Source: Candidatus Omnitrophota bacterium (GTDB lineage Bacteria > Omnitrophota > Gorgyraeia > Zapsychrales > Aceulaceae). From it: a DNA stretch of 64,000 bases. The first letter of the stretch is position 1. The number at the start of each line of letters is the position of its first letter. The stretch spans positions 104 through 64,103 of the forward strand of contig JAQUUP010000005.1 in NCBI GenBank assembly GCA_028693815.1, in the 5' to 3' direction. A model generated the notes under the pieces. The model did not search any database and was not told the DNA's origin. It saw only the letters and a list, made by a program, of their open reading frames with translations. This document shows positions 1 to 64,000 of the stretch, piece by piece. The position numbers and the translations under genes are program-made.

Positions 1-984
1 TCGTTTTGCGTTTTAGGTCCTTTCGTATCAAGGCTGAGACGAGCAAAAGTTTCTTTGCCGGGAGGCTGTGTCATTGGGGTCAGGCCTGTTGATTTGCATC
101 TCAAGGGACTTAAAGCACTGAATGTTAAAATTAAAATTGAAAATGGTTATGTTTTTGCCAAAGCAAAGAATTTAAAAGGTGCGCGTATTTATTTGGGTGG
201 GGTTTTTGGATCGTCGGTTTTAGCAACAGCAAACATTATGATGGCAGCGGTGATGGCTGAAGGAAAAACAATTATTGAGTCTGCTGCTTGTGAGCCAGAA
301 ATTGAAGACTTAGCAGATTTCTTGATTAAAATGGGCGCAAAAATAAAAGGACAGGGAACACCACGGCTTATGATCACTGGCGTTAAGAAGCTTCATGGGG
401 CTGACCATCGCATCATTCCTGATCGCATCGAGGCAGGGACGTTTATTCTTTTGGCTGTCGCAACGAGAAGCGATATTGTTGTTCGGGGAGCTTGTTCAAA
501 TCATTTGTTAGCTTTGATTGATACTTTGGAAGAGGCGGGTGTTCAGTTTAGTTATACTGACGATGTGATTCGTGTTAAAGCAAAATGCGCCATAACGCCT
601 GTGAGTGTTACAACGTATCCTTACCCTGGTTTTCCAACGGATTTGCAGGCGCAATTTATGGCGCTGATGACACTGACACCGGGTGTCAGTGTCATTACCG
701 ATAAAGTGTATCCTGATCGTTTTATCCATATTGCAGAGCTTAATCGCATGGGGGCAAACATTCGTCGAGAAGGCATTAACGGGATTGTCCAAGGGGTTAA
801 GTGTATTTATGGAGCGCCAGTTATGGCCTCTGACTTAAGAGCATCAGCAGCGCTTGTCATTGCTGGATTAGCCGCTAAAGGAAAAACAGAAATTCATCGT
901 ATTTATCATCTTGAGAGAGGATATGAGGATTTGGAGAAGAAGCTAGCACAGCTCGGTGCAAGAATTTCACGACAAAAAGAGTAA
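1..984 (+). CDS. murA: UDP-N-acetylglucosamine 1-carboxyvinyltransferase, 5'-truncated by the window edge
   Basis: The reading frame is open from base 1. The translation contains PGGCxIGxRPVDLH, a MurA hallmark, and has the expected C-terminal length. Confidence 0.85.
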
Positions 985-986
985 AA

Positions 987-1550
987 ATGATTTTAATGAT
1001 TGATAATTATGATTCCTTTACTTATAACTTAGTTCAGTATTTTTCAGAATTAGGAGCAGATCTAAAAGTTTTTCGAAACGATAAAATTACGCTTGATCAG
1101 ATAAAGAAAATGAACCCAAGTCGAATTGTCATTTCTCCGGGGCCAGGCCGACCAGAAGTTGCAGGCATATCTGTTGATTTAATCAAAGAATTTTCATCCC
1201 AAATTCCTATTCTTGGTGTTTGCTTAGGTCATCAAGCGATTGGGTTTGCTTTTGGTGGTAAAATTAAGCATGCCAAAAAATTGATGCATGGTAAAACATC
1301 TCTTGTTTATCATGACGAAAAAGAAATTTTTAAAGGATTAACTAATCCTTTTGAGGCAACACGATATCATTCTTTGGTGATTGATTCTAAGACGCTTCCA
1401 AAGTGCTTAGAGATAACAGCTAAGACACAGGACAAGGAAATCATGGGCATACGGCATAAAAAGTTTCCTCTTTGGGGTGTTCAGTTTCATCCAGAATCAA
1501 TTTTGACAAAACAAGGCAAGGCTTTGCTCAATAATTTTCTTACTATTTAA
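987..1550 (+). CDS. trpG: anthranilate synthase component II (glutamine amidotransferase, class I)
   Basis: 187 aa with the catalytic LGVCLGHQ Cys motif and an FHPES tail. It is followed directly by trpD. Confidence 0.85.
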
Positions 1551-1554
1551 ATCT

Positions 1555-2562
1555 ATGTACGATTACATTAATAAAATTCAATGCAAGCAAGACTTAACGT
1601 CTGAAGAGATGTCCGGCGTGATGCGACGCATTATGACAGGAAATGTTCCCCGGGAAGAATTGTTGGCTTTCTTGTTTGCCTTACGCGAAAAAGGCGCAGG
1701 GATTAATGAAATCACAGGCGCGGCAAGGATCATGCGTGAGTTTGCTATTTCGGTTGATACGGACAAGGATGTCGTTTTAGATACCTGCGGAACCGGTGGC
1801 GATCGTGCGGGTACCTTTAATATTTCCACCGTCGCGGCGTTTGTGGTGGCAGGCACAGGGTGCGTTGTGGCCAAACATGGCAATCGATCGGTTTCAAGTA
1901 AATGCGGTAGCGCGGATGTTCTAGAATATCTTGGAGTCGATATTAATATGAGAGTGGATCGTTTGGCCGAATGTCTTCAAAAGGTGGGCATCGCTTTTTT
2001 ATTCGCGCAAAATCTTCATCCAGCGATGCGTTATGCCGCTGCGGTGCGTAAGGAGCTCGGCGTTGAAACCATTTTTAATGTCTTGGGTCCATTAACCAAT
2101 CCGTCAAAAACTACGCATCAAATGATGGGTGTTTATAGCAAAGATTTAGTGGAACCGATGGCATATGTCTTAAAAAATTTAGGACTTAAAAAAGCATTGG
2201 TTGTTCATGGAGTTGATGGTCTTGATGAAATTACTACAACTGCCAAAACTTTTGCTAGCGAATTTAATGGAACAGAAGTTGTCAGCTATGTCATTTCTCC
2301 GGAAAAATATGGCATTCCATATGCTTCTCTAAAAGATGTTCTCGGTGGCGATCTTGATGTTAACGCCCAAATTCTTCAAGATGTCTTAGGTGGAAAAAAT
2401 GGTTTTAAACGAGATATTGTTGTCTTAAACGCAGCGCATGCGCTTTATGTTGGTGAAGTAGCTGATTGTGTGGAGCAAGGCATTGAACTTGCCAAGCATT
2501 CCATTGATTCAGGTAAAGCTTTAGAGAAGCTAGAGCTTTTAAAGCAGTACACTAATCAATAA
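1555..2562 (+). CDS. trpD: anthranilate phosphoribosyltransferase
   Basis: 335 aa with the GTGGD glycine-rich motif. Its position in the operon fits. Confidence 0.9.
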   Translation: MYDYINKIQCKQDLTSEEMSGVMRRIMTGNVPREELLAFLFALREKGAGINEITGAARIMREFAISVDTDKDVVLDTCGTGGDRAGTFNISTVAAFVVAGTGCVVAKHGNRSVSSKCGSADVLEYLGVDINMRVDRLAECLQKVGIAFLFAQNLHPAMRYAAAVRKELGVETIFNVLGPLTNPSKTTHQMMGVYSKDLVEPMAYVLKNLGLKKALVVHGVDGLDEITTTAKTFASEFNGTEVVSYVISPEKYGIPYASLKDVLGGDLDVNAQILQDVLGGKNGFKRDIVVLNAAHALYVGEVADCVEQGIELAKHSIDSGKALEKLELLKQYTNQ

Positions 2563-3344
2563 TGAATGATTTTCTTAGTAAAATTTTATTGCATAAAAAA
2601 GAATTGATCTTAAAAAAGAAAGATTTCTTTAATGCTCTTAAAAATAAATTAAAAGATAAAGAGCATTCATGTTATTCTCTTTTTGAAAAAGCGATTTCTT
2701 CTCCTGGAAAAATTAGTCTGATCGCTGAAATAAAAAAAGCTTCGCCATCGAGAGGCCTGATTTGCAAAGAATTTAGTGTTTCTGGTCTTGCAAGAAAATA
2801 TGTTAAAAGTGGCGCTGCGGCAATATCAGTTTTGACAGAAGAAAAATTCTTCTTAGGAAAACCGTCTTATGTTCGAGAGGTCTCTGATCATTTTGCCATT
2901 CCTGTTTTAGCCAAAGATTTCTTTATTGATGAATTGCAAGTTTATGAGGCGTTTGCTCAAGGGGCAAGCGCTATTCTTTTGATTGTAGCTATTCTAAAGG
3001 ATGAAGAGATTACGCATTTGATGAAAATCGCTCACAATCTCGATATGGATTCTCTTGTTGAAGTTCATGATGAAGAGGATCTTAAGCGGGCAGTTGATTT
3101 AGGCGCTAAAATTATAGGCGTTAATAATCGCAATCTTAAAACGTTTGAGGTTGATTTTAAGAATTGTGAAACACTTGTTCCAAGAATTCCAAAAGACAGA
3201 ATCATTGTTGCGGAAAGTGGCATTAAAACGCACGAGGAAATAGAAATATTAAAAGCCTTAAGGGTCGATGCCGTTTTGATTGGAGAAACATTTTTGCGAT
3301 CGGCTGATGTTGAGACAAAAATTAAGGAGATTATGAATGGGTAG
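2562..3344 (+). CDS. trpC: indole-3-glycerol phosphate synthase
   Basis: 260 aa with an EIKKASPSRG motif. Start and stop overlap the neighbouring genes, which suggests translational coupling. Confidence 0.85.
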   Translation: MNDFLSKILLHKKELILKKKDFFNALKNKLKDKEHSCYSLFEKAISSPGKISLIAEIKKASPSRGLICKEFSVSGLARKYVKSGAAAISVLTEEKFFLGKPSYVREVSDHFAIPVLAKDFFIDELQVYEAFAQGASAILLIVAILKDEEITHLMKIAHNLDMDSLVEVHDEEDLKRAVDLGAKIIGVNNRNLKTFEVDFKNCETLVPRIPKDRIIVAESGIKTHEEIEILKALRVDAVLIGETFLRSADVETKIKEIMNG

Positions 3345-3963
3345 GGTCAAGATTTGCGGCATAACAAATAAAAGAGATGCGCTTTGTGCCAGTTCGTTGG
3401 ACGCATGGGCATTAGGATTTATTTTTTATAAAAAAAGTTCACGTTATATCAGTCCTCAGGATGCTCAGAACATTATTGAGGCTTTGCCAAAGAATGTTCT
3501 GTCGGTTGGTGTCTTTGTTGATGCGCAAAAAGAAGAAATTGACGCTGTTATTAAAGATTGCAGGTTAAAAGTTGTCCAGTTTCATGGCAACGAAACACCT
3601 TTGTTTTGTTCTCAATTTAAAGCTGTTAAGACGATTAAGGCTATTCGCATTAAGAGCAAAGAGGATCTTGTAAAAGCTTTAAAATACAAAACAGATTATT
3701 TGCTTTTTGATACTTTTCAAAAAGATGCTTTTGGTGGCACAGGCAAAGTTTTTGACTGGGAGATTCTTAAGAGTTCAAAATTAAAGGGAAGAAAGATTGT
3801 TCTTTCTGGAGGCCTGAATCCAAAGAATATTGCTGGGGCAATTTCTTCGGTGAAAGCTTATGCGTTTGATGCTTCAAGCGGGGTGGAACGTAGGCCTGGC
3901 AAGAAGTGTCAGAGGTTGTTAAAGAAATTTTTTTCAGAAGTAAATATAAAAAATAAACAATAA
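3337..3963 (+). CDS. trpF: phosphoribosylanthranilate isomerase
   Basis: 208 aa with a KICGIT N-terminus typical of PRAI. It is the last gene of the 5' half of the trp operon. Confidence 0.85.
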   Translation: MGRVKICGITNKRDALCASSLDAWALGFIFYKKSSRYISPQDAQNIIEALPKNVLSVGVFVDAQKEEIDAVIKDCRLKVVQFHGNETPLFCSQFKAVKTIKAIRIKSKEDLVKALKYKTDYLLFDTFQKDAFGGTGKVFDWEILKSSKLKGRKIVLSGGLNPKNIAGAISSVKAYAFDASSGVERRPGKKCQRLLKKFFSEVNIKNKQ

Positions 3964-4045
3964 AAAACTAACAAATTCCCAGCAATATTCAATGCGCTGG
4001 GCTTTGTTTATTTTGCATTGTAAATTCTTGAGAGGAGTTGAAAGA

Positions 4046-4714
4046 ATGAGCAAGATCGTTTTTGATATTGAGACTTTTGGACAGGATTTTGATTCTTTAG
4101 ATGAGAAATCGCAAGAATATTTCTTGAGGTTTGCAAAGACCGATCAAGAAGCTGAGGACGCAAAAAATAGCCTTTCGTTTTATCCTGTGACAGCTCAAAT
4201 TATTACAATTGGCATGTTGGATGTGGATACCAATAAGAGCTTTGTTTTTTTTCAAAATGACGGAAAAACTCAGAAGATTCAAGAGGATAATGTTGTTTAT
4301 ATTTCGGGAAGCGAAAAAGAAATCTTAGAGCATTTTTGGAAGCTGATGGACAAGGCTAATATTTTTATTACGTTTAATGGGCGCACGTTTGATTGTCCGT
4401 TTGTCATGATTCGTTCGGCTATCAACTCTGTGCGGGCGACAAAGGATTTGATGCCGTATCGCTATAAGCAAGGACCGCATGTTGATCTGATGGATCAGCT
4501 TACTTTTTATGATGCAATGCGAAGAAAGTTTAGCCTTGATATGTGGTGCAAGGCTTTTGGTATTCAAAGCCCAAAAGAAAAGGGGATAACTGGTCTTGAA
4601 GTTAAAGATTTCTTTAAAGATGGCCGCTATATGGATATTGCGCGTTATTGCGCCAGAGATCTTTTGGCGACCAAAGAACTATATATGTATTGGGATAAAT
4701 ACTTAAAGGTATAG
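4046..4714 (+). CDS. RNase H-like (DEDDy) 3'-5' exonuclease, PolB-exonuclease-related family protein
   Basis: The translation contains FDIET (an Exo I DxE motif) and YCARD (an Exo III YxxxD motif). An AGGAG RBS lies 8 nt upstream of the ATG at 4046. The ORF track opens at 3992, but that start lacks an RBS. Confidence 0.6.
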   Translation: MSKIVFDIETFGQDFDSLDEKSQEYFLRFAKTDQEAEDAKNSLSFYPVTAQIITIGMLDVDTNKSFVFFQNDGKTQKIQEDNVVYISGSEKEILEHFWKLMDKANIFITFNGRTFDCPFVMIRSAINSVRATKDLMPYRYKQGPHVDLMDQLTFYDAMRRKFSLDMWCKAFGIQSPKEKGITGLEVKDFFKDGRYMDIARYCARDLLATKELYMYWDKYLKV

Positions 4715-4764
4715 GTGTATTTAGATTTTTTCTTTTTCCGATCTTTCCTTGCCTACCTTGTTAT

Positions 4765-4786
4765 TTGCCAAACCATATGCTATATT
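4765..4786 (+). promoter_or_regulatory. putative promoter with extended -10 (TGcTATATT) and upstream TTGCCA
   Basis: The sequence ATGCTATATT occurs here and is nearly identical at 5113 and 15963. The -35/-10 spacing is non-canonical, so the extended -10 is the main signal. Confidence 0.35.
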
Positions 4787-4792
4787 TTAATT

Positions 4793-4992
4793 GAGCCGAT
4801 AAAGGTAAACTCGGGGAAACCCGAGGGCACAAAACCACAGACCTAAGTTGTCTGAAGCACTTTGCGCCCTTTGTCCGGAGTGGCAGAAGGGTAATCGAAC
4901 CGATTGGGTAGACGTGGATGGCAAGAGGGTGGCTGGGTTACCGAAGAGTAGTAGAATAGAGGAGAAATCCTAGCTTTTGTCGGCTCTTTTTT
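4793..4992 (+). ncRNA. candidate structured ncRNA or riboswitch-like element of unknown family
   Basis: A long-range closing helix pairs GAGCCGAUAAA (4793) with UUUGUCGGCUC (4976-4986) and ends in a U-tract. Internally there is a GAAA-tetraloop hairpin (CUCGGG-GAAA-CCCGAG), a further hairpin (CAGAC...GUCUG) and G/C-rich segments. No long ORF overlaps it. Confidence 0.45.
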
Positions 4993-4999
4993 CTTAAAA

Positions 5000-5037
5000 C
5001 TCGCAATTTCCTATAAATGGCGAGATTTTTTATTTTT
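5000..5037 (+). terminator. intrinsic terminator-like hairpin plus T-tract
   Basis: The sequence is CTCGCAATTT-cctat-AAATGGCGAG followed by ATTTTTTATTTTT. Confidence 0.5.
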
Positions 5038-5094
5038 AGAGCTAAAACTCTCTATAATTCAATAGGTATATCGCAATAATTTTATGCTCAAGAC

Positions 5095-5122
5095 TTGAAA
5101 TTCTCTTAAAATATGCTATATT
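5095..5122 (+). promoter_or_regulatory. putative sigma70 promoter of the giant1 gene (TTGAAA-16-TATATT with TGc extended -10)
   Basis: TTGAAA lies at 5095-5100 and TGCTATATT at 5114-5122. Confidence 0.45.
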
Positions 5123-5273
5123 TGATACGAAATTCAGTAAGCTATATAAGTTTTTATTCTATTTCATTTATTCTCGCCACGGAAAAAAGTGTAACCTGTT
5201 TTTTAAAAATACGGTATAAATTTTTTTCAACTTATGGCCCTTGCGGCAAGCTAATCTAATGAGGAGAAAACCC

Positions 5274-8200
5274 ATGATTGTGTATTTCGAAAAGTCTCAA
5301 AAAAGTCTTGCGTCTAAAATTGTATCTATTTTTATTGCTGTTTGTTTTCTTTTAAGCTCTATCGCGCCTAGCTACGCCCAGAGTCTGTCTGCGCTTCCTG
5401 TGCCAGGGACGATTGTTAGCCCAACACCCGGATTCTTTCCTGTGTTGGTCAGAGCTTTAGAGATCAACCCAGAGAATCCTTTGCAATTTGGCTTTATTGT
5501 AGACAACGGAGACACTGAGTTTCAAGGAGAAGACCTTACCGAAGAAGCCAAGAAGCTGATTCGCTATTTTCTTGCCTGTCTGACAACTCCTGAAGAAGAT
5601 ATGTGGGTCAACCTTTCTCCTTATGAAGAAAACCGTATTGTTTCTGATAATCTCGGCAAAACTCAAATGGGCCGCGACCTTTTAGCTCAAGACTATATTC
5701 TAAAGCAATTGACCGCTTCTCTGATTTATCCAGAGGACGAGCTTGGAAAGAAGTTTTGGGACAAGATCTACAAAACAGTTTATGAGAAGTTCGGTACCAC
5801 AGACATTCCTCTTAATACCTTTAATAAGGTCTGGATTGTCCCAAAGACAGCTAAAGTTTATGAGCATGATAATAGAGTTTTTGTGATTGATAGCAAGCTT
5901 GAAGTTATGATGGAAGAGGATTTCCTCGCGCTATCGCGCTCGCGTGAAATGTTAAAAGTGAAAAGTGAAGCGCACGATTCACGCTTCACGAGCGACGCTT
6001 CACAAAACAAATTGGCCTCAGATATTGTCCGCGAAATCCTTATTCCAGAGATTGAAAAAGAAGTCAATTCTGGCAAAAACTTTGCTAATCTTCGTCAGAT
6101 CTATAATGCTATGATCTTAGCGGCTTGGTACAAGAATAACCTTAAAGAGAGCCTTCTAGGCCAGATCTATGTGGATCAGGGAAAGACCAAGGGTATTGAG
6201 ATTAAAGATACAGATGCCACCCAAAAAATCTACGATCAATACATCGAATCTTTCAAAAAAGGTGTCTACGACTATATAAAGGTAGAGCATGATGCCCAAA
6301 CAGGCAAAAATATCCCAAGAAAATACTTTTCTGGTGGTGCCACGGCTTTTTCTTCAAGCGGCATTCCGTTAAGAGGTATGGTTCAGAATGTTGTGCCAGC
6401 GAGAAGCGATATGGATGCAAATGGTGTCCATGGCCGAAAAGGTGGCGATTTTACAAAAATTGATATTGGGCTTGGTGAGATTGGGGATGTGGAAGGTCAA
6501 TCCAGCTCCGGCATTGGAAAGCCATCAAGAAAAGATATTGCCGAAAGCGTTGAGAAAGGGATAACGTTTGTTCTCGAAGAAATAGATGCCGGAGGAGAAG
6601 TTGATTTATCTGAGACATTGCGTGGAATGGGATTTGCGACATCATCTGATGCGGAGAGCCTGAGATTTTTTTTGGAAAACCGCTGGACGGTTTCTTTGGG
6701 TTCCTGGGAGATGATGGATATTGATCAGACTACTGGTCACATGGTTGTTAATTTAGTAAAGGCTAGTTTTGCCAGCTCGGGTATTCTGACTGTTGATGAT
6801 TTTATGAATGATATCATTTCAATTATTGGATCTGCAATGTCAGATTTAGAAGGAGTGCATCGTATTTATATTTCTCCAAAAGGAAGCGGCTCTGGGTGGA
6901 ATTTCTTATCTGTTGAAGAATTTAAAAAGGTAATGGCAAAAGATTTTTCTGGGGTTGGAAATGTTTTAAGTTTGATGTCTAGCCTTGATGTTGGTTTGCT
7001 ATACGGAAAATCAATTTTTGTTCAATTATCAGAAGGTGAGAATAGATACTTAGCTTCTTATAATGGCAAGAAAATGCCTGGAGATGTAACAATCCAAGAA
7101 GCACTTAACAAAAAAGTTCAAGACCTTAACAATCTTCGCAAGTTGGGAGTTGAAGTGACTCAAACCCCACCCACCGCTGCAGCGATCTCATTGCTAAAAA
7201 CTCCTAGTGATGTTGTAGCATCTGCGGTTGAAGAATATGGCATGTTTCTGCAGAATACTTCAGGAAGATTTGAGGGAGACGATCAAAATACCCCATATCG
7301 TGATACTGATGAAAAAATTCGATGGCCTGAAGGTAAATGGCCTTTGTACATTTTCTTAGGGGATTTAACGGCCAATGGGTTGGGGCTTCGTCTTAATGAC
7401 GAAAAGACAGCTTATGTGGGTGTTCAGTTGGGATCTTATGGAACGTGGACAGATAATTTTCAGGATATTTTCATTCCAGTTGAGATTAAAGTCGTGTCTT
7501 CAGGGCTAAAAACTTATCACGATGTCGTAAGTTATTTAAGTGGGCAAGAAGGGGTAAACTTTGATAATATTTTCGGAAAATTTGGTGACGAGAAGATCCC
7601 TTATAAGGATTGGGGATCTTATAGTTCTCAGTTGCCATCGGAAATCTTTGCGATTGGAAGAGAGGGCTACGTGTTTCAAAAAGGTCCTGATGGGTATGAG
7701 CCAACAGATAGCCCAGGTGATTTCGATGAGCCGGCTGATCCCCTTAAGCAATTGCCAACGGCTACTAGAGCCTCTTCAGACATAAAGACTGATACTAAGC
7801 CTTTTGGAGGTGGAAAAATTTTATTTAGCCGTTTTGATCCTCGAGCAAAGGAAACGGTTCATGAGTTTGGGTTTCCTGGCCATGATCCTGATTGGACGTT
7901 TAAAGAGTCTGGAAACACTGTTTATGACTCTTCTGCTGAGATTATAGATAGAAGAAACGCATTATTAGGAGGAAAAAAATCCAGCTCAAATGTTACCAAT
8001 CGTTTGCAACTCGAGAACGCCATTAGACAATTTATCGTTACAGTTGTCAGAAAAGCATCAATTGATTCAATTAGTCAGATTCATATTGATAAAACACCAG
8101 TAGGAAATGGTGTGGAGCCTGGGGATTTTATATGGATTCAATCTCGTGTCGAGGAAGCTTATGGAGTTTCTGTTGGCGAGGAGTTTTCAATTTTACCAGT

Positions 8201-8900
8201 AAGAAATCTTGTTGATTTTGTTGAGAAAGAAAGCCCGATCCTTATTTCTCAAAGAATCATTGAAGATCCTTCTGTTCAGGTTCGCATGATCGATGCTAAA
8301 AGGCCACTTGATACAGACCAGATTGAAAAATTGGCATTTGGTGGACAGATTACAAGCCTTTATTCTCCTAAAGAGGAAAAGACATTGCATATTTTGGTTC
8401 AAGGAGTTGGAGGGACTCGTGGCGTTGTAAGAGCGTATGTAGAAAACGGGAATACTGTAGACTCTAATGTTACGCTGTATAATCCATCTGAAGACGCAAT
8501 TCTTCTTAGAGGTTTTAGAGTCTTTGAAGAGATTCGTTTTGCTTTAGTGAAAAATGGACTTGGTGATGCGATGATGGGAAAACATTATCCTAATAATCAA
8601 GTTTCGTCAAATACTGGTGGTATTAATCTTGATGCTGGGCTTTTGGATCTTCAAATTGAACGCGATGGAAACGGTATGCCTTTGCCATTTGCGCAACAAC
8701 CGCTTGGAATAATGAATATCCAAGGATTTTCATTTTATATTATGAGTGTCACAAATGTTCCGAGCATGCTTTTGATTTCAGGGTTGGTGCCTAATAATCA
8801 GGATGAGAAAACCGTCTCAGCTGAAAGCACGTTTGAACAAGCGTTGGTTGAAAAGAAGTTCCGATTTGTAGCAGATGACCCACGCAGAATATGTGCTTAA
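5274..8900 (+). CDS. giant secreted protein (1208 aa), paralog 1, with the shared N-terminal module
   Basis: A GAGGAG RBS precedes the ATG at 5274. The product has a signal peptide (MIVYFEKSQKSLASKIVSIFIAVCFLLSSIAPSYAQS). The ORF is uninterrupted. The N-terminal ~370 aa align clearly with the 16017 protein (LPVPG, ENPL, WVNLSPYEENRIV, GRDLLAQDYILKQ, FNKVWIVPK, NKLASDIVREI, NFAxLRQIYNA, PRKYFSGG). Confidence 0.85.
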   Translation: MIVYFEKSQKSLASKIVSIFIAVCFLLSSIAPSYAQSLSALPVPGTIVSPTPGFFPVLVRALEINPENPLQFGFIVDNGDTEFQGEDLTEEAKKLIRYFLACLTTPEEDMWVNLSPYEENRIVSDNLGKTQMGRDLLAQDYILKQLTASLIYPEDELGKKFWDKIYKTVYEKFGTTDIPLNTFNKVWIVPKTAKVYEHDNRVFVIDSKLEVMMEEDFLALSRSREMLKVKSEAHDSRFTSDASQNKLASDIVREILIPEIEKEVNSGKNFANLRQIYNAMILAAWYKNNLKESLLGQIYVDQGKTKGIEIKDTDATQKIYDQYIESFKKGVYDYIKVEHDAQTGKNIPRKYFSGGATAFSSSGIPLRGMVQNVVPARSDMDANGVHGRKGGDFTKIDIGLGEIGDVEGQSSSGIGKPSRKDIAESVEKGITFVLEEIDAGGEVDLSETLRGMGFATSSDAESLRFFLENRWTVSLGSWEMMDIDQTTGHMVVNLVKASFASSGILTVDDFMNDIISIIGSAMSDLEGVHRIYISPKGSGSGWNFLSVEEFKKVMAKDFSGVGNVLSLMSSLDVGLLYGKSIFVQLSEGENRYLASYNGKKMPGDVTIQEALNKKVQDLNNLRKLGVEVTQTPPTAAAISLLKTPSDVVASAVEEYGMFLQNTSGRFEGDDQNTPYRDTDEKIRWPEGKWPLYIFLGDLTANGLGLRLNDEKTAYVGVQLGSYGTWTDNFQDIFIPVEIKVVSSGLKTYHDVVSYLSGQEGVNFDNIFGKFGDEKIPYKDWGSYSSQLPSEIFAIGREGYVFQKGPDGYEPTDSPGDFDEPADPLKQLPTATRASSDIKTDTKPFGGGKILFSRFDPRAKETVHEFGFPGHDPDWTFKESGNTVYDSSAEIIDRRNALLGGKKSSSNVTNRLQLENAIRQFIVTVVRKASIDSISQIHIDKTPVGNGVEPGDFIWIQSRVEEAYGVSVGEEFSILPVRNLVDFVEKESPILISQRIIEDPSVQVRMIDAKRPLDTDQIEKLAFGGQITSLYSPKEEKTLHILVQGVGGTRGVVRAYVENGNTVDSNVTLYNPSEDAILLRGFRVFEEIRFALVKNGLGDAMMGKHYPNNQVSSNTGGINLDAGLLDLQIERDGNGMPLPFAQQPLGIMNIQGFSFYIMSVTNVPSMLLISGLVPNNQDEKTVSAESTFEQALVEKKFRFVADDPRRICA

Positions 8901-8929
8901 CCAAATTCAACCTACGAGGTTGAACGCGG
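8899..8929 (+). repeat. REP-like palindromic repeat, family 1, copy 1
   Basis: AACCAAATTCAACCTACGAGGTTGAACGCGG. It begins at the giant1 stop codon. Confidence 0.85.
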
Positions 8930-9011
8930 CATCATATTAAGCAGGTATTTATTGAATATTTGTTACCCACGAAGAGTTAGTTTTCTAAGCTAACGGGTAG
9001 TAGGTGTAAGA

Positions 9012-9044
9012 GGGGCCCCCGAAAATTCGGGGGCCCTTTTTTTT
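9012..9044 (+). terminator. strong rho-independent terminator
   Basis: GGGGCCCCCG-aaaatt-CGGGGGCCC followed by eight T. It lies downstream of giant1. Confidence 0.85.
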
Positions 9045-9071
9045 GGCTCAACAAGGCAAGTTATGCTAATA

Positions 9072-9104
9072 AACCAAATTCAACCTACGAGGTTGAATGC
9101 GGTT
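9072..9104 (+). repeat. REP-like palindromic repeat, family 1, copy 2
   Basis: AACCAAATTCAACCTACGAGGTTGAATGCGGTT. Confidence 0.85.
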
Positions 9105-9167
9105 ATTCTAAGGTTTTAGCCTAAAAATAAATTTGGCTAGATATCCTTTTATGATATAATGCCATTC

Positions 9168-9473
9168 ATGAGCGAGAAATTAATTCGTATTTATAAGAAA
9201 TTTCATGTTGATGAAGTCAAAGAGCATGTATTGGTTTGTGGTGATTTGTCGGCTAATTGTTCAAAATGCAATGCCGTTGGCATTAAGACTAACGCAGACA
9301 AATGTCCTGAATGTGCAACAAAGTTTAAGTATGTGACCTTCCGAAATGTTAGAGGCAATATGCCAAAGATTCATAAGCTGATTGATGAAAGATCAGATCT
9401 AGTTTTTATTGATTATGATGATTTTAATCGTGCGACAGGATCTTTAAAGATCGAAGGATTATTTAATGACTAA
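9168..9473 (+). CDS. small zinc-ribbon protein (Cys cluster CxxxxxxCxxC...CxxC), hypothetical
   Basis: The ORF is about 100 aa and lies between REP copies 2 and 3. A TATAAT-like box lies upstream. The ORF track starts at 9159, but the Met at 9168 also fits. Confidence 0.55.
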   Translation: MSEKLIRIYKKFHVDEVKEHVLVCGDLSANCSKCNAVGIKTNADKCPECATKFKYVTFRNVRGNMPKIHKLIDERSDLVFIDYDDFNRATGSLKIEGLFND

Positions 9474-9485
9474 ACTGATTCAGGC

Positions 9486-9518
9486 AACCGAATTCAACCT
9501 ACGAGGTTGAACGCGGTT
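9486..9518 (+). repeat. REP-like palindromic repeat, family 1, copy 3
   Basis: AACCGAATTCAACCTACGAGGTTGAACGCGGTT. Confidence 0.85.
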
Positions 9519-9540
9519 AAAAAAGATAATATGATGACAC

Positions 9541-10215
9541 ATGACAACATTACGTAAAAATCCTTTAGTTAAAGGGAAGATTTATCATATTTTTAATCGA
9601 AGCATTGCTAAGTTTGTTATTTTTAATGATGAAAAGGAATTTGCGCGCATGCTTGAAACAGTAAAATATTATCAGTCAAAAGACTGCGGGGACAGTTTGT
9701 CACATTTTATAAAAATGAAAGAGTCCGAAGCTGTTAATCGTCAGAATAAAATAAAAATTAAGTTGCTTTCTGATAAGCTTGTCGATATTATAGCTTTTTG
9801 TTTAATGCCAACCCATGTCCATTTTGTTTTAAAGCAGCTTAAAGATGGTGGTATTTCAATTTTTATGAGCAATATCCAAAATAGCTATACTCGATTCTTT
9901 AATCTTAGACATCAGCGAAAAGGTCCACTCTGGGAAGGAAGATTTAAGAGTGTTTTAGTTGAAGATGATGAGCAGCTGCTTCATTTAACGCGATATGTTC
10001 ATCTTAATCCGGTTACAGCCGGCTTGGTCGAAAAGCCAAAGGATTGGTTTGCGTCCTCTTATAAGCAATATTTAAAACAAGGCGTGGCAGATTTCTCAAT
10101 GTGCAACTTTTCTGATATTTTGGATATTGATTCGGGCAGCTATCAAGAATTTGTTAATGACCAAATTTCCTATCAAAGGGATTTGGCAGGAATTAAACAT
10201 TTAGTTTTTGATTAG
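9541..10215 (+). CDS. IS200/IS605-type Y1 (HUH) tyrosine transposase, REP-associated (RAYT-like)
   Basis: 224 aa. It has the HxH motif (MPTHVHFV) and the catalytic-Tyr region (LWEGRF...LLHLTRYVHLNPV) typical of TnpA_REP/IS200 transposases. Family-1 REPs flank it. Confidence 0.8.
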   Translation: MTTLRKNPLVKGKIYHIFNRSIAKFVIFNDEKEFARMLETVKYYQSKDCGDSLSHFIKMKESEAVNRQNKIKIKLLSDKLVDIIAFCLMPTHVHFVLKQLKDGGISIFMSNIQNSYTRFFNLRHQRKGPLWEGRFKSVLVEDDEQLLHLTRYVHLNPVTAGLVEKPKDWFASSYKQYLKQGVADFSMCNFSDILDIDSGSYQEFVNDQISYQRDLAGIKHLVFD

Positions 10216-10219
10216 AAAG

Positions 10220-10251
10220 ATCGAATTCAACCTACGAGGTTAAACGCGGTT
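10220..10251 (+). repeat. REP-like palindromic repeat, family 1, copy 4
   Basis: ATCGAATTCAACCTACGAGGTTAAACGCGGTT. Confidence 0.85.
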
Positions 10252-10268
10252 TAAGTATGGCTTAAAAG

Positions 10269-10300
10269 ACCGAATTCAACCTACGAGGTTAAATGCGGTT
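10269..10300 (+). repeat. REP-like palindromic repeat, family 1, copy 5
   Basis: ACCGAATTCAACCTACGAGGTTAAATGCGGTT. Confidence 0.85.
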
Positions 10301-10325
10301 ATAAGCAAGAAAATGGTAAATAATT

Positions 10326-11465
10326 ATGATCGATAAAAAACGCCTAATTAAGTTGACTCAAGAAGTCTTGCAGATTAATTCTGAAAATCCTCCGGGAAAT
10401 GAGCTTGCCCTTTCAAAATTTATTGAAAAAGATATGCGGTCTTTGGGTCTTAGCGTGAAAACTTATACATTTGCAAAGGCACGTCCAAATGTTGTGGCTA
10501 TTTTAAAAGGAAAAAATCGCAAACTTGCGGCAAAAAGATCTATTTTGATTACGCCGCATTTTGATACTGTGCCTGCTGGCAAGGGATGGAAATTTGGTCC
10601 GTTTTCAGGACAAATTAAAAACGGACGCATTTATGGGCGAGGCGCTTCGGATGACAAAGGAAACTTAGCCTGTGCGATGGAAGCGATGCGTAGCTTGGTT
10701 GAGGATAAAGTTAGTTTTAATTATGATATTATTTTTGCAGCAACAGTTGACGAAGAAACTGGTAGCAAAAAAGGCATTATTCCGCTTATTGAAAAAGGTA
10801 TCATAAAACCAGAAGTGGCGCTCGTGCTTGATTCGGATGAATTTTATTCTATTGTGGCGCAAAAGGGATTGATGCATATGCTTATTCAAGTTTTTGGAAA
10901 GAAAGCACACGGAGCTTATAATTGGCGTGGGATCAATGCCATCGAGATTGCCTCAAAAATTATTCAAGATTTAAAAGCACTAGAGTTTCGCTATAAAAAG
11001 CATGAATTTTTGCGGCCGCCAACGATTAATATTGGGACAATTCAGGGTGGAGATAAGGTGAACATGGTTGCTGATTTTTGTGAATTTTCTTGTGATTTTC
11101 GTTTTTTGCCAGGAATGAAGCATCAAGAAATTCTTAAAGATGTTAAATCTATTGTCTCGCATCATGCAAAAAGATCAAAGATGATTATTGATGATCTTCA
11201 GATGCCGTATGAGATCGATCCAAATCATGACTTAGTTAAGCTTTATAGTCAAAGTTGCAAAAAAATGAAAAGGCCTGCAATTCTAAAAGGGAGCGAAGGC
11301 GCGACGGTAATTACGTTTTTTCAGAAAAAAAAGATTCCTGCGATTGCGACAGGATATGGAAGTACTAAGACCGCCCATTCGACCGATGAATATGCCGAAG
11401 TCAAAAAACTCTACGATGGAGCAAGGGTGTTAGAACAATTTTTAAAGGATTTTGATACGCGATGA
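10326..11465 (+). CDS. M20 family metallopeptidase (ArgE/DapE-like deacylase)
   Basis: 379 aa with a GRGASDDKG motif and His/Asp/Glu metal ligands typical of M20. Confidence 0.8.
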   Translation: MIDKKRLIKLTQEVLQINSENPPGNELALSKFIEKDMRSLGLSVKTYTFAKARPNVVAILKGKNRKLAAKRSILITPHFDTVPAGKGWKFGPFSGQIKNGRIYGRGASDDKGNLACAMEAMRSLVEDKVSFNYDIIFAATVDEETGSKKGIIPLIEKGIIKPEVALVLDSDEFYSIVAQKGLMHMLIQVFGKKAHGAYNWRGINAIEIASKIIQDLKALEFRYKKHEFLRPPTINIGTIQGGDKVNMVADFCEFSCDFRFLPGMKHQEILKDVKSIVSHHAKRSKMIIDDLQMPYEIDPNHDLVKLYSQSCKKMKRPAILKGSEGATVITFFQKKKIPAIATGYGSTKTAHSTDEYAEVKKLYDGARVLEQFLKDFDTR

Positions 11466-12169
11466 AAAAAATAATTATTTTTTTAATTTTATTTGTCATG
11501 TGCGCTGTATCTGCTTTTGCGCAAGCATCAGATTCTTCTTATGATCAATTTAACGGAGAACAGATCACCTATTGGATCAAAAGTTTGGGTGTCAACCAAG
11601 GGGATGCGACGCTTTCGTTTGATGGAACCGCGACGATTAATGGGCAGGAAGTCTATCTTTTGACATTCAAGGCTACAGCGAGGAATTTCTTGGATGTTGA
11701 AAAGATTTATGCTGATAAAAAAGATTTTTATCCGGTTCGTGTTGAACGTGATCTTAATATTTGGGGTTCGAAAGAAAAGATAACAGAATCTTATGATCAG
11801 ACAAAATTTATTGTTACTGTTGAAAAGAGAACAGAAAGCAGTCCTAATCCAGAAAAGACGGTGATTAAAAAAGAAGGAAGGATTGACAACATCTATTGTT
11901 TTATTTATCGATTTCGAAAAAACAAGATTTTTGATATTGGAAATTCGTTTAAAATGAATTTGCCGACAAAGGATGTTTCGATTAAAATAGCAAAGAAAAC
12001 AAATCTTAAAATTGATGGAAAAAGTTACGAGACGTATTATTTGCACACTGTTCCGACACAGTATCAGCTTTGGTTTGACACTTTAGATGATGTGATTCCG
12101 CTTAGGATCGACAAGCCAGCCGTGTTCGGAGGAACATCAATGGTGATGACGGGATATAAGAAAAACTAG
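11462..12169 (+). CDS. secreted hypothetical protein with signal peptide
   Basis: The N-terminus is MKKIIIFLILFVMCAVSAFAQA. The start overlaps the upstream stop. Confidence 0.6.
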   Translation: MKKIIIFLILFVMCAVSAFAQASDSSYDQFNGEQITYWIKSLGVNQGDATLSFDGTATINGQEVYLLTFKATARNFLDVEKIYADKKDFYPVRVERDLNIWGSKEKITESYDQTKFIVTVEKRTESSPNPEKTVIKKEGRIDNIYCFIYRFRKNKIFDIGNSFKMNLPTKDVSIKIAKKTNLKIDGKSYETYYLHTVPTQYQLWFDTLDDVIPLRIDKPAVFGGTSMVMTGYKKN

Positions 12170-12262
12170 AGTTTATAGAGTTTATAGGGTTAGTAGCGTT
12201 TATGGTATTAACGCAACAAACCCAACAAACCCAACAAACTAACAAATACAACAAACTTGTTT
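12170..12262. repeat. short tandem repeats (AGTTTATAG x2; AACAAAC-type x5)
   Basis: Direct repeats visible in caacaaacccaacaaacccaacaaactaacaaatacaacaaact. Confidence 0.7.
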
Positions 12263-12266
12263 TATT

Positions 12267-13445
12267 ATGATACAACCTAATAAAAGCGGACATTTTGAGG
12301 AGTTTGGAGGACGCTTTGTTCCTGAGACGTTAATGTCGTTAGTTGTGGATTTAGAAAAGACATTGAATGCTCTTCGAAAAGATAAGAAATTCAAGAAAGA
12401 ATTTGATTTTTATCTTACGAATTATGCAGGCCGGCCAACCAATTTATATTTTGCTTCTCGCTTAAGCGAAAAACTAAAACCATTAAAAGTTTATCTGAAG
12501 CGTGAAGATCTTCTTCATACGGGCGCTCATAAAATAAACAACACTCTTGGGCAGATCTTAGTCGCACGGTCTATGAAAAAAACGCGCATTATTGCCGAGA
12601 CCGGAGCCGGTCAGCATGGAGTGGCTACGGCGACAGCTGCGGCCCTTTTTGGTTTGAAGTGTGATGTGTATATGGGCGCAAAAGATGTTGAGCGTCAGGC
12701 CTTAAACGTTTTTCGAATGAAACTTTTAGGAGCAAATGTTATTCCAGTAACAAGCGGAACGCAAACTCTTAAAGATGCGATGAATGAAGCTATTCGTGAT
12801 TGGGTGACGAATGTTGAAAATACTTTTTATATTATCGGTTCTGTGGCAGGGCCTCATCCGTATCCTACGATGGTGCGTGAATTTCAGAAAATTATTGGTG
12901 TTGAGGCACGTAAGCAATTTTTGGCTAAAGAGAAAAAACTTCCTGATTATTTGCTTGCTTGTGTTGGCGGTGGCTCTAATGCGATGGGACTTTTTTATCC
13001 ATTCTTTGATGATCAAAAAGTGAAGATGATTGGTGTTGAGGCAGCAGGTTTGGGGCTAAATACTGATAAGCATTCTGCTGCTGTTATCAAAGGGGAGATC
13101 GGGGTTTTGCATGGAAGTAAAAGCAAGCTTTTGCAAACGCCTGACGGACAAATTCGAGAAGTTCACTCGATTGCCGCTGGCCTTGATTATCCTGGCGTTG
13201 GCCCTGAGCATGCTTATTATAAGAAAATAGGACGTGCTGAGTATGTTGGTGTTGATGATAAGCAAGCAATTAAGGGATTGAAATTACTTTGTGAAACAGA
13301 GGGTATTATTCCAGCGCTTGAAAGCGCACATGCCATTGGATATTTAGAAAAATTAGCCAAGAAGGTCAAACGTAAGTCAAGTGTGGTTGTTTGTTTGTCT
13401 GGGCGTGGGGATAAGGACGTACACGAGCTCAAGGGAATTATTTGA
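12267..13445 (+). CDS. trpB: tryptophan synthase beta chain
   Basis: 392 aa with the [12 protein letters not shown]-lysine motif and a GGGSNAMG motif. Confidence 0.9.
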
Positions 13446-13447
13446 AG

Positions 13448-13540
13448 AAACCCCACGTCGCTGAGAATCGCCCCTGGGGTAATAGTCAAGAATCAAGACA
13501 ATTGAAACCCCGATGCCCTTCGGGCACGGGGTAAATTCGC
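13448..13540 (+). repeat. double-hairpin dispersed repeat, family 2, copy A
   Basis: CCCCA..TGGGG hairpin, then TAATAGTCAAGAATCAAGACAATTGAAA, then CCCCGATGCCC-ttcg-GGGCACGGGG, then TAAATTCG. This architecture recurs at 30139, 56795 and 43462. Confidence 0.8.
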
Positions 13541-13542
13541 GC

Positions 13543-13590
13543 TAGATGACTTGACGCTCCTTTTAGTCGCGCAAGTCATGCGCTCATTTA
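13543..13590 (+). other. imperfect hairpin (GATGACTTGaCGC...GCGCAAGTCATGC)
   Basis: An 11-bp stem with one bulged base and an 11-nt loop. Confidence 0.5.
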
Positions 13591-13664
13591 AAGATGTTCA
13601 TGAGTTGAGGGAAATAATTTGAGAAAATTAATGTCGCTAAAAGATGTTTCTAGGGATTGTGAAA

Positions 13665-13697
13665 AACCGCGTTTAACCCCGCGGGTTAAACGCGGTT
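13665..13697. repeat. perfect 33-nt palindrome AACCGCGTTTAACC-ccgcg-GGTTAAACGCGGTT
   Basis: It is self-complementary and shares the AACGCGGTT tail with the family-1 REPs. Confidence 0.8.
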
Positions 13698-13728
13698 ACT
13701 AGCGCTTATGTAAAATTGGAGCTCACTT

Positions 13729-14523
13729 ATGAATCGTATTGATCAAAAATTTAAAAGTTTAAGTAAGCAGAAGAAAAAAGCGTTTATTGCTTTTATTACG
13801 GCAGGAGATCCAAACTTAAAAACAACCGAAGAGTTGGTGTTGGCTTTTGAAAAATCTGGAGTTGATATCGTTGAGCTTGGGGTGCCGTTTTCTGATCCTT
13901 TGGCAGATGGGCCAACCATTCAAGAAGCTTCTTATCGGGCGCTTAAAAATAAGGTCAGCATTATAAAAATTCTTGATTCGGTTAAAAGGATTCGAAAAGT
14001 TTCTGAGATTCCAATTTGTTTAATGACGTATTATAATCCTGTATTTCATTTTGGGGATACAAAATTTGTCGCGCAGGCAAAAGCGGCAGGTGTTGATGGT
14101 GTTATTATTCCTGATCTTCCGCCGGAGGAGGCCTCTGAATTGATTCAAGAGGCGCGAAAAAAGGATTTTTCAACAATCTTCTTTTTATCACCAACAACAA
14201 AAAAAGAGCGTATCAGCATTATCGAAAAAGCTTCGAGTGGGTTTATTTATTATGTTTCGATCGCAGGGGTGACTGGCGCACGCAAGGCTTTGCCTAAGAA
14301 TTTAAAAGAAAATTTAAAGAAAATAAAGCGTTCAATCAAAAAGCCACTATGCGTTGGGTTTGGCATTTCTAACGCACAACAAGCAAAAGAAATTTCAAAG
14401 TGCTGTGATGGTGTTATTGTCGGAAGCGCGATCATCAAAGAGATTATAAAGAATAAGGGCAAAAAGAATTTAGTTTCAAATGTTACCCGTTTTGTGAGTA
14501 GCCTTTCTGCAGCTATTAAATAG
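13729..14523 (+). CDS. trpA: tryptophan synthase alpha chain
   Basis: 264 aa with an IVELGVPFSDPLADGPTIQ motif. Confidence 0.9.
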   Translation: MNRIDQKFKSLSKQKKKAFIAFITAGDPNLKTTEELVLAFEKSGVDIVELGVPFSDPLADGPTIQEASYRALKNKVSIIKILDSVKRIRKVSEIPICLMTYYNPVFHFGDTKFVAQAKAAGVDGVIIPDLPPEEASELIQEARKKDFSTIFFLSPTTKKERISIIEKASSGFIYYVSIAGVTGARKALPKNLKENLKKIKRSIKKPLCVGFGISNAQQAKEISKCCDGVIVGSAIIKEIIKNKGKKNLVSNVTRFVSSLSAAIK

Positions 14524-14575
14524 TATTCGATAGCGTAAAAAAATCATTGAACAAATCAATAAAGGATTAATTAAA

Positions 14576-15844
14576 ATGTATAAACGAACAGATTTAAAGA
14601 ATAAGTTGAGAGTGATCACACACGAGATGAAAGATCGAAATAGTGTTACTATCGGTCTTTGGGCAGGGGTTGGTGGTCGCTATGAGCACGACGAGAACAA
14701 AGGGGCAGCACATTTTTTAGAACACATTCTTTTTAAGGGAACAAAGAATTATCGATGCGAAGCCATTAAAGAAGAGATTGAAGGCATTGGCGGAAGCCTC
14801 AATGCGTTTACTTCTGAGGAATGCACATGTTATTTTGCTAAAGTTCCATCTAAAAATGCTGTTAAGACGTTTGATGTTTTATCAGATATGATGATTCAGC
14901 CTTTGATTCAAAAAAAGGATGTTGACAAAGAACGCGGTGTTATCTTAGAAGAAATTAAAATGTATCATGATCTTCCTCAGCATTTGGTTCAAGATCTTTT
15001 AGATGCGCTTCTTTGGCCAGGTCATCCATTGGGACAAAATATTGCAGGAAGTCTTAAATCTGTGGGGGCGATGAGTTATCAGGATTTAAGGGATTTTCAC
15101 AAGAATTATTATATTTCATCAAATATTGTTGTCTCTGTGTGTGGCGATATGACGCATAGCAAGGTTCTTAAGTTAGTTGAAAAGAAGTTTGAAGGCGTAA
15201 TTCGAAGTGGAAATATCTTGTGTCAGAAGGTAAAAAAAACAGAGACAGGGCCAAAGGTAAAGTTTTTTAAAAAAGATATTGAGCAGATGCATCTTGCGCT
15301 TGGTGTTTTAGGCTTTGAGCGTGAGCATAAGGATCGATATGCTCTGGGTGTTTTGAATGTGATTTTAGGTGGCAATATGTCGAGTCGTCTTTTTAATGAA
15401 GTGCGTGAAAAAAGAGGGCTTGCATATTCAATTTCTTCTGGAGCTAAGTTCTTAAAAGATACGGGTGCCTTTATTGTGCGTGGTGGTGTTCACAACGAAA
15501 AGATTGTTGATGCTGTGGATGTTATCTTAAGGGAATTGAAAAAAATTAGTTTAAAAAAAATTGGTACTAGCGAGTTTAAGCGGGCGAAAGATTATCTTTT
15601 AGGCCAAACTCTTTTGAGCCTTGAAGATACAGCCGAACATATGTTCTGGTTAGGAGAATCTATTGTTTCAACAAATAAGGTTGAGACTTTGGAAGGTGCG
15701 ATTAAAAGAGTAAAAAGCGTTACCATGGAAGATGTGCAAAGAGTCGCAAAGACTCTTTTTAAGAAAAATCGCATGAATTTGGCTATTGTTGGGCCGATCA
15801 GAAAAGATCAAGAGCAAAAAATTCAGTCTTTGCTTGGAATCTAA
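14576..15844 (+). CDS. M16 family zinc peptidase (insulinase-like)
   Basis: 422 aa with an HFLEHILFKGT inverted zinc-binding motif (HxxEH). Confidence 0.85.
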   Translation: MYKRTDLKNKLRVITHEMKDRNSVTIGLWAGVGGRYEHDENKGAAHFLEHILFKGTKNYRCEAIKEEIEGIGGSLNAFTSEECTCYFAKVPSKNAVKTFDVLSDMMIQPLIQKKDVDKERGVILEEIKMYHDLPQHLVQDLLDALLWPGHPLGQNIAGSLKSVGAMSYQDLRDFHKNYYISSNIVVSVCGDMTHSKVLKLVEKKFEGVIRSGNILCQKVKKTETGPKVKFFKKDIEQMHLALGVLGFEREHKDRYALGVLNVILGGNMSSRLFNEVREKRGLAYSISSGAKFLKDTGAFIVRGGVHNEKIVDAVDVILRELKKISLKKIGTSEFKRAKDYLLGQTLLSLEDTAEHMFWLGESIVSTNKVETLEGAIKRVKSVTMEDVQRVAKTLFKKNRMNLAIVGPIRKDQEQKIQSLLGI

Positions 15845-15963
15845 ATCTTTAGACTTTTTAAAGTGTTTTTTTCCTAAAAATGTTGACTAATCCATAAGTT
15901 ATCCATCTGCAATGACTTACATCTCAAGGAAAACTCTCAAAAAGTAGTTTTTTTTGATTCATA

Positions 15964-15972
15964 TGCTATACT
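15964..15972 (+). promoter_or_regulatory. extended -10 element TGCTATACT upstream of giant2
   Basis: It matches the ATGCTATAYT motif at 4777 and 5113, with TTGATT just upstream. Confidence 0.35.
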
Positions 15973-16016
15973 CTATCCAAGTTAATACGAAAATCTCATA
16001 AATTTAATATTTACAA

Positions 16017-19000
16017 ATGGTTCAGAAAATTAAATCAAAAAGACTAAGATCCTTTTTTAGGGGCGCGTCTATTTTCGTGCTTGTGTGCTTTGTGCAGACT
16101 TGCATTGTGCCTTTTGGCATTCCGCAGGCTCATGCGCAAGGGCTTTTGAGTCTTCCTGTGCCTGGCGCTAGTGTGTCTTTGACGCCTGCATTTTCTCCTG
16201 CTACTTTGATTGGTCTAAAAATTCATCCTGAAAATCCATTAAGAGTTGATTTTGTGGTAGATAGCGGAGATTTTGGGCTTTCCAATCAAGCATTTAAGAG
16301 CGAGACCGAAAAATTGATTAAGTATTTCTTGGCAGCACTCACAATTCCAGAAAAAGATCTCTGGGTCAATCTTTCTCCCTATGAGGAAAATCGAATCGTT
16401 GCAGACAATTTTGCTCAGACAGAAATGGGCAGAGACTTGCTTGCCCAGGATTATATCTTAAAGCAGATTACGGCGTCATTGATTTATCCAGACGACGAAC
16501 TTGGAAAAGAGTTTTGGAAACGCATCTATCAAAAGGCTTATGAAGAGTATGGAACAGCGAATATCCCTGTTGATGCGTTTAATAAGGTATGGATTGTGCC
16601 CAAAAAGGCTGTTGTTTATGAAAATGGGGATAGGGTTTTTGTGGCGGAATCGTCTCTATCCGTTATGGTGGAGCAAGACTATTTAGCCATGACAAAGCAT
16701 AGTCAAGGTAGCTCCGACGTTTCAGTCGGAGTCCCGACATCCGACGTTGGTTATAAATCAGGTAAGGAAGTCGGATCGTCGGGAAAGGTGATGCTGGAAA
16801 CGGACTATGTTGCTTTGCAAGCAAAGCAACAAGTATCTAGTGAAGAGCATCTAGTATATGGTGATAATCAGCAACCAAATACCATATCCCAAATACCAAA
16901 TACGGATAATAAATTAGCTTCCGACATTGTCCGCGAAATCATCATTCCTGCCCTTGAAAAGGAAGTCAATCAGGGCAAAAACTTTGCCCAGTTACGTCAA
17001 ATCTATAATGCCGTTATTTTAGCCGCATGGTTTAAAACAAATCTAAAAAATGCTTTGCTCAACGAAGTTTATTCTGATCAATCAAAAGTTTCAGGTGTTG
17101 ACGTTGAAGACAAAAAGATTACGGATAAAATTTATCAAAGATATCTAGAGGCTTTCAAAAAAGGTGTATGTAATTTTGTCAAAGTCGAATACGACGAGAA
17201 TGAGCATAAAAATGTTCCGAGAAAATATTTCTCAGGGGGAACGGACTTGGCTCTTTCTTCTAGCGGAATTTTAGAGAAGACGAATCAATCGTCTTCGGTC
17301 ATTCCAAGCGGGAAGTGTGCTCTTGTTGAGCAGAATTTTAGTGTTTTTTCTTCTACTGTTGTTGAGAAAATTAAGATTAAAGAGGAAGAGCCGTTTTCTG
17401 ATATTTTAAAGGATGTATCTGATAATGAGCTTTTTATTTTAAAAGATATTCTTCGTAATCTTAATGTTCATTTTGCAGAAAGTGAATCAGATTTGATTAA
17501 CGTTGAAAAGTTTTCTTTTAAAAATATTATTCTTAAGCTTAAGAAAATTCTGGATAAACATGGTGATGAAAAGAATAAACTAGATCTCCAAGATCCTAGA
17601 TCTGAAGCATTGATTGGAAGCATTAAGCTTCAGGATGATGGCATTATTTCTATTGTGCACCCGATGTTTACAACTAGTGGTGTTCATGTTGAAAATTATC
17701 CTATTGTTGTTTTTGCACAAAATATAGCCGCTGCAAATTATGAGCAAGTACGGATTCGTCATTGGATCAATTTTTTTAGAGAGCACGATAAGAATTTAGA
17801 TATAGCTATTAAAGATGGAAGATTTGGTACAATAATAAAATTTTGGATTGAAGGCAGCGATGCTCTTGGTTTAAAGAGGCCAAAAGTTGTTGCCAAGCGA
17901 AAAGAAGCATATCGAGCAAAGGTATTAGAATTTAAACAGATAGGGGCCTCTGGCAGAAATGGTTCGGGATCAAAGAATTTTAATGCTTTTCAGAGTAATG
18001 GAAAGCGGGATATCGATTTTGAGTACGATGATGAATTTGTTGTTAACTCTATTTTAGACATTTCTCCACAAGAACTTGGCAAAGTTTCTCGTGAACAATT
18101 GATTCAAAAGCTTGCTTCTTTAATGGCTATGTTAGCGGGAAAAGGTAGTCAGGAGATGGAGCTTTCAACATCAAAGGACAAAGAGCCTTTGTGGCTAGAT
18201 TTTCGAACGGAATCAGCTATTGAGAGGAATTTTTCATCATTTGAACTTTTTCTTGAAGAAGTTTTTGGGCAGGAAGGAGACAAGGAAAAGATTTCTCCTT
18301 ACAAAGCTTACTTTTTTTCAAAAGGACATAGAAAAAATGGTTCTAATGGTAAAAGTTTCTTTACTCCTCGAAAAATTGTTTTAACAATTGATAGAAAGCT
18401 CTTAAAGAATTTTATTATGAAATATAAAGAAAAACATGCTGGAGAAGGTAACGAGTCTGACCGCGTCTATATAGATGAAGATAATTTGAGAAAATATTAT
18501 ATTCTTTCGCTCTGGCTTGATCGAATGATTGAGCTTTTTGAGAAAGAAAGAGTTGTTGAGCGTTATGGTCGTATTGTTGTTGATAAAGAAAAGTTTGTTG
18601 GCGGTCGAGCTTATTCGGAAGACTTTAAATCTTTTGTTGAATTAAAGTCTGAAAAGAATATTTTTATTAATCTGGATGGAACAATTGCTGTTTATGATAG
18701 AGAAAGCGATCAGAAAGGTTATCGTTTTTATGATGATGCCGATAAGCTTTATGATGAGCTTAAAACTTTAAAGGACAATGGATTTAATATTATTCTTTGG
18801 AGTTCAAATTATGAGTGGTTTATTCGTCATAATTTTGTTCGAGAGTCTAGACATAAAAAATGGATAGACCTCTTTAGTTTTATAATCACTCAGGAAAATT
18901 ATCGTGCACCAACAGATGTGGAGCTATCTGAAACTTATTTATCAGAAGAGTTTGCGGATGCTAAAAAACTTTATGGAATTTTTGACTCTTTTAAGGATGT

Positions 19001-22000
19001 CTCTATGTTCGGTCCTTTAAACCGTTTAATCTTAAGGTCAGAACCAATTTATTCGGAGCAGCGAACAGCTATAGAATCAAGGGTTGGTGATAGCACTTGT
19101 GTGATTGGTTATCGTGGAGAGGGAATTGATGGTATGGCCCAAAGAATCTTAAGTGAGGTTTTAACTGAGGCAGAAAAGACTCAGATAGAAAAAGCAAAAA
19201 AAGAGAAATTAGAAAAAATTGAGAAGGAAAAGGCTGAGCGAGAGCGAGTGGAGAAGGCGAGATTAGAGAAAATTGTGAAAGAAAAGGAGCAGCAAGCGAA
19301 GATCGCTGCAGAAAAGAAAGCTCAACGAGATGCAAAAAAGAAAGAAAGAGAAGAAAAAGAGCTAAAAATCAGAGCTTTTTCAAAGGATTATATAAAAGAG
19401 GCAGCAGCTGCAGAAATAATTTTAGAGAACATACTTCATAAGTACCCTCAGATGATGTTTGCGATTAGACTTTTTTCAAATGTTTATGAAAAAGCAGTAG
19501 GATTAGAGGAAAGTGATGACAATAATCAAATTGTAAGCGTGATTTCTGCTTTTTTTGCGATGCAAATAAAACGTCTTGCTTATAGGTCAGGAAAAACTTT
19601 AGATGAATATTTAGAGATCATATCTGGCAATGTCATTGACTCAGAAGGAAAAGTGACGCAACGAGAGGAAGTTGAAGAAATCAAGATTCTTTTGAGAGAT
19701 ATTTTAATTCATGAACTAATTAATGATGAGACGGATGAGTTAATGATTGAAAAGAAAGAAAAGGAATCAATGAGTGGTGACTTGATAATTAAAAAGATGC
19801 TAGACAATGGGATTCCGAAAGCTTTGGGAACTTCAGCGATAAATATTGAAGGATTATTAAGCGCATCTCAGGGAAGCGGTCAGGAAAAGAAAGTATCGCT
19901 GAACAAACAAGCAGCTCAAGCTGTCTCTTCGCTTCTGGATCAAATTTTTGATGATAAGTTTGATTTAGATGGCATAGAAAATCAGGAAAAACTTAAGAAG
20001 GAGATGGACCGCATTGGCTTGTTGATTTTAAGAGATTCGCAGCGAGATATATCTTCTAAAATAAAACATTGGGCGAAAGAGTTTCAAGGGTTTTCACAGG
20101 AAACAATTTTAAGTCGGTGGGCGAAATATAAAGAATCACAATTAAAGAATAAAAAAGATCTTTTGAAGTTTCATGTAACTCTTGCTGATGCGCAAAAAGG
20201 GTATTTGACGATTGAAGTAGTGCTTAAGCTTATCGAGCAGATGCAAGATATTTATAAAAAACTTGATGCAAAAGAAAGAAAAGAATTTTCTTTTCAAGAA
20301 TGGATTGATCTTTGGGATATCAAAATTGATTCTTTTGTTGATAATCTTTTTGATTGTTATCGTTTGGCTGATGGGACTTTTTATTTTTCTAAATTGCCAA
20401 ATTCGCTGCATCCATATTTTGTTAAAACTGGTAATAATTTATATGAATTAAAAGAAGCTTCTCATGGTAATCAGGTTAATTATTTTGACATTTGGTCCAA
20501 GTGGGTTTTTCCGGTTTTTCATAATTTTGAATCTGTTCCTGAAGCAAAAGTCCCTGGCATGCTCAATGCTGATGTGACGTTTTTCATGAATGATCCGAAA
20601 AGATTGGACAGTACTTTTTATACTTATAATGTGTTTCGCATGTTTGAGAAATTTCTAGCGAATATTTCAGTTGATAAGTTTTTTATTTTTAATGTTGATC
20701 ATGGAAAAGAAAAGCTTCCAGCACAAGCAACTGGTATTGTGCGTTATAAGAAAGATGGGACGAGGGATTTGGTGGGTCAGACAAAGGATTTTAAAGATAA
20801 AATAATAAAACTGTTATCAGAGAAGAGATTTTTACAAAACGCGGATTTAAATGGCTTACTGCTTGCTCTTTATGTTCTAGCTGACGAGACGGATGTTGAT
20901 CTTTTGCAATGGTATGGACAATATAAAATTGTCGAAGATCTCTTTGAGGGGGACAGGAGTGGAAATGGCCTTAGTTCTGAGAATAATATCGCACGTGCAC
21001 GTCATTTTGATCGCGGTGTACGCACGTTAGCATTTTATATCTTAGATAAGCTTGCTGGTGGTTTTGAAAAGTTTACAGAAGATTCCTTTGTTGACATAAA
21101 TAAGATTCAGAGCTCGGATGTTGTTATTTTTAAGGAGATAATTCTTCCGTCCGAATATTATAATCAGACAAAGTTCCCTGTTCTTGAGATGGTGGAGGGT
21201 GGATATATAACTTCTGGTGTAGCTGCTCAGATGATACAAATAGAATCTATGTTTTCTCTTGAGCCGCGTGCGTTTAATATTCTTAAGTTAATTCACGGCT
21301 TAGGGCAATCGCTTATTATGGAACCATCTCTTGATCGTAGCGTTTATGTTTTGGGTGATCAAATTCGGGCTGCAAGCAAAGGGTTTCATCCTGCTCATTT
21401 TGCTGAAGATGCACACCGTTACGTGGATTCTGACGGAGTTGTTTTTACACTAGAAGAGGTTGCGCAGAAGAAAAAAACAAAAGAAGAATTCGTAGCAACT
21501 AATACTGATTCAATGGATCTGATCGATTTATCATTAGATGAATATGCTAGGGTTTTTGAGAATTTAACAAGCAAGATTGATTTATCTGTTTTGATTAATT
21601 TGACATTAGAGAAGTATGCTGAGACGCTTACTATGGCTGTAAATTTCTCAGTGCAAAGATATTTGCCTTTGATCAAGAAAGTTATTGAAATACGTAATGA
21701 ATATTTTGAACGATATCAACAATATCCTGCGATTTCTATTGTCAGTAATCGTGATCAAGTTCCAAATGATGCTTTTATTGAGCCAAAAGAAATGAACAAT
21801 AGGGATATCGCAAATAAAATTTTAGGTACAGGACTTCCTGACATTATCCCTCTTAATGGTCAATTGGTCGAAAATTTAGCCGTAGAGCATATTGAGAGCT
21901 TGTTATCTTCTGGGGATGACACACAAGTTTTAAAGCCAGTTGATTCGAATGATAATCGACTTTTTCCTGCGCTGGCCGCAGATCAACTACTCCAAATTTT

Positions 22001-25000
22001 TGGGATCATCAATGCTTCAAGCAAATCAATGGCAATGATTAATCATATTGCTCGTCAGTTTCAGACGAAAGAAGATCTTGAAGATCTTTTGGCTTGTGTT
22101 TTGGGTAATTTTTCTTCCAAGCTTTCTTATCGATCTTCTTTGACCGCTAATTTTATTGTACAAAAAGGTTTTGCCACAAATGAGCAGATGTCAATGGCCT
22201 TTGGGCCGGCCTATCGTTATGACTCCTTTAATCCGTATTATTCTTTAGACAATATTCATTTCTTTGATATTCCAGAATACGGAGTTCCTCAGAATATTAA
22301 TTTTTCATATTATTTTGATTCAAATGAAAAGGCAATTCTTTATCAAATAGCGGAGAATAAGGGTGGGCATGAATTTGTCCGCTATGAATATTCTGGATCT
22401 AAGAGGATTAGTAAAGATTTTGTCCGAGATAGAAAAGAAGATCTTAATTCTGATATTGCAGAGGTTTTAATTGCTTTGGATCGTTTGGCAAATAAAACTC
22501 TTGATTTTGCAGATAAGAAATATGGGGATTTTAAATTAGATGTAGAAAAAGAATTTGGAGCAAAGATTGATGATAGCAATAAATATTTGTTTCTTGAAAA
22601 ATTGCTTGATGCTGTGCTTGATGCTTTGCAAGAAACAGAAATATCTAATGATGGTGAGTTTCTTGACATGCTTTTAAAGGTAGAAAGGGGTGTTGTTTTA
22701 GCAAAAACATTAATTGAGACACGAAATAGTATGGACGAGCTATATCCGTTTGCTTTAGAAAATCGGGTCGAGAATTTTGAATATATTGAGAAGCGTATTG
22801 AAGAATCTAAAGAAGATCAAAAAATAAATATGTATATTGAGCAGAGATTTGCTGGTGCGATTTCAGAGAATTTTCGCGCTTTGATTGAGGGGCTTCTCCA
22901 GTCTAGTCCAAGGATTAAGGTGGATCTTTATATTTTGAGTGATGATCCAAATTATGATTTTGTTCCAAGGAATGGAAATCAAATTGTCGATCCTTATCAA
23001 GGATTTACGACTACGGTTGTTCGCAGTTTAGATGAGCTTGAAGTAATCAAAAAACAAGATTGTCTTCATGTTGGATTGAATTATGATGATTTTGAAAATC
23101 CTCAAGACGAAAATATTTTTGTTGTGGATCTTGCGCATAATGTTCAAGGGGAACTTGATTTTTCACTGAAACGCCAAGAATTATCAACGAGACTCAATCT
23201 TGATCTAGATGATCCTTCTGGATCTATTCCGATCAATCCAGCTTTATTGAAACGAAAAAAGATTCGTAACGAAATTTGGTCTTTAGATGATCTCCTGAGA
23301 CGCAGAGGCGCATTTTTAGATAAAATTTTAACTTCTAAGCAGTTGGAAGTATTGCAATCGAGCGTAGATGCGTTGCCGGACGGCAAAAGCGTTTTTAATG
23401 TTAACATGTCTGTTTTGTCATATATGTCACCAAGTAATCTAGAAAAGTTTCTAGAAGAGATGAGTATCTTAAGATCAGCTATTCTTGATGATGATTTGAA
23501 TGATATTTTTATTAGCGCTGGAGAGGAGCACGGTAAGCAGATTGTTCTTCTTTGGGAGGATTCAGGGTACGTAGCCGAGAGGCTTGATCTTAAGAAGTTA
23601 ACAGATGACATTGGGATTACAGTTATTGACCAAGCTGGAGAGGTTTATCCCGGATTAAAAGAAAAAAGAATTCCTGTAACAATTATTCGCTGTCATGAGT
23701 TGAGTGAAAAACAAAGAAAAGAACTCTTTTCTGAATTGGCTGGAACGGCGAAAATAGTAGAAAAAGATTTGGGTAATGGAAAAGGAAAGAGTAGATTCTT
23801 TGTTGATTTCCCGATTTATATTTCTGGTATGTCTTCGAAATTTTTTAATTTATTATCCACAGGGTCGATGTTTATTCACGATAATTTTGTGATCAAGACT
23901 GGTGAAATGAAATCTTATCTTCAAAATATTCTTAGAAGGGCTTTTGCTTTTGAATCGAAGGATCGGAATAATGGCCCAGCAATTCATAAAGCAGAAATCC
24001 TTGTGCCTGATATGATCATGGGAGGCCAGGCAAAGAATTCTAGGATAGTGATTCAGAAAGGATCTCATAACAACGAAATAAAGACTGCTGCCACATTTGG
24101 GCCAATGTTTGCTTTGGGGAAATATTCTGATCTTGTTGGTAGAACACTGCATTCGCAATCGATTGCTGAAACTTTTTCTAATTTTTCAGCTGTTGAAGAT
24201 TTGCTCTGCGGGATTGCTGGAAGGATTATTGAAGCAGAGGATGTTCCTAATAAATCATCTGTTTTTATTAAATCAAAAGCAGATTCTGATCAATTGGGCA
24301 GTGCAGCACAACCCAAAGAACAGCCTTCGTCTTCAACTAAGAAATTTTTTCCCCCGAAAGAACATTCTCTTTATGCAGGGTTTATGTGGTTGCAACAAAA
24401 TAGTCCGGAATATTTTAATCTTTTTATCAAAAAAGCAAAGAATCCTAATATGGTTATTAAGGATAAAAGTTTTATTGCTGCTGTTACGGATTGCGGGTTG
24501 TGGAACGGCAAGGATGGAGAAGCCGGAGATATTTTGCCAGAAGCAAGGCAATTTGTATTGGACAGCATTAAGGCGTCCGAAGATGAGGCAGGTAACTTTG
24601 ATGAAGGGGCCGATGTATCAAGTAGTGCCATTAGCGATCATTTTAAGGTTGATGATCAAGGACATATAAAATATGTTGATGAAAATTTTAAAGAAAATCC
24701 TACTATCAAACTTGATTTTGAAATGATTGGTTTTCGTCATATGATTACGTTTGCGAATGAACAAGGAATTCTGCAAGGGGGGCCTAGTAACGGTGAAGAT
24801 AATAAGCTAAGTGAAGAAGGAAAAAGGCAGGCCACAGAGGATTTAGCTCCAGCACTTTATGCAATGCTTAAAGAAAAAATTGAGCAAGGAAAGAAAATAG
24901 TGATTGCTCTTAGTGAGGCAGACAGGACGATTGAAAGTATTCAGCCCTTTATTAATTTTGTTAAGGAAACACTCGGCATTGATTTAGAGGTTAAGGTCTA

Positions 25001-25655
25001 TCCTCAGTCCAACGAAAGATCTTTTGGCAACTATGAAGGGAAAACATTGAGCGAGTTTCAGGAAAGTGATTCGGAGACTTACATAAAGGTTATTAAAAAG
25101 TTTGATTCTACAGCTAAAATAGGAGGAGGCGAAAGCGATATCGATGCTCTCAGCCGTTCTTATGATTTTCTTCAAGCGCTGAAAAAAGAGTATGATAACA
25201 CGGACACAACCGTTGTCCTTGTAAATCATGGAATGTTTCTTCTTGCTTGCTTGGCTAATTTGGGACACAATCGGGTTGCGGATGAAAACGAAAATATTAA
25301 TTTCTGGAAATTTGATGGTACATTTCCTGGTCATGGCGAAATTATTAATCTTTCTGACCCTAAGAGCGATTATGAAAAAAAATCTGGCATAATTTCTGCA
25401 TATGATCCGAAAGCAAGCACAGGCGGTATTGATTTTAGTTCTGATAAACTTGATTTGGAAACTAGAGGCCAGGGGATTGATTTTACGATTCCAGATGAAT
25501 TGCGTAATATCGATTGGGCGGACGTTGATGGGCTTGTTCCTATGATTATTGAGATTATTCCATTGGTCAATTTCCAGGGATTTGTGCGGGGAGAAGATGA
25601 GGCTGAGTTTCTTAAGGAACAAGATTTAGCTTATTTTGATTTGACAAAGTCATAA
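16017..25655 (+). CDS. giant secreted multidomain protein (3212 aa), paralog 2
   Basis: The 9.6-kb ORF is uninterrupted and the product has a signal peptide. The N-terminal module is homologous to giant1. A HAD-like motif (IFINLDGT...ILWSSN) lies at about 18655-18900. A K/E-rich coiled coil lies at about 19170-19380. A histidine-phosphatase-like region lies at about 24700-25330 (RHM...LSEEGKRQA ... VVLVNHG). Confidence 0.85.
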   Translation: MVQKIKSKRLRSFFRGASIFVLVCFVQTCIVPFGIPQAHAQGLLSLPVPGASVSLTPAFSPATLIGLKIHPENPLRVDFVVDSGDFGLSNQAFKSETEKLIKYFLAALTIPEKDLWVNLSPYEENRIVADNFAQTEMGRDLLAQDYILKQITASLIYPDDELGKEFWKRIYQKAYEEYGTANIPVDAFNKVWIVPKKAVVYENGDRVFVAESSLSVMVEQDYLAMTKHSQGSSDVSVGVPTSDVGYKSGKEVGSSGKVMLETDYVALQAKQQVSSEEHLVYGDNQQPNTISQIPNTDNKLASDIVREIIIPALEKEVNQGKNFAQLRQIYNAVILAAWFKTNLKNALLNEVYSDQSKVSGVDVEDKKITDKIYQRYLEAFKKGVCNFVKVEYDENEHKNVPRKYFSGGTDLALSSSGILEKTNQSSSVIPSGKCALVEQNFSVFSSTVVEKIKIKEEEPFSDILKDVSDNELFILKDILRNLNVHFAESESDLINVEKFSFKNIILKLKKILDKHGDEKNKLDLQDPRSEALIGSIKLQDDGIISIVHPMFTTSGVHVENYPIVVFAQNIAAANYEQVRIRHWINFFREHDKNLDIAIKDGRFGTIIKFWIEGSDALGLKRPKVVAKRKEAYRAKVLEFKQIGASGRNGSGSKNFNAFQSNGKRDIDFEYDDEFVVNSILDISPQELGKVSREQLIQKLASLMAMLAGKGSQEMELSTSKDKEPLWLDFRTESAIERNFSSFELFLEEVFGQEGDKEKISPYKAYFFSKGHRKNGSNGKSFFTPRKIVLTIDRKLLKNFIMKYKEKHAGEGNESDRVYIDEDNLRKYYILSLWLDRMIELFEKERVVERYGRIVVDKEKFVGGRAYSEDFKSFVELKSEKNIFINLDGTIAVYDRESDQKGYRFYDDADKLYDELKTLKDNGFNIILWSSNYEWFIRHNFVRESRHKKWIDLFSFIITQENYRAPTDVELSETYLSEEFADAKKLYGIFDSFKDVSMFGPLNRLILRSEPIYSEQRTAIESRVGDSTCVIGYRGEGIDGMAQRILSEVLTEAEKTQIEKAKKEKLEKIEKEKAERERVEKARLEKIVKEKEQQAKIAAEKKAQRDAKKKEREEKELKIRAFSKDYIKEAAAAEIILENILHKYPQMMFAIRLFSNVYEKAVGLEESDDNNQIVSVISAFFAMQIKRLAYRSGKTLDEYLEIISGNVIDSEGKVTQREEVEEIKILLRDILIHELINDETDELMIEKKEKESMSGDLIIKKMLDNGIPKALGTSAINIEGLLSASQGSGQEKKVSLNKQAAQAVSSLLDQIFDDKFDLDGIENQEKLKKEMDRIGLLILRDSQRDISSKIKHWAKEFQGFSQETILSRWAKYKESQLKNKKDLLKFHVTLADAQKGYLTIEVVLKLIEQMQDIYKKLDAKERKEFSFQEWIDLWDIKIDSFVDNLFDCYRLADGTFYFSKLPNSLHPYFVKTGNNLYELKEASHGNQVNYFDIWSKWVFPVFHNFESVPEAKVPGMLNADVTFFMNDPKRLDSTFYTYNVFRMFEKFLANISVDKFFIFNVDHGKEKLPAQATGIVRYKKDGTRDLVGQTKDFKDKIIKLLSEKRFLQNADLNGLLLALYVLADETDVDLLQWYGQYKIVEDLFEGDRSGNGLSSENNIARARHFDRGVRTLAFYILDKLAGGFEKFTEDSFVDINKIQSSDVVIFKEIILPSEYYNQTKFPVLEMVEGGYITSGVAAQMIQIESMFSLEPRAFNILKLIHGLGQSLIMEPSLDRSVYVLGDQIRAASKGFHPAHFAEDAHRYVDSDGVVFTLEEVAQKKKTKEEFVATNTDSMDLIDLSLDEYARVFENLTSKIDLSVLINLTLEKYAETLTMAVNFSVQRYLPLIKKVIEIRNEYFERYQQYPAISIVSNRDQVPNDAFIEPKEMNNRDIANKILGTGLPDIIPLNGQLVENLAVEHIESLLSSGDDTQVLKPVDSNDNRLFPALAADQLLQIFGIINASSKSMAMINHIARQFQTKEDLEDLLACVLGNFSSKLSYRSSLTANFIVQKGFATNEQMSMAFGPAYRYDSFNPYYSLDNIHFFDIPEYGVPQNINFSYYFDSNEKAILYQIAENKGGHEFVRYEYSGSKRISKDFVRDRKEDLNSDIAEVLIALDRLANKTLDFADKKYGDFKLDVEKEFGAKIDDSNKYLFLEKLLDAVLDALQETEISNDGEFLDMLLKVERGVVLAKTLIETRNSMDELYPFALENRVENFEYIEKRIEESKEDQKINMYIEQRFAGAISENFRALIEGLLQSSPRIKVDLYILSDDPNYDFVPRNGNQIVDPYQGFTTTVVRSLDELEVIKKQDCLHVGLNYDDFENPQDENIFVVDLAHNVQGELDFSLKRQELSTRLNLDLDDPSGSIPINPALLKRKKIRNEIWSLDDLLRRRGAFLDKILTSKQLEVLQSSVDALPDGKSVFNVNMSVLSYMSPSNLEKFLEEMSILRSAILDDDLNDIFISAGEEHGKQIVLLWEDSGYVAERLDLKKLTDDIGITVIDQAGEVYPGLKEKRIPVTIIRCHELSEKQRKELFSELAGTAKIVEKDLGNGKGKSRFFVDFPIYISGMSSKFFNLLSTGSMFIHDNFVIKTGEMKSYLQNILRRAFAFESKDRNNGPAIHKAEILVPDMIMGGQAKNSRIVIQKGSHNNEIKTAATFGPMFALGKYSDLVGRTLHSQSIAETFSNFSAVEDLLCGIAGRIIEAEDVPNKSSVFIKSKADSDQLGSAAQPKEQPSSSTKKFFPPKEHSLYAGFMWLQQNSPEYFNLFIKKAKNPNMVIKDKSFIAAVTDCGLWNGKDGEAGDILPEARQFVLDSIKASEDEAGNFDEGADVSSSAISDHFKVDDQGHIKYVDENFKENPTIKLDFEMIGFRHMITFANEQGILQGGPSNGEDNKLSEEGKRQATEDLAPALYAMLKEKIEQGKKIVIALSEADRTIESIQPFINFVKETLGIDLEVKVYPQSNERSFGNYEGKTLSEFQESDSETYIKVIKKFDSTAKIGGGESDIDALSRSYDFLQALKKEYDNTDTTVVLVNHGMFLLACLANLGHNRVADENENINFWKFDGTFPGHGEIINLSDPKSDYEKKSGIISAYDPKASTGGIDFSSDKLDLETRGQGIDFTIPDELRNIDWADVDGLVPMIIEIIPLVNFQGFVRGEDEAEFLKEQDLAYFDLTKS

Positions 25656-25708
25656 ATATTCGATAAACTCTATACACTTAATTCAGTAAACTAACGAAAG
25701 GAGTTTCC

Positions 25709-25879
25709 ATGGAAGAGTTATCTTTCTACGATGTAAAAACAAAGGCAAAATTCAACTCTAGCGAATATGAGGTTAGAGAAAAAAGTGGTCGTTTTTTTGC
25801 TGTTACAAAATCACAGCAAGGAACACATGAATGCTGGAGAGTTCTTTCTAAAGATCAAGCAGCAAAATTAAAGAAGTAA
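25709..25879 (+). CDS. small hypothetical protein (56 aa), absent from the ORF track
   Basis: An AGGAG RBS lies 7 nt upstream of the ATG. The product is MEELSFYDVKTKAKF...CWRVLSKDQAAKLKK. Confidence 0.45.
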   Translation: MEELSFYDVKTKAKFNSSEYEVREKSGRFFAVTKSQQGTHECWRVLSKDQAAKLKK

Positions 25880-25955
25880 TCCGGTAAAACGAATTTATTG
25901 ATCACATGCATAAATTTTTTTACGGGCAAAAGCGTACATTAGGCTCGGTTAAGAT

Positions 25956-26339
25956 TTGACAAAAAAATCTTCTGTTACAAGTAAAAAACCCCAGCGGACC
26001 TCAAAGAAAACCATTCAATTGATTGCGGAGCTTGCCTTAAGCAAGAAAGCAGAAGATTTGGTTGTACTTGATATTCGGAAAGTCGCAAATTTTTGTGATT
26101 ATTTTATTATTTGCTCTGGAAATTCTGATCGTCAGGTTAAAGCCATTGCTGATGGGATGCGTGAGGGCCTTAGTGAACAAGGTACTTTTGTGGCTCGTCC
26201 ACAAGGTTACCGCGATGCTAAGTGGATTATTATTGATATTGGAGATGTCGTGGTTCATGTTTTCGAAAAACAAGCGCGGGAGTTTTACGGGTTAGAGTAT
26301 CTCTGGCAAGGCGGAAAAAAAATTGATTGGCAAAAGTAA
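25956..26339 (+). CDS. rsfS: ribosomal silencing factor RsfS (Iojap family)
   Basis: It contains DYFIICSGNSDRQVKAIAD and DIGDVVVHVF motifs. The apparent start codon is TTG. Confidence 0.8.
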   Translation: MTKKSSVTSKKPQRTSKKTIQLIAELALSKKAEDLVVLDIRKVANFCDYFIICSGNSDRQVKAIADGMREGLSEQGTFVARPQGYRDAKWIIIDIGDVVVHVFEKQAREFYGLEYLWQGGKKIDWQK

Positions 26340-26347
26340 ATTCGCTT

Positions 26348-28021
26348 ATGCTAGTAAATTTCAAGATCCAATTAGAAGATTTCATTAAAAAGTCACTCGA
26401 AGGAGCCACCCAAGGCTCCTTTGAGCTTCCTTCCATTGAGTTAGAAAAACCAAAAGAAAAAACGCATGGTGATTTTTCATCTAACGTTGCTTTACGTTGT
26501 GCCAAAATTTTCAAAAAAAGTCCTATGGCTATTGCCGAAGAATTTAAAGGGCTTATTATCCAGTCTATTGAAAATTCTCCCTTAAAGAGCAAAATTAAAT
26601 CTGTTGAAGTTAGCCCGCCAGGATTTATTAATTTCTTTTTATCTGATAAAGTATTCTGCGATATCCTTGAAGATATTTTGCGATTAGGTTCTCAGTTTGG
26701 AAAATCAAGTATTGGTAAGGGGCAGAAAATTCAGATTGAATTTGTTTCGGCTAATCCTACAGGGCCTCTGACCGTTGCTCATGCACGTCAAGCTGCCGTC
26801 GGAGATGTGCTGGGTAATATTTTAGGATTCTTAGGTTTTGAGGTAAAAAAAGAATATTATATTAATGACGAGGGAAATCAGATTAAGATTTTGGGTCAAT
26901 CGATTCGGCTTAGAGCACGCGAAATTTTAGGTGATACTATTGAGTTTCCGGAAGATCATTATCAGGGAAGTTACATTAAAGATATTGCCAATGATTTCTT
27001 AAGGGAAAATCAAATTAAGGATATCGTTGGGCTTGAAAAGAAAAAAGAAAAAGATTTTGAAGAATTTGGCGTTATATATCTTTTAGACCGAATCAAAAAT
27101 GATTTAAAAGATTTTGGTGTTCAGTTTGACACTTGGACATCGCAAGCTAAAGTTGCTAATCCAGAGAGCGTTAAAAAAGCTTTGGAGTCGATTGCTGCAA
27201 AAGGGCATATTTATACTGAAGAGGGTGCGACATGGTTTCGCACAACCGCATTGGGTGATGACAAAGATCGCGTTGTTAAAAAGTCTGATGGTCAATATAC
27301 GTATTTGGCGCCGGACATTGCCTATCATAAAAATAAATTTGAGCGGGGATTTAATCGTGTTATTGATATTTTGGGTCCGGACCATCATGGATACGTGGCT
27401 CGACTTAAGGCAGCTGTCCAAGCCCTTGGTTATGATTCAAGGAATTTGGATGTTTTGATTGTTCAGCTAGCTACGCTTTATCGAGATGGCAAACCTTTGT
27501 CAATGTCAACGCGCAAAGGAGAATTTATCAGTTTGCGCGAAGTTATCGATGAGGTGGGCGTTGATGCGGCTCGATTTTTCTTTTTGATGAGACATATTAA
27601 AATTCATTTGGATTTTGATTTAGAACTTGCCAAAGAACAATCTCCAGAAAATCCTGTTTATTATATTCAGTATGCGCATGCGCGCATTAAAAGTATTTTC
27701 GCGAAAGCAAAGGAACAAAAATTTAAACCTTCAAAGAAAAACTTCTCATCTTTTCAGGAACCTGAAGAGATTGATTTAATCCAAAAAATGGCAGCATTTG
27801 AAGATGCGCTTGCAATCTGTTTGGTTCAGCTTGATCCGTTTGGTATGGTTTCGTATCTTATGGACTTAGCAGGTTGTTTTCATAAGTTTTATGATAAGCA
27901 TAAAGTGATTGGGGATGACCCAAAATTGTCTTCAGACCGTCTTGTTTTAATTGAGGCGGCGCGCATTGTATTTGCTAATGGATTAAATCTTTTAGGTGTA
28001 AGCGTTCCGGAAAAGATGTAG
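26348..28021 (+). CDS. argS: arginine--tRNA ligase
   Basis: It has SANPTGPLTVAHAR (the HIGH-region analogue) and an MSTRKG motif. The start could also be 26327, which would overlap rsfS. Confidence 0.85.
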   Translation: MLVNFKIQLEDFIKKSLEGATQGSFELPSIELEKPKEKTHGDFSSNVALRCAKIFKKSPMAIAEEFKGLIIQSIENSPLKSKIKSVEVSPPGFINFFLSDKVFCDILEDILRLGSQFGKSSIGKGQKIQIEFVSANPTGPLTVAHARQAAVGDVLGNILGFLGFEVKKEYYINDEGNQIKILGQSIRLRAREILGDTIEFPEDHYQGSYIKDIANDFLRENQIKDIVGLEKKKEKDFEEFGVIYLLDRIKNDLKDFGVQFDTWTSQAKVANPESVKKALESIAAKGHIYTEEGATWFRTTALGDDKDRVVKKSDGQYTYLAPDIAYHKNKFERGFNRVIDILGPDHHGYVARLKAAVQALGYDSRNLDVLIVQLATLYRDGKPLSMSTRKGEFISLREVIDEVGVDAARFFFLMRHIKIHLDFDLELAKEQSPENPVYYIQYAHARIKSIFAKAKEQKFKPSKKNFSSFQEPEEIDLIQKMAAFEDALAICLVQLDPFGMVSYLMDLAGCFHKFYDKHKVIGDDPKLSSDRLVLIEAARIVFANGLNLLGVSVPEKM

Positions 28022-28023
28022 TC

Positions 28024-29703
28024 ATGCCCAAGAAGTGGTTTATTAAAACTCCCAATCCTCACCTGCAAGTTCAGTTAAGCAATGTTCTTAAAATCCATCC
28101 GATTGTTTCTCAACTTTTAGTGAATCGTGGTGTCAAAACTCCTGAAGAAGCAAAGCAATTTCTGTTTAGCGATTTTAAAGATTTACACGATCCTTTTTTG
28201 CTTAAAGATATGGATAAGGCTGTTAATCGTATCAGGCAAGCAAAAGATAACGGGGAAGTTGTCCTTGTTTTTGGGGACTATGATGTTGACGGAGTGACTT
28301 CTTCTGCGATTCTAACAAAGGCGCTAAAGAAATTGGGAATCAAGGTCATTAATCATATTCCGCATCGTTTAACTGATGGGTATGGATTAAATCATGAGAT
28401 TGCAAAAGAAGCAAAAGAAAAAGGTGTGAGCCTTTTGATTTCTGTTGATTGTGGCATTAGTGCAATCGAAGAGGCTAAGACATTAAAAGATAATGGAATT
28501 GATGTGATTATTGTTGATCATCATGAGCCTTTGAAAGAAAACGTTCCAGACGCTGTTGCTGTCATTGATCCAAAGCGCAAAGATTGTCCGTATCCGTTTG
28601 GAGGGTTGGCTGCTGTTGCTTTGGCCTTTAAGCTGGCGCAAGCTTTGCATGGAACGCAATATATCGAAGATCTTGATTTGGTAGCCTTGGGAACGATTGC
28701 AGATGTTGTTCCTCTTTATGGAGAAAATCGAATTTTTGTAAAATCAGGATTGCCGGCCATTGAAAAAACAAAGAATTTTGGACTTAGGGCTCTTATGGAT
28801 GGCGCACGGATCAAAAAGAAATTAACGCCGCGCCATGTTGGATTTATTTTAGGGCCTCGTATTAATGCCATGGGTCGCATTGATTCAGCCGAAAAATCTC
28901 TGCAACTTCTTTTAAGTGAGAGCGCTGATGAGGCAAGAGGCATTGCGCAGGTTTTAGAGGATCACAATAAGCAACGTCAAAAAATGCAAACTGAAATTAT
29001 TGATGCGGCGCTTAAAAAAGTAGAGCAAGAAGTGAATTTTAAGACAGATCGAGTTATTGTTGTTGGAGAACAAGGATGGCACAGAGGAGTTGTTGGCATT
29101 GTTGCTGCAAGGATTATGGATACTTATTATCGGCCTACCATTGTTCTTTCAATTGAAGAGGGCATAGCTGTAGGATCGGCTAGATCGATTCAAGGATTTC
29201 ATCTTTTTGATGCGCTTAGCCAATGCTCGTCTTTGTTGGAAAATTATGGTGGACATAAATATGCAGCTGGCTTGACGGTTCGGGAAGAAAATATTTCGGG
29301 TCTTCGAGAGAAGATGAACAGAATTGCTTGTGATACTCTTTGTGCAGAAGATCTTATTCCGAGCCTTTCGATTGATTGTGAGATTGCTCTTTCGGATGTT
29401 AATATGAATTTGGTTAATCTGGTTAATAAGCTTGAGCCTTATGGGGAAGGAAATCCAGAGCCTATTTTTTGCTCGAGAGCGGTAACCGTGAAAAGTCCGG
29501 CTGTTGTGTTGGGTAGAGGGACACTAAAATTTTGGGTTACAGATGGCATTAATGTTTTTTCTGCAGTTGGATTTGGAATGGAAAGTTATCGCAACGTTGT
29601 TGAGCAGGGTAAGAAAGTAGATCTTGCCTATAAAGTTTCAATCGATGATTGGAATAAAGAGCCAACAGTCCAATTAGAGTTAAAGGATATCAAGGAAGCT
29701 TAA
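28024..29703 (+). CDS. recJ: single-stranded-DNA-specific exonuclease RecJ
   Basis: It has the DHH-family motifs DYDVDGVTS and IIVDHHEP. Confidence 0.85.
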   Translation: MPKKWFIKTPNPHLQVQLSNVLKIHPIVSQLLVNRGVKTPEEAKQFLFSDFKDLHDPFLLKDMDKAVNRIRQAKDNGEVVLVFGDYDVDGVTSSAILTKALKKLGIKVINHIPHRLTDGYGLNHEIAKEAKEKGVSLLISVDCGISAIEEAKTLKDNGIDVIIVDHHEPLKENVPDAVAVIDPKRKDCPYPFGGLAAVALAFKLAQALHGTQYIEDLDLVALGTIADVVPLYGENRIFVKSGLPAIEKTKNFGLRALMDGARIKKKLTPRHVGFILGPRINAMGRIDSAEKSLQLLLSESADEARGIAQVLEDHNKQRQKMQTEIIDAALKKVEQEVNFKTDRVIVVGEQGWHRGVVGIVAARIMDTYYRPTIVLSIEEGIAVGSARSIQGFHLFDALSQCSSLLENYGGHKYAAGLTVREENISGLREKMNRIACDTLCAEDLIPSLSIDCEIALSDVNMNLVNLVNKLEPYGEGNPEPIFCSRAVTVKSPAVVLGRGTLKFWVTDGINVFSAVGFGMESYRNVVEQGKKVDLAYKVSIDDWNKEPTVQLELKDIKEA

Positions 29704-29848
29704 GTTTGCGGAAGCCAAGCGACGCAAATTTTAGCTGATGTTATCCCGAATTTTTTAATGAGGGATTAAAGAAAATTTATAGTGTTCGTAGAGTTTTTGG
29801 CGCTTGTAGAGTTTTAGCTCTGTAAGCTCAAAGAATTAAAGAAATTGT

Positions 29849-30079
29849 TTAGGCTGCTTTTGTAATTTTTCCAGCTTTGATACACTTTGTGCAGACAGAA
29901 GTTCTTTTGGTAGAGTTCTTTAAAACAATTTTAACGCTTTGCAGATTTGGGCTAAATCGTCTTGGAGATTTTCCGACAATTTTTTGACCTGCACCGCCTT
30001 TTCGGACAGCCATACCACGCCTTTTGTATTTACGTCCAGCGATCGAGGTTTTTCCACATATTTCGCATGATTTTGCCAT
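29849..30079 (-). CDS. rpmB: 50S ribosomal protein L28
   Basis: 76 aa. It has an MAKSCEICGK N-terminus and PNLQ and CTKC motifs. Confidence 0.8.
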   Translation of the reverse strand: MAKSCEICGKTSIAGRKYKRRGMAVRKGGAGQKIVGKSPRRFSPNLQSVKIVLKNSTKRTSVCTKCIKAGKITKAA

Positions 30080-30138
30080 AATTTTTTCCTTAAATGAGGC
30101 CGAAACTTATGGAATTTTTATGATATAAGTTTTTTGGC

Positions 30139-30236
30139 CGAATTTACCTCATGCCCGAAGGGCATTGGGGTTTCAATTATTTTGATTCTTGAACGTTACC
30201 CCATGCCCGAAAGGCATTGGGTTGAAATAGAAGTAT
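30139..30236 (-). repeat. double-hairpin dispersed repeat, family 2, copy B (inverted orientation)
   Basis: The reverse complement reads CCCAATGCC-tttcg-GGCATGGGG, then TAACGTTCAAGAATCAAAATAATTGAAA, then CCCCAATGCCC-ttcg-GGGCATGAGG, then TAAATTCGG. Confidence 0.8.
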
Positions 30237-30368
30237 ACTAAAAAATGGCGTTTTGTCAAGTAGGAAATTGATCGAAAGACACTGCAAAACTAAGGTTTTT
30301 TTATTTTAAGATATCTGTTATAATGCCATTTAGAAATTTCAAATAGAAAATTCAAGATAGAGGAGAAT

Positions 30369-30551
30369 ATGAAAAGAAAAGTTATTTGGATTTTAATTGG
30401 TTTGATTATTATTGGAACGGTTTCAGCGCTTTTGGTTATGCGTTCAATGTGCATGTCAACATGCATTGCAAGCTTTGAAGGAGCTTATCCTGAGATTGCT
30501 TGTAAGTATGAATGCGCTATTCTTGATAAATTTAAGAAACCATCAAGATAA
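30369..30551 (+). CDS. small Cys-rich membrane protein, hypothetical
   Basis: 60 aa with an N-terminal transmembrane segment and five Cys. A GGAG RBS lies upstream. Confidence 0.4.
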   Translation: MKRKVIWILIGLIIIGTVSALLVMRSMCMSTCIASFEGAYPEIACKYECAILDKFKKPSR

Positions 30552-30560
30552 GCACTAGTT

Positions 30561-33476
30561 ATGCCTAACGAGATTGCCTCAAAGCTCAATCCTGAGCAAA
30601 AAAAATCTGTAATGCATGGCGATGGGCCACTTTTGATTATTGCCGGAGCAGGTACCGGCAAGACAACGGTTATTACGCGTCGCATTGCACATCTGATTGT
30701 GGATGAAAAAGTTAAGCCGAGTGAAATATTGGCGCTGACTTTTACAGATAAAGCGGCTTATCAGATGCAGGAAAAAGTCGATATCTTGGTCCCGTATGGT
30801 TTTACGGATACATGGATTTCAACGTTTCATTCATTTGGAGATCGGGTTTTAAGAGAAAATGCTTTAGAGATTGGACTTGATCCAGATTTTAAAGTTTTGA
30901 CTCGACCGCAAGCGGCTGTTTTTTTTCAGGAAAATCTTTTTAAATTTCAACTTAATCATTTTCGTCCGCTAGGAAATCCTATTAAATTTGTTGATGCGAT
31001 GATTTCTCTTTTTTCAAGAGCGCTCGATGAAGATGTTTCTCCGGAAGAATATCTAAAACATGCAGAAAGCCTTAAAAAGGAGTCTGCGGAAAATCCAAAA
31101 GACGATGCTCTCAAACAAGAATCAGAGTGTCAGATGGAACTTGCGATTTGCTATAAGCAGTATCAGGATCTTCTTTTAAAAGAGGGGAAACTTGATTTTG
31201 CAAATCAATTTTATTTATCTTTAAAGTTGTTGCGTGAGCATCCGCGTGTTCTAAAGAGATATCAAAATCAGTTTCGTTATATTTTGGTTGATGAGTTTCA
31301 GGATACCAATTATGCGCAATTCGAGCTTGTGAAGATTTTGTTATCACAAAACAATAATTTGACTGTTGTTGCGGATGACGATCAATCGATTTATAAATGG
31401 CGTGGAGCTGCTGTGAGCAATATTATGAATTTTGTTCAACTGTATCCTGATAGCGAAAAAATTGCGCTGACACAAAATTATCGATCAACACAAAATATCT
31501 TGGATGCCTCGTATCGCTTGATTCAAAATAATAATCCTGATCGTTTTGAGGTGCAAGCCAAGATCGATAAAAAGCTAATTTCTCAGAATAAAAAAGGACA
31601 GGATCCAAAACATATCCATTTTGATACGTTGTCTTCTGAGGCCGATTGGGTATCTGAATATATTAGCGAGTGCATCGATCAAAAGAAATATGTATATAAC
31701 GATTTTGCTATTCTTGTCCGATCTAATGCTACAGCGGATCCTTTTATTCGCGCATTAAATATGCGCGGCATTCCATGGCAGTTTAGTGGCAACCAAGGAT
31801 TGTATTCTCTTAAAGAAGTCCGGCTGTGTATTCATTTTTTGCGCATGATTGCTAATCCTGGTGATTCATTAAGCTTGTTTTATTTGGCGACGTCAAGTAT
31901 TTATCAGATTCCAGCAGTCGAATTAACGCAAATGATGCATCATGCCAAGAGAAGACAATGGGATTTATTTTATACGTTAAAGCATATAGACCAAATTCAA
32001 GAGTTTTTGGAGTTGTCTGATGAATTTCTTGAAAAAAAGGATCAGTTTCTCAAGGATGTCGAGAAGTATATCGATTGGGCAAAAGATTATACAACAGGAA
32101 GATTGCTTTATACGTTTTTGACTGACACAGGTTTTATTGCGGGTCTTGTTAGAGAACAAAATATCGAAAACGAAGATACGTTAAGAAATATTGCAAAGTT
32201 TTTTGATGTTGTTAAGAATTTCGAACATGTGACTAATGAAGATCGTGTTTTATATTTTATTCAGTATTTGGATATGATGATTAATGTCGGAGATGATCCT
32301 GCGGTTGCAGAGGCGGATATTGATACGTCTGCGGTTAATGTAATGACAATACATAAAGCTAAAGGATTAGAGTTTCCAGTTGTTTTTATGGTTAGCTTGA
32401 TTGAAAAGAAATTTCCGTGGCCAAGGCGGAGTGATCCGATTGAACTCCCTTCTGAGCTTATCAAAGACATTTTACCTTTAGGTGATTTTCATATTCAAGA
32501 GGAGAGAAGACTTTTTTATGTTGGAATGACGCGTGCCAAGGAAGAATTGTTTTTGACATCTGCGGTTGATTACGGGACAAAACAGCCTAGGAAAGTAAGC
32601 CGTTTTGTTGTTGAATCTGTTGAAGAGAAAAGAGATGCCTATACGATTAAGACAACGGCACTGCAAGCTATTGAGCGAAATGCTCCTAGTGCAGTACCGT
32701 TTGTTTCTGCAAAGAAAATTATTGATGACAAAGAGATTCTAAAGTTAAGTTATTATCAGATTGATGATTATTTGACCTGTCCGTTAAAATACAAATATAT
32801 TCATATTCTTCGCGTGCCGATTATGACGCATCATACGGTTGCCTATGGAAAAGCACTTCATGATGCCGTTCAGCTTTATCATCAGAGAAAGATGGATGGC
32901 AAGGATGTTTCTTTGGATGACGTTGTTCAAGCGTTTGAACGTTCATTTCAAAAGCAGGGATTTTTGTCCAGAGAACATATTGAGCTTCGTATTCAAGGAG
33001 CGAAGCAGGCGCTGGAAGAGTTCTATTTACAACAAGAGCGACTAAAAATTATTCCGTCGTTTGTTGAAAAAGAATTTTCATTTATGATTGAAAATAATCG
33101 CATGGTTGGCCGATGGGACCGTGTCGATGTTGTTGATGGAGTGGCAACTGTTATTGATTTTAAATCGTCGGAAATTAAAAAGCAGGTTGATGCGGATAAA
33201 AAAGCAAAAGCAAACTTACAGCTTAATCTTTATAGCCTTGCGTATGAAAAAATGACTGGAACACTTCCTGCTTTTAAGGAGCTTCATTTTCTAGAGACAG
33301 GATTGGTTGGGCGTGCAGAAGTTACTCAAAAGGATATTGATAAAATTTTAGCGGCTATCAAAGACGCTTCTGATGGTATTCGAAAGGGAACATTTGACCC
33401 TAAACCAGATTTTTTAGCTTGTTCCTATTGCGCATATAATCAAATTTGTCCAAAAGTTAAAATTAATTTGGCATAA
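30561..33476 (+). CDS. UvrD/PcrA-family helicase fused to a C-terminal PD-(D/E)xK (RecB/Cas4-like) nuclease domain
   Basis: 971 aa. It has Walker A (AGAGTGKTT) and UvrD motifs. The C-terminus carries a Cys cluster (CPLKYKY...CSYCAYNQIC) like the Fe-S nuclease domains of AddB/RecB. Confidence 0.8.
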   Translation: MPNEIASKLNPEQKKSVMHGDGPLLIIAGAGTGKTTVITRRIAHLIVDEKVKPSEILALTFTDKAAYQMQEKVDILVPYGFTDTWISTFHSFGDRVLRENALEIGLDPDFKVLTRPQAAVFFQENLFKFQLNHFRPLGNPIKFVDAMISLFSRALDEDVSPEEYLKHAESLKKESAENPKDDALKQESECQMELAICYKQYQDLLLKEGKLDFANQFYLSLKLLREHPRVLKRYQNQFRYILVDEFQDTNYAQFELVKILLSQNNNLTVVADDDQSIYKWRGAAVSNIMNFVQLYPDSEKIALTQNYRSTQNILDASYRLIQNNNPDRFEVQAKIDKKLISQNKKGQDPKHIHFDTLSSEADWVSEYISECIDQKKYVYNDFAILVRSNATADPFIRALNMRGIPWQFSGNQGLYSLKEVRLCIHFLRMIANPGDSLSLFYLATSSIYQIPAVELTQMMHHAKRRQWDLFYTLKHIDQIQEFLELSDEFLEKKDQFLKDVEKYIDWAKDYTTGRLLYTFLTDTGFIAGLVREQNIENEDTLRNIAKFFDVVKNFEHVTNEDRVLYFIQYLDMMINVGDDPAVAEADIDTSAVNVMTIHKAKGLEFPVVFMVSLIEKKFPWPRRSDPIELPSELIKDILPLGDFHIQEERRLFYVGMTRAKEELFLTSAVDYGTKQPRKVSRFVVESVEEKRDAYTIKTTALQAIERNAPSAVPFVSAKKIIDDKEILKLSYYQIDDYLTCPLKYKYIHILRVPIMTHHTVAYGKALHDAVQLYHQRKMDGKDVSLDDVVQAFERSFQKQGFLSREHIELRIQGAKQALEEFYLQQERLKIIPSFVEKEFSFMIENNRMVGRWDRVDVVDGVATVIDFKSSEIKKQVDADKKAKANLQLNLYSLAYEKMTGTLPAFKELHFLETGLVGRAEVTQKDIDKILAAIKDASDGIRKGTFDPKPDFLACSYCAYNQICPKVKINLA

Positions 33477-33480
33477 ATTA

Positions 33481-33780
33481 ATGAAACAGAATTTAGATTT
33501 ATTTTATTATCATCAGCTGCAAGAAAAGCAGTATCAAGCATGGGAAAATAAGTGCCTTAATTGCGGCGCATGTTGTGGATTGCAAGATGGAGATCCTTGT
33601 GAGCATTTAAGGATGAGTACAGAAGGAAAGTCTTCGTGCGATATTTATGAAAATCGTTTTGGGCTTCATAAGACACAGCAGGGCAGAGAATTTCGTTGCG
33701 TTCCTATTAGGGATATTTTGCATAAAAGTTGGCCAGGAGACTGTGGCTGCGCCTATAAATATAAAACGGACCCATCTTGA
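33481..33780 (+). CDS. YkgJ-like putative zinc/iron-chelating (CxxCxxCC) protein
   Basis: 99 aa with a CLNCGACCG motif and further Cys. Confidence 0.5.
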   Translation: MKQNLDLFYYHQLQEKQYQAWENKCLNCGACCGLQDGDPCEHLRMSTEGKSSCDIYENRFGLHKTQQGREFRCVPIRDILHKSWPGDCGCAYKYKTDPS

Positions 33781-33849
33781 CAGAAGGCTATTATCGCCTT
33801 AGAATAAGTTTCAATATTATTTAGTTATTTATAACAGGGGGCGAAATAC

Positions 33850-34800
33850 ATGTATCGGGAGCAAATTAAAGTTTTAGATTGTACGATCCGCGATGGGGGA
33901 TTGATTAATAATCATGATTTTGATATTAAGTTTGTCCGTGAAGTCTATAAGGCTGTTTCTCAGTCTGGGGCTGATTATATTGAGCTTGGGTACAAGAACT
34001 CTAAACATCTTTTTTCTGAAAAAGAATATGGGCTATGGAAATTTTGTGAAGATGATGTAATCCATCAGGTTGTTGATGGTATCGAATCTAATGCCAAGGT
34101 TTCGGTTATGGTTGATATTGGACGTGTTAATATTGATGATGTGAAGCCTGCGGCGGACAGTCCTGTGGATATGGTGAGAGTTGCTTGTTATGTTAAAGAT
34201 ATTGATAAAGCCATTGCTATGGTTAATGATTTTCATGGGAAAGGTTATGAAACAACCATCAATATTATGGCTATTTCACGTGATCAGGGGCCAGAACTTA
34301 CGCAAGCTTTGCGTCAAGTTGAAAAAGAATGTCAAGCTAAGGCGATTTATATTGTTGATAGTTTTGGCGCTCTTTATCAGGAATCTGTTGAAGATTTAGT
34401 CAAGCAGTTTAAAGATATTTTAAAGACAAAAGAGGTTGGATTTCATGGACATAATAATCAGCAGCTTGGATTTGGAAACACTATTGAGGCGATTATTCAT
34501 GGAGCAAATTTTTTGGATGCGACTGTTTATGGGATTGGGCGTGCGGCAGGCAATTGTCCCTTGGAGCTTTTGCTAGGATTTTTGAAAAATCCAAAATTTG
34601 ATATTCGTCCACTTTTAGATTTAATTTCTAAAGAATTTATTCCATTGCGTAATAAAATTGAATGGGGATATATTATTCCTTATGCGATTGCTGGCATGCT
34701 TAATGAGCATCCTAAGCTTGCGATGGCGTTGCGTGAAAGTGAGCATAAAGAAAATTATCGTGAGTTTTACGAAAGCTTAGTAAGCACGGAAACAGAATAA
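33850..34800 (+). CDS. HMGL-like (pyruvate carboxyltransferase / aldolase TIM-barrel) family protein
   Basis: 316 aa. It has an LDCTIRDGG N-terminal motif and an HGHNN metal-binding motif. Confidence 0.6.
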   Translation: MYREQIKVLDCTIRDGGLINNHDFDIKFVREVYKAVSQSGADYIELGYKNSKHLFSEKEYGLWKFCEDDVIHQVVDGIESNAKVSVMVDIGRVNIDDVKPAADSPVDMVRVACYVKDIDKAIAMVNDFHGKGYETTINIMAISRDQGPELTQALRQVEKECQAKAIYIVDSFGALYQESVEDLVKQFKDILKTKEVGFHGHNNQQLGFGNTIEAIIHGANFLDATVYGIGRAAGNCPLELLLGFLKNPKFDIRPLLDLISKEFIPLRNKIEWGYIIPYAIAGMLNEHPKLAMALRESEHKENYREFYESLVSTETE

Positions 34801-34823
34801 TCTAAAAAACAACGGAGGTTTTC

Positions 34824-35207
34824 ATGCCTGGGAAAAAAGTTGTTATTTTTGATGATGAAATAGACATGTTGACAGTAACGGAAACAATACTGACAAGTCG
34901 TGGTTTTGATGTTATAACATTTAGCTCGTCAAAGGATGCGATTAAGGATATTAAGAGAGAAAAGCCAGATTTAATTCTTTTGGATATTAACATGCCTCAC
35001 AAAGATGGGTATCAGGTGTGTGATGAAGTTAGATGTGACGAAGAAATTAAACATATTCCGATTATTGTTTTTACAGCACAAACGATTGAAAAAGATTTGA
35101 TTGATAAAGCTCATGCGTTTTATGGGGCCGATGATTATGTGATTAAGCCTTTTGAGGCGAATGATTTAGTTGATAAAATTAATAAAAATATTTTAAAGCA
35201 TAGTTGA
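34824..35207 (+). CDS. stand-alone response regulator receiver protein
   Basis: 127 aa. The phospho-acceptor Asp lies in LLDINMP. It is CheY-like. Confidence 0.8.
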   Translation: MPGKKVVIFDDEIDMLTVTETILTSRGFDVITFSSSKDAIKDIKREKPDLILLDINMPHKDGYQVCDEVRCDEEIKHIPIIVFTAQTIEKDLIDKAHAFYGADDYVIKPFEANDLVDKINKNILKHS

Positions 35208-35222
35208 TGGACGGAGGAAGGT

Positions 35223-35594
35223 ATGCATAAAATTTTGATTGTTGAGGATGATGTTGACCTTGCGACTGTTTTACAGATGAATCTTGTATCAAAAGGATTT
35301 GAAGTTTTTGTGGCACATGATGCGATTCAGGGTACAAGTTTAGCGCATAACAAAAATCCTGATTTGATTATTTTAGATATTAATTTGCCTGCGGGTGGAG
35401 GATTAGCGATATTAAGAAATGTTAAGATGTCGATCAATACTAAATTGATTCCGGTTATTATTCTTTCAGGCACAGAAGATGAGCAGCTTATTCATGAAGT
35501 TTTGCATGGGGGAGTCGAAGATTATATTAAAAAACCTTATGACCTTGAAGATCTGTGCAAGAGAATTAACCATATTTTGCATGCTACCGAATAG
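35223..35594 (+). CDS. stand-alone response regulator receiver protein
   Basis: 123 aa with an ILDINLP motif. Confidence 0.8.
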   Translation: MHKILIVEDDVDLATVLQMNLVSKGFEVFVAHDAIQGTSLAHNKNPDLIILDINLPAGGGLAILRNVKMSINTKLIPVIILSGTEDEQLIHEVLHGGVEDYIKKPYDLEDLCKRINHILHATE

Positions 35595-35612
35595 TTTTTT
35601 ATTAGACGCATC

Positions 35613-37520
35613 ATGTTAAAAAAACTTAAACTAAGACCTAAATTTTTTCTCTCCTTAATTATTATTTCGATTGTCCCTCTTGTTATTATCAGTTTGTTTA
35701 ACTATCTCTATACAAAATCGGAAATTAAAGAAAGAACTGTTGGGAATTTGCGCGCCCTTAACGATTCGCGCGTTGCGCATATTAATCAATTTATTCGGCT
35801 TCGTCAGGAGCAGGCTAAGGCGCTTGCGGGTACCTTTACGATACGTCAGCTTGACCCTCAGGGAGCTAATTCACCTCGAACGGTTCAGATGGTTCAGGCT
35901 GATATTGAATCTGTTTATAGTGAAATTAAAAAAACACCTCGAAGCGATTATCGAGATATTGATCTTGCTTCATCGATTGCCAATATAAGTGTTTGGGATA
36001 TTCATGGCAATATTATCGCAAATACAAATCGTTTTTTAGTCGGAAAAAAAATGCCGTTTAAGTTTTTGCATATTTTATATAGCAAAGGGACTTATTTTAT
36101 GGGATTTGAAAAGGACTCTTTGACGGATGAAAAATTCTTAACAATTCTAGAAGGCGTTCGAAATTGGGAATCGGGAGAGTATTCTGGTGTTGTTTTTTTA
36201 AGAAGCGATGCTAACGTTCTTGATGAGATTACGGCCGCACGCAAAGGTTTGGGAAGAACCGGGGAGACATATATTGTTAACAAGTCAAGGCTGATGATCA
36301 CTGAATCCCGGTTTGTTAAAGATGCTATTTTAAATTTAGAGGTAAATACACGGGCCGTTGATGCATGTTTTGATTCTGACAAAACAAAAAGTCCAGAAAT
36401 TTATAAGAATTACAGAGGGGACATGGTTTTAGGCGTTCAAAGATATCTGCCGGATCAGCAATGGTGCGTTATAACAGAAACAGCCACAGAAGAAGCTTTT
36501 GATCCAGTGACGGCATTTCGCAATCGTATTCTTGTTATTGGTGGATGTTTAATTCTTTTGATTTTATTTTTAGTGCATGTTGCAGGACTAGCTTTTGTTC
36601 GTCCTATTTTACAAATTCGAGATGCGTCTTTAAAAGTGGCAAGAGGTAATTATGATGTAACAACAAAGGTTGATAGCGAGGATGAATTGCATGATCTTTC
36701 TCGCTCGTTTAATCAAATGACCAAGGTTTTGGCAAGCACAACGGCACAACTTCATGAAAAGAATAAAATTCTAGAACAGCAAAAAGAAGAGCTTAAAAAA
36801 CTCAATGAATTAAAATCAGAATTTGTTTCAATGGTTTCACACGAACTTCGAACGCCGATGTCGATTATCAGAGGAAGTCTTTCACAGCTCGCCGATGAAA
36901 CGGTAGTAAATACCAAAGAAATAAGTCAGCGATTAATTAATATTTCTTTAAACAATATTAAGCGTTTAACAGAAATGATCAATAACTTATTGGATTTATC
37001 AAAGATTGAAGCTGGAAAGATTGAATTGCATAAGGAAGATATCGATATTGTTGGTGTTCTTAAAGAAATATGTCAAACATTTGAGCTAAAAGCCAAAGAT
37101 CATCAAATTCAAATGCGATATCGTTCTTCTTCTGAGAGCATTATAGTTAACGTGGATCGTGATAAAATTATTCAAATATTTTTTAATTTAACGGGCAATT
37201 CAATGAAATTTGTGGAAAAAGGTTTTATTGAAGTTTCGGCAGAGGATAAGGGCGATCATATTCTTTGCATGGTTGAAGATTCTGGCCCTGGAATTTCTAA
37301 AGAAAGCTTGGACAAGGTATTTAGCAAGTTTCAGCAGCTTGGCCATAAAGCCATTAATGATCCTGGGACAAAGGGAACAGGATTGGGTCTTTCGATTTCA
37401 AAAGGTTTAGTTGAGCTTCATGGCGGAACGATTTGGCTCGAGAGTGAAATTGGCGTCGGAACAAAGTTTATATTTACCTTGCCGAAGCAGAATGTTGATT
37501 CTGGCGATAGCCAAGAATAA
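35613..37520 (+). CDS. sensor histidine kinase (TM, periplasmic sensor, HAMP, HisKA, HATPase_c)
   Basis: It has the H-box HELRTPM and the G-box GTGLGLSISKG. Confidence 0.85.
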   Translation: MLKKLKLRPKFFLSLIIISIVPLVIISLFNYLYTKSEIKERTVGNLRALNDSRVAHINQFIRLRQEQAKALAGTFTIRQLDPQGANSPRTVQMVQADIESVYSEIKKTPRSDYRDIDLASSIANISVWDIHGNIIANTNRFLVGKKMPFKFLHILYSKGTYFMGFEKDSLTDEKFLTILEGVRNWESGEYSGVVFLRSDANVLDEITAARKGLGRTGETYIVNKSRLMITESRFVKDAILNLEVNTRAVDACFDSDKTKSPEIYKNYRGDMVLGVQRYLPDQQWCVITETATEEAFDPVTAFRNRILVIGGCLILLILFLVHVAGLAFVRPILQIRDASLKVARGNYDVTTKVDSEDELHDLSRSFNQMTKVLASTTAQLHEKNKILEQQKEELKKLNELKSEFVSMVSHELRTPMSIIRGSLSQLADETVVNTKEISQRLINISLNNIKRLTEMINNLLDLSKIEAGKIELHKEDIDIVGVLKEICQTFELKAKDHQIQMRYRSSSESIIVNVDRDKIIQIFFNLTGNSMKFVEKGFIEVSAEDKGDHILCMVEDSGPGISKESLDKVFSKFQQLGHKAINDPGTKGTGLGLSISKGLVELHGGTIWLESEIGVGTKFIFTLPKQNVDSGDSQE

Positions 37521-37653
37521 GAATGATTTAAAAAAATGAGTGTGGTAGGCATGCTTTTTTCTTATCTGCGATTTTCTTCTGCATTTAGATTTCTCTTGTA
37601 AAAGAAAATAGAATATAGATAATATAAGGATACTTTTTAAAAAGGATTGTCCT

Positions 37654-38586
37654 ATGAATGATATTGTTGCAAATATTAAAAAACTTAAAAAAGAACGCAA
37701 CGCGGTTATTCTTGTGCATAATTATCAGTTGCCTGAGGTTCAGGATATTGCTGATTTTACAGGGGATTCCTTAGGCTTGAGCATTGAAGCCTCAAAAACA
37801 AGCGCTGACGTGATTGTTTTTTGTGGAGTTCATTTTATGGCTGAGACTGCTAAGATTTTGTCTCCACAAAAAACTGTTTTGATTCCAGATTCCAGCGCAG
37901 GTTGTCCGATGGCGGATATGATCACTCGAGAACAATTGCAGGATCTAAAGAAAAAGCATCCTAAAGCAAAAGTGATTTGTTATGTGAACACATCGGCGGA
38001 GGTAAAGGCAGAATGTGATTATTGTTGTACGTCTGCTAATGCTGTTGAAATGCTTGAAAAAGCATTTGATGAAGATGATGAAATCTTATTTGTTCCTGAT
38101 AAATATTTAGCTTCCTATGCGGCATCTCAAACAAATCGTAATGTTATTATTTGGCAAGGATATTGCCCGACGCATGCACGAATATTAGCAGAGCATATTA
38201 TTGATCTTAAAAAGCTTCATCTGAATGCCAAGGTGATGGTTCACCCAGAATGCAGTGGCCCTGTGATCAGGGAAGCGGACGAAGTTTTATCGACATCGGG
38301 AATGTTGCGTTATGCTAAAGAATCGGATGCGAAAGAGTTTATCGTTGGAACAGAAGTTGAAATGGTTTATCCGTTAAGCAAGGAAAATCCAAACAAGATT
38401 TTTTATCCTGTAACAGAGTTAGCCGTATGTCCGAATATGAAAAAAACAACATTAGAAAAAGTTGAGATTTCTTTAAGGAATATGGTTTATGAAGTTATTT
38501 TATCGCAAGAAATTATCAAGGGTGCTAAAAAACCAATTGATAATATGATTAAATTTCGACAGAATGCACAGTTAACAAAGAAATGA
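37654..38586 (+). CDS. nadA: quinolinate synthase
   Basis: 310 aa with the NadA N-terminal motif VHNYQLPEVQDIADFTGDSL. Confidence 0.8.
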   Translation: MNDIVANIKKLKKERNAVILVHNYQLPEVQDIADFTGDSLGLSIEASKTSADVIVFCGVHFMAETAKILSPQKTVLIPDSSAGCPMADMITREQLQDLKKKHPKAKVICYVNTSAEVKAECDYCCTSANAVEMLEKAFDEDDEILFVPDKYLASYAASQTNRNVIIWQGYCPTHARILAEHIIDLKKLHLNAKVMVHPECSGPVIREADEVLSTSGMLRYAKESDAKEFIVGTEVEMVYPLSKENPNKIFYPVTELAVCPNMKKTTLEKVEISLRNMVYEVILSQEIIKGAKKPIDNMIKFRQNAQLTKK

Positions 38587-39776
38587 AAAATCCAAAAATT
38601 TATTTAGATAACAATGCCACAACACCGCTTCATCCGGAGGTCAAGAAAGCTTTGGTTGAGGCAATGGAAGTTTTTGGTAATCCTTCTAGCATGCACGAGT
38701 TTGGGAGGGAAGCAAAAACGTTATTGGATAGTGCGAGAGAAAAGGTTTCTTCTTTTATTGGGGCCAATATTGATGAGGTTGTTTTTGTTGGAAGCGGGTC
38801 AGAAGCTAACAATACAGTTCTTTCGATGTTGGCTTGTCCGTCAAAACATTGCTGCAGTTTTCAGAGTGCATCGAAAAAAATTATTACAACTAAGATCGAG
38901 CATCCGTGCGTTTTTGAGACAGCAAAGTGTTTGCGCGATCGTGGCATTGAGGTCGATTTTTTAGATGTGGACGAATATGGGAAAATAAATATTGAGCAAT
39001 ATAAGGAAATTCTTTTAAGAGGCGGCGTTTCTTTAGTTTCGATTATGACAGCTAATAATGAAATCGGGACAATCCAGGACATCAAAATGTTGTGTCATTT
39101 GGCTCATAAGCATGGATCTTTGTTCCATACGGATGCTGTACAGGCTGTTGGCAAAATACCTATTGATGTTAATGATTTGAATGTTGATTTTCTAACACTT
39201 TCTGGACACAAAATATACGGGCCCAAGGGTATCGGAGCGTTATATGTAAAGAAGGGAATTAGTTTTTGTCCGCTGATTCGAGGTGGCCATCAAGAAAAAG
39301 GACGTCGCGCCGGAACAGAAAATGTATTAGGTATCATTGGCCTTGGAAAAGCTGTTGAGATGCGTTCAAAAGAAATGGCGGAAGAAGAAAAACGTCTTTT
39401 ACGCTTAAAGAATTTGTTGAAACATGGGATTGAAAAAAGTATTCCTGATATTCATTTTAATGGCCATCCTGATGATTGTTTGGCTGGAACATTAAATGTT
39501 TCTTTTTCTGGAGCCGAAGGAGAAGCGATTTTGCTTTATCTTGACATGGAAGGCATCAGTGTTTCAACCGGATCGGCATGTTCCTCAGGATCTCTTGATC
39601 CGTCTCATGTTTTGCTCGCAACTGGGGTGGGAGCTGAGCAAGCGCATGGCTCTATCCGTATAAGCCTTGGGCGCGAAACAACACAAAAAGAAATTGAATA
39701 TTTGCTAGAGGTATTTCCTAAGATAATTAATAAGATACGCGAAATGTCAACGGCATACGTAAGGAAAGATAAATAA
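38583..39776 (+). CDS. cysteine desulfurase (NifS/IscS)
   Basis: It has the SGHKIYGPKGIGALY PLP-Lys motif. The active-site Cys lies in GSACSSG. Confidence 0.85.
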   Translation: MKNPKIYLDNNATTPLHPEVKKALVEAMEVFGNPSSMHEFGREAKTLLDSAREKVSSFIGANIDEVVFVGSGSEANNTVLSMLACPSKHCCSFQSASKKIITTKIEHPCVFETAKCLRDRGIEVDFLDVDEYGKINIEQYKEILLRGGVSLVSIMTANNEIGTIQDIKMLCHLAHKHGSLFHTDAVQAVGKIPIDVNDLNVDFLTLSGHKIYGPKGIGALYVKKGISFCPLIRGGHQEKGRRAGTENVLGIIGLGKAVEMRSKEMAEEEKRLLRLKNLLKHGIEKSIPDIHFNGHPDDCLAGTLNVSFSGAEGEAILLYLDMEGISVSTGSACSSGSLDPSHVLLATGVGAEQAHGSIRISLGRETTQKEIEYLLEVFPKIINKIREMSTAYVRKDK

Positions 39777-40372
39777 TGGAATCTAATTGGGTCTATACCG
39801 ATAAAGTTAAAGAGCATTTTATGCATCCAAAAAATGTTTTAAAGGATGATGAGGGTTTTAAGCCGGATGGTGAAGGAATGGTTGGAAATATTAAATGTGG
39901 CGATCAAATGATGATGATGATTAAAGTTAAGGATGATATGATTATTGATTGTCGATGGAAGACATACGGATGCGCATCGGCGATTGCAAGCACATCGGTT
40001 CTTTCTGAGATGATTAAAGGAATGAGTCTTAAAAAAGCATTTAAATTAACGCCAAAAGAAATTATGCAGCAATTAGGGTCTCTTCCAGAGCATAAAATTC
40101 ATTGCTCGGTTTTGGGAGATAAAGCGCTACGTGCTGCGATTAATGATTATTATCAAAAAAATGGCATGACTGATAAGGTTTGCAAGGAAGAGGCAAAGAT
40201 TATTTGTCAATGTATGAATGTTACTGATCACGAAATAGAAGATGCTGTTTTAGAAGGTGCTCGAACGTATTATGAGCTTCAAGAGCGGACAAAGCTTGGG
40301 ACGGTTTGTGGTCAGTGTGAAACAGAAGCAAAAGTGATTTTGGAAAAATACATTAAAGAACATTTTAAATAA
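39776..40372 (+). CDS. NifU-like Fe-S scaffold (IscU-like N-terminal domain plus BFD-like [2Fe-2S] domain)
   Basis: The Cys residues in GNIKCGDQMM and CASAI match IscU. The BFD-like Cys pairs are CQCMNV...CGQC. Confidence 0.75.
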   Translation: MESNWVYTDKVKEHFMHPKNVLKDDEGFKPDGEGMVGNIKCGDQMMMMIKVKDDMIIDCRWKTYGCASAIASTSVLSEMIKGMSLKKAFKLTPKEIMQQLGSLPEHKIHCSVLGDKALRAAINDYYQKNGMTDKVCKEEAKIICQCMNVTDHEIEDAVLEGARTYYELQERTKLGTVCGQCETEAKVILEKYIKEHFK

Positions 40373-40419
40373 GAGCGTAACTTAGAGAACTTAGTGAGAT
40401 AAGTTGTTTGCTTGAATTT

Positions 40420-40453
40420 ATCCTTGACCATCAAAATGTAAAAGGTCAAGGAT
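40420..40453 (+). other. perfect 10-bp hairpin ATCCTTGACC / GGTCAAGGAT with a 14-nt loop
   Basis: An inverted repeat downstream of the nifU-like gene. It has no U-tract. Confidence 0.5.
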
Positions 40454-40486
40454 TTAGCTTATAGCAATTTTAACACAGGAGGGCAT

Positions 40487-40735
40487 ATGGCAAAGTTTGA
40501 TGCGAAAGCTTTTGGAATTAGTTGTGGAGTTGTTTGGGGTGTTGGTATGTTTTTTCTTGGAATTTTCGATATTTTTTCAACGTGGGGTTGCGGGATAACC
40601 AAAATGATGTCAACGCTTTATATCGGGTATCAGCCTACAATTTTAGGAAGCGTTATTGGCGCCCTTTGGGGATTTGTGGATGCTGGCATTGGTGGTTTTG
40701 TTTTCGCACTTTTGTATAACAAATTAGCGAAATAA
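40487..40735 (+). CDS. small Gly/Trp-rich membrane protein, hypothetical
   Basis: 82 aa with two predicted transmembrane segments. A GGAGGG RBS lies upstream. Confidence 0.5.
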   Translation: MAKFDAKAFGISCGVVWGVGMFFLGIFDIFSTWGCGITKMMSTLYIGYQPTILGSVIGALWGFVDAGIGGFVFALLYNKLAK

Positions 40736-40753
40736 AGTAGAGCATAGGTTTAG

Positions 40754-40795
40754 ATGGGCGGCCTTTAAAAAAAAGGCCGCCCATTTTTATTTATT
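40754..40795 (+). terminator. rho-independent terminator (possibly bidirectional)
   Basis: ATGGGCGGCC-tttaaaaaaaa-GGCCGCCCAT followed by TTTTATTTATT. Confidence 0.85.
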
Positions 40796-40889
40796 CAATC
40801 ATTAAAACTTAAGACTTTTTTTGTTAAGTAGCAAAGATTTATGTTATAATCACATATCATTTTTTGTATTTTAAAATAAGGAGATTAGT

Positions 40890-42332
40890 TTGTCTAAAAA
40901 ACCAAGAATGACGTCTTTTGAGAAATCATCCTTGATTTCTCAATTTAATATTTTTTTTGTTTTATTTTCTGTGATCCCTTTGGGGGTTCTTTATTATTTT
41001 TATCGTCAACTTACTGACTCTGGAAAGATTGAAATTACGATTGAAGATTTTAGGGCAACGCTGACTTTGGTTGTTCTTGGGATTGCGGTTGGTTATTTTG
41101 CAATGAATATGGTTTTTAGAAAATTATTGCGTTTAATCAAAAGTAATCAAAGTGCTTTGCAAAATTTCTTAGACGATGACAAGATGGGGGAAATTCAGTC
41201 AAATAATAATGAGGTTGCTGTTTTAACGAAAACATTTAGTGAGATTCGTTCTAAATTAGAGCAAAATGTTGAAAAACTTGAGATGGCCAAAAATACCTTG
41301 CAGTCTGTTTTGGCTAAAGTTGGAGAAGGGATTTCTTCTGTTCAAAATATTGATGCATTTTTAGAGCTTATTGTCGAAACGCTTGTTGATGCTGTTGGAG
41401 CAAAATCTGGTGCATTGCTTTTTTTAGATTCGGAAGCTACAGAGCTGAATGTTCGAACGGTATTAGGGGAGAATTTAAAAATTAAGAGAAATGCCTGCTT
41501 TAAGGTTTCTGAATCTATTTTTAAGTCGGTTATTGAATCAAGAGAAAACTTGATTATTTCTCAAAGGGATTCCGCTGCATTTAAGTTGACTGCTAAACAC
41601 GATTATTTCGAATTTCCGCTGGTGTGCGCACCTCTTTTAGTCCACGATAAAGTGCTGGGTATCATTGTTATCTGCGGACGAAAATTCGATACAAATTTTA
41701 CACATGATGATGCGTCGCTTTTGACAAGCATTGCAACGCAAACGGCAATAGCGGTTGAAAACGATCAGCTTAATCTTGATGCGGAAAAAACATACTTTGA
41801 TATCATTTCAGCTTTAGCTTTAGCTGTTGAGGCAAAAGATCCGTATTCTCGCGGGCATTTGGATCGAGTTTCTGATTATTCTTTGAAGATTGCAGAAAAA
41901 TTTGGCCTGACTGATGATGAAAAGAAATTGTTGCGAGATGCCGCACGATTGCATGATCTTGGAAAGATTGGAATCACAGACGATATCCTTTGTAAAAACG
42001 GCCCATTAACAGAGCAAGAATGGGTTGTTATGAGAAACCATCCCGAAATTGGTGAGGGCATTGTAAAATCAGTCAAGTCGCTTTCTGGGCTTTGCGATAT
42101 TGTTCGTCATCATCACGAGAAGCTTGACGGAACAGGTTATCCAGATGGTCTCAAGGGTGACGAGATAAGTTTGCTGGTGCGCATTTTAGCGGTTGCAGAT
42201 ATCTGTGATGCTTTAATGACTAATCGTCCTTATCGAAGAGCCTTAAGCGCTGAAGAGACAAAGAAAACGTTAAAAGAGATGGGCGATAAAGTTGACCAAA
42301 AAATTGTTGATGCGCTTGCTTCAATTCTTTAG
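40890..42332 (+). CDS. GAF-domain HD-GYP c-di-GMP phosphodiesterase
   Basis: It has HDLGKIGI and HHEKLDGTGYPDGL motifs. The start codon is TTG, preceded by an AAGGAG RBS. Confidence 0.8.
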   Translation: MSKKPRMTSFEKSSLISQFNIFFVLFSVIPLGVLYYFYRQLTDSGKIEITIEDFRATLTLVVLGIAVGYFAMNMVFRKLLRLIKSNQSALQNFLDDDKMGEIQSNNNEVAVLTKTFSEIRSKLEQNVEKLEMAKNTLQSVLAKVGEGISSVQNIDAFLELIVETLVDAVGAKSGALLFLDSEATELNVRTVLGENLKIKRNACFKVSESIFKSVIESRENLIISQRDSAAFKLTAKHDYFEFPLVCAPLLVHDKVLGIIVICGRKFDTNFTHDDASLLTSIATQTAIAVENDQLNLDAEKTYFDIISALALAVEAKDPYSRGHLDRVSDYSLKIAEKFGLTDDEKKLLRDAARLHDLGKIGITDDILCKNGPLTEQEWVVMRNHPEIGEGIVKSVKSLSGLCDIVRHHHEKLDGTGYPDGLKGDEISLLVRILAVADICDALMTNRPYRRALSAEETKKTLKEMGDKVDQKIVDALASIL

Positions 42333-42376
42333 GATATCCCTTTTTAAAAATATTTACTACCTTGTAAGGAGTTAGA

Positions 42377-43450
42377 ATGGAAATAGGAATCGTTGGGCTT
42401 CCTAATGTAGGAAAGTCAACACTTTTTAACGCATTAACTGGCGCAGGCGTTGCCGCCGAAAATTTTCCGTTTACAACAATTGAGCCAAACATTGGAATTG
42501 TGCCTCTGGCAGATGAGAGGTTGATGCATCTGGCTAAAGAATTTCAGAGTGCGAAAATCACACCTAGTGGAATTCGATTTGTTGATATTGCTGGTATTGT
42601 CAAAGGGGCAAGCCAAGGAGAAGGTTTAGGAAATAAGTTTTTGGGTAATATTCGCAGCGTGGATGCAATATGTCATGTGGTTCGCTGTTTTCATGATGAG
42701 AATATTGTCAACGCTACCGGAGATTTGAATCCAATTCATGCAGCAGAAACGATTGAAACTGAGCTATTGCTGGCAGATTTGCAACAAGCAGAGAAGGCTT
42801 ATCAGCGATTGATTAAGGTAGCAAAATCTGGAGATCAAAACGCGAAAGATAAGGTGGAAGCTTTAGATATTGCAATTAAAGGTTTCAATGATGGACAATC
42901 GGCGCGTTCGCTTAATCTTCCTGATGATGTTATTGGAGAGTTTCAATTTCTAACGATGAAGCCAATTTTATATGTAGCTAATACATCCGAAGGAGATCCT
43001 TGCGATGATATGCTTAAGCCTTTAAGAGAATTGGCAGAAAAGGAAAAGACGCAAGTCATTGTTTTGTCAACAAAGCTTGAAGCCGAAATTTTAGAGTTGC
43101 CACAAGAAGAGCGAGAGAGTTATTATGAAGATGCCGGTATCACATCGCCGGGATTGGCAAAGCTTGCAAAGGCAGGCCAAGAACTTCTTGATTTGATTTG
43201 TTTTTTTACAGCGGGAGAAAAAGAATCGCGGGCTTGGTTAGTTTCTGAGGGGACTAAGGCGCCGCAAGCTGCTGGAAAAATTCATACTGACATTGAGCGA
43301 GGTTTTATTCGTGCAGAAATTTTCAAATATGATGATTTAAAACGCGAAGGTAATTATGAAACGGTTAAGCAAAAAAATCTTGTTACTTTGGAAGGTAAAG
43401 AATACGTTATGAAAGATGGGGATGTGGCTCATTTTCGGTTTAGCGTATAA
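42377..43450 (+). CDS. ychF: ribosome-binding ATPase YchF
   Basis: It has a [19 protein letters not shown]-loop and a TGS C-terminal domain. Confidence 0.9.
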
Positions 43451-43461
43451 CTTAAGGAAAT

Positions 43462-43497
43462 CCCGATACCCTTTGGGTACGGGATAAATTCGGACTA
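43462..43497 (+). repeat. single-hairpin unit of the family-2 repeat, copy D
   Basis: TTAAGGAAATCCCGATACCC-ttt-GGGTACGGGATAAATTCGG. It has the same flanks as copies A-C, and its stem differs by compensatory changes. Confidence 0.75.
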
Positions 43498-43550
43498 ATA
43501 ATTTACGAGCGCTTCGCTCTACAAATTATGTCCTCATTTAGGAGGGAAAG

Positions 43551-44978
43551 ATGAAAAAGATTTTATTAATTTCTGTTATATTTGTTTTTTGTGCGTTTTC
43601 TTTAGCGCAGGCTCAGACTGTAACAAAATCTACTATCGATGATCAAATAGGCGTTGAGGTGACGGTTTATAATTCAAACGTTGGGCTTGTTAAAGATACG
43701 CGTAAAGTTAATCTTTCAACCGGAAAAGAAAACGAACTTCAGTTTATGGATGTGGCGGCTTCTATTATGCCGGTGACGGTTCATGCTAAATCTCTAAACG
43801 CACCGGACAAGTTTATGGTTTTAGAGCAGAATTATGAATACGATTTGATGAATAGCACAAAGCTTTTGGATAAATTTGTTGGTAAGAAAATTAAGCTGAT
43901 GGAAAATAATCAGTATCAGGATCGTAAGAGCATTGTTGAGGCAACACTTTTGAGTAATAACAACGGTCAGATTTATAAAGTCGGCGATGAAATTTATTTG
44001 GGTTATCCTGGCTATCAAGTATTGCCAAAAATTCCAGAAAATCTTATTGCCAAGCCAACTCTAACGTGGATGTATGCTTCTAGCGTGAGGGCTCACGATC
44101 TTCAGGTTTCTTATTTGACAAATCAGATTAATTGGAAAGCAGACTATGTTTTGATTCTCGATAAAGCTGATGTAAAAGCAGATCTCTCGGGCTGGGTAAC
44201 CATCGACAATAAAAGCGGCACTGCTTATAATAATGCTAAGCTCAAGCTTGTTGCTGGTGATGTTAATCGCGTTCAGCAAAATCAGGGGCGTGGAATGCGA
44301 TATAAAAACGAAGCATTAATGATGGATTCTATTATGGAAGCACCGCAATTTCAAGAACAGGCATTTTTTGAATATCATATTTATGATTTGCAGCGGCAAA
44401 CCGATATTAAGGATAATCAAACAAAACAAATTAGTTTGTTGGAAGCCAATGGGTTTAACATTACGAAAGAGTTTTTAGTTTATGGTGAGCAAGGATATTA
44501 CACGCGTCAATATCGAGAAGAGATTCCAAAACAGAAAGCCAAGGTTTTTGTAAAATTTAAGAATGAAGAAAAGAACAATCTTGGGCTTCCGTTGCCCGCT
44601 GGAATAATGCGCCTTTATAAGCAAGACGATAAAGGTTCTTTGCAATTTATTGGTGAAGATCGCATTGATCATATGCCGAAAGATGAAGAAGTTAAAATTA
44701 AAGTTGGAGAGGCATTTGATGTTGTTGTTGAGCGTAAACAGATCGACTACAAACAGATTACGAGAACGCTTTATGAAACAGAATGGGAAATCACCGTTCG
44801 TAATCATAAAAAAGAAGAGATAACCGTTGGGCTTATTGAGCCGCTTTATGGTAACTGGACGATGCTTTCAAGTAGCCATCAATACGAGAAGATAGGAGCC
44901 TTTACGGCACGTTTTGATGTTAGAGTTCCTAAAGACGGCGAAGTTACTGTTAAATATCGGATTCGCGTTGGAATTTAA
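43551..44978 (+). CDS. secreted hypothetical protein (possibly DUF4139/TIGR02231-like)
   Basis: It has a signal peptide (MKKILLISVIFVFCAFSLAQA). The family assignment is from memory and unverified. Confidence 0.5.
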   Translation: MKKILLISVIFVFCAFSLAQAQTVTKSTIDDQIGVEVTVYNSNVGLVKDTRKVNLSTGKENELQFMDVAASIMPVTVHAKSLNAPDKFMVLEQNYEYDLMNSTKLLDKFVGKKIKLMENNQYQDRKSIVEATLLSNNNGQIYKVGDEIYLGYPGYQVLPKIPENLIAKPTLTWMYASSVRAHDLQVSYLTNQINWKADYVLILDKADVKADLSGWVTIDNKSGTAYNNAKLKLVAGDVNRVQQNQGRGMRYKNEALMMDSIMEAPQFQEQAFFEYHIYDLQRQTDIKDNQTKQISLLEANGFNITKEFLVYGEQGYYTRQYREEIPKQKAKVFVKFKNEEKNNLGLPLPAGIMRLYKQDDKGSLQFIGEDRIDHMPKDEEVKIKVGEAFDVVVERKQIDYKQITRTLYETEWEITVRNHKKEEITVGLIEPLYGNWTMLSSSHQYEKIGAFTARFDVRVPKDGEVTVKYRIRVGI

Positions 44979-45024
44979 TAGAGGTTTTTCGTCTTTAAGG
45001 AGTTATTTATAGCGAGGAAGATTT

Positions 45025-45777
45025 ATGAAAAAATTTAAGATTTTTTTTAATTGGCAGGTTTGGTTTGGTATTAGCCTTTTGATGTTTTCGGCTTTCGTTT
45101 ATTATATTCATTATCTGATTTTTCATGATGCGCATCATATTTTTATTTATTTGATCGGCGATATTGCGTTTGTTTTTATTGAGGTTTTGCTTGTTACGCT
45201 TATTTTGCATCAAGTTTTAAGCCGAAGAGAAAAACGTTTGATGCTTAATAAGCTAAACATGTTGATTGGAATATTTTTTAGCGAAGTTGGCACAGAGCTT
45301 TTGAGAAAATTTATAGCGCTAGACAAAGAGTCTCAAGAAATAAGTGATAAGCTTTCTTCTGCAAGCAACCGGACGCTTAAGGAGTTTTCTTTAGCGGTTG
45401 ATAATTTAAAGCACTGCCATCACGACATCGATATAACAACAGAGAGCTTAGTTGAAATAAAAAAACTTTTGGCCTCCAAACGTGATTTTTTGGCAAATCT
45501 CTTGGCTAACCCCAATATGTTAGAACATGATGCATTTACAGGTCTTTTGTGGTCTGTTTTTCATTTAATGGAAGAATTGTTGCAGCGAAAAGATCTTGCA
45601 TTGTTGCCAAAGGCAGATTATGCGCATATTGCGTCTGACATTGACCGCGTGTATCGTTATTTAGTTTCTGAGTGGATTGAGTACATGAAGCATCTTAAAA
45701 AATCGTATCCATACTTGTTTTCATTGGCGTTAAGAGCGAATCCATTTGATCCAAATCCATGCGTTGAAATAACATAG
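45025..45777 (+). CDS. hypothetical membrane protein (two N-terminal TM helices plus a helical cytoplasmic domain)
   Basis: A hydrophobic N-terminus. No recognisable catalytic motif. Confidence 0.5.
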   Translation: MKKFKIFFNWQVWFGISLLMFSAFVYYIHYLIFHDAHHIFIYLIGDIAFVFIEVLLVTLILHQVLSRREKRLMLNKLNMLIGIFFSEVGTELLRKFIALDKESQEISDKLSSASNRTLKEFSLAVDNLKHCHHDIDITTESLVEIKKLLASKRDFLANLLANPNMLEHDAFTGLLWSVFHLMEELLQRKDLALLPKADYAHIASDIDRVYRYLVSEWIEYMKHLKKSYPYLFSLALRANPFDPNPCVEIT

Positions 45778-45819
45778 AATACAGATGGAAATTATTTCTG
45801 TTAAAATTATATTTCTTGA

Positions 45820-45853
45820 CAGATATCTTTAAAAAGAGGTAGAATAAATTTGC
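45820..45853 (+). promoter_or_regulatory. putative sigma70 promoter TTGACA-18-TAGAAT
   Basis: It lies upstream of the small gene at 45869. Confidence 0.4.
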
Positions 45854-45868
45854 CACGGGGGATAAAAA

Positions 45869-46054
45869 ATGTGTAAAATACCACTAGAAGAACTTTTAAA
45901 AGATAAAAGAGTTGTCGAGGAAATTCAACGCCATCAATGGTTTGAGAGTGAAAAGAAGGGGCGCGATATTGGATTTAATGCGGCCGCCAAAGATTGGCAT
46001 AAGCGATTTGCTCAAGAATGGCTTAGATATCACGATTTAGAGATCCCTGCGTAA
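45869..46054 (+). CDS. small conserved-looking hypothetical protein (61 aa)
   Basis: A GGGGGA RBS lies upstream. The product contains HQWFESEKKGRDIGF...AAKDWHKRF. Confidence 0.45.
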   Translation: MCKIPLEELLKDKRVVEEIQRHQWFESEKKGRDIGFNAAAKDWHKRFAQEWLRYHDLEIPA

Positions 46055-46182
46055 TTTTCAGGTCCTGTTTTGTTTTTCACTTATACCCCTCAAAATAATT
46101 TGAAGAAAATTTAGTAAAAGCCATTTTTTATACGCAATGGTTCAATATCCATATTAGTATTAATAATTATAAAGGAATTAAA

Positions 46183-47811
46183 ATGTCATTGAAACTAGAA
46201 AAGCTTAAGAAATTTAAAGGACGCCCAGGGCCTCTTTTGTTTATTATTATGGATGGTGTTGGAATTGGAAAACAAGATGAAACGGATGGTGTTTTTAGCG
46301 CAAAAACACCATGTTTGGATCAGCTTTTTAAGAGTGATCTTTTTACGACACTTCAGGCTCATGGAACTGCCGTAGGACTTCCAACGGATGATGATATGGG
46401 AAATAGTGAAGTTGGTCATAATGCGCTTGGTGCAGGCAGAGTGTTTGAGCAGGGAGCAAAATTGGTTGATGCGTCTATTGAAACAGGAGAAATCTTTAAA
46501 ACTCCTATTTGGGAGAAATTGACAAAGAATCCATCTGAGGATAAGAGCACAATTCATCTTGTTGGCCTTCTTTCCGACGGTAATGTGCATTCTCACATCA
46601 AGCATTTTTTTGCGTTAATTAAGCAATGTGCAAAACAGAATGTTAAAAAGCTTCGATTGCATATTTTGTTGGATGGGCGTGATGTTGGAGAAAAAACCGC
46701 ATTGGGATATGTTCAGAAAACCGAAGAGCTTTTAAGAACAATTAATGATGAATTTGGGTTTGATTATTGCATCGCCTCTGGCGGAGGACGGATGATTACA
46801 ACAATGGATCGTTATGCTGCTGATTGGAGCGTTGTTAAAAGAGGGTGGGATGCCCATGTGCTCGGTAAAGCTCGTATGTTTGAATCAGCGACTCAAGCTA
46901 TTCAGACGTATTATGATGAGGATCCAAAAATTACGGATCAGTATTTAGAGTCATTTGTTGTTGCAAAAGACGGGAATCCAGTTGGGAAAATTAATGATGG
47001 AGATTCAGTTGTATTTTTAAATTTTAGAGGAGATAGAGCTATTGAGCTGTCGCGTGCTTTTGATGAAAAAGATTTTAGCGAATTTGATCGAGAATATTAT
47101 CCGAATGTGATATTTGCTGGAATGATGGAATATGATGGAGATCTCAAAGTTCCCAAGAATTATTTGGTGAATCCTCCTAAAATTGATCGAACGATTGGCG
47201 AATATCTTTGTGATGAAGGTATCAAATCTTTTGCGCTTTCAGAAACGCAAAAGTATGGTCATGTGACATATTTTTGGAATGGAAATAAATCTGGATATAT
47301 CAATGAGCAAATGGAGAAATATATCGAGATTCCATCTGATAAAGTTCGCTTTGAGCAAGCGCCTAAAATGAAAGTTTATGAAATCACTGAAAAAGCGATC
47401 GAGCTTTTGAAAAGCGGTGAATATAAGTTTGGACGTATTAATTTTCCAAATGGAGATATGGTCGGACACACGGGTGTCGTTGATGCCATCAAGGTGTCAA
47501 TGGAAGCTTTAGATGAATGTGTTTGTAAGCTTATCAAGACCGTGAGTTCTCTTGGTGGGATCACGGTTGTATCCGCCGATCACGGGAATGCAGACGAGAT
47601 GTTTACGGAAAAAAATGGAAAGCACTCTGTTAAGACTGCGCACACATTAAATCCTGTGCCATTTATTATCGTTGATTCTGCATATGACGGTGAATATAAG
47701 ATGGCAGATCTTGATAAGCGGGGACTGTCAAATGTGGCGGCAACACTGCTTAATTTTCTTGGGTTTAATGCGCCAAAGGACTATGATTCGTCTTTGATTT
47801 CGGTTGAATAG
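46183..47811 (+). CDS. gpmI: 2,3-bisphosphoglycerate-independent phosphoglycerate mutase
   Basis: 542 aa with IIMDGVGIG and NSEVGHNALGAGRV motifs. Confidence 0.8.
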   Translation: MSLKLEKLKKFKGRPGPLLFIIMDGVGIGKQDETDGVFSAKTPCLDQLFKSDLFTTLQAHGTAVGLPTDDDMGNSEVGHNALGAGRVFEQGAKLVDASIETGEIFKTPIWEKLTKNPSEDKSTIHLVGLLSDGNVHSHIKHFFALIKQCAKQNVKKLRLHILLDGRDVGEKTALGYVQKTEELLRTINDEFGFDYCIASGGGRMITTMDRYAADWSVVKRGWDAHVLGKARMFESATQAIQTYYDEDPKITDQYLESFVVAKDGNPVGKINDGDSVVFLNFRGDRAIELSRAFDEKDFSEFDREYYPNVIFAGMMEYDGDLKVPKNYLVNPPKIDRTIGEYLCDEGIKSFALSETQKYGHVTYFWNGNKSGYINEQMEKYIEIPSDKVRFEQAPKMKVYEITEKAIELLKSGEYKFGRINFPNGDMVGHTGVVDAIKVSMEALDECVCKLIKTVSSLGGITVVSADHGNADEMFTEKNGKHSVKTAHTLNPVPFIIVDSAYDGEYKMADLDKRGLSNVAATLLNFLGFNAPKDYDSSLISVE

Positions 47812-47891
47812 TGCTATGCGATAAATTTAATAATTCTCTTTAAACAGCGCCAGTATAAATATATACTAGAAATAAATGCATTACACCTATT

Positions 47892-48893
47892 ATGACTAAA
47901 AAGAAGCCTGAACTTCATGATGAGAAATTTCGATTAATTTTTGAGCATTCTCCAGTCTCAATTTGGGAAGAAGATTTTTCGTGTTTTATTGAGTTACGAG
48001 ATCAACTCAAAGAGCAAGGTGTTGTTAATTATCATAAATATTTAAGTCAACATCCCAGCGTTGCCGCTAAGGCATTTCAGAGTATCAAAGTTTGTGATGC
48101 TAACAGGGCCGCGCTTAAGCTTCATGGTTCTAAGAGCAAAGAGGAGCTTATTAAGCATTTTGGGCAAACATTTACTAGGGATGACATAAAAGTTTTAATT
48201 GAACAATTTGTTTCTTTGATTAGCGGCGAGAGGATTTTTGAATCGGAGTTTTCGACCAAGGCAGCGAATGGAAAACGCCGCGATTTATGGCTGCGGGCTG
48301 CTGTTCCTAATGAGTATGAAGAAACTTTGTCTAGAGTCATTATTACAATTGAAGATATTACAGCGCGCAAAAAGAAAGAAAATTATTTAAAGCGTATTGC
48401 GCAAGAAGATAGTTTGACAGGTTTGTTGAATCATAAAACGATTACAAAGCGTGTTGATGAAGAGCTTAATCGATGCCGTCGCTATAATGCGCCAATGGCT
48501 TGTTTGATGGTTGACATTGATCATTTTAAGCCCATTAATGATAATTTTGGACATCAAATCGGGGATCGTATGCTTAAGCAGATTGCAGGTTTTCTAAATA
48601 AGCTTTTACGAAATACGGATCTTTTGGGCAGGTACGGAGGAGATGAATTTTTAATTATTTTAACAGGAACAGAGCAATCCGGGGCCATTGTGGCCGCAGA
48701 GCGCATTAGAGAGACAATTGCTAATAAGCAGTTTAAGCTTAACATTAAGAGTTCAATTAAGACGACTTTAAGTATTGGAGCAACATCTTATCCTGCTAAT
48801 CAAGCAAAAACGACTAAAGAATTTATTCATTGTGCTGATAAAGCATTGTATCAGGCTAAGGCAGATGGCCGAAATTGTGTTCATTTTTCATAA
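47892..48893 (+). CDS. PAS-domain diguanylate cyclase (GGDEF)
   Basis: It has an RYGGDEF active-site motif. Confidence 0.85.
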   Translation: MTKKKPELHDEKFRLIFEHSPVSIWEEDFSCFIELRDQLKEQGVVNYHKYLSQHPSVAAKAFQSIKVCDANRAALKLHGSKSKEELIKHFGQTFTRDDIKVLIEQFVSLISGERIFESEFSTKAANGKRRDLWLRAAVPNEYEETLSRVIITIEDITARKKKENYLKRIAQEDSLTGLLNHKTITKRVDEELNRCRRYNAPMACLMVDIDHFKPINDNFGHQIGDRMLKQIAGFLNKLLRNTDLLGRYGGDEFLIILTGTEQSGAIVAAERIRETIANKQFKLNIKSSIKTTLSIGATSYPANQAKTTKEFIHCADKALYQAKADGRNCVHFS

Positions 48894-48923
48894 ATATTCA
48901 ATATTTCAAGGATTTATATAAAA

Positions 48924-48958
48924 CTTGACTATTATATATATAAATAGTATAATGTCCA
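48924..48958 (+). promoter_or_regulatory. sigma70 promoter TTGACT-17-TATAAT for rpsO-pnp
   Basis: A canonical match at 48924-48929 and 48947-48952. Confidence 0.55.
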
Positions 48959-49001
48959 AAATTTACGTCAGTTGATAATAACGAAGAAGGAGGAAAAGGA
49001 A

Positions 49002-49271
49002 TTGGTTTTATTGAAAGAAAAGAAAACAGAGGTAATTGATAATTTTAAAGTTCATGCGAAAGATACAGGATCTTCAGTGGTTCAGGTCGCAATCTTAACT
49101 GAAAGAATTAATGATCTTGCAGAGCATTTAAAAGTTCATAAAAAAGATTTTCATTCTCGCCGTGGTCTTTTGGTTATGATTGGTGCCAGAAGACGCCATT
49201 TGGCTTATTTAAAGAAAAAAAATCCCCTAAAATACGAAGAAACAATAAAGAAGCTTAATTTACGTAAGTGA
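49002..49271 (+). CDS. rpsO: 30S ribosomal protein S15
   Basis: 89 aa from the TTG at 49002, preceded by an AGGAGG RBS. The product contains [16 protein letters not shown]. The ORF-track start at 48972 is probably too far upstream. Confidence 0.8.
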
Positions 49272-49280
49272 GGTTAGTTA

Positions 49281-51380
49281 ATGAATATTGAACGCATTGA
49301 GGTTCCTTTTGGGGATCAAAATATTATTATTGAGACTGGAAAATTAGCGAAACAGGCTAACGGAGCTGTTACGGTGACATGCGGAGGAACCGTTGTTTTA
49401 GTTACGGCATGTATGGCAAAAGAAGCCCAAGAAGGCGCAGGTTTTTTTCCATTAACAGTTGAGTACAAAGAAAAGACATATGCTGCTGGACGAATTCCAG
49501 GAGGATTTTTTAAGCGAGAAGGACGTCCATCAGAAAGCGAGATTTTAATTTCTCGAATTATTGATAGGCCGATTCGACCGCTTTTCCCAAAAGGATTTTT
49601 TAACTGTGTTCAGGTTGTTGCTTTAGTTTTAAGTAGCGATTGTGAAAATGCACCAGACATTCTTGCCTTAATGGGAGCTTCTGTGGCTTTATCTATTTCG
49701 GATATTCCATTTGAAGGGCCGATTGGCGCTGTTCGTGTTGGATTAGTTGACGATGAATTTATCTTGAATCCAACAAATACGCAAAGAGAAGGTAGTCCTT
49801 TGGATTTACTGATTGTTGGATCAGATGATGGTATTGTCATGATTGAAGGCGAGTCCTCAGAAGTTGCTGAGGATGTTGTTGTTAAAGGCATCGCTTTTGG
49901 TGCCGAGAAGCTAAAGAACTTGATTGCTGTCCAAAAGGAATTGGTTCGTAATATTGGAATGCCAAAAGCAGAGGTTGTTCTTCAAGAAGTCAATCCTGGA
50001 TTAGTTAAAAAGGTCAAAGAGCTTGCTTCAAAGAAGATTTCTGAGATTTATAAAATTGCAGAAAAAGAGGACCGTCAAACAGGTATTGATGCTTTAGCGA
50101 AAGAGTTGACTAAAGATTTGTCGATTTTTGATGAGTTTAAACCTGAGAAAAAGAACGAAGTTTCTATTTCTGATATTAAAATGGCGCTTGAGCAAATCGA
50201 AGAAGAAGAATTGAGACGTATTGCTCTAGAAGAAAACAGGCGAATTGATGGACGCGCTATGGACGAAGTTAGGCCGATTGATTGCGAAGTTACGATTATG
50301 CCTCGTACGCACGGTTCAGCATTGTTTACTAGAGGTCAAACTCAAAGCTTATCAATCGCAACGCTTGGGACGCGTAGTGATGAGCAGATGATTGATGCGC
50401 TAGAAGGAAAGACTAATAAATCATTTATGTTGCATTATAATTTTCCTTCGTTTAGTGTTGGTGAAACTCGTCCAATGCGTGGACCGGGTCGCCGAGAGAT
50501 TGGTCATGGCGCCTTAGCTGAGAAAGCATTGTGCGCGATTATGCCAACAAAAGAAGAATTTCCTTATACTGTCCGCGTTGTTTCTGAGGTTCTTGAATCT
50601 AATGGTTCTTCTAGTATGGCGACTGTTTGTGCTGGAACGCTTTGTTTGATGGATGCAGGTGTTCCGATTAAAGATCCGGTTGCTGGAATTTCCGTTGGAC
50701 TTATTACAGGTCAGGGTAAAGAAGTTTTACTAACTGATATTCTTGGTGTTGAAGATCATTTTGGGGATATGGATTTTAAAGTTGCAGGTACACGTAAAGG
50801 TGTTACAGCGATTCAACTTGATCTTAAGATCAAAGGAATTAGCGTTGAACTTTTATCAAAAGCGGTTGAGCAATCAAAAAAAGCTCGTTTTGAAATTCTC
50901 GATAAAATGCATGCGGCATTGCCATCTCCTAGAGAAGCTGTTTCTGAATATGCTCCTCAGATTATTGAGCTGCATATTGATCCTTCGAAGATTGGTGAAG
51001 TTATTGGACCTGGAGGAAGAGTTATTAAGAAAATTATTGCAGATACTGAAGCAGCGATTGATATTGATGATACAGGCACTGTTTTGGTTTCATCGCCAAA
51101 CAAAGCTGCTTGTGATAAAGCCGTTGCTATTATCAAAGGTATTGTAGAAGAACCTGAAATAGGAAGAATCTACGATGCTGAAGTTAAGAAAATTATGAAT
51201 TTTGGTGTTTTCTGTGAATTTATGCCTGGCAAGGATGGCTTGGTTCATGTTTCTGAGTTGTCGAGTGAATACATCAAAGACATTGAGTCAGCTGTTAAGG
51301 TTGGCGATAAGTTCAAGGTTAAAGTTATTAAAATAGATGAACAGAAGCGTGTAAATTTAAGCAAAAAACAAGCTGAATGA
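49281..51380 (+). CDS. pnp: polyribonucleotide nucleotidyltransferase (PNPase)
   Basis: 699 aa with two RNase PH domains followed by KH and S1 domains. Confidence 0.9.
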   Translation: MNIERIEVPFGDQNIIIETGKLAKQANGAVTVTCGGTVVLVTACMAKEAQEGAGFFPLTVEYKEKTYAAGRIPGGFFKREGRPSESEILISRIIDRPIRPLFPKGFFNCVQVVALVLSSDCENAPDILALMGASVALSISDIPFEGPIGAVRVGLVDDEFILNPTNTQREGSPLDLLIVGSDDGIVMIEGESSEVAEDVVVKGIAFGAEKLKNLIAVQKELVRNIGMPKAEVVLQEVNPGLVKKVKELASKKISEIYKIAEKEDRQTGIDALAKELTKDLSIFDEFKPEKKNEVSISDIKMALEQIEEEELRRIALEENRRIDGRAMDEVRPIDCEVTIMPRTHGSALFTRGQTQSLSIATLGTRSDEQMIDALEGKTNKSFMLHYNFPSFSVGETRPMRGPGRREIGHGALAEKALCAIMPTKEEFPYTVRVVSEVLESNGSSSMATVCAGTLCLMDAGVPIKDPVAGISVGLITGQGKEVLLTDILGVEDHFGDMDFKVAGTRKGVTAIQLDLKIKGISVELLSKAVEQSKKARFEILDKMHAALPSPREAVSEYAPQIIELHIDPSKIGEVIGPGGRVIKKIIADTEAAIDIDDTGTVLVSSPNKAACDKAVAIIKGIVEEPEIGRIYDAEVKKIMNFGVFCEFMPGKDGLVHVSELSSEYIKDIESAVKVGDKFKVKVIKIDEQKRVNLSKKQAE

Positions 51381-53602
51381 AATCTCAGTATGTTAACGAG
51401 ATAAAAGGTGTTGTCATTCTGGCTATGGCGTTAATTCTCCTGGCCAGTTTGATTTCTTTCGATCCTGCGGATCTTCCGTGGTATACATCTCATCCGAACG
51501 TTCCCGTTCACAATCTTATTCAAATTTTTGGTGCGTATTTAGCCGGAGCATTACTATTTGTTATTGGTTATAGTGCATATTTTATCGCGATTTTTTTATT
51601 TTTTTGGAGTTGGAATAAATTTGCAAATCGTGAAATGCAATTTTCAGCTTCAAAGTTAATTAGTTTTGGCGTTATTTTTGTTGTCTTGAGCTCTTTGTTC
51701 AGTCTTATCGGTGCACAAGCGCAAGATATGCGTTTTGCACGTTCTGGTATTACTGGTATTTTTGTTTCGAATTTTCTTGTAAAATATTTTGGTTTGGTTG
51801 GTTCTTATATTATTTTGGGCGCCCTTACGGTTTTGACTTCTATTGTGATTGGAGAGTTTTTAATCTATCCATTTATTTTAAAAGTAATTGAGGGGGGTAA
51901 AGAGGCGTTTGCATTTTTAAAAGAAAGACGTCAGGCAAAAAAAGAAGAAAAAGAAGAAAGTCTGACAACCCGTCTTCGAGAAAAAGCAAAAGAAAAAATG
52001 CTTCAAGCTAAAAAAGCGCTTATAAAGGCTGAATCGAAAAAACAAAACAATGATGAAGAACTAGAAGATGATAAGGAAGGCTTATCAATAGCTCAGAAGC
52101 CAAGAATTCGCATTGCGAAACCAGAACCTTCAAAGGCAGCTGTTGTAGCTGTGCAGGAGCCTCGTCATGTTGGTGAATATAATTTGCCAAGTGTAGATTT
52201 GTTAAAAGATCCACCGGCTATTTCGTCTCAAAAGCAAGAGGAAGATTTGTCAGGCGGGGCAAAAGTTTTAGAAGAAACGCTTGCTCAGTTTGGTGTTTCT
52301 GTTCGGGTTGTTGATATTGAGCAAGGGCCGGTGATTACGCGTTACGAACTTGAGCCTTCACCAGGCGTTAAGGTGCAAAAGATCACAACGCTTTCTGACG
52401 ATATTTCGCTTGCTATGAAAGCGCCTTCGATTCGCATTTTAGCTCCAATTCCAGGAAAAAATCGTGTTGGGATTGAAATTCCAAATATTTCTTCAGCTAC
52501 TGTATATTTGAAGGAAGTTTTGTCGCAACAAAACTTTATTTCATCGAAACATCGCTTAACGCTTGCGCTTGGAAAAGATACAGCTGGAAAGTCTATGGTT
52601 GCAGATTTAGCTGACATGCCGCATCTTTTGATTGCGGGAACAACCGGGTCTGGTAAAACAGTTTGTTTAAATAGTATTATTTTATCAATGCTTTATAAAT
52701 ATGGGCCTGATCAAATAAAATTTTTAATGGTTGATCCAAAAATGGTTGAGTTAAGCCAGTATAATCCTATTCCTCATTGTTTGTGCCCAGCTGTGACAAA
52801 TCCGAAGAAAGTAACTGCAGCGCTTCATTGGGTTGTTGGTGAGATGGAGACGCGTTATTCGCAGCTTTCAAAAACAGGGTCACGTAATATTGTTGATTAT
52901 CATAAAAAAGGCAATGGTATGCCGTATATCATTGTTGTTATTGATGAGCTTGCGGATTTGATGCAGATTTGCCCAAAAGAAGTCGAGAGTGCGATTACAC
53001 GGTTGGCGCAATTGTCACGGGCGGTCGGGATTCATTTAATTTTGGCGACTCAGAGGCCGTCGGTGGATGTTATTACGGGCGTTATTAAAGCAAATTTTCC
53101 AGCGCGCATTTCTTTTAAGGTTGCATCAAAGATTGATTCGCGGACTGTTTTAGATATGAATGGAGCTGAGAGCTTAATTGGAAAAGGAGACATGCTTTTT
53201 TTAAAGCCTGGCGAAGCAAAACCCATTCGAGGACAATGCTGCTATGTTTCAGATGATGAGATTTCAAATGTTATTGATTTTATTAAAGTTCAGCAAGAGC
53301 CTGTTTATGATGACAGTATTATTGCGAAGCAAAAAACTTCTGCAACGGGTGCATCAGAACAGAAAGATGAGCTTTATGATGAGGCTGTGCGTTTGGTGAT
53401 TGAAACAAATCAAGCATCTGTTTCAATTTTGCAGCGACGTATGCGTTTAGGATATACACGGGCGGCAAGATTAATTGATATGATGGAACAAGAGGGAATT
53501 GTCGGCCCATATTGTGGAAGCAAGCCTCGAGAGATTCTTGTGAATCGTGAGGACTGGTTAATGAAAGACATGGAAGAAAATACGGAGAGTGATAATGGAT
53601 GA
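51377..53602 (+). CDS. ftsK: DNA translocase FtsK
   Basis: It has N-terminal transmembrane helices, a GTTGSGKT Walker A motif and a gamma-domain tail. Confidence 0.9.
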   Translation: MKSQYVNEIKGVVILAMALILLASLISFDPADLPWYTSHPNVPVHNLIQIFGAYLAGALLFVIGYSAYFIAIFLFFWSWNKFANREMQFSASKLISFGVIFVVLSSLFSLIGAQAQDMRFARSGITGIFVSNFLVKYFGLVGSYIILGALTVLTSIVIGEFLIYPFILKVIEGGKEAFAFLKERRQAKKEEKEESLTTRLREKAKEKMLQAKKALIKAESKKQNNDEELEDDKEGLSIAQKPRIRIAKPEPSKAAVVAVQEPRHVGEYNLPSVDLLKDPPAISSQKQEEDLSGGAKVLEETLAQFGVSVRVVDIEQGPVITRYELEPSPGVKVQKITTLSDDISLAMKAPSIRILAPIPGKNRVGIEIPNISSATVYLKEVLSQQNFISSKHRLTLALGKDTAGKSMVADLADMPHLLIAGTTGSGKTVCLNSIILSMLYKYGPDQIKFLMVDPKMVELSQYNPIPHCLCPAVTNPKKVTAALHWVVGEMETRYSQLSKTGSRNIVDYHKKGNGMPYIIVVIDELADLMQICPKEVESAITRLAQLSRAVGIHLILATQRPSVDVITGVIKANFPARISFKVASKIDSRTVLDMNGAESLIGKGDMLFLKPGEAKPIRGQCCYVSDDEISNVIDFIKVQQEPVYDDSIIAKQKTSATGASEQKDELYDEAVRLVIETNQASVSILQRRMRLGYTRAARLIDMMEQEGIVGPYCGSKPREILVNREDWLMKDMEENTESDNG

Positions 53603-54380
53603 TCGTGCCCAAAAAGGTTTGATTTTAAAAGAAGCGAGAGAGTCAAGAGGGATTGCTATTGAGACAGTCCATGAAGCAACAAAGGTCCCCTTAGATGCGC
53701 TTAAAGCTATTGAAGAGGGGTATCGTGTTCGAAGCATGACAGATTTTTATTATCGAGCATTTATTAAGCTTTATGCGAATTATTTAGGAATTGATATTAG
53801 GAGAATTTTAGAGGATTATCATCCTGAAAAAATTCCAGAACCGACATCCTTTCATCGAGGAAAGAATTTCTGGGAAGGAGAAGAGTCAAATATTTTTACA
53901 CCGAATGTTATTCGCAACATTGTTAAAACTGTTGTTGTTATTTTTGGACTTTTTGTTGTTTTTCGCATTGGAGGCTGTATTTTTAATCGAAAACCTCAAG
54001 TGGATTCTAAAAAGACAACAAAGGAAAGAGTTGTTAAGAAAAAACCGGTGGTGGCTGTTGCCTCGAAACCTGTTGTTGATAAAGTTAATCCAGAAGAAAA
54101 GGTTTCTAGCGTTTCTGAAAAAAAAGTTAATTTGGTCGTTCGTGCTAAAAAGAAGACGTGGTTGCGCGTATCAGCAGATGGAAGCGAAGTTTTTCGATCT
54201 TCATTGTCGAAGGGTGCTGTTGAGTCTTGGAATGCGAAAGAAAGAATTGAATTATCTGGAAAAAATTTGCTAGGTCTTGAATTAGAACTAAACGGAAAAG
54301 CAATCAGTTCTTTAACTGATGGCAATCGAGGAATTAATAAAATTATCATAACGCCTAGTGGTTTTACGGTTGAAGAATAA
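53589..54380 (+). CDS. rodZ: RodZ-like protein (XRE-type HTH, TM helix, C-terminal DUF4115)
   Basis: The N-terminus has an HTH, a single transmembrane helix follows, and the conserved C-terminal domain is VVRAKKKTWLRVSADG. Confidence 0.65.
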   Translation: MIMDDRAQKGLILKEARESRGIAIETVHEATKVPLDALKAIEEGYRVRSMTDFYYRAFIKLYANYLGIDIRRILEDYHPEKIPEPTSFHRGKNFWEGEESNIFTPNVIRNIVKTVVVIFGLFVVFRIGGCIFNRKPQVDSKKTTKERVVKKKPVVAVASKPVVDKVNPEEKVSSVSEKKVNLVVRAKKKTWLRVSADGSEVFRSSLSKGAVESWNAKERIELSGKNLLGLELELNGKAISSLTDGNRGINKIIITPSGFTVEE

Positions 54381-54394
54381 TATCTAATCTAATC

Positions 54395-55693
54395 GTGCAA
54401 TTTTCAAAAATCCCAATTGTTAATCAAATCCCAAAGTCTTCTAGTGTACGGCTTATTAATTTGGGCTGTGCGCGGAATTTAGTCGATTCCCAGATTATAT
54501 TAGGCCGGCTTAAGAAAAAAAATCATGCGATTGTCCATAGCCAAAAAGCAGATGTTGTTATTTTAAACACATGTGCTTTTATTGAAACGGCAAAAAAAGA
54601 AACAATTGATTTAATCTTAGAGCTCATTGATTTAAAGAAAAGCGGCATTATTAAAAGAATTGCCGTTGTTGGATGTTTTCCAGAGCGTTATCCAAAGCAA
54701 ATGCGTAAAGAGTTTAAGGAAGTAGATTTCATCGACGGTGTATTGAGTTTGGAGAAAGAGGAGAATGAAAAGAAGGTTGTTCTGACACCAAAATCTTATG
54801 TGTATTTGAAAATTTGTGAAAGTTGTTATAATCTTTGCCATTTTTGTGTGATTCCTAAAATTAAAGGAAAGTTTGTTTCGCGTTCGATAGAATCAATCAC
54901 AAGAGAAGCAAAACGGCTTGATCGAAAAAAGATCAAAGAAATAAATATTATTGGCCAAGATATTACTGCCTATGGGCTTGATCTATACAAACACAAAGCC
55001 CTTGTTGACTTGCTTAAGAGTTTGTTAAAAAATACAAGTCAGATTAAATGGTTTCGGCTGTTGTATGCATATCCTTCGCATGTCACAGATGAGTTGCTTG
55101 ATTTGATGCAGAGCCAAAAGCGTATTTGTCAATATCTAGATATTCCTTTGCAGCATGTAAATGATAAAATTTTACGAGACATGAATCGGCATTTCTTTAA
55201 AAAAGAAATTATTGCTTTGATCAAGAAAATTCGTAATAAAATGCCTGAATGTTGCTTGCGAACTTCTTTTATTGTTGGCTATCCGGGCGAGACTGAGGCT
55301 CAGTTTAAGGAATTATGCGCATTTGTTCGAAAGTTTCAGTTTGATCGATTAGGTGTCTTCATGTATTCAAGAGAAGAGGGCACTAAAGCTGCTTGTTTGC
55401 CAAATCAGATTTCAGAGGATGTCAAACAAAGACGATATGACACCTTGATGAAAATTCAGCAGGGGATTTCAACGTCTAAGCTCAGGCGTTTTATCGGCAA
55501 GAAACTTTTTGTTGTTGTTGACGAAGAAATAAAGAATGAAAAGGGATTATATGTCGGTCGTAGTCAATATGATGCGCCTGAAGTCGATGGTGTTATTTAT
55601 ATTGAGACGCGAAAGAAGCTAAAATCTGGTGATTTTTTTAAGGTTGAAATAATAGACAGTTATGAGTATGATTTATTAGGGAAGCCTTGCTAG
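54395..55693 (+). CDS. rimO: MiaB/RimO-family radical-SAM methylthiotransferase (probably RimO)
   Basis: It has a CxxxCxxC radical-SAM motif (CESCYNLCHFC), N-terminal Cys and a C-terminal TRAM domain. The start codon is GTG. Confidence 0.75.
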   Translation: MQFSKIPIVNQIPKSSSVRLINLGCARNLVDSQIILGRLKKKNHAIVHSQKADVVILNTCAFIETAKKETIDLILELIDLKKSGIIKRIAVVGCFPERYPKQMRKEFKEVDFIDGVLSLEKEENEKKVVLTPKSYVYLKICESCYNLCHFCVIPKIKGKFVSRSIESITREAKRLDRKKIKEINIIGQDITAYGLDLYKHKALVDLLKSLLKNTSQIKWFRLLYAYPSHVTDELLDLMQSQKRICQYLDIPLQHVNDKILRDMNRHFFKKEIIALIKKIRNKMPECCLRTSFIVGYPGETEAQFKELCAFVRKFQFDRLGVFMYSREEGTKAACLPNQISEDVKQRRYDTLMKIQQGISTSKLRRFIGKKLFVVVDEEIKNEKGLYVGRSQYDAPEVDGVIYIETRKKLKSGDFFKVEIIDSYEYDLLGKPC

Positions 55694-55745
55694 AGAGTAA
55701 AATTTTTAGTAAAACAAATAGTGGCAAGACTTAGGAGTAAAATAA

Positions 55746-56324
55746 ATGAACCTTGCAAACAAAATAACGATATCACGTATTTTTCTAACATTTTTGTTTA
55801 TTTTTTTTATCGGGCAGGAAAGTTTAATTTTTGCTATTTTGGCAACGGTGACATTTGCTTTGGCATCGCTGACGGATTATTATGATGGGTATGTTGCTAA
55901 GAAGTATAATCTAGTTAGCGATTTTGGAAAATTAATGGATCCGATTGCAGATAAATTCTTGATGTTAGCTGCTTTTCTTGCTTTTGTTCGTATGAATATT
56001 GTCATTGATTGGATGGTTGTTTTAATTTTGGGTCGAGAAATTCTTGTGACTGGATTAAGAATTTTTGCTTTAACGAAGCAAAAAGTGTTGGCTGCGGAAA
56101 GAGGGGGAAAGCACAAAACGGTTTCGCAAGTAGTTGCTATTTTTATTATTTTAGGATTTATTATTTTTAAACGATTGGTTACTATTATTTCTGGCTGGTC
56201 TGAAGATATTGAATTTTGGTGGAAGGTTGGAATCAACATCTCGATGCTCATCACGGTTGCATTAACGTTGATTTCTGGACTTTCTTATTTTTGGCGAAAC
56301 CGTAATTTAATAAAAACACAATGA
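55746..56324 (+). CDS. pgsA: CDP-diacylglycerol--glycerol-3-phosphate 3-phosphatidyltransferase
   Basis: It has the CDP-alcohol phosphatidyltransferase motif DYYDGYVAKK...GKLMDPIADK. Confidence 0.85.
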   Translation: MNLANKITISRIFLTFLFIFFIGQESLIFAILATVTFALASLTDYYDGYVAKKYNLVSDFGKLMDPIADKFLMLAAFLAFVRMNIVIDWMVVLILGREILVTGLRIFALTKQKVLAAERGGKHKTVSQVVAIFIILGFIIFKRLVTIISGWSEDIEFWWKVGINISMLITVALTLISGLSYFWRNRNLIKTQ

Positions 56325-56776
56325 AAAATATATTGATAAAGACAGTTTCAACTTTCTTTGGGATTGGCTATGTTCCTGTTGCTCCAGGGAGCGCTGCTAG
56401 CGTAGTCGCTGGTGTTATGTGTTTTTTGCTTTTTAATAATATGTATCTTTATATTTTTGTTTTTTTTGTTGTGACTATTTGCGGTTTTCTCATTTCTGGA
56501 AAAATGGAGGATATTGTTAAGGAAAAAGATCCTTCTTGTGTTGTGATCGATGAGGTTTCTGGAATGATGATTACTTTTTTTATGTTGCCTAGAACTTGGC
56601 CTGTGTTGATTACGGCATTTTTTCTGTTTCGTGCATTTGATATGTTTAAAATTTATCCTGTGAGTTATTTTGAGAAAAAACCAGGCGGTATTGGTATTAT
56701 GATGGATGATGTTGCCGCAGGGCTTTATGCAAATATTGTTATGCAAATCTCTTTGTTTATTTTTAGGTCAAATTAA
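56321..56776 (+). CDS. pgpA: phosphatidylglycerophosphatase A
   Basis: 151 aa with an FFGIGYVPVAPGSAASVVAG motif. Confidence 0.8.
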   Translation: MKNILIKTVSTFFGIGYVPVAPGSAASVVAGVMCFLLFNNMYLYIFVFFVVTICGFLISGKMEDIVKEKDPSCVVIDEVSGMMITFFMLPRTWPVLITAFFLFRAFDMFKIYPVSYFEKKPGGIGIMMDDVAAGLYANIVMQISLFIFRSN

Positions 56777-56794
56777 TTTTTAGTAATTTTTAAG

Positions 56795-56890
56795 GAAGTC
56801 CTGACGCGCTTTCACGCGCGGGATAAAGTTCAAGAATCTAAACGTTCAATATCCCGACGCGCTTTCACGCTCGGGATAAATTCGCCCCTG
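56795..56890 (+). repeat. double-hairpin dispersed repeat, family 2, copy C
   Basis: TCCTGACGCGC-tttca-CGCGCGGGA, then TAAAGTTCAAGAATCTAAACGTTCAATA, then TCCCGACGCGC-tttca-CGCTCGGGA, then TAAATTCGCC. Confidence 0.8.
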
Positions 56891-56949
56891 ATGCTTTGTT
56901 TTGCAAGCAAAGTGAAGCAAAAAAGCAGAGGCTCATTTAAGGAGGTATT

Positions 56950-57726
56950 ATGAGACGATCATCAAATCCAACATTAAATCCAGCTGTATTTTCGAAGCTT
57001 CAAGCTGCAGAAGGGGATGGTGTTATGACGGTTCAGGGAGCGGTTAACAAGGTTTTTGCGCTTCTTTTTTTAGTTATGATTACAGCTTCTTGGTCTTGGG
57101 GGAAAATTTTTCAGCCTGCTTCAACCCTTGGCTTAAATCAGGAAGGTGTACCGATTTCTAGTACATCGATGGGTCTTGTTATGGTTTGCGCTATTGTTGG
57201 CTTTATAATTGCGCTTATAACTATTTTTAAGAAACAATGGTCACCGCTTACTGCTCCTGGCTATGCGTTATGCGAAGGTATTGTTTTAGGCGGGTTTTCG
57301 GCAATTTTTGAAATGCAGTATCCTGGCATTGTTCTTCAGGCCGTTTGTCTTACTTTTGGGGTTTTGTTTTCTCTGCTGTTAATTTATAAATCTGGCTTGA
57401 TAAAGGTGACTGAAAAGTTTCGTATGGGCGTTGTTGCTGCAACTGCAGGAATCGCTGTTGTTTACATTCTAAATTTTGTTTTAGGATTTTTCGGAATACA
57501 GTTACCTTTTATTTACGGAGCAAATACCTTTGGAATTGTTTTTAGCTTATTTGTTGTTGGAATTGCCTCATTAAATCTTGTCTTAGATTTTGATTTTATT
57601 GACCAGGGTGCTGCACATCGTTTACCAAGATATATGGAATGGTATTCTGCTTTTGGCATTATGGTTACTTTGATTTGGCTTTATATTGAAATCCTTCGGC
57701 TACTTTCAAAGCTTCGAAGACGTTAG
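56950..57726 (+). CDS. multi-pass membrane protein, possibly Bax-inhibitor-1/YccA family
   Basis: It has about 7 transmembrane segments and a polar N-terminus followed by a KVFALLFLVMITAS-type segment. The family call is tentative. Confidence 0.4.
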   Translation: MRRSSNPTLNPAVFSKLQAAEGDGVMTVQGAVNKVFALLFLVMITASWSWGKIFQPASTLGLNQEGVPISSTSMGLVMVCAIVGFIIALITIFKKQWSPLTAPGYALCEGIVLGGFSAIFEMQYPGIVLQAVCLTFGVLFSLLLIYKSGLIKVTEKFRMGVVAATAGIAVVYILNFVLGFFGIQLPFIYGANTFGIVFSLFVVGIASLNLVLDFDFIDQGAAHRLPRYMEWYSAFGIMVTLIWLYIEILRLLSKLRRR

Positions 57727-57930
57727 TAAATAGTTACTCAGACTTACTCAAGATTACTCTTAATATATTATAGATCTATATTCATATATTCCCAGCTTAT
57801 TATAGAAATAGCTTAGACTTACCCAAACTTACTTTAATTACTATATATCATTACCTAGAATATTATTATTGTATTAATAGAATGATTTTATAGTATTAAA
57901 TACTTACTCAAACTTACTTATCAATATGTT
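57725..57930. repeat. AT-rich region with three copies of an ACTTACYCAARCTTACT-type motif
   Basis: Copies lie at about 57731-57760, 57811-57841 and 57899-57925, in the convergent gap between the + gene and thpR. Confidence 0.6.
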
Positions 57931-57980
57931 ACTATGCAGATAGATTCATATTTAACAGTATCGAATCATATATATTCATT

Positions 57981-58574
57981 TTAATACTTTAGAGTAAAGC
58001 TTGAGATTTCCTGATAAATTGGACCTGTTTGAGAGAGAGTGGTTTTGAAGAGGGTCAGCGAATTGATGTTCTTTTTGATTTCTTTGTTAAAGTCAAAATC
58101 CTGAATATCTTTCTTTAGCTGATCCATCTTTTTTAGGTTTTTAATTCGCCCTAATGTGATATGGGCAGAAAATTCTCTTTCTCTAAGAAATCCAACTTTA
58201 GCTAAGGAGATGCTTATGTCATCCGCAAGATTCTTAAGATTGTTTTCTTTTTTGTTGATTCCAAGAGAGATAATCTTTGGGCTTTGCGCAGGAAACATTT
58301 CAATTCTGGTTGTTTTGATAAGAAAGGGATGATGATTCTTGGAAATGTTCGTAATAGTTTTTGAAATAATTTCAATTTGACTTTGATCGATGTTTCCTAG
58401 AAATTGAAGTGTGATGTGAGTATTCTCTAGGTTAACCCATTTGATATTAGCGTGATATTCTTTGAGTTTATCCTGAGCCTTTAGGATAAGGGATTTTATT
58501 TGTTTATTAAATTTAATTGCGATGAAGGCGCGTATTCTTTGGTTATTCATAAAGAAGAACAAAAAGAAGTTCAA
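57981..58574 (-). CDS. thpR: RNA 2',3'-cyclic phosphodiesterase (2'-5' RNA ligase family, ThpR/LigT)
   Basis: It has two H-x-T-x motifs (HITLQF and HITLGR). Confidence 0.8.
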   Translation of the reverse strand: MNFFLFFFMNNQRIRAFIAIKFNKQIKSLILKAQDKLKEYHANIKWVNLENTHITLQFLGNIDQSQIEIISKTITNISKNHHPFLIKTTRIEMFPAQSPKIISLGINKKENNLKNLADDISISLAKVGFLREREFSAHITLGRIKNLKKMDQLKKDIQDFDFNKEIKKNINSLTLFKTTLSQTGPIYQEISSFTLKY

Positions 58575-59013
58575 GAGCTTTTTTGCAGATTTTTGATTTG
58601 ATTGCTAGACGAGATCCTTTGAATTGACACTGAATGCAGATGTCTTGTTTTTTTGAACTTCCTGCAATAAAAACAAGACCTACAGGTTTGTTTTTTGTTC
58701 CTCCTGTTGGGCCGGCAATTCCTGTGATTCCTATGCCGTAGTCAGCGTTGAGTGCTTGGCGTGCGCCATTTGCCATTTTTATTGCGACTTGGGAGCTAAC
58801 AGCACCATAAGTTTTAATTAAGCCAGAAGGGACTTTTAAGAATTTTATTTTGGCTTCGTTCGAATAAGCAACAATTCCTGTTTTTAGGAATTTGGAACTT
58901 CCGCTGATATTTGTTAAACGATTTGAGAGAAGTCCGCCAGTACAAGATTCTGCAAGAGACAATGTCTTTTTATTTTTGATAAGAATTTTCGCTATTTTTT
59001 GTTCTATAGGCAT
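58543..59013 (-). CDS. CinA C-terminal domain protein (PncC-like NMN deamidase family)
   Basis: It has an ESCTGGLLSNRLTNISGSS motif. Confidence 0.8.
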   Translation of the reverse strand: MPIEQKIAKILIKNKKTLSLAESCTGGLLSNRLTNISGSSKFLKTGIVAYSNEAKIKFLKVPSGLIKTYGAVSSQVAIKMANGARQALNADYGIGITGIAGPTGGTKNKPVGLVFIAGSSKKQDICIQCQFKGSRLAIKSKICKKALELLFVLLYE

Positions 59014-59057
59014 ATATCCATTATAGGGAACAGTAAATCGTTTGACAACATAAACAT

Positions 59058-59087
59058 CTTGAATTTTTAGTCAAAAAGACTTATAAT
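59058..59087 (+). promoter_or_regulatory. putative sigma70 promoter TTGAAT-17-TATAAT for the rib operon
   Basis: Hexamers lie upstream of ribBA. No FMN-riboswitch motifs were seen. Confidence 0.35.
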
Positions 59088-59152
59088 TCGTGTTATTCTT
59101 TCGAATAACTAATATATATATTTAGATTAATAATAAAAAAGGACGGAGTATT

Positions 59153-60367
59153 ATGAGCAATTCAATAGAGGAAATTATCAAGGATCTTCAACAGGGTAAG
59201 ATAATTATTGTTATTGATGATGAGGGTCGCGAAAATGAAGGTGACCTTTTGATTGCGGCGGAATTTGTTAGTGCTGAGGATATTAATTTTATGGCAAGAG
59301 AAGCCAGGGGACTTATTTGTATGCCAATGGAAGGAAAAAGGTTGGACGAACTTCGGCTTCATCCAATGGTTTCCGCTGGTAGCGATTGGCAGGATGAGGG
59401 CAATACTGGGTGGACCGTTTCGGTTGACGCGGCCAATAATTCAACAACTGGAATTTCAGCTGCTGATAGAGCGCAAACGGTAAAAGTTTTAATTGATCCG
59501 AAAACAACTCCAAAGGATCTTATTAGGCCAGGACATTTATTTCCATTAAAGGCAAGAGAAGGTGGTGTTTTAGTTCGCGCAGGGCATACGGAAGCAACTG
59601 TTGATTTGATGAAGATTTCTGGACTTTATCCAGCTGGGGTTATTTGTGAGATTATGAAACCAGATGGAACGATGGCAAGAACTTCTGAGCTTAAAGAATT
59701 TGCAAAAAAACATAATTTAAAAATTTGTACTATTGATAGTATTATTGAATATCGAAGAAAAAAAGATAAGTTGATTGAGAAGTCAGGAGAGGCAAAGCTT
59801 CCAACAATACATGGCGATTTTCAAATGATTGGATATGATTCAACTGTTGATGGAGTTACTCACGTTGCGCTCGTAAAAGGAAACGTTTCGGATGGAAAAC
59901 CTGTTTTGGTTCGCGTGCAATCTGAATGTTTAACTGGCGATGTTTTTGGATCAAGGCGATGCGATTGTCGTGAGCAGTTAGATGCAGCTTTAGAGGCGAT
60001 TAAAAAAGAAGGTTCTGGTGTTATGCTTTATATGCGACAAGAAGGTCGAGGCATTGGATTGCAAAATAAAATTAAGGCGTATCATCTTCAGGACCAGGGT
60101 ATGGATACTGTTGAGGCAAATGAAGCATTAGGGTTTGGTGCTGATTTACGTGATTATGGAATTGGCGCTCAAATTTTAGTTGATCTAGGCGTTAAGGAAA
60201 TTAGACTTTTAACGAACAACCCAAAGAAAATTGTTGGACTTGAGGGTTATGGTCTTAAAGTTTCTGAGCGCGTTCCTATCGTTGTTCCTCATAACGAAAA
60301 GAATAAGAATTATCTAAAAACTAAAAAAGAAAAGCTAGGTCATTTTCTAGAGTCTTTGAGATTTTAA
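59153..60367 (+). CDS. ribBA: bifunctional 3,4-dihydroxy-2-butanone-4-phosphate synthase / GTP cyclohydrolase II
   Basis: The N-terminal half has RENEGDL (DHBP synthase). The C-terminal half has the CxxC...C zinc motif ([14 protein letters not shown]) of GTP cyclohydrolase II. Confidence 0.9.
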
Positions 60368-60368
60368 T

Positions 60369-60839
60369 ATGGCAAAAATAATTAAAGGGGATTTGAAAGG
60401 AAAAGGTATCAAGCTGGGCGTTGTTGTTTCCCAGTTTAATGATTTTATTACATCTAAGCTTTTAGATGGATGTCTTGAAGAGCTGTCTAAGAATGGTGTT
60501 AAGAAAACTGATGCTACTGTTGTTTTCGTTCCGGGGGCGTGGGAGATTCCTGTTGTTGCTCTTCAATTAGCTAAAAATAAAAATATTGATGGAGTCATTT
60601 GTCTTGGCGCTGTGATTCGTGGAGAGACAGCACATTTTGATTTTGTTGCGCGAGGTGCGTGTGATGGTATTCAGAAAGTCGCACTTTCAACAGGCAAGCC
60701 CGTAGTTTTAGGTGTTCTAACGACAGATACAATAGATCAAGCGTATAAGCGCTCTAACGAGAATAACAATAAAGGGTGCGATGTTGCAAAAGCAGTTCTC
60801 GAAATGGTTGATGTCTTTAAGAAGTTAAAGAAAATATAA
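60369..60839 (+). CDS. ribH: 6,7-dimethyl-8-ribityllumazine synthase
   Basis: 156 aa with a VPGAWEIP motif. Confidence 0.9.
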   Translation: MAKIIKGDLKGKGIKLGVVVSQFNDFITSKLLDGCLEELSKNGVKKTDATVVFVPGAWEIPVVALQLAKNKNIDGVICLGAVIRGETAHFDFVARGACDGIQKVALSTGKPVVLGVLTTDTIDQAYKRSNENNNKGCDVAKAVLEMVDVFKKLKKI

Positions 60840-60872
60840 TCTTAGGTCTTTGATTAGAATTGGATTCTATAA

Positions 60873-61301
60873 ATGCGAAAACGAACATTAGCTCGTGAAT
60901 TAGTTTTAAAAGTTCTTTATCAGGCTGATATAAGAAAAGAGTCTATGTCACTACTCGCCAAAAGCTTTTCTGACCTTTCTGAAATTAATGATAGCGAAAT
61001 TAAAGATTTCGCTTCTGTCCTCATCTCAGGTATCGAAAAAAATTTAAAAGACATTGATGCAAAAATTTTTAAATACGCATCTAATTGGGATATAAGCCGC
61101 ATGGCTTTTATTGATCGCAATGTTTTAAGAATGGGTATTTTTGAATTGCTCTATATGCCGGATGTTCCATCGAAAGTTTCTATTAATGAAGCGATTGAGC
61201 TTGTTAAAAAGTATGGGGATATTGAATCTAGCAAGTTTGTAAATGGAATTCTAGATAAAGCACACAAAGAGAATCCCGTTGTGAAAGATAAAAAATCGTG
61301 A
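60873..61301 (+). CDS. nusB: transcription antitermination factor NusB
   Basis: 142 aa. It has an N-terminal RKRTLARELVL Arg-rich motif and an NGILD motif. Confidence 0.85.
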   Translation: MRKRTLARELVLKVLYQADIRKESMSLLAKSFSDLSEINDSEIKDFASVLISGIEKNLKDIDAKIFKYASNWDISRMAFIDRNVLRMGIFELLYMPDVPSKVSINEAIELVKKYGDIESSKFVNGILDKAHKENPVVKDKKS

Positions 61302-62122
61302 CGTTGTTTGCTGATCTTCATATACATACAAATTATTCGGATAGTAGTTTAACGCCCGAGGAAGTTGTTCAAGAATCTTTGAATGCTGATTTAAAGTGTA
61401 TTGCCATCACAGATCACGATACCTTTGAGGGTGTGGCTCCTGCTCAAAAGGCAGCTGACTCGAAGAATCTTGAAATTATTTCAGGTATTGAATTTTCTTC
61501 GGAGCTAGATGGCAAAGATATCCACATTCTTGGATATTGTCTGGATTGTAAAAATAAAACGCTTTTGGATAAAATTGAAGAAATGCAAAATACGCGAGTT
61601 GCTCGTATTGAGAAAATGATTGAGAAGTTAAAAGGTGTTGGTATTGACAATATTTCTTTGGACGAAGTCTGTTCTTTGACAAAAACAAAATCAGTAGGAC
61701 GTCCTCATTTAGCGTTTGTTTTAAAAGAGAAGAAATGGGTATCTTCAATCAGAGAAGCTTTTGATCGGTTTTTGGCTGACGATGCTGTGGCATATGTAAA
61801 AAAGTATAAGCAGACGCCCGTTGAAGCAATTAATCTTATTCGACTATCTGGAGGAGTTGCTGTCTTAGCTCATCCTATGAGTACGCGTTGTGATGAAATA
61901 ATTCCTGGGCTCGTTAAAGCAGGACTTCAAGGATTAGAAGTGTATTATCCGAATTGGTCTAGGTCTGTAATTGAGTATTACGAAAAGATTGGAAAGAAAA
62001 ATAATTTAATTTTAACAGGTGGGTCGGATGCGCATGGAGAAGGAAAAGATAATACGTTTATTGGAAAAGCAAAAGTGCCCTATGAAGTTGTCGAGCAGCT
62101 AAAGGCAATGGCGGGAAAATAA
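61298..62122 (+). CDS. PHP-domain metal-dependent phosphoesterase
   Basis: It has an HIHTNYSD motif and later His/Asp ligands (AHP, GGSDAHG). It is embedded in the rib operon. Confidence 0.8.
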   Translation: MTLFADLHIHTNYSDSSLTPEEVVQESLNADLKCIAITDHDTFEGVAPAQKAADSKNLEIISGIEFSSELDGKDIHILGYCLDCKNKTLLDKIEEMQNTRVARIEKMIEKLKGVGIDNISLDEVCSLTKTKSVGRPHLAFVLKEKKWVSSIREAFDRFLADDAVAYVKKYKQTPVEAINLIRLSGGVAVLAHPMSTRCDEIIPGLVKAGLQGLEVYYPNWSRSVIEYYEKIGKKNNLILTGGSDAHGEGKDNTFIGKAKVPYEVVEQLKAMAGK

Positions 62123-62123
62123 A

Positions 62124-63218
62124 ATGAAATTAAATTCTGATACAACTTATATGAAAATGGCATTAAATTTTGCGCTTAAGGCGAAAGGTCAGACTTCGCC
62201 TAATCCTATGGTTGGGGCTCTGATCGTTAAGAATAATCGTATTATTGCTAAAGGATATCATCGGCGTTGTGGGGCTGATCATGCAGAAATTGAAGCTTTA
62301 AAGAAAGCTGGACGTTTTTCTAAAGGGGCAAAGCTGTATGTTACTCTTGAGCCATGTGGGCATTTTGGACGAACGCCGCCTTGTGTTGATGCAATTATTA
62401 ACAGCGGTATTAAAGAAGTTGTGATTGGGACAGAAGATCCAAATATAAAGAATAACGGAAAATCAATTCAAAAGTTAAATAGAGCTGGCGTTAAGACAAA
62501 AGTTGGGATTTTGGCTGATGAGCTTTTTCAGATGAATGAGGCTTTTTTTAAATATATTAAAAAAGGGATGCCGTTTGTTGTTGTTAAATGTGCTCAGACA
62601 ATGGATGGAAAGATTGCAACATCTAACGGGCATTCAAAGTGGATTACGAGCGAAGAAACGAGAAAATTAGCGCATGAGTTGCGTAATGATTTTGATGCAA
62701 TTTTAGTTGGAATTAATACTGTTGTTAAGGATAACCCTTTTTTGAATGCAACGAAAGAATCAAAAGAGTTAAAAAAGATTATTGTTGATTCGTCTTTGAG
62801 GATTTCTTTAGGTGCGAATTTGTTTAAAAAAACAAATTCTCACAATATTTATATTGCAACAACTGAATCTGCAAGCATAAAGAAAATTGAAAATTTTAGA
62901 AAAAAAGGGATCAATGTTTTTGTTTGTTCATCCAAGGACGGACGCGTTGATTTAAAGAAATTCTTTAAAATTTTAGCAGGTCATGAGATTACAAGTATTC
63001 TTGTTGAAGGCGGAGCAACTATCGTGGGCAGCGTTTTAAAGCAAGGGCTTGCAGATAAAATGTGGATATTTATTGCACCAAAAATTATTGGAGATCAAGA
63101 GGCGAAAAGTGCAATTACTGGGCTTGGAATAAAAAATGTGAATCGTTCTTTAAAATTAGGCGATATGCGTTTAAAATACATGAAAAGTGATATTTTTATT
63201 GAGGCTTATATAAAGTAG
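62124..63218 (+). CDS. ribD: bifunctional diaminohydroxyphosphoribosylaminopyrimidine deaminase / 5-amino-6-(5-phosphoribosylamino)uracil reductase
   Basis: It has a deaminase HAEIEAL...PCGHFGRTPPC zinc motif and a C-terminal reductase domain. Confidence 0.9.
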   Translation: MKLNSDTTYMKMALNFALKAKGQTSPNPMVGALIVKNNRIIAKGYHRRCGADHAEIEALKKAGRFSKGAKLYVTLEPCGHFGRTPPCVDAIINSGIKEVVIGTEDPNIKNNGKSIQKLNRAGVKTKVGILADELFQMNEAFFKYIKKGMPFVVVKCAQTMDGKIATSNGHSKWITSEETRKLAHELRNDFDAILVGINTVVKDNPFLNATKESKELKKIIVDSSLRISLGANLFKKTNSHNIYIATTESASIKKIENFRKKGINVFVCSSKDGRVDLKKFFKILAGHEITSILVEGGATIVGSVLKQGLADKMWIFIAPKIIGDQEAKSAITGLGIKNVNRSLKLGDMRLKYMKSDIFIEAYIK

Positions 63219-63238
63219 CTGTTAGGGAAAGGAATTTA

Positions 63239-63844
63239 ATGTTTTCAGGAATCGTTGAAGAAAAAGGCATTGTTCAAAAGATTGAGCGAAAAGAAAATCT
63301 TATTGTCTTATCGGTTAAAGCTAAAAAAGTTTTAAAAGGAATTAAAATTGGTGACAGTATCTCGACTGATGGAGTTTGTCTTACTGTTGCGAAGTTAAAG
63401 AAAGATGTCTTTACTTTTGATATTATGAAAGAAACAATGGATAAGACGACTTTAAAATATTTAGAAGTCGGAAGCAGGGTTAATCTTGAGGGCGCGCTTC
63501 GTGTTAATGATCGATTGGGAGGTCATTTTGTATCGGGTCACATTGATGGAGTTGGGACAATTAAGAAAAGAATATCTTTGCCGAATTATGAAGAATTTCA
63601 AATTCTGATTCCAAAGAGTCTTGCACGTTATTTGGCTCCTAAAGGCTCTGTTTGTATTGATGGGATTAGTCTAACGATTGGCGAAGTTAAAGGGAACATG
63701 TTTTTTGTTTATATTATTCCGCACACTCTTAAGGTGACAACCTTGGGTTCTAAAAAAGATAATGATAAAGTGAATATTGAAACAGATCTTTTAGCAAAAT
63801 ATATTTTATCTGCACGCGAACAAGATCTTGTTATTGGAAAGTAA
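63239..63844 (+). CDS. ribE: riboflavin synthase alpha subunit
   Basis: It has an MFSGIVEE N-terminus and a duplicated lumazine-binding repeat. Confidence 0.85.
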   Translation: MFSGIVEEKGIVQKIERKENLIVLSVKAKKVLKGIKIGDSISTDGVCLTVAKLKKDVFTFDIMKETMDKTTLKYLEVGSRVNLEGALRVNDRLGGHFVSGHIDGVGTIKKRISLPNYEEFQILIPKSLARYLAPKGSVCIDGISLTIGEVKGNMFFVYIIPHTLKVTTLGSKKDNDKVNIETDLLAKYILSAREQDLVIGK

Positions 63845-63852
63845 CAAATAAA

Positions 63853-64000
63853 ATGAAAAAAAGAGTTCTTATTACTGGATTGGGTGTTTTATCAAGCATT
63901 GGCAAAGGCCGTGCGGAATATTGGAAATCTCTTAAAGCCGGAAAGCCAGGCTGGGCCCCAGCGACTTTATTTGACACATCTGATCTTTCGGTTCATGAAG
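63853..64000 (+). CDS. fabF: 3-oxoacyl-ACP synthase II, 3'-truncated by the window edge
   Basis: The N-terminus is MKKRVLITGLGVLSSIGKG... Confidence 0.7.
   Translation, partial: MKKRVLITGLGVLSSIGKGRAEYWKSLKAGKPGWAPATLFDTSDLSVHE

Follow-up and report, generated by a model that had tools for sequence, protein, structure and literature searches.

Among described bacterial repeats, those closest to the family reported here are the REP/RAYT systems known from E. coli, Pseudomonas and Stenotrophomonas. The Correia/NEMIS elements of Neisseria and other MITEs are noncoding intergenic sequences of 100-160 nt that are co-transcribed with their neighbours and affect the neighbouring mRNA. REPs carry GTAG or CGTC tags, form head-to-head and tail-to-tail dimers and have termini that supply stop codons (Di Nocera et al. 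2013, PMC3733652), and the 3′ end of a gene can be copied together with a REP into BIMEs (Nunvar et al. 2010, PMC2817692). The Omnitrophota repeat, which consists of a variable hairpin (HP1) and a conserved hairpin (HP2), has much in common with REP/BIME/REPIN elements, including short G/C-rich imperfect extragenic palindromes at high density, the occurrence of singles, inverted dimers able to form one long hairpin and mosaic clusters, termini that give stop codons, copying of a gene 3′ end with the repeat, and a RAYT-like gene in the genome. Several features speak against a REP-like reading: the GTAG or CGTC tag is absent from the termini (HP2 TAAAT../..ATTTA), the composite unit of 80-260 nt (variable HP1 plus conserved HP2 of 55-75 nt) is larger than classical REPs of 20-40 nt, and the flanks of the RAYT gene are of another type. 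The loci are interpreted, with moderate confidence, as non-coding, non-autonomous, modular palindromic DNA repeats of the REP/BIME (REPIN-like) mobile kind. The novelty of the family, which the original prediction had proposed, is borne out in that Rfam gives no match at the window loci at the gathering threshold, nor even at E<=1 for four loci with high-scoring copies, and the family itself appears to be previously undescribed; in kind it resembles the REP/BIME/REPIN class and does not constitute a wholly new category.

The window, which is the whole 64 kb stretch of DNA analysed, contains five copies detectable with a covariance model:

13451-13590, plus strand: copy A (54 bits)
13451-13479, plus strand: copy A, first hairpin HP1a, degenerate
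13480-13507, plus strand: copy A, linker
13508-13531, plus strand: copy A, second hairpin HP1b, CCCCG-A-TGCCC TTCG GGGCA CGGGG
13532-13590, plus strand: copy A, HP2, TAAATTCG..CTCATTTA
30091-30221, minus strand: copy B (58.1 bits)
30221-30199, 30198-30171, 30170-30147 and 30146-30091, minus strand: HP1a, linker, HP1b and HP2 of copy B
56799-56939, plus strand: copy C (32.9 bits)
56799-56823, 56824-56851, 56852-56876 and 56877-56939, plus strand: HP1a, linker, HP1b and HP2 of copy C
43461-43540, plus strand: copy D (58.9 bits)
43461-43484 and 43485-43540, plus strand: single HP1 and HP2 of copy D
40366-40452, minus strand: copy E (35.5 bits)
40452-40421 and 40420-40366, minus strand: HP1 (TCCTTGACC..GGTCAAGGA) and HP2 of copy E

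The original prediction had placed four of these loci correctly, with TrpB, PgpA and YchF as neighbours, and had missed copy E. Its extent of about 90 nt took in only the 5′ part of copies that are in fact longer, and HP2 was overlooked. The G/C-clamped hairpins fold as claimed, the five elements reaching -12.7 to -32.3 kcal/mol when folded as DNA, with z-scores of -2.75 to -6.0 relative to shuffled sequences. Copies A, B and C share the linker GTYCAAGAATCWARA, and the paired hairpins are near-duplicates inside B and inside C, with stems that are unlike between loci yet remain paired (TGCCC/GGGCA, TACCC/GGGTA, CGCGC/GCGCG). The supposedly single-stranded tail TAAATTCG is the 5′ arm of HP2 and is closed by CTCATTTA 40-47 nt further on; four such TAAATTCG..CTCATTTA pairs occur in the window, whereas 1000 shuffles gave 0.008 on average.

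Copies lie after gene stops, as predicted, and also directly before starts, with an SD/ATG within about 12 nt. Copy A begins 5 nt after the stop codon of trpB, whose product carries a PALP domain and which is followed by trpA. Copy C lies between the pgpA stop (56776) and the AGGAGG..ATG of a BaxI-like gene (56950), and copy D between the ychF stop (43450) and the SD/ATG of a DUF4139 gene (43551). The terminus of copy E provides the stop codon of a NifU-like gene (39776-40372; plus-strand TAAATAAG). Copy B makes up essentially all of the 5′ UTR of rpmB (L28, 30079-29849, minus strand), with a sigma-70-like promoter upstream (TTGACA 30259-30254, TATACT 30237-30232).

In the general family, a unit has at least one G/C-clamped hairpin (HP1) and then the conserved imperfect hairpin HP2, and among all fetched loci the form with two hairpins and a linker occurs in this genome only. 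HP1 is highly variable within the frame YCCC..GGGR, with termini A|YCCC..GGGR|T. HP2, which is 55-63 nt long in the window copies, runs in its 5′ half through TAAAT, TC, a G-N-N-C stem, a 2-nt 5′ bulge and ATAACTTAYG, and after the loop through CRTAAGTTAT, G-N-N-C, TC and ATTTA. Additional hairpins are optionally inserted at the bulge, and the module can lie either way round, so that its internal loops are UC/UC or GA/GA. Units placed back to back generate HP2′-HP1-HP2 doublets, of which at least 10 were seen; these are 150-257 nt long, have inverted HP2 ends that start with TA and end with TA, and occupy entire intergenic spacers, reaching exactly from the stop codon to the SD. Within a doublet the two HP2 arms differ in sequence, and single units, from which inverted ends are absent, are far more numerous.

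Two other modular systems invite comparison. Integron attC sites conserve structure over sequence and are recognised as folded single-stranded DNA, and their layout of outer helix, unpaired spacer, inner helix, extrahelical bases and variable terminal stem-loop is shared by the repeat. An attC identity was rejected: RYYYAAC/GTTRRRY boxes are absent (the boxes are TAAATTCG and CTCATTTA), the copies lie in housekeeping operons and not in cassette arrays, and no integron integrase was found in the repeat context. BOX elements of Streptococcus pneumoniae, which are intergenic, co-transcribed and hairpin-forming, carry a repeated internal module between conserved end modules and are alike in modular build; their sequence is unrelated, and BOX modules are not G/C-clamped palindromes abutting stop or start codons.

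A scan of public genomes with the two HP2 boxes returned at least 120 loci, mostly in Candidatus Omnitrophota MAGs; as the pattern itself fixed both boxes, their invariance in this set reflects ascertainment. The family is present in more than 100 genomes, mainly Omnitrophota, and the HP2 sequence is conserved across the phylum and beyond, which is unusual for REPs. Density reaches 6 copies in 8 kb at locus L065, and tandem copies are present at L087; no phage, plasmid or viral copies of the repeat were found. Among the scan matches listed (at least 120 loci) plus the window, 110 distinct canonical copies were aligned, and 96.8% of HP2 cells are paired. The covariation score is 0.438 against 0.119 for shuffled alignments and at most 0.083 for slid controls, with double-sided changes in 229 cells against 64 in shuffles. 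All four Watson-Crick pair types are used at several positions (CG, GC, AU and UA at both 9-58 and 10-57), and the terminal helix covaries in copies found by the model (TAAAT/ATTTA, TTAAT/ATTAA, TAAGT/ACTTA, CAAAT/ATTTG). These data support the original view of a genuine dispersed family whose sequence variation preserves pairing.

The doublets, with inverted HP2 ends comparable to the inverted ends of Correia/NEMIS elements and MITEs, raise the possibility of a DDE-derived MITE (e.g., IS630/Tc1-like, with a TA target), in which the doublet would be the full element, TAAATGAG/CTCATTTA its terminal inverted repeats, TA the duplicated target and the single HP1+HP2 forms deletion derivatives. TA insertion in a TAA stop would also explain the stop overlap and the ...TTTA|AGGAGG right flank. 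We nevertheless consider this origin very unlikely, as the terminal bases take part in a covarying helix and depart from TA in some copies (TTAAT..ATTAA, CAAAT..ATTTG, TCAAC..ATTGA), the HP2 arms within one doublet differ and singles greatly exceed doublets. Unlike Correia/NEMIS elements and MITEs, the repeat has no fixed TA duplication and most copies are without terminal inverted repeats; flanking repeats are absent or of 22-45 bp (7-10 nt possible) and do not begin with TA. No parent insertion sequence was found, and no recurring transposase was present among 934 neighbouring ORFs.

HP2 always has its outer ATTTA end turned towards a gene boundary, which may be a stop codon, the 3′ end of a tRNA or a start codon, and all copies are intergenic or overlap gene ends. 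Among the scan matches listed, the stop codon falls within TAAATGAG in 33 of 49 opposite-oriented cases, as for GroES in L052; HP2 meets the 3′ ends of four tRNA genes with a gap of 0 nt, and start codons follow the ATTTA end at 0-14 nt. The left junctions are not uniform (TAA|T, TAG|T, TGA|A, AGT|C), and the neighbours are housekeeping genes such as trpB/trpA, ychF, rpmB, ilvC and groES/EL. This exact abutment would also fit an RNA-processing signal under selection, and it is an argument for a cis-acting RNA "punctuation" in which transcribed HP2 hairpins are endoribonuclease targets or 5′/3′ end-protecting stem-loops that fix the 3′ termini of mRNAs and tRNAs upstream as well as the 5′ leaders of the genes downstream, with selection maintaining them and mobility incidental. 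The doublets running exactly from stop to SD, the optional extra hairpins at the bulge, the phylum-wide sequence conservation and the position of copy B as 5′ UTR of an essential ribosomal protein gene are all in line with such a role, which we regard as a tentative possibility, somewhat unlikely overall. The occurrence of the module in both orientations, with different internal loops, and the lack of an Rfam match count against it.

Base-pair usage bears on the same question. True RNA helix sets usually show many G·U pairs and few A·C mismatches, whereas HP2 shows 23 of each, irrespective of orientation to the flanking genes. The pairing is preserved as the original prediction had held, and because G·U and A·C are equal, its "classic compensatory variation" gives no indication of RNA. 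The G·U share is 3.2% when the sense strand is folded and 2.3% for the antisense strand (OR 1.38, p=0.03), a slight excess in favour of an RNA role that can also stem from strand-biased C-to-T mutation in a genome with a GC skew of about 0.2. Among the scan matches listed, copies are oriented at random relative to transcription (43 same, 36 opposite), and they show no replication-strand bias relative to the G-rich strand (53 vs 49). Intrinsic terminators were rejected: as predicted, the copies have no U-tract, HP1 being followed by TAAATTCG and HP2 by AGGAGG or ATG, and canonical terminators with a G/C stem and T-run occur elsewhere in the window (40753-40797 and about 9012-9046).

Comparison of orthologous intergenic regions, the check originally proposed, reveals turnover. 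Copy A is absent from L211 and L212, only a stub of copy B is left in L211, and the sites of copies D and E are empty in L127, where the spacer orthologous to that of copy D measures 12 nt; the covariance model gives no match in 68 kb of the closest relatives. At each of the four sites compared, genus-level relatives have either nothing or a decayed remnant, so the element is not required at any locus, which weakens the case for RNA punctuation; the CTCATTTATG remnant before trpA, kept in both the window and L211, strengthens it. Of the three options originally offered, the mobile miniature element is the best, and the family behaves like mobile DNA of the REP/BIME type, not like a dedicated RNA gene. 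The number of copies in the ilvC-leuA spacer also varies: none in L020, one each in L040 and L101, and two, unlike each other, in L087.

Duplications of 22-45 bp of the 3′ end of the upstream gene flank the repeat at L087 (twice), L040, L044, L049 and copy A, only where HP1 adjoins that gene end, and shorter flanking repeats of 7-10 nt are possible at copies C and D. At copy A the two members are:

13412-13445, plus strand: upstream member of the 34-nt direct repeat, formed by the final 34 nt of trpB, stop codon included
13589-13622, plus strand: decayed downstream member, TAAAGATGTTCATGAGTTGAGGGAAATAATTTGA

These two trpB ends differ from each other at 9/36 positions, which is about the between-species level, and the decayed downstream copy is nearer to the trpB end of L212 (4/36 differences) than the functional copy is (10/36). 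The flanking duplications could alternatively arise by recombination with imported DNA, and these distances, together with the variable repeat lengths and the restriction to the HP1 side, suit a spread with no dedicated enzyme, by homology-facilitated illegitimate recombination of imported DNA plus local slippage, in which the apparent duplications would be a foreign gene end beside the resident one. This origin seems highly doubtful, as it leaves unexplained the sharp conserved CTCATTTA end, the conserved bulge and internal loops, the high local density, the independent insertions of different subfamilies at one site in L087 and the flanking repeats of L044, which are 29/31 identical.

Under the favoured reading as REP/BIME-type mobile repeats, the perfect Watson-Crick hairpins would be kept as single-stranded-DNA recognition structures for a trans-acting enzyme, most plausibly an HUH/Y1 tyrosine transposase of the RAYT type, that copies or moves the element. 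Landing may be favoured at A/T-rich TAAA/TTTA motifs marking gene ends, and the inserted element would be co-transcribed with its neighbours, and its hairpins would affect the mRNA only secondarily, as stem-loops that insulate it or protect its ends and not as terminators. The variable 22-45 bp duplications are, to our knowledge, no known product of HUH/Y1 transposition. The same placement and duplications could reflect a new gene-boundary-seeking mobile element, an idea we hold to be unlikely, which would home by TAAAT/ATTTA microhomology to stops, tRNA 3′ ends and start-codon leaders, rebuild the stop or leader, produce long duplications of variable length (22-45 bp, possibly down to 7 bp) and depend on an enzyme conserved across the Omnitrophota; if so, the repeat may have been co-opted as the operon punctuation signal of the phylum. 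Boundary homing combined with long variable duplications matches no prokaryotic transposition chemistry that we know of.

Imperfect hairpins with unpaired bases and single units without terminal inverted repeats are also common to IS200/IS605 right-end hairpins and PATEs. The IS608 TnpA relies on pairing between guide and cleavage site, which the pairing of the ATTTA end with TAAAT 5′ of the hairpin foot resembles. An IS200/IS605 miniature was rejected given the lack of a conserved 5′ target tetranucleotide, the strand count above and the presence of duplications, which IS200/IS605 elements, as far as we know, do not make.

A candidate enzyme gene lies 3.3 kb upstream of copy A:

9541-10215, plus strand: RAYT-like Y1 (HUH) transposase gene

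This gene and its homologues at L207-L210 are flanked by low-copy AACC..CCTACGAGG..GGTT palindromes (family-1) and not by HP1/HP2, so that the defining REP-RAYT link, a RAYT gene flanked by REPs of the same family, is not seen for HP1/HP2 at these genes. As its own flanking REPs belong to another family, the RAYT is only a candidate for the mobilising enzyme. No RAYT gene was found in 874 kb of HP2-bearing loci, where the expectation is only about 0.5. RAYT homologues are widespread in Omnitrophota, each protein cluster occurring on one to a few contigs. The proposed resemblance between the TAAATTCG tail and the head of the family-1 REP is confined to this genome; elsewhere the family-1 arms differ.

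The dispersed repeat in the window is a composite element in which each repeat unit consists of HP1, a variable G/C-clamped hairpin or hairpins (YCCC...GGGR), followed by HP2, a conserved imperfect hairpin. The original prediction described G/C-clamped hairpins at four loci; these are present on rereading those loci, as is the claimed common linker, a 28-nt sequence separating the two HP1 hairpins of copies A, B and C. In every copy, the box TAAATTCG follows the last G/C-clamped hairpin and the box CTCATTTA lies 40-47 nt further on, and the stretch between the boxes is itself HP2. Four such box pairs are present in the window, compared with an average of 0.008 over 1000 shuffles, and an HP2 covariance model recovers copies A to D plus a fifth copy, E, whose HP2 (40366-40420, minus strand) is preceded by its own G/C-clamped hairpin. 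The prediction had thus captured only the 5′ half of each element and missed one copy.

Copies of the HP1/HP2 family in the window
13451-13590 (+), copy A, 3′ of trpB
30091-30221 (-), copy B, forming the rpmB 5′ UTR behind a sigma-70-like promoter
40366-40452 (-), copy E, providing the stop codon of a NifU-like gene
43461-43540 (+), copy D, 3′ of ychF
56799-56939 (+), copy C, 3′ of pgpA

From the outside inward, the 5′ side of HP2 comprises TAAAT, an unpaired TC, a 4-bp G-N-N-C helix and a 2-nt bulge on the 5′ strand, beside which some copies carry a small additional 5′-strand hairpin. A 10-bp core helix around ATAACTTAYG/CRTAAGTTAT encloses a variable loop, and the 3′ side continues with G-N-N-C, TC and ATTTA. 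As DNA, the five elements fold with energies between -12.7 and -32.3 kcal/mol (z-scores between -2.75 and -6.0). No copy is followed by a U-tract, in agreement with the prediction, and canonical terminators do occur elsewhere in this genome. A search across the window for extra HP1-only hairpins found none beyond the five copies. Inside a giant ORF, at 16713-16784, are G/C-clamped hairpins in a nested arrangement (TCCGACG.., TCCCGAC..GTCGGGA; -24 to -26 kcal/mol), with no HP2 after them. In the HP2 alignment A1, the unpaired TC recurs at three places: it follows TAAAT and precedes both CRTAAG and ATTTA.

Pairing-preserving variation, which the prediction claimed for the clamped stems, is also found in HP2, where the covariation statistics rest on 76 sequences. 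Standard pairs fill 96.8% of HP2 cells versus 79.9% in shuffles, and both-sided changes are found in 229 cells versus 64. The HP2 covariation score is 0.438, compared with 0.119 for shuffled sequences and at most 0.083 for slid partners, and all four Watson-Crick pairs are used at positions 9-58 and 10-57. Box positions are ascertained, having been set by the scan pattern, and so are the first three inner pairs, which served as the selection criterion for canonical copies; no selection was applied to the HP2 inner helix. Among copies found by the model, the terminal helix also covaries (TAAAT/ATTTA, TTAAT/ATTAA, TAAGT/ACTTA, CAAAT/ATTTG), and ATTTA is therefore part of the element.

Departures from pairing are divided among G·U (23), A·C (23) and other combinations (34) and are independent of orientation to the flanking genes, a pattern that is the signature of a DNA-level palindrome and not of a wobble-tolerant RNA helix. 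G·U pairs make up 3.2% when the sense strand is folded and 2.3% when the antisense strand is (odds ratio 1.38, p=0.03); this small sense-strand excess could equally be explained by strand-biased mutation, and an RNA-level role of the element at gene boundaries is still conceivable. The strand asymmetry of folding energy was discarded as an RNA test, since the constant UC/UC versus GA/GA loops account for most of it and it is alike in both orientation classes, and the G·U versus A·C counts were substituted for it.

A scan with the pattern GRGR-TAAATTCG-N32-60-CTCATTTA, covering one genome per species, returned at least 120 loci. Among the matches listed, at least 49 of 80 titles are Omnitrophota or Omnitrophica, the remaining listed titles carry Planctomycetia/Planctomycetales, 'delta proteobacterium', Thermodesulfovibrionia and Bacteroidota labels, and there are also a few chance matches in unrelated genera. 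The canonical fold is found in 112 of 130 box pairs from the scan loci and the window, 110 of them distinct. The HP2 model gives 122 matches in 734 kb, reaching six within 8 kb, and many copies lack exact boxes. The linker of copies A, B and C is absent from all other fetched loci. Bacteroidota-labelled copies (L041, L072, L080, L085, L089) form a subfamily in which the inner stem ATTTCAG/CTGAAAT replaces ACTTACG/CGTAAGT. The strict two-box pattern gave 6 matches in viral contigs (IMG/VR), all chance and without a hairpin, and copy D had no blastn match in plasmids and phages. For membership in a known Rfam family, which the prediction had named among the findings that would refute it, there was no match at the elements either in the window at the gathering threshold or, with the cutoff loosened to E<=1, in four loci that contain strong copies.

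The elements are fitted closely to gene boundaries. The predicted placement after plus-strand stops holds for copies A, C and D; copy B instead forms a 5′ UTR, and the promoter ahead of it is also kept in the relative L211. By a crude gene call, the genes on both sides share the element's strand for 43 copies and lie on the opposite strand for 36. The window is about 37% G+C, is strongly GC-skewed and encodes nearly all of its genes on a single strand; a bias of copies to the G-rich strand is absent (53 vs 49). HP2 is always placed with its outer (ATTTA) end toward the gene boundary, and HP1 lies to the inside. In co-oriented copies the next start codon lies at 0 to +14 nt, commonly through the junctions CTCATTTA-AGGAGG-N-ATG or CTCATTTATG. 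Where the orientation is opposite, the stop of the neighbouring gene falls inside the terminus TAAATGAG in 33 of 49 cases (TAA 25, TGA 8); GroES, for example, ends ...ATT AAA TGA inside the element in L052 and ...ATC AAA TAA with no element in L019. Inverted doublets, with the layout TAAATGAG-HP2′-CGAATTTA-HP1-TAAATTCG-HP2-CTCATTTA, occupy the entire spacer between the upstream gene's stop and the Shine-Dalgarno sequence ahead of the following gene. Among the 934 ORFs at the loci, the search for a recurrent neighbour, a transposase included, turned up housekeeping clusters only. In four genomes the outer end directly adjoins the 3′ end of a tRNA gene.

HP2 outer ends at tRNA 3′ ends (0-nt gap)
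L113 2464-2593, tRNA-Gly
L114 4909-5037, tRNA-Gly
L121 5362-5507, tRNA-Leu
L060 2817-2958, tRNA-Ser

CCA is not encoded in these four tRNA genes. At L044 364-640, two elements adjoin an opposite-strand sequence that resembles a tRNA gene's 5′ part, where ARAGORN calls no tRNA.

Orthologous spacers were compared in relatives, as the prediction had proposed. Between ilvC and leuA, L020 has no element, L040 and L101 have one copy each, and L087 has two different copies. L127 is the closest YchF relative (76% identity); in its syntenic region the ychF spacer at the D site is 12 nt long (TAA-C-AAGGAGAGAGT-ATG), and the NifU spacer measures 37 nt where the window has E and a small membrane-protein gene. 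Proteins of the Omnitrophota genus Candidatus Aceula match the window TrpB at 88-89% identity; copy A is missing in L211 and L212 (TrpB 88-89%), with trpB and trpA overlapping in L212, and only a 6-bp hairpin and CTCATTA remain at the B site in L211. The HP2 model found no match in L127, L211 or L212. These empty or decayed sites show that the elements turn over between genus-level relatives, and such turnover, together with a phylum-wide HP2 consensus, is what one would expect if a conserved factor recognises a mobile family.

The L211 trpB-trpA spacer (11180-11222) resembles a collapsed HP2 (AAAT-TC-CTC..GAG-C-TC-ATTTA, ending GGAGCTCATTTATG), and GGAGCTCA(C/T)TTATG precedes trpA in the window (13698-13731) as in L211; what was once an element's closing helix may have become the Shine-Dalgarno sequence. 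Adjoining copy E, the small membrane-protein ORF (40487-40797; 82 aa, no Pfam match) carries a canonical intrinsic terminator (GGGCGGCC..GGCCGCCC plus a T-run), and as both are absent from the 37-nt L127 spacer, the ORF and E may have arrived together.

Six copies are flanked by direct repeats of the last 22-45 nt of the upstream gene, stop included, and in all six HP1 adjoins the end of that gene.

Direct repeats flanking copies
L087, both copies, 22 nt
L040, 45 nt
L044, 31 nt, 29 identical
L049, 22 nt
Copy A, 34 nt, 25 identical

The downstream repeat of copy A still encodes DKDVHELREII* and resembles the trpB end of L212 more closely than the functional copy does. Shorter SD-like repeats occur at D (TTAAGGA / TTTAGGA) and C (TTTAAGGARG). 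The L044 repeat takes in part of the tRNA-like sequence. The varying duplication length matches neither DDE nor HUH chemistry as known, and a literature search for MITEs with long duplications found none. The variable duplications recall the reported copying of a gene 3′ end plus REP into BIMEs (PMC2817692); alternatively, they could stem from recombination with imported DNA.

The window also encodes a Y1/HUH transposase (ORF 9541-10215, plus strand; Pfam Y1_Tnp, E=4e-9) with the motifs HVHFVL and YVHLNPV, scoring 68 bits, under the cutoff of 80, for the NCBIfam 'REP-associated tyrosine transposase' (RAYT), with E. coli TnpA-REP (4ER8) as its best solved relative. Its homologues number more than 2000, at about 55-60% identity; many come from Omnitrophota, and the members of any one cluster are seen on only one to a few contigs. 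In the window and four other genomes the gene is bordered on both sides by the palindrome AACC...CCTACGAGG...GGTT (family 1), which is low-copy and clustered near it.

Family-1 palindromes (ACCGAATTCAACCTACGAGGTTGAACGCGGTT) in the window
8900-8931
9073-9104
9487-9518
10220-10251
10269-10300
13666-13697

Homologues in other Omnitrophota are flanked by the same palindrome type, with a conserved CCTACGAGG centre, and the RAYT gene and its REPs are missing at the syntenic site in L211 and L212. In tblastn against all loci, the window RAYT matched only in the purposely fetched RAYT loci. As family 1, and not HP1/HP2, flanks the gene, the REP-RAYT association is found for family 1 only. The proposed likeness of the tail to the family-1 REP head does not indicate kinship, the common GAATTCG being confined to this genome. 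RAYT is the best candidate for the mobilising enzyme of the HP1/HP2 family only by analogy.

HP1/HP2 is a real, widespread palindromic repeat family, best filed as a variant of REP/BIME-kind mobile DNA. Like REPs, which are palindromes at gene ends with termini supplying stops, head-to-head dimers and mosaic clusters (PMC3733652), its members share all these traits with the REP/BIME/REPIN group; unlike them, the element lacks the REP sequence tag and same-family RAYT flanks, and is larger and composite. The family does not show the defining features of MITEs, IS200/IS605, attC, terminators or Rfam families. A TA-target MITE was rejected on account of the terminal bases, which covary and in some copies differ from TA, and attC, dif/Xer, CRISPR-like, ribozyme and terminator readings were dropped on anatomy, with defining boxes or context absent.

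The Omnitrophota are uncultured and mostly ultra-small, with compact genomes. Literature searches found no earlier description of repeats in the phylum, nor any discussion of repeats in the one searchable paper on Omnitrophota with RNA motifs; nothing appears to have been described so far of its repeated DNA, and the HP1/HP2 family is apparently without earlier description. A single palindromic module filling stop-to-start spacers in more than 100 species would affect gene calling, because stops and starts lie within the repeat, and would also bear on MAG assembly, binning and operon mRNA structure. The family offers a tractable case of REP-like spread by a sequence unlike REPs beside a resident RAYT, and could reveal the origin of long, variable-length target duplications. 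If it is merely another REP-like family, its practical value is the annotation model R1 for a phylum without one.

Elsewhere in the window, a c-di-GMP-I riboswitch (65 bits; 4794-4945, plus strand) lies upstream of a 1219-aa ORF (5241-8900), and a second is found at L100 814-893. The N-terminal region of this ORF (5548-6146) is a paralogue, with 71-76% DNA identity, of the corresponding region (16306-17048) in the 3212-aa giant ORF (16017-25655).
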